From: Elusimicrobiota bacterium
GTDB lineage: Bacteria > Elusimicrobiota > Elusimicrobia > UBA1565
Assembly: GCA_043819795.1 (NCBI GenBank)
Contig: JBDREN010000002.1
Span: forward strand, 1 to 24,616
Length of the DNA stretch: 24,616 nucleotides
Reading direction: 5' to 3'
This document shows, piece after piece, positions 1 to 24,616 of this stretch (within the stretch, counting starts at the first letter, position 1; each line of letters starts with the position of its first letter). The notes below the pieces were generated by a model. It saw only the letters and a program-made list of their open reading frames with translations. It had not been told where the DNA came from and searched no databases. A program made the translations under genes and the position numbers.

Positions 1-543
1 GTCTATCCCGACGACGTCTCTGGGCAGGACGTACTCCAGGTACAGCTGGGGCTGGGGCGTCACGGTGAACGGGGCGTATCCGGTATTCAGGGTCTGCGGG
101 ATCCCGTCGACGGAATAGGAAATCTGCGCCCTGGCCCGATAGCGCATCCCAGTGGGATAGCTTCCGCCCGCTCCCGTGGAGGGGACGATGAGCCAGTGGA
201 TGTCGGCCGTGCTGCCCGCCTGGACCACGCCGCTTCCGTCCAGCGCGTTCGTTCCCGCCAGCTGGGAGACCTTGACGAAGAAGAGGTCTCCTTTGGGGTT
301 GCCCTCCATGTCCTCGATAAAGACGCTGATCGATAGGTCGCTCAACGACGCGGACGTCAGGTTGTTGGTCATCTCCAAGCGCGCGTCGAACCCGAGCCTT
401 TCCAAAGTGACCTTCTGGAGGATCTCGAACTTGACGATCGCGCAGACGGAGGCCAGCTGGGCGTAGGCCAAGCCGGCCAGTCCCAGGCAGGCCAGGCTCG
501 CGGCCAGCAAGCGCCCCGCTTTCCGCGTCAGCGGACGGTCCAT
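1..543 (-). CDS. Secreted protein, 5' part only (181 codons in window, runs off the left edge); putative partner of the giant protein
   Basis: Not in the ORF track because it is truncated. Manual translation from ATG at 543 is open to position 1: MDRPLTRKAGRLLAASLACLGLAGLAYA-QLASVCAIVKFEILQKVTLERLGFDARLEMTNNLTSASLSDLSISVFIEDMEGNPKGDLFFVKVSQLAGTNALDGSGVVQAGSTADIHWLIVPSTGAGGSYPTGMRYRARAQISYSVDGIPQTLNTGYAPFTVTPQPQLYLEYVLPRDVVGID. Basic n-region, hydrophobic core and AYA cleavage site. SD-like AAAGGGG just upstream. Overlaps the rhodanese gene by 16 nt. Confidence 0.9.
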   Translation of the reverse strand, partial: MDRPLTRKAGRLLAASLACLGLAGLAYAQLASVCAIVKFEILQKVTLERLGFDARLEMTNNLTSASLSDLSISVFIEDMEGNPKGDLFFVKVSQLAGTNALDGSGVVQAGSTADIHWLIVPSTGAGGSYPTGMRYRARAQISYSVDGIPQTLNTGYAPFTVTPQPQLYLEYVLPRDVVGID

Positions 544-1289
544 GAGTACCCCTTTTGGATCCATACCCCGAGATCCTCGCCCAATACCGTCACGTCCCCG
601 AACCCCGACTCCACGAGCGTCTTCGCCGCCGTCCTCGCCTTGTCCGGAGAGCGGTGGTAGACGAGGACGGGCGTATCCGTGTCTTTGCCGACGGCGTAGG
701 CGCTGAACTCTTTCAAAGGGATGTTCCTCGCCCGAGGCAGGTGGCCCGCCGAGAACTCCTGCGCGGGCCGGAGATCGATGACGACCGGCCTCTCCTCATG
801 CTCGAGCGCCGACTTCAAATCGCTGCATCCGACGTGCCGGGCCGAGAGGCCCTCCCCCGGCGTTGTCGGGTGCTCCCAGAACTTGAAGGAGGTGGGTAGC
901 CCGGCCGCCTGCCAGCCCATGAAGCCCTCTTTCAAGACGCGCACGTCCTCGTAGCCTCGCTTCAACAGGTCCTTGGCCGCCTTGGCGCTCAGCGGGCATC
1001 CCACTCCGGAGCAGTACAGCGCCAAGACGCGGTCCTTGGGGAGCGGGACCGAATGGATCGCGTCGTGGGGATGGTTGACCGCTCCCTCTATGTGCACCCT
1101 CATATAGTCCTTGGCCGGCCTCACGTCGATGACCATCACCGGCTTCTCGCCTTTCCGCATCGCGAGCAGCTCCTGCGCCGTGACCTCCGGCGCCTGCTCA
1201 GCGAAGGCCAATGAACTCCCCAGCGCCGCGAAGGCCAGCGCGATGAGGACGCGATGTCCGGCGTCAGCGCCACAAATCCCTGAACCCAT
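528..1289 (-). CDS. Exported tandem rhodanese-like domain protein (253 aa)
   Basis: Two rhodanese signatures: VIDVRPAKDYMRVHIEGAVN...LYCSGVGCPLS...GYEDVRVLKEGFMGW and VIDLRPAQEFSAGHLPRARNIP...LVYHRS...GFGDVTVL. N-terminal hydrophobic stretch ending in AFA suggests a Sec signal. Start overlaps the giant gene's end by 26 nt. Confidence 0.92.
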   Translation of the reverse strand: MGSGICGADAGHRVLIALAFAALGSSLAFAEQAPEVTAQELLAMRKGEKPVMVIDVRPAKDYMRVHIEGAVNHPHDAIHSVPLPKDRVLALYCSGVGCPLSAKAAKDLLKRGYEDVRVLKEGFMGWQAAGLPTSFKFWEHPTTPGEGLSARHVGCSDLKSALEHEERPVVIDLRPAQEFSAGHLPRARNIPLKEFSAYAVGKDTDTPVLVYHRSPDKARTAAKTLVESGFGDVTVLGEDLGVWIQKGYSWTVR

Positions 1290-4200
1290 GACCGATACCC
1301 ATCAAGCCCGCGGCAATTTCTTCATAGCTTGCCGGCGAAGCATTAGGGGCGTTAGAGTTGTGTCTTCCTCCACTCAATCCTTTGTGGATCGACGTTCCGT
1401 AAATCTGATCGTAGCACTTGGTGTAGGAATACGCCCCCGTAATGGGGATCGCCACCAGCCCGGTCACGATGCCCGAAAGCGTCTTCAAACCAGGGAGCGC
1501 GTTCTCCGCCGCCAATCCCATCGCTCCCGAATTATTCAGGAAATGGTCCAAGTTGCGTAGCTCAGTGGGGCTGGCGTCGTGGCCCAGGGTTTGCCCTATG
1601 GAATCTTTGGCCATGGATTGCACCGGCGTGTCGACATATGCCCCATCGTCCCCACCCCGGGCCGTTATGACGTCCCCGAGAGCAGCCGACGCGGCGTTAT
1701 TCTTCCCCGCGTACTTTCGTTTTTCGGCGGTGAGTGCCTCGCCCGCGTCCCACAAGGAGGAGTCCCCGACGGCTATGTAGAGTCCCGAGGTATCTTTGTG
1801 GTTGACGGGATCGGATTCCGCATACGCGTAGAGGTTCGTGGAGGCAAAGGCGGGGTCCTTGGATATGAAGCGTCCGAGCTCCGCATCGTAATACCTGGCT
1901 CGCATATAGATCAATCCCGAGTCTTCCTCGTATTCCCGGCCCACGTATGTGAATGGATCGCCCACCGACGAGACGCTGCGGGTGCTGCCGCTGACGGCGT
2001 CTATGAACGTGGGCTTGCCGTAGCTCTCGTACTCCACACGCTCCACGATATTCCCATCGGAGTCGCTCAGGGCCACGACGCTCCCCAGGGCGTCGGTATG
2101 CAGGAAATAGTCGCCGTCGGGGTGATGAAGGATCAGCGGCTCGTCGTGGGATCGGCCGTAGGTCACGTAGAATATATCGATGGACGGTGTCCCGCCGGAG
2201 TCCTGGGTCACCTGCATGGCGACGATGCTCAGGCCGTCGTAGACATAATCCACGGTCTTGCTCAGCGCGCCTAAGGTGACTCTCTTCCGTATCCTTCGGC
2301 TCATGCTGTCGTAGGTGAACTCCGATATGCGGCCGGTCTTCCCGTCCGAAATTCTGGTGAGCCTGTTGCGGGCGTCCCAGGCGTAGGTGACCACGCTTCC
2401 GTCGGCCTTCGAGGTCCTGGAGACCCGGTCCCCCCGCTTATCGTAGGCGTAGTCATAGCGAGCGTCGGAGGTGAGGGCGTTTTCCGTATCGTAGAGGCTC
2501 GAGCTCGAGCGGGGACCGGAGGTCCTGTTGCCGCCCGGATCGTAGGAGAAGGCTTCCTCGAGGGCTTCGACCATTGTGTCGGGCGGGTGCGATGCGCGCG
2601 TGAGGCGCCCCACGACGTCGTAGGAGTATTCGTGGGCCCCGCGGAAGTCCGTCATGGATGTCCGGTTTCCCGAGACGTCGTATCCGTAGGCGAAGGACAA
2701 GACGGAGGCGCCGTTGCGCCGGGTTTCAATCCCGGTCATCCGGGAGTCGGCGTCATAATCGTAGGAGACGGTAATTCCGTTGGACAGGAGGGTCGTCTTC
2801 TTCCGGGACAGGGCGTCGTAGCTGAAGGTCACCGTCTGCCCCAGAGGAGACTCCAAAGAGACCATCCGTCCCATGACGTCGTACTCGTATTGGTAGATCC
2901 CCCAGGGCGTGACCATGGAGGTCATACCGCCGTTCTTGTCGTATGAGTAGCCGAGGTTCACCTGCAGCGAGGCGGCCTTGTTGGTCTCGGTGATGTGGAC
3001 GGGGCGGTTCACCTCGTTGTAGCTGAACTGCGTCTTGGACTGTTCGTCTTCGAGCGTCGCAAGAGTGCCTGCCTCATTATACGATTGGGTGAATGTGGTG
3101 TCCGCGAATGAGGACGAGAGCCTGCGTCCGGCCACGTCATAGGAATAGAGGCTCGTGTATCCATCCGGATCCGTGAGCTGGGTGATCCGGCCGGCGCTGT
3201 CGTAGCTCACGCGCGTTACGTTGCCCGAGGGACTCGTCATCCCCCTATACTTGCCTTCGGCATCGTAGTCGAAGGTCGTCGTGTTCCCATTCGGGTCCTG
3301 GATGGAGCTTGTCAGGAACGTCGGGAGCGTCTCGCAGCTTACGCAGCCCGGCTCGTAAGTGAACCGCGTGGTCGCGCCGTTGGATTCCCGGATATCCGTA
3401 ATGCTTCCGAACTCATTGCGCGTCATGTGCCGGACGCGGCCGGACGGGCTGGTGATTGAGGCGATGCGCCCCAAGCCGTCACGGGTGAATCCAGTCGTCC
3501 GGCTCATAGGGGTGGTGATGCTGGCGAGGTTTCCGTCGGAGTCGAAGCTTCGGGCCGTCACTTCGCCCATTGCGTCCTGCAGGCTGGTCCAGGATCCCGT
3601 TGGCCCGTAGCCCAAGACTTGCGTGGTGCCGTCCGGACGATTGAGCCGCGTCATCCGCCCTTGGGAGTCGTATTCAAAGCGGACCTTGTGGCCCATGGGA
3701 TCGGTCACGGAGGTTACGTTGTCGTCCGCGTCATAGGATGCCTGCGCGGACACCCCGGCGGAGTTCGAAGCCGCCGTGAGCCGTCCACGCTCGTCGTAGA
3801 AGAAGTTCGCTTCGCGGCCCAGGGAGTCCGACATGGAGGTCACGGACCCGCTGGAGTTGTATTGGACCGCCAAGTCCGGGTTGCCGGGAGCGCGGACGCC
3901 GCGGACCATCGTGCCGGCGGGCGTATGGCCCAGGATTAGCTCGGCGGTCGCTCCCATCGGGGTCTGAACGATGGCCTTGCCGTTACCCATCGCGTCGTCC
4001 ATCTGCAGGTCCAGGGACTGGAACCCTTGGGAGCCGCCGACCTCGCTCTTGTTGATGACATAGTCCGCCGAAGGGATGCCCGCGGTCATGGACGCGGAAC
4101 CGCCGCTGAATTCCCGGATGGACCTGCGTTCGGCGGAGCTGATCGTCTCGGATGAAGCCTTGGCGAGGGGGGTGGCCACGTCGACCCCGTACCACTGCTC

Positions 4201-7200
4201 GAACAACGCCGTGTCCACCGCGCCGGATGGGGTGAGCGGCAGGGTGTAGATGGCGTGGGCGTAGGCTCCGGCGGCCGTGGCCTTGCCCAGGGCTTTGATG
4301 TCGGGCGGGCTCTCATAGTCCCAGCTGGTCCGCAATCCCCTGGGGTCGGTCATCTCCGTGACCAGATCCCCAGTCGGCCCCCCGTAGACGAAGCTGTGGT
4401 CGCCTTGCAGGTTCGTGAGGCTGGTCAGCCGCCCGTCCGTGAATACGAACTCCGCCGACCGGTCCGCGAAATCCGTGACGGACCGCAACCGGCCCTCCAA
4501 GTCGTGCTGAAGGGTGTAGAGGGTCCTCCCGGTATCGTCCACTACATTGTCCAATCGTCCGCTGGGATCATACTGGAGCCCGACGGAGTCCCCGCTGCTG
4601 TCGGCGATCTTCGTCAGTCTTCCGGCGCTGTCGTAGAGCAACTCGCCTTCCGGAATGGCCAGGGAATAGCTTCCGTCCGGTTTCTGGGCCAGGTCCGGGG
4701 GAGAGAAAGTCCCGTCATCGTTGCGGTCGAACTGCCACACGTCGCCGCCCGGCGTCTGGGCGATGACGAAAGTCCGCGTGGAGTCCATGACGAAGATCTC
4801 GCGGCGGCTGTCGTTGATGTATCCCTCGACCGAGCGCACGGTGCGCAGGCTTCCCTCGAAGCTGTGACGCCAGCCCTTGCCGAGGCTTCCCGTGGCGTCG
4901 AGGTTGTGGGTGTTGTAGAAATGCGCGAAGTCCAGGGAGAAGCCGTATTTCGGTATGCTTACGTTAAGGTCCCGGAACGTGAGGTTCATGTTCCCCGAGG
5001 TCGGGTCCGTGCCGTCGGCTCCCAGCTTGCAGCCGAACGACAGCGCGATCGGAATGGAGACGCTGGGCGGCATGCTCCTCAGCGCCCTCTTGCCGGCTTT
5101 CTTCAGGAGCTTGCCCAGGTCGTCGAGGCCCAAGCCGAACTCCCCGCAGCTGGTCGGAGCGGGCCGCGCGCCCCCGAGGTCCGGCACGTAGCCGCCGCGC
5201 CACTGGCCCCCGCCGCAGCAGCCCCCGCCGCCCCAATAGCGGCGCCCCCCGCCGCCCCCGCCGCCGCCGCAACTGTCCCCGACCCCGAATGTCACGCTCG
5301 GGCCCGGAACGCTCACCCACGAGCCGGCGATGCAGTGGTAGGTGTACCAGAGGACCATCGTGACCCAGTGGCAGGAGGCGTGGGCGAGCTCGATCCTGTA
5401 AGGGACGTCCACGCTCTGGCCGGGCAGGAGCTCCGGTATCAAGTCCTGCATGAACTGGATGGTCGTGTCGGTGTCGCTCTTGATGTCGAACCGCAGGTCG
5501 TGGGCCTTGACAAGGCCGTGGTTCGTCAGGCGGAGCTGCCCGTACGCCGTCTCTCCCGCGTTGAGCGGGATTTCCAGGAGATTGGGCTCCACGGTCACGA
5601 CGGGGGCGGGGACGTCCGTCTCGTAGGTGACCTCCAGCTTCACGTCGTATTCGTCCTTGATGAGCGTCGGCGTGACGGTGAAGGTTGTGCTCACGAAGGA
5701 CCTGGGCAGGACGTATTCGATCGTCTCGGGGATCCCGGGGATCGCCTCGGCCATCCCCTGGGAGGTGTGGAACCCGGGGGCGGCGATCTGCCATTGGAAC
5801 TTGCCGGCCGGGATCTGGGTGAAGGTCGCGACGCCGTTGAGATCGGCGGGGAGGTTGAAGCTCAGACCGGGGACGTCCAGGCTGGTCAGGGTGACCGTGG
5901 CTCCTTTCACTCCGGCCCTGGTGGCGGAGTTCGAATCGATGATGTGGAAGGTGATGTCCCCTTCCCGGGAGGAGGTGAGTATGACCCCGACGCCCAGGGG
6001 GAAAGAGTCGAGGTTGGCGCTGTCGACGGAGATCCGCTCGTTGTGGGTGCCGGAGGGCAGGTCTTCCGGAGGATTCACGCTGAGGCTTACGCTGAACGAC
6101 TCCCCGGGCGCCAGGTCGCCGATCTCGGTCTCGGAGTGGATGTGGATCCAGGACGCCGTGGGCGGGCCGAGGGAGACGCCGCGCCAGACCTGCGTCCCGA
6201 CGTTGGAGATGACCGAGGTGAGGTTCTTGCTCTGCCCGGCCGCCAGGCTCACCACGAAGCTCTGGGGCTGGACCCGCGGATAGACTTGGCTGGGGACGAG
6301 GTACAGTCTGACTTGGGCCGTCCTTTCGAAGCCGTGGGACTCCCGGACTTGCATGAGGAAAGAGACGCTCCCGGGCGCCTCGGCGTCCCCCCAGGCGCGA
6401 AGCTTCAGCTTCGCCTCGGTCCCGGGCTCGATCGGTGAGAGCAACGTCGAGCTCGCCAGATCCAGGCCCACCAGCCCTTCGGCTTGGCTGTCCAGGAGGG
6501 AGAACGTGACGTCCGTCGGCGTGACGGGCGTTTCGCCCGTGTTGGCCACGCCCACCTCGAAGAGGTAGGTGGTCCCCTTGGCCAGAGTGGCTTCCGGCTG
6601 GGCGGGCGTGATGGCCATCCCCACGATCGCGAACGTGGACATGACCGGGGTGGCGAAGATCCCCGGGTCGACGGCCCACGCGGAATAGACCCCCGCTTCG
6701 CCGGCGGAGGGATGGAAATCGACGAAGTAGGGATACCTGCCGGTCAGGTCGGCGGCCGCGGATGTCGTGGCGAAGTATATCCGGGTGAAGTCGCGGATCG
6801 CGATCCCCACCTTGACTTGGCTGTCGGGAAGAGGGTTGCCGTCCAGATCGGACGCGTAGCCTGTGAACGTGATGGCCTGGCCCTGATCGTAGACGTCCCG
6901 GTCGTGCCGGAGGGTGGCATGGAGGCTGACCGACGACACCAGGACCGTGATGGAATTCGCCAGGCCCGGGCCCGCAAGCCCTCCCTCGCCGGCCATCCCG
7001 GAAACCACGGCTTCGAGGTCGAGCAGGCTGTCGATGGCGATGCTCTCCGGGGTTGCCAGAGCGAGCGGGTCGAAGGCCGCGGCCTGTCCGGCGGGGACGG
7101 AAAGGACCGCTTCGGAGGAGGCCTCCGAGAGGACCATGCCGGCCTGTGTCTTGAGCCGAAGCTTGAGCGCTCCCGCGGGCACGATAAGGGCCGCCGATCC

Positions 7201-10200
7201 CTGGTTGGAGAGCCTCACCGTGACCTGGGTATGCGCGTTCGGCGAGAAAGTGCCCGGCAGAAGGGTCAGTCCCGCGGAAGGCGGCTCGCGCACGGCGGCG
7301 GGAAGCTCCAGTATTCGCGTCACCGAGGTGCCGGGCTCCGACCCTTGGACGAGCCGCACCCGCACGAGCGCGGGGTTGGGCAGCTCGGGCGGGATCGCGC
7401 AGACCGTGCTCAGGTCCCGGCTTTGACCTCCTCCGAAGAACGTCCATCCGGTCTCGCAGTCGGAGAGAGTCGCGCCGGAGATATCCGGGAGCTCGATGGC
7501 GGCCGGTCCGAAGAGAGCGTTGACCGGGTCGGAATCAGGACGCGTGAGCGCGAGGACGATCCGGTCGAAATATCCGCGCGTGAGCCGCATGCTTTCGTCG
7601 CCGCCGGCGATGCCGGAAGGTCCGAGAAGGACCTCCACCGGCACGATGGTGGCCGTGGAGGACGGGCCTTCCTGCCGCAAGCCGTCCAGGCCGGCGACAC
7701 GATAGGCATGGAAGCCCTGGTCCCGCGGGAAAGCGAAATCTTCGAAAGACGTCTGGGGGATGGGCGTCTGGTTCAGCCTGACGCCGTTTCTGTAGACGTT
7801 GTAGCCGGAAAGGGTCTCGGCGTAGGGAGGGGCGGTCCAACTCAGAGCGGCGCCTCTTGACGATACCTGGACCGCCATGTCGAGCGGAGCCGGCGGGGGC
7901 GTCATGAGCCGGAAGGCGAGGGTCGACTCGGCCGAGTTGCCCGCCTTGTCCTGGGCCGTGACGACGAGAGTGTGCCGTCCGGCCGTAGCGATCGACGAGC
8001 CGCTCGAATAGGCCTCTCCATCCAATACGGCCGCGACCGACATCAGGTTCGCGTCCGCGGCTCCGAACGTCGCATGCACGGCGGCGTAATAGGTGGCTCC
8101 CTGCGCGACCTCTGTCACGGAAATGGCGGGAGGGGTCTTGTCGATGGTGAAGCGCAGGTCTTCCGATGCCGTCAGACCGCCGGTATTGGCGGCGAAGACG
8201 GTCATGGCGTGCTCGCCCTCCGCCGAGACGGTCGAGCCGGAAACGAAGGATTCCTCATCGACGGTCGCGCTCACGCTGGAGGGAACAAGATTGGGATCCT
8301 CGGCGTAGAAGACCGGGCTCACGTCCGTTCGGTAGAACCGCCCGTCCTCCACTCCCAGGACCGTGATCGCGGGAGGCGCTCCGTTGTAGTTCGCGTGGGT
8401 CTCGTCGGAGGGGGGGCTTTCGTTGCCCGCGATATCCAGTGCCGTGGCTCTGTAGTAGTAGGTCCCGTTTCGAGTCAGGACGTCCACGTAGGGGGAGGCG
8501 GCGGGGATCGGAGTCAGCCCGGAAAGGCTCGGCAGCGGTCGCGTCGAGCGATAGAGCAGGAACCGGCTTGTCGAACCTCCGCCCGAGACCCAGCTCAGCT
8601 CGATCTGGCCGAAGGCGTTGATCGAAGCCGTCAGGCCGGCGGGAGGGGGCGGGGGGGTGGAGACGGAGTCCGCCCGAGCCGAGCCCGAGACGTTGCCCTC
8701 GTTGCCGGCCGCGTCCATCGCGGTGACCGCGTAGTAGTACGCCTGCTCGGCCGGCGGATGGTCGGTGAAGCTTCCGCTGTGGTCCGGATTGGGGAGGATC
8801 TCCGTCTGTGCGGGAGTCAATCCGCCCTTGGAGAAGATCAAATCATCGGCGCGGTACAGGTTGTAGCGGGCGGCTTCCTCTCCGACGGGAGAGCTCCAGT
8901 TCAGCTGGACGGCGCCGGCCGGACGCGGGGTGGCCGTCATGAAGCGGGGCGGATCGGGCGGCGTCGTGTCGATGAAATAGAACGTTGTTCCGGTCAGCGT
9001 CTGGCCCACGTTCCCTAGGCTGTCCGCCGCGCTGTAGGCGAAGCCGCCCGTCCCGTCTCCCATCTCGGTCGTGACGGTGAAGCTGCCCGCGTAGGACGTG
9101 GTCGAGCCCGAGAGAGACACCGGGACGGAGTCGCCGGCGGGGGTCAGCAGGCCCAGGGACGGGGGCTGGGCAGGGGTGGTGGAGAGGGCGAGGGCGATCT
9201 GGACGACGGTCCCCGCCTGGTAGGGCGAGGCGGGCGTGAGCGAGAGCTCCCCTTCCGGGCCCTGGGTGAGTATCTCGACCGTGCCCCCCGAGGAGATCGT
9301 CTGTCCCTGGTTGCCTACGAGGTCCACGCCCGCGAAGGCGAAGACCGCCGTCCCGCTTGGGTTGAAGCTCTGGATGTGCAGCGTGCCCGTCCATTCCGTC
9401 GGGGTCTGGGCGGACAGGACTATCGGGATGGGGAAGGAGTCGTGAGGCGTGATGGTCAGCAGGGGCGCCGACTGGAGGCTTTCGGACAGGTCCAGGACCA
9501 CCGGCGTGCTCCCCACGCCGAGCGGCGGAGACGACCCCACGCTTATGACGGCGGTCGGGGCGGCCCGGTCCGAAAGCGCGGCGATCGTCGAGGAGATCAC
9601 TCCCTCCCTGCCCGCGAAGTCGCTGGCGCTCACAGCGTAGTAGTACAAGCCGTCCACAGAGGGGCGGTCGACGTGCGACGTTCCGGAGATCATGGGCGGG
9701 AGCCTGTGGGCCGGGGGCGGGGTCCCGCCGCTCGCGAGCGAAAGAGGGCTGGTGGAGCGATAGAGACGGTAGTACCCGACATCGGCTCCGCTGTCGGGCT
9801 CATCCCAGGCAAGGCTGACCTTGCCCGCCGGCTGGGATTGGGCTTGAAGCTGCTCGGGCTGGCCCGGCAGGTCCTCGCTGTAGGCCACGGTGACGGCGTT
9901 GGACGCGGCGCTGGTGCTCCTGTCCACGGCGAAGACGCTGAAGACGTGCGTCCCCGCCGGGACGCCGATATCGGGGAAGGAGAAACGCCCATAGGCGTCG
10001 GCGAAGGTGTCCGACTCCAAGGCGATCCCGTCTAAGTAGAGGCGTACCCGTATATGCGCTTCGGCCGAACCCGAGAGATCCACCGCCCCGGTCAGCGACT
10101 GGAAGGGGGAATGGGGAGACTGGATCATCGGGGCGGGAGGCGGCACGTAGCTGAGCACGACGGGCCGGTCGACGGTGGAAGAAAAGCCGAAGGTATTGAA

Positions 10201-13200
10201 AGCCGTGACGCCGAGCGTGTGGGCTCCATCCGGGTATGGCAGCGTATCCCATCGAAAATGAGGGGAACTCTGCGGAGAAGCGAGCGTCTCGCCGTCCACG
10301 GCGAAGGAGAAGTCCGAGACGCCGACCGCGTCCGTCGCGCCGGCGGAGATTGTCACGGGCCGGCTGATCACCGCGCCCTCCGCGGGACTCCAGATCGTCA
10401 GGCCGGGGGGTATGCTGCTGAAGGCGACGGGGTTCGATAAAGACGCGAGGTTGCCGACGGAATCGAGCGTCCGGATGTTGAAGAAGTAGAGATGGTGGTC
10501 CAGGGGGAGGCTGGTGATTGCCAGGCTCTCCGCGCTGCCGGGAGCCTTCGGGACGATGCTTTGCTGAATCTCGGCGGCGTCCTCCCACGCGGCCGGCGTC
10601 AGGGCGGCCGTCGCGCCGTAGCGGATGCGGTAGCTGTGCACTCCGGCGAGGCCGTCGGAAGGCGCCGTCCAGAAAAGCGTGAGAGTGGAGGTGGGCGTGG
10701 ACGCGACGACGCGCAGGTCGGTCACGGCCGTGGGAGGGGTCTTGTCGAAGAGGACGCCGGCGCTGCCGTTGGAGGCGGGACTCTCGTTGCCCGCGTGGTC
10801 GAGAGCGGTGACGGCGTAGAAGTACGTGTCGTCCTGGACCGGAATGTCCGCAAGGCCGCGGAATCCTTGGGCGTCCGGCGGCCCGGCGGCCTGGGCGGCC
10901 AGAACAGGCGTCATCCCGGCGGTGGAGCCGATAGGCGTCAGGGACCGATAGACGTTGAAGCCCTCCGAGTCCGCGGAGGCCTTGAAGCTCAGCCCGACCC
11001 GCGGGGTACCCGGGACCGAGGTGTCCAGCTGCGCGGCGAGGTCGGTCGGCGCGTCGGGAGGAGTGGCGTCCGTTGTGGCCGAGACGGCGGCGCTCTTGGT
11101 CCGGTTCCCCGCGAGGTCCACGGAAGCCACCTCATAGTCGTGCGCTCCGTCCGAGGGCATGTCCGTGTAGTCGCCGCTGCCGTCGGGGCTCGGGGTCACG
11201 GCGGGGGACAGCTGAGCCCCGTCCCGGAAGACCAGGTAGGAGGAAGGCATCTCTCCGGCGTCGGGAGCCTCCCACGAGATCCCGATGGCCCCGCCCTGTC
11301 CGGCCACAGCCTGCACGAGGGTCGGAGGCCCCGGCGGGACCGTATCGATGATGAACTGGGCTGCGCCCCCGGAAAGGGTGGCGCTGAGATTGCCTAAGGC
11401 GTCCTCCGCGGAGTAGTTGAAATCGGCGGGACCGTCTCCCGTCGTCTCGTCGACCGCCACAGACCCGGTCCAGTCCCTGTTGTCTGGCCCCGAAGCGGAC
11501 AGGGCCACGGGGACGGCGGCCCGCCCGGATGGAGTGAACGACAAGGTAGGGACGCCGGCGGCGGGCTCATCCAGGCTGAGGCTCAGGGGGAAGTCCCCCG
11601 ATGAGACCGCAGCCGGGAAGGCGATGGCCCCGAGAGGTCCGCGAGTGTCGATCCCGGCGCTTTGGCCCGACGTCAAAGCCGTCCCCACGTTGCCCGCGAA
11701 ATCCTGGCCTTGGAAGCCGAATTCCGCCGTTCCCGTGGCCATGGAGGGGGTCACCGTCAAGGTCCCCACCCAGACCAGGGTGGTCGTCTGCTCGATCTCG
11801 ATGGTGACGGCATCCTGGCCCTGGGGCGTTATCGTGAGCGCGGGCGGAAGCGTCAACGCCTCGGAGAGCGTCAACTCCAGGGGATGCTCCCCGGGGCCCA
11901 GCGGCGGTGTGGACTGCGTGAGCCTGATGCTGGCGCTCGGGGTGGCGCGATCCGACACTCCGGGCGCGATCTCCGATAGGCCGCTGGCGTTGGACGCCGC
12001 GTCGAGGGAGACGGCTCCGTAGAAGAAGAGGCCGTCGTGCGGGGGCGCGTCGGTGTAGCTGGTGTCCGGTCCCTGGTGGACGAGCAGGGACGGCGGAGGC
12101 GTCGCTCCCTCCGTCAACGCGGCCTCTTGGTTGCTGCGGTAGACTTTGTAGGCGGCAGGCGTCTCGCCTTCCGGGAGGCCCCAATCCAGGCGGATCCGTC
12201 CTCCGGTGAGCGAGGCGGCCACGGGCTGGACCGGCGGTCCCGGAGCGGCGGTGTCCAGGGTGCCGTTGACCGCGGCCGAGGGCGCGCTCGTGCCTCTCGA
12301 GTCGGAAAGCCGCGCCGTAAGGGCGACGGCCCCGTCGGCGGGCAGGGATATCCCGAGGACCACGAATGTTCCGTCGCCTTGGACCGAAGCGCTGCCGGCC
12401 GCGGAGCCGTCAACGAAGACGGTCACGGTATTGCCCGGCTCGGCCGTCCCGGAAACGTCTATCACGGCCGTGGCGGTCAGGAAACCCTCCTCCGGGGACA
12501 GGATCGCCGGTGCGGGCGGCGGAGCGTAGCTGATCGTGACGGGGACGGTCGCCTCCACGGCGTTGCCGAAGCTGTCCAGCGCCCGGGCCATGAGGCTGTG
12601 CGTCCCATCCAAGAAGTCCCGGATATCGAAATAGAACTCGTAGGGGGCCGCCGCGTCCGTCCCGGCGGCTTCGCCGTCCACGAGGAAATCGACCCGCGCG
12701 ATGCCCTGGGAATCGGACGCCGTGGCGGTCGCCGTGGAGGGCCTGGTCAGGACGGTTCCCGGCGCCGGCGCGGTGATCGCCGCCTCCGGCGGTACCGGGT
12801 CGTAGAGGACGCTGTTGGAGACCGGCGAGAGGTTCCCGACCTCGTCCTGCGACCGGATAGCCAGATACGCGACATCTTCCGGCAGGTCCGTGACGGTGTG
12901 GCTCTCCTCCGTGCCGGGCTCGGAGGGGGAGGGCGCGGCGTGGGGCGCGGCGTCATCCCAGTTCGAGTCGTCGAGCGGCTCGGAGTGGGACTTGAGCGCG
13001 TATCCCGCCACCGCGCTGAGCGCGTCGGAGGGGGAGGTCCAAGCCAAATCCGCCTCGGCGCTCGCCGGCCTTTGCACCGTGACGTTCAGGTCGGCGATCC
13101 GCGAAGGGCCGGTCTTGTCGATGGTGAACGTGACCGAGGCCGAGGCCGAGTTGCCGGCCGCGTCGGTGGCGGTCAGCGTGACGGTCTTCTGGCCTTCTTC

Positions 13201-16200
13201 TGTGAAGGTGAAGGGAGGGGCGTCGTGGCCTTGGTCGTCTTTCACCTCGATCGAGCCTTCGGGCGTCAGATCATCGGTGACGGTGAACTCGATAGTGACC
13301 GCTGTGCTCGTGTTCGCGCCCGCCTCCGGGCCGGTGATGGCCAAGGTCGGGGGATGCGTGTCCGTGATGATCGTGAACTCTTCCGACGACGATTGGTTGC
13401 CGAAGGCGTCTATAGAGAAGGCCCTGAAGTAGTACGTCGTATGCGGTTCGAGGCCTTCGACGGCCGTCAGGTGGCCCCGGCCCAGGTGCTCGATGTCCTG
13501 ATAGTCCACCGTCGCGGGGGTGGTGGTCGTGTACACCCAAGGATCGGTCCCCATCGCCACCTGGCCGGTGGCCAGCTCGTTGGTGTCCCAGGCCACGTCG
13601 ATGCGCGTCTCGTCTTCCGACAGCGTGGCGCTGACGTCGGAGAGCTCCGGAGGCGTGAGATCGGGCACGAACACCGTCAGCTCCGCGGGAGCCGAGGCGT
13701 TGCCCGCCGCGTCCACCGCCCGCACCTGGTACTCGTAGGTCTCCCCCAGAACCAGGCCCGTGGTGTTCGAATAGGCGAGCGTGGGCGTGTCCGCGATGAC
13801 CGAAAAGCCTGTGCCGCCGTCATAGACCCTGCGGGAGACCCGGTAGAGCGCCGTGCCGGAGGGAGCCGGGCCTTCCGCGTCCGCGGAAGCGTCCCAGGCG
13901 AGGTCCGCCCGCCGCTCGACCACCAGCGTCGTCCGCGGGTTCTCGGGGAGCGTTGGAGCCTGGAGGTCGATGTTCAGCGTCGTCGTCTTGGCCGTCTCCT
14001 GGTTGCCGAGCCGGTCCACCGCGAAGTAGGACAGGACGTGGATCCCTTCGGGGACCGCGGGCTGGGCGGACGCGCCGGTGGAGACCGTCTCCGGGTCCTC
14101 GTCCAGGGTGAAACGGACCTCCCCGGCCCCGCTCCCCGAGCCGTCGGCGGCGCTCAGCGTGAGGTTCGGCATCGGGGACCTGTACCAGCCGTTGGAGCCG
14201 TTGGGCGCGGGGCTCAGGGAAGTCACGGGCGGCGTGTTGTCCACCTTCAAGGATACCGCCGGGCTCGCTCCCACGTTGCCGACTTGGTCTCGCGCCTGCA
14301 GATAGACCGCGTGCGGCCCGTCGGGGTAGAGGGGCTCTTCGCCGTCCCGCGCCAGGGTGTCCCACGCGAAGGAGAACTCGGGGGGCTCGGCCGCTCCCTG
14401 GCCCTCGCCGTCGATGAAGAACTCCGTGCCGGAGATGCCGCCTTCGTCCATCGCGGTCCCGGTCACCGTGACCAGGCCGGAGACGAAATCGTTCTCGGTG
14501 TGCGAGGTGATCTGCGCGACCGGGATCGATATGTCGGCGAGCCTCAGGCTGGCGTTGTCGAACGATTCGATCATCGCGCTGGTGTTTTTCTGGGCGCCGC
14601 CGAAGATCTCCATGTGGAAGTCCGTCCAGGTCCCCAGGAAACCGATCGTCCCGCCGTCGCTGTTCTTGGTGAGGTCCACGTTGGTCATGATCGCCTCGCC
14701 GTCGATGTCGAGGCTGAAGGTCTTGTTCTCGAAGTCCAGGGCGATGTGGACCTGGCGGGAAGAGACGTCGGGGTCGTCCACGGTCGGGATGGGGATCTCC
14801 AGGGTCTTTTTCTTCAGGGTTTGTTGGGTCGTATTGGGTTCGCCCCTGCCGTAGAGCGTCATCTCCGTGCGGCGCGGTCCGGTGTCGCCGCTATAGCCGA
14901 GGTCCAGGCGGAGGTACCGGTCGTTCGGAGACTGGTAGGTGCCGTGCCTGCCCGAGTCCGGGGACCGGAAGTAGATGCCGGGGGCGAGGCCGTTGGCGTC
15001 CGTCTTCGTATCCGGGCTCCAATCCAGGCTGAAGTGGTAGACTCCCTGCTGGTTGAACTGGCTCTTGGAGTACGCGGCGGCTCCCCGCCATTGACAGCAT
15101 GGTCCATCCAGATTGAACTTGAGTTCACCGTCCGCCACCTGCACGGAGGCGGAGCCGAAGGTCATCGTCTCCCACTTGCTCGCGTCCAGGGCGGCTCCTT
15201 CGAAAGCGTCCTCCAGGACGGTCAACAGCGCTCCCGTGGCGGTGAGCAGCCAGCCCCGGCTGGCCTGGCCGGCGTCGGTGACGACGCTCAGGTTTCCGGT
15301 CCCCGCGGGCGTGCCGGGGGGGAGGGAGGCGGTGATGGCGGTGTCGCTCCAGCTCGCCACCGAGAGAAGCCCCGCGCCGAGGCTGACTTTGCCGGTTCCC
15401 TGCGAGTCCCCGAAGCCGACTCCGGTGATCTCGACCTGGGTGCCCGGAGGGCCGATGTCCGGACGGACCGACCGCAGCTGCGGAGGACCTTCGAGGAGCA
15501 CGTTGTCGAAAGTCTCCACGAGCGAACTGGTGGCGTACTGCGAGCCTCCGTAGAGCTCCAGCTGGAATTCGCCGATCTTGTCCAGGAAGCCCACGGGGTT
15601 CCCGTTGCTGTCGCGGGTCAGGTCCACGCCGGTCATCATCGCCCGGCCGTCGAGGTCAAAGCTGAAGGTCTTGTCGTCGAAATCAAGCGCGATGTGGATC
15701 TGGTGAACGGTCGCGTCGGGGCTCGGGGCCGTCGGCAGCAGGAGACTGATGGGGACTTTCTTCAGGAGGTGGATCGTGGAGGTCCCCCTGCCGTAGAGGC
15801 TCAGCTCGGTCCGGAAGGACCCGGTGTCGGAGGCGGTGCCCAGATCCAGCCGGATGAACCTCTCCGTGGGGTCCTGGAAGTTGTAGTCGCGGCTCGCGGC
15901 CACCGCGCGGAAGTAGATAGAGGGGATCCGGCCGTTGCCGTCATCCTTGCGGCCGGGCAGCCAATTGAGGTTCAGGTGGTAGACTCCCTTCCCTCGGAGC
16001 AGGGGCCTGCCGTAGGCCGCCACTCCCCGATATTGGCAGCAGGACCTCGCCGTCTTGAGATCCAAGGAGCCGTCCGAGACCTCCACCACGGTCCCTCCCG
16101 CCTCCACCTTCCTCCATACGCTCCCGTCCAGGACTCCCGCCTCGAAGTCGTCGCTGAGCAGGACCGGCAGGCGCGGCGTGACCGTGAACCGGAACCCGCC

Positions 16201-19200
16201 GACCTCGGGTCCGAGAGCGACCTTTACGGCCAGCTCCTGCGGACCCAGAGGAGTTCCCTCCGGGACGCGGACCAGGAGCGCGTCGTTGCTCCAGCTCAGG
16301 ACGGTCAGGTCGTTGCCGCCGAGCCGCACGTAGCCGCTTCCCCGCGTCTCGCCGAAGCCGTTGCCCGTCAGGGTGAGCTCGGTCCCGGCGGGGCCGCTCC
16401 CGCGGCTCGCGGCGTGGAGCTGGGGCGGCCCTTCCATCACCACGTTGTCGAAGGCCTCCACCAGCGAACTGGTGCCGTACTGCGAGCCTCCGTAGAACTC
16501 CAGCTGGAAGATGCCGAGCTTGTCCAGGAAGGAGATGGCTGTCCCGCCGCTGTCATGGGTCAAGTCCACGTCCGTCATCATCGGCTGGCCGTCGAGGTCC
16601 ATGCTCAAGGTCTTGTTATCGATATCCAGCGCTATGTGGATCTGGTGGGTCGTCGCGTCCGGGCTTGGGGCCGTCGGCAACAGGAGGCTGATGGGGACTT
16701 TCTTCAGGAGGTGGAGCGTGGAGGTCCCCCTGCCGTAGAGGCTCAGCTCGGTCCTGAAAGACCCGGTGTCGGAGGCGGTGCCCAGGTCCAGCCGGATGAA
16801 CCTCTCCATGGGGTCCTGGAAGTTGTAGTCGCGGCTCGTGGCTACCGCGCGGAAGTAGATAGCGGGGATCCGGCCGTTGCCGTCGTTCTTGTGCCCGGGC
16901 TTCCAGTCCAGGTTCAGATGGTAGACTCCACCCGGAAGGAACATGGGGCTGCCGTAGGCCGCCACGCCCCGGTAGGAGCAGCAGGGCCCCGCCGCCCGGA
17001 TCTCCAAAGACCCGCTGGAGACCCCCACCGAGGTGCTCCCCGGCTCGACCGTCTTCCACGCGTCGGCGTCCAGGCCGCCCCCTTCGAAATCGTCGGCCAG
17101 GAGCATCGGCAGGGGATCGGTGACGGTGAACTTGAAGCCGCCGAGCTCGGGTCCGATGTCGCCCTTCAAGACGAGGGCCTGCGGCCCCAAGGCCGTCCCT
17201 TGCGGGATGCTGACCGCCACGGCGCCGTCGCTCCAGATCAGGACCGGCAGGTTGTTGCCCCCGAGGCTGACGAAGCCGCTTCCCTGGCTGTCGCCGAAAC
17301 CGATTCCCCTCAGCGTCAGCGCGGTCCCCCACGCGCCGCTGCCGCGGCTGATCGAGTGGAGCTGGGGCGGGCCCTCCAGGATCACGTTGTCGAAGGTCTC
17401 CACCAGGGAGCTGTTGGAGTACTGGGAGCCCCCGTAGAGCTCCATCTGGAAGTTGCCGATCTTGTCCAGGAAGCCGATGGGTGTGCCGCCGCTGTCATGG
17501 GTCAGGTCCACGTCCGACATCACGGGCTGGCCGTCCAAGTCGAGGCTGAAGGTCTTGTTGTCCGCGTCGAAGGCGATGTGGACCTGATGGAAGACCGCGT
17601 TCTGGTCCGGAGCGGTCAGGATGGGCGAGTCCAGCGTGACGGTCTTGATGGTGCTCAGCGTGGCCCCGGGGGCGCCCTGGCCGTAGAGGTTCAGCTTCGT
17701 CCGCGTGGAGCCCGTGTCGTTGTTGAGCCCCAGGTCCAGGCGGATGTAACGTTCGTCCGGGCTCTGGTAGCTGGAGTTGCGGGACGCTCCGACCGCGCGG
17801 AGGAAGATCGCCGGGATCCGTCCGTTGCCGTCCGACTTCCTTCCCGGCTTCCAGTCGAGGTTCAGATGGTAGACGCCCTGCTGGCGCAGCTGGGGGACGG
17901 GGTAGGCGGCCACGCCCCGGTATCCGCAGCAAGCGCCTCCCGCCTTGAGCGAGAGGGAGCCGTCGACGATCTCCGCCGAGGCGGTCCAATACTCGGCCGT
18001 CCTCCATACGTTTCCGTCCAGCGCGGGCCCCTCGAAATCGTCGTACACCAGGACGCGCCCGGGGGGTGTGACTGTGAACCGGAATCCGCCCATCTCCGGC
18101 CCCGTGTCCGGCTTGATCGTCACATCGTAGACCCCCTCCGGGGTGCCTGGCGGCACGCGCGCCAGGATGGAGGTCCCGCTCCAGCTTAGGACGCTCAGGT
18201 CATGGGCGCCCAAACGGAAATACCCGCTCCCCTGCGCGTCGCCGAAGCCGGAGCCGGTCACCGCCAGCTCGGTGTTCGGCGCTCCGCTGCCCCGGCTCAC
18301 CGATTGGATCTGGGAGTTGCCGTCGACCCTGACGTTGTCGAAGGACTCGACCAAGGAGGACGTGTAGTACTGCCCGCCTCCGTAGAGCTCGAGATGGAAG
18401 TCTCCGATGGCCGAGAGAAAATCGACGGGGTTGCCGTTGTAGTCTCGCGTGAGGTCGACGCCCGTCATGATCTCCCGGCCGTCCATCTCCATCGTGAAGG
18501 TCAGGGCGTCGAGGTCGAGCCCGATGTGGATGAGATGGAAAGCGGCCGCGTCCGCGGGATCGGCCAGGACGGGCGTGGGCAAGGTGACGGTCCTCAGGGT
18601 GTATTCCGAACCGGTACCCCTACCGTAGAGCCTGAGGACGGTCCTCTTCTGGCCGTTGTCGCCGGAGCTCCCGAGGTCGAGGCGGATGTAGCGGTCCATC
18701 GGGTACAATAGGCTGGCGTCGCGGCTCCCGGCCGCGTCCCGGAAGAAGATGCCGGGTATCCGGCCCGCCGAGCTGGCCTTCGTCCCCGGTTTCCATTCGA
18801 GGTTGACGTGGTAGACGCCGGCCTTGTCGAATGCGCGCCTGGGGAAGACGGATACCCCCCGCCAGTTGTTGTTGGGGTTGATGGTCTTGAGCCTCAGACG
18901 GCCCTCCTCCACCTCGGCGGCGGCGCTGCCGGTGTAGACCGAGGACCACTTGACGCCGTCGAGGCTCTCACCGGAGAAATCGTCGGCATGGAGCTCGGCC
19001 AGCTCCTCGGTGACGGTGAAGAGCCATTTCACGGTGCTGTGGCCCGCGTGGTCCGCGACGGCGATGTCCGCCCTGCCCTCCGGAGTCCCGGGCGGGACGA
19101 CCGCCGTGATGGAGGTGTCGGTCCAGCTCGCGACCGTCAGGGGCGCGGCGTCGAGGGTCACCGAACCGTTGCCCTGCGCGTCCCCGAACCCATGGCCTTC

Positions 19201-22200
19201 GAGGACGAGCTCCGTGCCCGGCGGGCCGCTCGCCCGGCTCATGGAGAGCAGCTGCGGCGGGCCCTCCAGCAGGACGTTGTCGAAAGACTCCACGAGAGGG
19301 GAGGAGTAGTACTGCGAGCCTCCGTAGAGCTCGAGCTGAAAGTCTTCGAAGGCGGAAAGGATTTCGGCCGGGTTGCCGTTGCTGTCGCGCGTCAGGTCCA
19401 CGTCCGTCATGACCGCCCGCCCATCAAGCTCGAGGCTCAGGGTCTTGGCGTCGAAGTCCAGGGCTATGTGGATGTTGCGGAACGTGGCGGCGGCGTTTGG
19501 CTCAGCCAGGACCGGAGAGGCCAGCGTGACGCGCTTCAACGTGTGGGGGGAGACGGTCCCCTTGCCGTAGAGGGTCATCACGGTCCTGAGCTCGCCCATG
19601 TCGTTGTTCGTGCCCAGCTCGAGCTGGATGTAGCGGTTCGAAGGGTAATTGTACGTGCCCTCGCGGTCCGCGGCCGCGTCCCGGAAGTAGATGCCCGGGA
19701 CGTAACCCGCCGAGCTGGCTTTCGTCCCGGGTTTCCAGTCGAGGTTCAGATGGTAGACGCCGCCTTTTTTGAAGACTCTTTTCGTGAGGACGGAGGCCGC
19801 CCGCCAGCGGTTGCTGCCGCCCGCGGTCTCGAGCCTCAAGCGGCCCTGGTCCACCTTGATGTAGGCGCTGCTGAATATCTCCGAGGACCATTTGCCGTCG
19901 TCGAGCGCGCCGTCCGGGAAGGATTCGGAGAAAAGCTCGGCGTGCCGCTCGGTGGCCGTGAACAGCCACGGCCTGCTCGCCCGGCCGTCGTCGGCCGTGA
20001 TCACCAGGTCCTGCCGGCCGAGGGGGAGGCCCGGGGGGACGGCACCGACGATCTGCAGGTCCGTCCAGCTCGCGATCTGCATCGGGACCCCGCCGATGGT
20101 CACGGCTCCGTTTCCCTGCTCCACGCCGAAGCCTCGCCCGGTCAAGGTCGCCTGGCGACCGGCGGACCCGCTTCCCGGGCTGAGCCCGCGCAGCTGCGGC
20201 GGGCCTTCCAGCAGGACGTTGTCGAACGACTCGGTCAGGGGGGACGAGTAGAACTGCGCGCCTCCGTAGAGCTCCACGTGGAAATCGCGGATGGACGGGA
20301 GGAAGTCGATGCTGTTGCCGGAGCTGTCCTTGGTCAGGTCGACGCCCGACATGATCGCCTGGCCGTCGAGATAGAGGCTCAGGGTCTTGTTGTCGAAGTC
20401 CAGGGCGATGCGGATGTGGCGGAACACGGCGGACGGGTCGGGATCGGCCGCGATGGGGGGATCCAAGGCGACGGATTTTAGAGACGACTGCGAGCTTGAC
20501 GCCCCCATGCCGTAGAGAGTCAAGGACGTCCTTTGCTGGCCGTAGTCGCCTTGGGTTCCCAAGTCGAGCCGGACGTATCGGCTCGAAGGCGACTGATAGG
20601 TGCCGTCCCGGATCGCGCCGACGTCGCGGAAATAGATGCTCGGGCTCTGGCCCGCCGAGCTGGCCTTGGTCCCCGGTTTCCAGTCCAGGTCCAGGTAGTA
20701 GACGCCTGTCGCCTGGAAGACCTCTTTTGAATATAGGGATATCGCTCGCCACCGGCTGCTTGTCCCCGCTGTCCGGAGCCTCAGGACGCCGTCGGAGACG
20801 TCCGCCGTGCCGGAGCCGAATTTCGCGCTTATCCACTTCGACGCGTCCAGAACCCCGGCGCTGAAGTCGTCGTCGATGAATGGACCGGCGGGGGGGGGCG
20901 GGGTGAGGATGTTGAACGCGTAGGACCGCCTGTTGCCGTCCAGATCGGAGGCCGTGAGCTCGATGCGGTTTGTGTCGGGCCCCGCCGAGGGCGCGAGGTT
21001 CAGGCCCGATACGGTCAGCCGGTGGGGATCGTTCTCGGAGGCCCCGGGCGAGAGCGGATTGAGGGATATATAAGAGGAAGGCACCTCCGTCCAGCCCTGG
21101 CCGCCGTCCACGCTGACGCGCGCCGAGAAGCCGGGCTCGCTTTCATACTCGCGCAGGACCTGCTCTTCGGTCAGGGCCGCGTTCAGGATGCGGATCTCAT
21201 CGATGACCCCGTTCATCATTCGGCCCGCCGTGCCGATCGGATAACGGGCGTCGTAGCCGATCGCGACGACCCCGTCGCCGTCGTGGATCGGGGTGCTGGC
21301 GAAGCCCCAGGTGGAGACGCCGGTCAATACTCCGTTGCGGTAGGCCGCGGCCTGGTTGCCGTCATAGGTCCAGGCCATGTGGTTCCATTCGCCCGGCACC
21401 GTCCCGGTCGTGCACGGCGAGGTCCGCCAGGACCCGCCGACGTTGACATAGAGCATGGATCCGGCGCTCCCGTCGCCGCAGGAGTGGATCAGCCACTCGT
21501 TGACCGCCATGTCGTTGGCGCCGTTGCCCTTGCTCAGCCATGCGTCGGTCCCGTTGGGCTTGTACCAGAACTCGACGGTCAGCTCATAGGCGGGAGTCAG
21601 GCCGGCGGAATCCGGGACATGGACGGCCTGGTCGGCGCCGTTGAAGCTCAACCCCCGGCCGTGGCGGCCCTCCACCCTGGCCGGGAAGTTGACCAGAGTC
21701 CCGTGGTTGCCGTTCCCGGAGGCGTCCTCGACGGCCTCCCCGGAGGCTTCCTCCAGATGCCAGAGGGCGGACGCGCCCTCGATCTCCGGGAAGAGCGCGC
21801 CCGCGTCCGGGGGCAGCCCGCTGCCGGAGTCCTGGACCGTAATCCGGGCCGAGATGCCGTCGCGGCCGGGCAGCGCCGTCGCGGGATCGAGGAAGCTCGC
21901 TCCGTCCGCCGAGACTCCCGGGTCCGATAGGTCCGGCGGGGCGGTATCCGGCGGAGGCGTCAGGATGTCGTAGGAGAAGGAAGCCGTGTTGCCGGCGACG
22001 TCCGCAGCCATGAACTCTATCCGGTTGATGCCGGGCTCGGGCGACGGAGCCAGGGCCAGCCCGGCCGCGGTCAGATAATGAGGATCGGTCGCCGAGGCGG
22101 CTCCCGCGGCGAGCGACAGGCTGAGCTTGGCGGCGGGGACTCTCCTCCAGCTTTCTCCCCCGTCCGTGCTGTAGCGCGCGGAATACGCCGCGCTCTGCTT

Positions 22201-23805
22201 GAGATAGTGCTCGGCGATCTGCTGGGCGGTGGCGGGGTAGGCGAGGACGCGCACCTCATCGAGAAGGCCCATGTAGGGGCCGTAGCCGCTGTAATCGCCG
22301 AAGTAGCCCGAAGGAAAAACATCCCGCCGGTTGCTCGCGAGCCCGGTCTTGACGAAGGCCCCGTTGACGTAGAGGCTGGGTCGCTTGTCGTCGTAGACCA
22401 CCGCGATGTGGGTCCAGCCGACGATGGGCGCGTCGTAGACCAGAGGGGAGGGAAGATAGGAGCTGCCGTGCTCGAAGACGGCGATCCCGTTGGTGCCGAC
22501 CGATATCCCGGCTCCCGCGTCCTGCGACCCGCCGTGGCCCGGCCCGATGGCGTAGCGCTGTCCGCCCGTGCCGGAGATCCCGGAGTTCGCCTCCGAGGTC
22601 GGGTCGCGGGACGTCGACGGGGAGGCCCAGAGCTCTATCGTGAAGCTGTTCGGCGCGGTCGTGAGAAGGCCCATCGTCGTCGCCCGGTCGTCCGAGCCGT
22701 CGAACCGGAGGGATTTCCCGATCCCGCTGAGCGACCAGCTCGTTCCGCCCGCCAGAGCGGCGGCTGGAGCCTTCCCGGAGTCTTCCATCGCGAGGGTCCC
22801 GGCCCCCTCGTCAAAATGCCACAGCCCGACCGTGCCCGGGATGGGCTGGATCGTGTCCTCCGGGTCGACCAGTCCGCTCTCGGCGTCCTGGACGGTGATC
22901 CTGGCGGTGATGTCCGCGGTCGTCTCCAGGGCGGTCCCAGGATCGATGAAGGTCGTCCCGTCCGCGGAGACCTCTGGCGTCTCGAACCGGGGGGCGGTGG
23001 TCTCCGGAGCGCACTTGCCGGCGCCGCCGGCGGATGCGATCGCCTGGATCTCGGCTTGGCTCAGCGCGCGGGCGTAGACCGAGACCTCGTCTAGAAGCCC
23101 CGCGAAGGGCCCGTAGCTGGACGTGTCCCCAAGGACGCCCGAGGCGTACACGGTCCGCCGTTGGCTCGCGAGCCCCGTCTTCACGAGAGTCCCGCCGACA
23201 TAGAGACGGGGCTGCTTGTTCTCATAGACGACGGCGACGTGCGTCCACTCGGAGAGGGGGGCGTCGTAGACCAATAGAGAAGGGAGATAGGATGCGCCGT
23301 GCTCGAAGACGCTGATCCCGTTGGTGCCCACGGAGATCCCGGCCCCCGCGTCTTGCGATCCGCCGTGCCCCGGCGCCATTGCGTAGCGCTGCCCGCTCGT
23401 GCCCGCGGTGCCCGAGACGCTCTCCGGCGTCGGGTTGCGCGTCTGCGCCGGATAGGCCCAGAACTCGACGGTGAAGGTGTTCGCCGCGGTGAGGAGGAGC
23501 TCATGTCCGGCCATCCGGTCGTTGGCGCCGTCGAAGCTGAAGGCGTCCCCGACCTTGCCCGAGGAGAAGCTCGTCCCATTCTCCAGGCTGCCGTCGTAGG
23601 AGCCGGTGAAGTCGCTGGCGTCTCCCTCGGCCCGCCACCAAGCCACCCGGCCGGAAGGCGGCTCGACGCAGTCCGTATCGGCAGCCCGGGCCGTGCCCGG
23701 GCCGGTCATTAAGAAAATAACCGAGAAGGTAAGGAGTAAGCAACGCGCGGCGCTGCTGGGGAGCCGCGACTCAATCTCGTGAGGTCGATCGCTGGTGTCA
23801 GCCAC
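1264..23805 (-). CDS. Giant (7513 aa) secreted multidomain adhesin-like protein ending in an RHS/YD shell and C-terminal effector domain
   Basis: Uninterrupted 22.5-kb ORF with recognisable LamG, IPT/TIG, Ig-like, FN3, carboxypeptidase-regulatory-like, YD-repeat and RHS core motifs. GTG start followed by a signal peptide (RCLLLTFSVIFLMTGPGTARA-ADTDC). The exact start codon is less certain than the gene. Confidence 0.97.
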   Translation of the reverse strand: MADTSDRPHEIESRLPSSAARCLLLTFSVIFLMTGPGTARAADTDCVEPPSGRVAWWRAEGDASDFTGSYDGSLENGTSFSSGKVGDAFSFDGANDRMAGHELLLTAANTFTVEFWAYPAQTRNPTPESVSGTAGTSGQRYAMAPGHGGSQDAGAGISVGTNGISVFEHGASYLPSLLVYDAPLSEWTHVAVVYENKQPRLYVGGTLVKTGLASQRRTVYASGVLGDTSSYGPFAGLLDEVSVYARALSQAEIQAIASAGGAGKCAPETTAPRFETPEVSADGTTFIDPGTALETTADITARITVQDAESGLVDPEDTIQPIPGTVGLWHFDEGAGTLAMEDSGKAPAAALAGGTSWSLSGIGKSLRFDGSDDRATTMGLLTTAPNSFTIELWASPSTSRDPTSEANSGISGTGGQRYAIGPGHGGSQDAGAGISVGTNGIAVFEHGSSYLPSPLVYDAPIVGWTHIAVVYDDKRPSLYVNGAFVKTGLASNRRDVFPSGYFGDYSGYGPYMGLLDEVRVLAYPATAQQIAEHYLKQSAAYSARYSTDGGESWRRVPAAKLSLSLAAGAASATDPHYLTAAGLALAPSPEPGINRIEFMAADVAGNTASFSYDILTPPPDTAPPDLSDPGVSADGASFLDPATALPGRDGISARITVQDSGSGLPPDAGALFPEIEGASALWHLEEASGEAVEDASGNGNHGTLVNFPARVEGRHGRGLSFNGADQAVHVPDSAGLTPAYELTVEFWYKPNGTDAWLSKGNGANDMAVNEWLIHSCGDGSAGSMLYVNVGGSWRTSPCTTGTVPGEWNHMAWTYDGNQAAAYRNGVLTGVSTWGFASTPIHDGDGVVAIGYDARYPIGTAGRMMNGVIDEIRILNAALTEEQVLREYESEPGFSARVSVDGGQGWTEVPSSYISLNPLSPGASENDPHRLTVSGLNLAPSAGPDTNRIELTASDLDGNRRSYAFNILTPPPPAGPFIDDDFSAGVLDASKWISAKFGSGTADVSDGVLRLRTAGTSSRWRAISLYSKEVFQATGVYYLDLDWKPGTKASSAGQSPSIYFRDVGAIRDGTYQSPSSRYVRLDLGTQGDYGQQRTSLTLYGMGASSSQSSLKSVALDPPIAADPDPSAVFRHIRIALDFDNKTLSLYLDGQAIMSGVDLTKDSSGNSIDFLPSIRDFHVELYGGAQFYSSPLTESFDNVLLEGPPQLRGLSPGSGSAGRQATLTGRGFGVEQGNGAVTIGGVPMQIASWTDLQIVGAVPPGLPLGRQDLVITADDGRASRPWLFTATERHAELFSESFPDGALDDGKWSSEIFSSAYIKVDQGRLRLETAGGSNRWRAASVLTKRVFKKGGVYHLNLDWKPGTKASSAGYVPGIYFRDAAADREGTYNYPSNRYIQLELGTNNDMGELRTVMTLYGKGTVSPHTLKRVTLASPVLAEPNAAATFRNIHIALDFDAKTLSLELDGRAVMTDVDLTRDSNGNPAEILSAFEDFQLELYGGSQYYSSPLVESFDNVLLEGPPQLLSMSRASGPPGTELVLEGHGFGDAQGNGSVTLDAAPLTVASWTDTSITAVVPPGTPEGRADIAVADHAGHSTVKWLFTVTEELAELHADDFSGESLDGVKWSSVYTGSAAAEVEEGRLRLKTINPNNNWRGVSVFPRRAFDKAGVYHVNLEWKPGTKASSAGRIPGIFFRDAAGSRDASLLYPMDRYIRLDLGSSGDNGQKRTVLRLYGRGTGSEYTLRTVTLPTPVLADPADAAAFHLIHIGLDLDALTFTMEMDGREIMTGVDLTRDYNGNPVDFLSAIGDFHLELYGGGQYYTSSLVESFDNVRVDGNSQIQSVSRGSGAPNTELAVTGSGFGDAQGSGYFRLGAHDLSVLSWSGTSILARVPPGTPEGVYDVTIKPDTGPEMGGFRFTVTPPGRVLVYDDFEGPALDGNVWRTAEYWTASAEIVDGSLSLKAGGACCGYRGVAAYPVPQLRQQGVYHLNLDWKPGRKSDGNGRIPAIFLRAVGASRNSSYQSPDERYIRLDLGLNNDTGSTRTKLNLYGQGAPGATLSTIKTVTLDSPILTAPDQNAVFHQVHIAFDADNKTFSLDLDGQPVMSDVDLTHDSGGTPIGFLDKIGNFQMELYGGSQYSNSSLVETFDNVILEGPPQLHSISRGSGAWGTALTLRGIGFGDSQGSGFVSLGGNNLPVLIWSDGAVAVSIPQGTALGPQALVLKGDIGPELGGFKFTVTDPLPMLLADDFEGGGLDADAWKTVEPGSTSVGVSSGSLEIRAAGPCCSYRGVAAYGSPMFLPGGVYHLNLDWKPGHKNDGNGRIPAIYFRAVATSRDYNFQDPMERFIRLDLGTASDTGSFRTELSLYGRGTSTLHLLKKVPISLLLPTAPSPDATTHQIHIALDIDNKTLSMDLDGQPMMTDVDLTHDSGGTAISFLDKLGIFQLEFYGGSQYGTSSLVEAFDNVVMEGPPQLHAASRGSGPAGTELTLTGNGFGETRGSGYVRLGGNDLTVLSWSNDALLVRVPEGTPLGPQELAVKVALGPEVGGFRFTVTPRLPVLLSDDFEAGVLDGSVWRKVEAGGTVVEVSDGSLDLKTARSCCQYRGVAAYGRPLLRGKGVYHLNLNWLPGRKDDGNGRIPSIYFRAVAASRDYNFQDPTERFIRLDLGTASDTGSFRTELSLYGRGTSTIHLLKKVPISLLLPTAPSPDATVHQIHIALDFDDKTFSFDLDGRAMMTGVDLTRDSNGNPVGFLDKIGEFQLELYGGSQYATSSLVETFDNVLLEGPPQLRSVRPDIGPPGTQVEITGVGFGDSQGTGKVSLGAGLLSVASWSDTAITASLPPGTPAGTGNLSVVTDAGQASRGWLLTATGALLTVLEDAFEGAALDASKWETMTFGSASVQVADGELKFNLDGPCCQWRGAAAYSKSQFNQQGVYHFSLDWSPDTKTDANGLAPGIYFRSPDSGRHGTYQSPNDRYLRLDLGYSGDTGPRRTEMTLYGRGEPNTTQQTLKKKTLEIPIPTVDDPDVSSRQVHIALDFENKTFSLDIDGEAIMTNVDLTKNSDGGTIGFLGTWTDFHMEIFGGAQKNTSAMIESFDNASLRLADISIPVAQITSHTENDFVSGLVTVTGTAMDEGGISGTEFFIDGEGQGAAEPPEFSFAWDTLARDGEEPLYPDGPHAVYLQARDQVGNVGASPAVSLKVDNTPPVTSLSPAPNGSNGWYRSPMPNLTLSAADGSGSGAGEVRFTLDEDPETVSTGASAQPAVPEGIHVLSYFAVDRLGNQETAKTTTLNIDLQAPTLPENPRTTLVVERRADLAWDASADAEGPAPSGTALYRVSRRVYDGGTGFSVIADTPTLAYSNTTGLVLGETYEYQVRAVDAAGNASAPAELTVFVPDLTPPELSDVSATLSEDETRIDVAWDTNELATGQVAMGTDPWVYTTTTPATVDYQDIEHLGRGHLTAVEGLEPHTTYYFRAFSIDAFGNQSSSEEFTIITDTHPPTLAITGPEAGANTSTAVTIEFTVTDDLTPEGSIEVKDDQGHDAPPFTFTEEGQKTVTLTATDAAGNSASASVTFTIDKTGPSRIADLNVTVQRPASAEADLAWTSPSDALSAVAGYALKSHSEPLDDSNWDDAAPHAAPSPSEPGTEESHTVTDLPEDVAYLAIRSQDEVGNLSPVSNSVLYDPVPPEAAITAPAPGTVLTRPSTATATASDSQGIARVDFLVDGEAAGTDAAAPYEFYFDIRDFLDGTHSLMARALDSFGNAVEATVPVTISYAPPPAPAILSPEEGFLTATAVIDVSGTAEPGNTVTVFVDGSAAGSASVQGDGTFVVLGISLPADGAVALTARLSDSRGTSAPSAAVNGTLDTAAPGPPVQPVAASLTGGRIRLDWGLPEGETPAAYKVYRSNQEAALTEGATPPPSLLVHQGPDTSYTDAPPHDGLFFYGAVSLDAASNASGLSEIAPGVSDRATPSASIRLTQSTPPLGPGEHPLELTLSEALTLPPALTITPQGQDAVTIEIEQTTTLVWVGTLTVTPSMATGTAEFGFQGQDFAGNVGTALTSGQSAGIDTRGPLGAIAFPAAVSSGDFPLSLSLDEPAAGVPTLSFTPSGRAAVPVALSASGPDNRDWTGSVAVDETTGDGPADFNYSAEDALGNLSATLSGGAAQFIIDTVPPGPPTLVQAVAGQGGAIGISWEAPDAGEMPSSYLVFRDGAQLSPAVTPSPDGSGDYTDMPSDGAHDYEVASVDLAGNRTKSAAVSATTDATPPDAPTDLAAQLDTSVPGTPRVGLSFKASADSEGFNVYRSLTPIGSTAGMTPVLAAQAAGPPDAQGFRGLADIPVQDDTYFYAVTALDHAGNESPASNGSAGVLFDKTPPTAVTDLRVVASTPTSTLTLFWTAPSDGLAGVHSYRIRYGATAALTPAAWEDAAEIQQSIVPKAPGSAESLAITSLPLDHHLYFFNIRTLDSVGNLASLSNPVAFSSIPPGLTIWSPAEGAVISRPVTISAGATDAVGVSDFSFAVDGETLASPQSSPHFRWDTLPYPDGAHTLGVTAFNTFGFSSTVDRPVVLSYVPPPAPMIQSPHSPFQSLTGAVDLSGSAEAHIRVRLYLDGIALESDTFADAYGRFSFPDIGVPAGTHVFSVFAVDRSTSAASNAVTVAYSEDLPGQPEQLQAQSQPAGKVSLAWDEPDSGADVGYYRLYRSTSPLSLASGGTPPPAHRLPPMISGTSHVDRPSVDGLYYYAVSASDFAGREGVISSTIAALSDRAAPTAVISVGSSPPLGVGSTPVVLDLSESLQSAPLLTITPHDSFPIPIVLSAQTPTEWTGTLHIQSFNPSGTAVFAFAGVDLVGNQGQTISSGGTVEILTQGPEGELSLTPASPYQAGTVVQIALALSTTPAQPPSLGLLTPAGDSVPVSLSGSTTSYAGSFTVTTEMGDGTGGFAYSAADSLGNVGQTLTGTTFYFIDTTPPDPPRFMTATPRPAGAVQLNWSSPVGEEAARYNLYRADDLIFSKGGLTPAQTEILPNPDHSGSFTDHPPAEQAYYYAVTAMDAAGNEGNVSGSARADSVSTPPPPPAGLTASINAFGQIELSWVSGGGSTSRFLLYRSTRPLPSLSGLTPIPAASPYVDVLTRNGTYYYRATALDIAGNESPPSDETHANYNGAPPAITVLGVEDGRFYRTDVSPVFYAEDPNLVPSSVSATVDEESFVSGSTVSAEGEHAMTVFAANTGGLTASEDLRFTIDKTPPAISVTEVAQGATYYAAVHATFGAADANLMSVAAVLDGEAYSSGSSIATAGRHTLVVTAQDKAGNSAESTLAFRLMTPPPAPLDMAVQVSSRGAALSWTAPPYAETLSGYNVYRNGVRLNQTPIPQTSFEDFAFPRDQGFHAYRVAGLDGLRQEGPSSTATIVPVEVLLGPSGIAGGDESMRLTRGYFDRIVLALTRPDSDPVNALFGPAAIELPDISGATLSDCETGWTFFGGGQSRDLSTVCAIPPELPNPALVRVRLVQGSEPGTSVTRILELPAAVREPPSAGLTLLPGTFSPNAHTQVTVRLSNQGSAALIVPAGALKLRLKTQAGMVLSEASSEAVLSVPAGQAAAFDPLALATPESIAIDSLLDLEAVVSGMAGEGGLAGPGLANSITVLVSSVSLHATLRHDRDVYDQGQAITFTGYASDLDGNPLPDSQVKVGIAIRDFTRIYFATTSAAADLTGRYPYFVDFHPSAGEAGVYSAWAVDPGIFATPVMSTFAIVGMAITPAQPEATLAKGTTYLFEVGVANTGETPVTPTDVTFSLLDSQAEGLVGLDLASSTLLSPIEPGTEAKLKLRAWGDAEAPGSVSFLMQVRESHGFERTAQVRLYLVPSQVYPRVQPQSFVVSLAAGQSKNLTSVISNVGTQVWRGVSLGPPTASWIHIHSETEIGDLAPGESFSVSLSVNPPEDLPSGTHNERISVDSANLDSFPLGVGVILTSSREGDITFHIIDSNSATRAGVKGATVTLTSLDVPGLSFNLPADLNGVATFTQIPAGKFQWQIAAPGFHTSQGMAEAIPGIPETIEYVLPRSFVSTTFTVTPTLIKDEYDVKLEVTYETDVPAPVVTVEPNLLEIPLNAGETAYGQLRLTNHGLVKAHDLRFDIKSDTDTTIQFMQDLIPELLPGQSVDVPYRIELAHASCHWVTMVLWYTYHCIAGSWVSVPGPSVTFGVGDSCGGGGGGGGRRYWGGGGCCGGGQWRGGYVPDLGGARPAPTSCGEFGLGLDDLGKLLKKAGKRALRSMPPSVSIPIALSFGCKLGADGTDPTSGNMNLTFRDLNVSIPKYGFSLDFAHFYNTHNLDATGSLGKGWRHSFEGSLRTVRSVEGYINDSRREIFVMDSTRTFVIAQTPGGDVWQFDRNDDGTFSPPDLAQKPDGSYSLAIPEGELLYDSAGRLTKIADSSGDSVGLQYDPSGRLDNVVDDTGRTLYTLQHDLEGRLRSVTDFADRSAEFVFTDGRLTSLTNLQGDHSFVYGGPTGDLVTEMTDPRGLRTSWDYESPPDIKALGKATAAGAYAHAIYTLPLTPSGAVDTALFEQWYGVDVATPLAKASSETISSAERRSIREFSGGSASMTAGIPSADYVINKSEVGGSQGFQSLDLQMDDAMGNGKAIVQTPMGATAELILGHTPAGTMVRGVRAPGNPDLAVQYNSSGSVTSMSDSLGREANFFYDERGRLTAASNSAGVSAQASYDADDNVTSVTDPMGHKVRFEYDSQGRMTRLNRPDGTTQVLGYGPTGSWTSLQDAMGEVTARSFDSDGNLASITTPMSRTTGFTRDGLGRIASITSPSGRVRHMTRNEFGSITDIRESNGATTRFTYEPGCVSCETLPTFLTSSIQDPNGNTTTFDYDAEGKYRGMTSPSGNVTRVSYDSAGRITQLTDPDGYTSLYSYDVAGRRLSSSFADTTFTQSYNEAGTLATLEDEQSKTQFSYNEVNRPVHITETNKAASLQVNLGYSYDKNGGMTSMVTPWGIYQYEYDVMGRMVSLESPLGQTVTFSYDALSRKKTTLLSNGITVSYDYDADSRMTGIETRRNGASVLSFAYGYDVSGNRTSMTDFRGAHEYSYDVVGRLTRASHPPDTMVEALEEAFSYDPGGNRTSGPRSSSSLYDTENALTSDARYDYAYDKRGDRVSRTSKADGSVVTYAWDARNRLTRISDGKTGRISEFTYDSMSRRIRKRVTLGALSKTVDYVYDGLSIVAMQVTQDSGGTPSIDIFYVTYGRSHDEPLILHHPDGDYFLHTDALGSVVALSDSDGNIVERVEYESYGKPTFIDAVSGSTRSVSSVGDPFTYVGREYEEDSGLIYMRARYYDAELGRFISKDPAFASTNLYAYAESDPVNHKDTSGLYIAVGDSSLWDAGEALTAEKRKYAGKNNAASAALGDVITARGGDDGAYVDTPVQSMAKDSIGQTLGHDASPTELRNLDHFLNNSGAMGLAAENALPGLKTLSGIVTGLVAIPITGAYSYTKCYDQIYGTSIHKGLSGGRHNSNAPNASPASYEEIAAGLMGIGHGFRDLWR
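1267..1779 (-). other. RHS C-terminal extension (residues 7343-7513, 171 aa), putative toxin/effector of unrecognised family
   Basis: Follows directly after DPVNHKDTSGL. Ala/Gly-rich, one hydrophobic segment (LSGIVTGLVAIPITGAYSY), lower GC than the rest of the gene. Confidence 0.75.
1780..2045 (-). other. RHS repeat-associated core domain with aspartyl autoprotease motif
   Basis: YESYG...FTYVGREYEEDSGLIYMRARYYDAELGRFISKDP...NLYAYAESDPVNHKDTSGL matches the RHS core consensus (RxxxxDP...PxxxxDPxG, here DTSG). Confidence 0.95.
2046..5010 (-). repeat. DUF6531-like domain plus YD/RHS repeats (RHS shell)
   Basis: Begins DPTSGNMNLTFRDL...LDFAHFYN...LGKGWRHSFE, typical of the DUF6531-type RHS start, then many YDxxGRL units (YDSAGRLT, YDPSGRLD, YDERGRLT, YDSQGRMT, YDVSGNRT, WDARNRLT). 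Confidence 0.92.
5011..5373 (-). other. Cys/Gly-rich linker between stalk and RHS shell
   Basis: CHWVTMVLWYTYHC...SCGGGGGGGGRRYWGGGGCCGGGQWRGG...TSCGEFGLGLDDLGKLLKKAGKRALRS...FGC: 7 Cys and a Gly8 run. Confidence 0.8.
5374..7600 (-). other. Beta-sandwich region with CARDB/NEW3-like domains, a carboxypeptidase-regulatory-like domain (about 5704-5961) and a TYETDVPAPVV...TNHGL module
   Basis: TVRLSNQGSA, VGVANTGET, SVISNVG...IGDLAPGESFSVSLSVNPP motifs; GVKGATVTL...DLNGVATFTQIPAGKFQWQIAAPGF. Boundaries approximate. Confidence 0.7.
7601..14530 (-). other. Ig-like/FN3 stalk (more than 20 domains)
   Basis: Recurrent DxTPP...D.AGN units, FN3-type LxWxxP...YxVYR...YxYxVxAxD motifs and a DNTPPVTSL...NGWYRS...YFAVDRLGNQE domain. 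Confidence 0.88.
8386..13119 (-). repeat. Tandem duplication of an ~790-aa, 8-domain block (copy A 10747-13119, copy B 8386-10746)
   Basis: Same motif order in both copies: DKTGPSRIADL/DKTPPTAVTDL, ISYAPPPAP/LSYVPPPAP, SDRATP/SDRAAP, DTRGP/LTQGP, IDTVPPGPP/IDTTPPDPP, ALDHAGNESPASN/ALDIAGNESPPSD. Start-to-start offset is 2373 nt. Confidence 0.88.
14533..20886 (-). repeat. Array of 7 jelly-roll-like domains (~230 aa) alternating with 6 IPT/TIG domains; period 942-948 nt
   Basis: Each unit starts with a DDF...LD..W-like motif (near 20863, 19918, 18976, 18034, 17086, 16144, 15202), contains GVYHLNLDWKPG.K, IRLDLG, IHIALD and LELYGG.QY, and ends E.FDNV. IPT units show LTLTG.GFG...G.V.LG...SW.D. 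Confidence 0.93.
21140..21785 (-). other. LamG-like jelly-roll domain 3
   Basis: LWHLEEASG...DASGNGNHGTL...LTVEFW...WNHMAWTYDG...NGVIDEIRILNAALT. Confidence 0.9.
22200..22845 (-). other. LamG-like jelly-roll domain 2
   Basis: GLWHFDEGAG...FTIELW...WTHIAVVYDD...LYVNG...GLLDEVRV. Confidence 0.9.
23011..23670 (-). other. LamG-like jelly-roll domain 1, bracketed by a Cys pair
   Basis: CVEPPSGRVAWWRAEGDASD...FTVEFW...WTHVAVVY...GLLDEVSVYARALSQAEI...GAGKC. Confidence 0.9.
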
Positions 23806-23864
23806 TATGCTGCTCTCGGCGGAAACAAAACAGCACGCGCTGCCAAAGGCAACGCACCAACAAA

Positions 23865-23893
23865 GTTGTAACGGGTATTTCGGGGAAAGTCAA
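23865..23893 (-). promoter_or_regulatory. Candidate sigma70 promoter for the giant gene
   Basis: Minus strand TTGACT (23893-23888), 17-nt spacer, TACAAC (23870-23865), in the only clearly AT-rich patch of the window, about 60 nt upstream of the GTG. The -10 lacks the conserved final T. Confidence 0.4.
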
Positions 23894-23911
23894 TGACAAT
23901 CCCCTGACTTT
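23886..23911. promoter_or_regulatory. Inverted repeat AAAGTCA-N12-TGACTTT overlapping the putative -35
   Basis: Perfect 7-bp arms at 23886-23892 and 23905-23911. Confidence 0.4.
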
Positions 23912-23918
23912 TGTATAA

Positions 23919-23946
23919 AAAAAAGCATGCAATTTCATGCTCTTTT
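23919..23946. promoter_or_regulatory. 28-bp imperfect palindrome, candidate operator
   Basis: AAAAaAGCATGcAATTtCATGCTcTTTT: 12 of 14 pairs complementary. Confidence 0.45.
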
Positions 23947-24081
23947 GGAATTGGTCAGGCGGATGGGATGGATTCCGACGGAGCGGGTGTCAGGAATGTC
24001 GAGAAGTTGGCCGGGCCGTCACCGTGGGATACGACGGACGCCCGCGCGTGCGGGTTTGCAGGGCAATAACATTCTTGCGAG

Positions 24082-24214
24082 GGAGTCCCCCATGACTGAA
24101 CGGTGTAAGCGCCGCAGGGCAGGTTTACGGCGTTAAAACGGCGACAGCGGTGCTGGGACGGAGTTCCTTATGACTGGAAGGTGTAAGCGCCGCAAGGCGG
24201 GCTTGCGGCGCTGA
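24082..24214. repeat. Two direct copies of a 55-bp hairpin-containing element (24082-24136 and 24160-24214)
   Basis: 44/55 identical by manual alignment, offset 78 nt, shared core GGTGTAAGCGCCGCA. Confidence 0.85.
24186..24212 (-). terminator. GC-rich stem-loop immediately after the upstream gene's stop; possible terminator or mRNA stabiliser
   Basis: AGCGCCGCAAG-gcggg-CTTGCGGCGCT is a perfect 11-bp stem, 2 nt after the TAA. No real U-tract follows, so intrinsic termination is uncertain. Confidence 0.45.
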
Positions 24215-24616
24215 TTAACGCACAACGGCGAACTTGCCGGCCTTGCGGATGCTTGCTTCGCCCGACTTCTCGGCCACGACCGTATAGAGGTATACCCCGC
24301 TCGGGATGCGGCCGCTCCACGCGTACTCGTAGGCGTACTTGGGGCCGCTGCCGTCGTTGACGACGGGCGGCGTGCCTTCCAGGGTCGTCTGATGCACCTG
24401 CTGGCCGGCGACGTTGTAGATCCGGATCGTCACCTTATCGGCGATGCCCACGGCCAAGTGGATCGTCGGCGCGGCCCCGCCCACCGCGGGGTTGGGGAAC
24501 ACGTAGAGGTCGCGCAGCGCGAAGGCCGGGTCGGCCCCGGCCGCGGCCGCGACCTTGCCTTTGCCCTTGCCCTTCTCATCACCGGCGCCGGGCTCCTCGT
24601 CGGCCAGATCGTCCGG
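24215..24616 (-). CDS. 3' end (133 aa) of a protein with a T9SS-type-A/FlgD-Ig-like C-terminal domain; start lies beyond the window
   Basis: Frame is open to the window edge: PDDLADEEPGAGDEKGKGKGKVAAAAGADPAFALRDLYVFPNPAVGGAAPTIHLAVGIADKVTIRIYNVAGQQV...YAWSGRIPSGVYLYTVVA...GKFAVVR. The YVFPNP, IYNVAG and SGVY motifs and terminal K.AVVR are CTD hallmarks. The listed 24502 start is an internal GTG. Confidence 0.88.
   Translation of the reverse strand, partial: PDDLADEEPGAGDEKGKGKGKVAAAAGADPAFALRDLYVFPNPAVGGAAPTIHLAVGIADKVTIRIYNVAGQQVHQTTLEGTPPVVNDGSGPKYAYEYAWSGRIPSGVYLYTVVAEKSGEASIRKAGKFAVVR

Follow-up and report, generated by a model that had tools for sequence, protein, structure and literature searches.

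The 24,616-nucleotide stretch analysed here (the window) is the entire contig C2 of an Elusimicrobiota genome of 4.99 Mb (66.8% GC, 90% complete), and it carries a three-gene operon that is real and conserved across several bacterial phyla. The operon encodes a giant protein, a tandem rhodanese and a partner protein. Judged from its sequence, the giant works like a Sec-exported RHS polymorphic toxin, with none of the T6SS, Tc, TANFOR or teneurin-like traits that were tested. The observations suggest a polymorphic toxin system built on an undescribed split-domain clasp. In the reading that we favour, and hold to be somewhat probable, a conserved module of the giant (MOD) and a domain of the partner (PN) clasp each other, the partner supplies a tag or anchor in trans, and a likely toxin sits at the free C-terminus of the giant. 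A type IX cargo has to carry a tag at its C-terminus and a polymorphic toxin has to keep that end free, and the work on TANFOR toxins left open how both could be had at once. A partner lending its tag through a shared domain would, if true, solve this conflict and make it testable. The clasp would also represent a new extracellular docking pair, possibly of use as a protein-engineering tag, and would account for giant genes of the little-known phylum Elusimicrobiota.

The giant gene covers positions 1264–23,805 on the minus strand, which also carries the other window genes and domains described below. It encodes 7513 aa with a signal-peptide-like start, without a sorting domain and, by hydropathy, without a transmembrane segment. 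The tandem rhodanese gene (528–1289) encodes 253 aa with two Pfam Rhodanese domains. The partner gene is cut by the contig end; its N-terminal part, with the PN domain, occupies positions 1–543 and is 96% identical to a paralog on contig C118. The partner start was placed at the ATG at position 543, an alternative ATG being present at 564. With the former, the gene overlaps noted in a sequence-only reading of the window were recovered (26 nt for giant/rhodanese and 16 nt for rhodanese/partner), and so were the signal-peptide-like N-termini of the giant, the rhodanese and the partner. These N-termini, judged by a simple hydropathy check rather than by a signal-peptide predictor, show an 11-residue hydrophobic stretch (mean Kyte-Doolittle 2.3–2.8) followed by an AxA-like site. 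The giant/rhodanese overlap was bridged by a single 151-nt contig of a public run, a weak confirmation as the sample may be merely related. Neither end of C2 overlapped another contig of the genome. At positions 24,215–24,616, upstream of the giant, a C-terminal stub overlooked in the first reading belongs to a gene cut by the contig end and bears a type IX type-A-like sorting domain (28.5 bits against TIGR04183, cut-off 23). It may represent the partner of a tandem unit located ahead of this one, an arrangement also found on contig C160. Behind this upstream gene, positions 24,089–24,193 hold two copies of a short REP-like intergenic repeat, the 14-base core of which occurred 9 times on 8 contigs, with longer look-alikes on other contigs.

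The domain order read earlier from the letters, about 6200 aa of binding and stalk domains followed by an RHS shell and a C-terminal cargo, was confirmed, with Pfam and NCBIfam matches up to the end of the shell. Three LamG/concanavalin-A-like domains come first (aa ~46–890, positions 21,136–23,670; PF13385 in three stretches). Seven lectin-like beta-sandwich units then alternate with six TIG domains (aa ~971–3087, positions 14,545–20,895), as delimited by self-BLAST, motif counts and PF01833; Atlas searches with the lectin-like units led only to unnamed or TIG/lectin proteins. The Ig/FN3 stalk (aa ~3100–5560, positions 7126–14,508) is composed of Big_7, Big_13, fn3 and OmpL47-type domains according to Pfam and NCBIfam. 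Binding and stalk domains represent more than 80% of the protein. MOD, a conserved module of about 610 aa (aa 5568–6180, positions 5266–7104) recognised by alignments and domain matches, contains CARDB, NEW3 and carboxypeptidase-regulatory-like Ig domains and then a docking hairpin (aa 6036–6068, positions 5602–5700), which ends in TYETDVPAP and is predicted to form the centre of the contact with the partner. A Cys/Gly-rich linker (positions 5029–5373), with 7 of the 25 cysteines of the giant, leads from MOD to the RHS shell and is the site of natural gene breaks in relatives. No family model spanned either MOD or PN, no solved structure matched PN, and against solved structures MOD gave only short Ig-type matches, none of them over the docking hairpin. 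An alpha-2-macroglobulin-like nature of MOD, suggested by a weak match to a bacterial protein (E 0.07), was rejected when the match was gone with a deeper alignment.

Five paralogous loci at 33–96% identity exist in this genome, contigs break there and public reads cover small pieces only, a situation in which an assembly could join paralogous giant genes into a chimera. Such an origin of the giant is nevertheless very improbable, as the gene is a single clean frame of 22.5 kb with even codon bias and the same architecture is seen in many independent genomes, isolates included; at most the repeat count could be off. The frame has no internal stop, and GC3 lies between 0.83 and 0.93 up to aa 7000 and is 0.69 in the tip.

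The paralogous loci comprise five PN genes, four MOD giants and one cut RHS tail. On C118 the tip, the rhodanese (86%) and the partner of C2 are repeated, and on C38 the gene order is the same as on C2. C160 and C38 overlap by 141 nt, which yields the tandem giant, partner, giant-RHS, rhodanese, partner. The C15 and C160 giants have no RHS and terminate in a Cys-rich domain, and C160 is also devoid of a rhodanese; the complete partners at these two loci have the same C-terminal sorting domain as the stub upstream of the C2 giant. RHS is missing from two of the five paralogous loci and from several relatives, so that the platform is more general than RHS delivery. The C15 giant (C15:2–30,040) is at least 10,012 aa long, with 11 LamG-like domains before its non-RHS Cys-rich end. 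In the C118 locus (L027, 1113–9108) the partner paralog shifts frame near position 6400 and is then truncated by the contig end. The type IX-like sorting domain recurs genome-wide at the ends of about 20 frames, many of them 70–94% identical, and several contigs break at it.

The complex prediction combined MOD aa 5627–6180 of the window with PN residues 3–415 of the C118 paralog, a stand-in 96% identical over the 154 partner residues present in the window. An ipSAE of 0.89 was obtained in three out of three runs, the best of three controls giving 0.00. The predicted complex showed about 350 contacts, with an agreement between runs of at least 96% and a partner pLDDT of at least 87. Among solved complexes 116 of 157 attain the ipSAE mark, and among mismatched pairs 2 of 215, rates that apply only roughly with the present alignments; the two halves of a split gene generally score well in tests of this kind. 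In the best-placed contacts of the model, the hairpin ending TYETDVPAP runs antiparallel to the VCAxVKxEIxQxxTLER hairpin of PN (VCAIVKFEILQKVTLERLGFDARL, positions 358–456). A further PN strand (241–255), encoded beyond the end of the window, also lies at the predicted interface. Recall of a solved complex by the predictor is unlikely because no solved structure covers either hairpin. PN modelled alone was a stack of beta-sandwiches (pLDDT 80.6), for which searches returned only generic FN3/Ig matches. The MOD and PN hairpins very probably form a tight two-chain clasp, a shared beta-domain.

MOD and PN also occur in one chain. Among the best 36 of 66 MOD matches (the 30 weakest being left out, and all with lengths of 1114–3180 only), 19 carried PN 90–560 aa downstream of MOD; 12 others were split-type, 2 partial and 3 weak. 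The segment inserted between the two is variable and often Cys-rich. In the fusions the export or anchoring signal (RTX repeats, dockerin or Bacteroidota-style tails) comes after PN, as in the Nostoc PCC 7120 protein WP_044523664.1, which ends in RTX repeats; the phyla of the fused forms were deduced from such C-terminal features, except for Nostoc and one Verrucomicrobia record. No RHS was found in the 19 fusions, a form that the length limit could hide. In the PN tree, which is unrooted, 15 of the 16 fused forms cluster with a support of 1.0 and one stands apart. This same-chain occurrence in other bacteria indicates that MOD and PN are probably the two halves of a split domain, previously undescribed. 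Several of the inserts (P0027–P0048) have Cys-flanked hydrophobic helices, and even the fused forms may carry a variable payload in the insert.

PN was found at 47 loci among species genomes of Elusimicrobia, Nitrospirae, Geobacter, Geothermobacter, Desulfobacterales, Cystobacter, Archangium, Planctomycetales, Verrucomicrobia, Thiohalocapsa and Armatimonadota. At 34 of them a rhodanese gene is found no more than 10 kb from PN (18 upstream and 16 downstream, many contigs being short). MOD or RHS was located upstream of PN at 17 of the 24 loci having at least 9 kb of upstream sequence; five of the remaining seven were examined, and in all five MOD lay some 20 kb downstream in the same orientation. 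In 251 Elusimicrobiota genomes, PN was present in 12, MOD in 14 and both in 11, two MOD-only matches being partial. PN and MOD occurred in an identical set of 9 among 301 genomes of the phylum of Geothermobacter, and in an identical set of 5 among 72,556 plasmids; in the class of Thiohalocapsa, searched with the PN profile only, 8 of 380 genomes had PN. MOD and PN distances correlate over 16 loci (r 0.89). Kin are not independent and neighbours are inherited together, so the co-occurrence counts and this correlation show linkage rather than binding, and co-inheritance of neighbours alone explains the latter. The clasp is present in the cultured non-pathogens Methylomonas koyamae, Eleftheria terrae, Cystobacter fuscus and Geothermobacter hydrogeniphilus and, in fused form, in Nostoc PCC 7120; among Elusimicrobiota, no free-living cultured host of the operon came to light. 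The co-occurrence of the MOD motif, the PN motif, RHS and rhodanese in other genomes, on which the sequence-only reading had staked the unit, thus survived the check, with synteny kept across phyla.

Concerning export, that reading had seen the giant as lacking PAAR, VgrG, TPS, RTX and sorting domains, and Pfam and NCBIfam scans agreed. It had also named neighbouring T6SS or Tc genes as the competing route; in the 90%-complete genome the TssC, VgrG and PAAR models (PF05943, TIGR01646 and PF05488) gave no match, with positive controls, and the TcB (SpvB) component gave none either. VgrG exists in two of five other hosts checked, not adjoining the locus as far as seen. Across Elusimicrobiota, a type IX-like sorting domain is found on 10 of 10 complete partners and on 0 of 12 complete giants, each set of duplicates being taken as one. 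Another partner in this phylum is interrupted by an N-run, the sorting domain following just downstream. For the copy in the window, where the partner C-terminus lies beyond the contig end and the C118 paralog is both frameshifted and incomplete, the sorting domain is extrapolated from relatives. The genome has six PorV-like matches over the cut-off and one SprA-like gene under it. That the partner supplies the sorting tag in trans for export of the giant is, in our estimate, an evenly balanced proposition.

Several secretins are also encoded in the genome and could offer the giant a different exit. The clasp may be real and form only after export, the chains leaving separately by a type II-like or other route and the partner acting as a surface dock or second adhesin arm in a cohesin-dockerin-like manner. 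We consider this rather unlikely. It would fit the Eleftheria locus, in which a set of type II-like genes includes one for a secretin-cohesin protein, and the Nitrospirota-type operons, to which cohesin-like and dockerin-like proteins are added. Outside Elusimicrobiota, moreover, PN has no type IX tag and either ends in another single-copy domain or sits in a type II-like cluster, and a pair of about 800 kDa with a folded RHS shell would be a demanding cargo. Against it, the export signal of the fused forms follows PN and serves MOD in cis, the tag is distributed without exception between partners and giants in Elusimicrobiota, and an interlocked sheet would form more easily during folding. 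The SprA model found no match in five non-Elusimicrobiota PN genomes, where the control was silent too. The C-terminal domain of the partners from these other phyla was considered as a general sorting tag and rejected, its profile being single-copy in five of five genomes. At L056, L061 and 13 similar loci, the last 190 aa of the PN protein constitute an undescribed conserved two-repeat domain ending in W-x-P. Between PN and the giant, the Nitrospirota/Deltaproteobacteria operons (L086–L093) have additional genes for a D-Ala-D-Ala carboxypeptidase, for an FN3 protein whose end is dockerin-like, for a protein of 1500–2000 aa that starts with a cohesin, and for a conserved 460-aa protein, the last being also present in Eleftheria.

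The DUF6531 and RHS/YD shell starts at aa ~6260 (positions 1783–5028), with PF05593, PF20148 (DUF6531), TIGR01643 and TIGR03696 (Rhs_assc_core) over their cut-offs. The core ends in PVNHKDTSGL, a variant of PxxxxDPxG in which the proline is replaced. Asp7317 and Asp7338, which we take to have roles in RHS self-cleavage, are present, and PVNHKDTSG is likely the self-cleavage site. The RHS part is encoded by a gene of its own, which has a signal-like start, in Cystobacter, Eleftheria, Geothermobacter and others; this points to Sec export of the shell and hints that the Cys-rich tail bears a further docking site. The variable tip that follows (172 aa, positions 1267–1782) has conserved ELR[DN]LDH and SxxSxxE..G motifs and was modelled as all-helical (pLDDT 81.6). 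Five further homologs of the tip were found; it had no Pfam family, no Atlas match and no stand-alone homolog in a word-indexed search. At related loci the tips (n = 25) are nearly all mutually unrelated. Two are nucleases over the Pfam cut-off, four have weak matches to envelope enzymes (NlpC/P60, M15 peptidase, zinc phospholipase C and colicin M) and 19 have no toxin-like Pfam match. No immunity gene was found at C2, C118 or C38; at C2 and C118 the tip and the rhodanese gene overlap, and at C38 a gap of 24 nt lies between them.

We consider a toxin function of the tip in this copy to be fairly likely. The absence of an immunity gene from three RHS loci of the genome, the C15 and C160 giants ending without RHS, the many tips without a toxin-like match and the preponderance of binding and stalk domains could instead reflect a non-toxic adhesin or recognition receptor, its RHS shell and tip being structural or signalling as in animal teneurins and its variability serving kin or surface recognition. 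This is quite improbable given that related loci have WHH/colicin-type and EHHH nuclease tips with Hint domains, that relatives have orphan RHS-tip cassettes, small genes of low GC following the tip, and immunity-like genes, among them an ankyrin gene, and that the tip has a lower GC3 and swaps between close paralogs. At L089 (5990–10,290), the giant is followed by repeated pairs of a small lipoprotein-like gene and a larger gene with His-rich motifs, which resemble orphan effector cassettes and had no informative Pfam match.

The fold search with the tip gave unrelated helical proteins (best Z 6.8) and nothing above noise, which by itself excludes no family. The lipocone PSS1 (9b4f) ranked 33rd (Z 4.6, rmsd 3.8, 72 aligned residues). 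In this noise-level match, model residues 74–172 lie on 9b4f residues 166–239 and, if the alignment is ungapped, His80 falls on the catalytic H172 (roles of H172 and D221 as given in the accessible text of PMC11882778). The lipocone superfamily is characterised by a four-helix cone with His on H2, Glu on H3 and Asp on H4; the histidine and an acidic H4 residue are conserved across the tip homologs. The accessible text on lipocone toxins (Burroughs et al. 2025, PMC12419801) describes a ClaspCone/CapCone clade with which the tip shares xD four residues before His, SxxSxx before the acidic residue and a late Gly. Toxins of this kind act outside the cell and some have no immunity gene, interspecies toxins often being without one (PMC12419801, same text). 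The tip differs from lipocones by the lack of an Asn four residues after the acidic one, of the H3 Glu and, in the model, of a beta-hairpin clasp. A lipocone-like lipid-targeting effector is a doubtful assignment, though conceivable.

In the rhodanese, the first active-site loop is CxxxxC (C93 and C98, nt 996–1013), and the second domain has no loop cysteine, with Asp/His instead. C93 is invariant in 11 of 11 aligned rhodaneses, Cys98 being the second cysteine. Among the 34 linked rhodaneses, the first active loop contains CxxxxC in 16, and these are all the loci with the Elusimicrobia-type order; another 15 have no loop cysteine and end in CxxC, and 3 (partial frames) have neither. That a pair of cysteines is retained in two different ways suggests a thiol chemistry acting on the Cys-rich junction, and a disulfide helper is a tentative assignment that we place somewhat below even. 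A chaperone role is equally open, since the Eleftheria and Methylomonas proteins have neither two-Cys motif and C160 has no rhodanese.

The surface-displayed, long-reach RHS apparatus proposed in the sequence-only reading remains the best interpretation; what it lacked was a mechanism, now offered by the predicted partner binding and the partner-borne sorting domain. Receptor targeting, a use in antagonism or predation and the rhodanese as a maturation factor stay candidate features of that reading. In the model that we propose, the giant, the rhodanese and the partner would cross the inner membrane by Sec, as their N-termini indicate. The MOD and PN hairpins would zip into one shared beta-domain, and in the periplasm the two-Cys-loop rhodanese may set disulfides in, or fold, the Cys-rich junction, which is the weakest step. 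The type IX-like C-terminal domain of the partner would then carry or tether the pair via SprA-like/PorV-like machinery. The lectin-like domains on the long N-terminal arm would bind the target surface. The RHS shell, by analogy with its family, would cut itself at DTSG and keep the tip until release. The tip probably acts on the exterior of cells that are not kin, possibly with envelope lipids as its target, and the lack of an immunity gene would agree with this. A wider version, to which we give slightly less than an even chance, makes MOD/PN a universal split-domain clasp in at least eight phyla, where a gene cut frees the C-terminus for an RHS-caged toxin, the type IX-like tag acts in trans, and a new contact-dependent, long-reach toxin display has a dedicated periplasmic rhodanese foldase.

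WapA is a Sec-exported RHS polymorphic toxin. The present giant resembles this group, the 'T2SS' class of Zhang et al. 2012 (PMC3482391, accessible text), in its signal peptide, RHS shell, variable tip and self-cleavage-type motif, and in the orphan cassettes and immunity-like genes of its relatives. It differs by the 6200-aa arm, the obligate MOD-PN pair, the linked rhodanese and the lack of an immunity gene; rhodanese, laminin G and fibronectin are unmentioned in that text. The TANFOR toxins of Bacteroidetes, in the available portion of Jana et al. 2020 (PMC7073777), are large signal-peptide FN3 proteins with variable toxin ends that adjoin type IX cargo genes, type IX export being hypothesised without a mechanism. 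The system described here is found in different phyla and has an RHS shell and a predicted physical clasp as the route of tag lending; the TANFOR model, assumed to be in the library, gave no match in the NCBIfam scan of the giant at E 0.01. Bacterial teneurin-like proteins (PMC13018210, in the part accessible; PDB 9ifo and 9pt5) are likewise Sec-exported surface YD-shell toxins with no obvious delivery machine. They have lipoprotein or S-layer anchors in cis and nearly all have immunity genes according to the same text. The similarity of the giant to 9ifo and 9pt5 is confined to the shell, itself more similar to T6SS Rhs cores (E 3e-50 versus 6e-30), and no NHL match indicating a teneurin superfold before the shell was found in the giant with Pfam. 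The operon is not described in the accessible text of a giant-gene survey (10.1101/2023.11.21.568195), and the literature searched, mostly outside subscription journals, gave no account of the operon or of the MOD-PN pair.

The gspG-linked Rhs proteins of Xanthomonas and Ralstonia (10.1101/2025.05.08.652813) lie by type II pseudopilin genes, as in Eleftheria, and these families may overlap with the Eleftheria type; the part of that text available names no MOD, PN or rhodanese. On the Eleftheria terrae plasmid (L097, 23,903–35,657), the type II-like cluster contains the secretin-cohesin fusion, a rhodanese gene and a transglutaminase-domain gene, the latter two being present also in Methylomonas.
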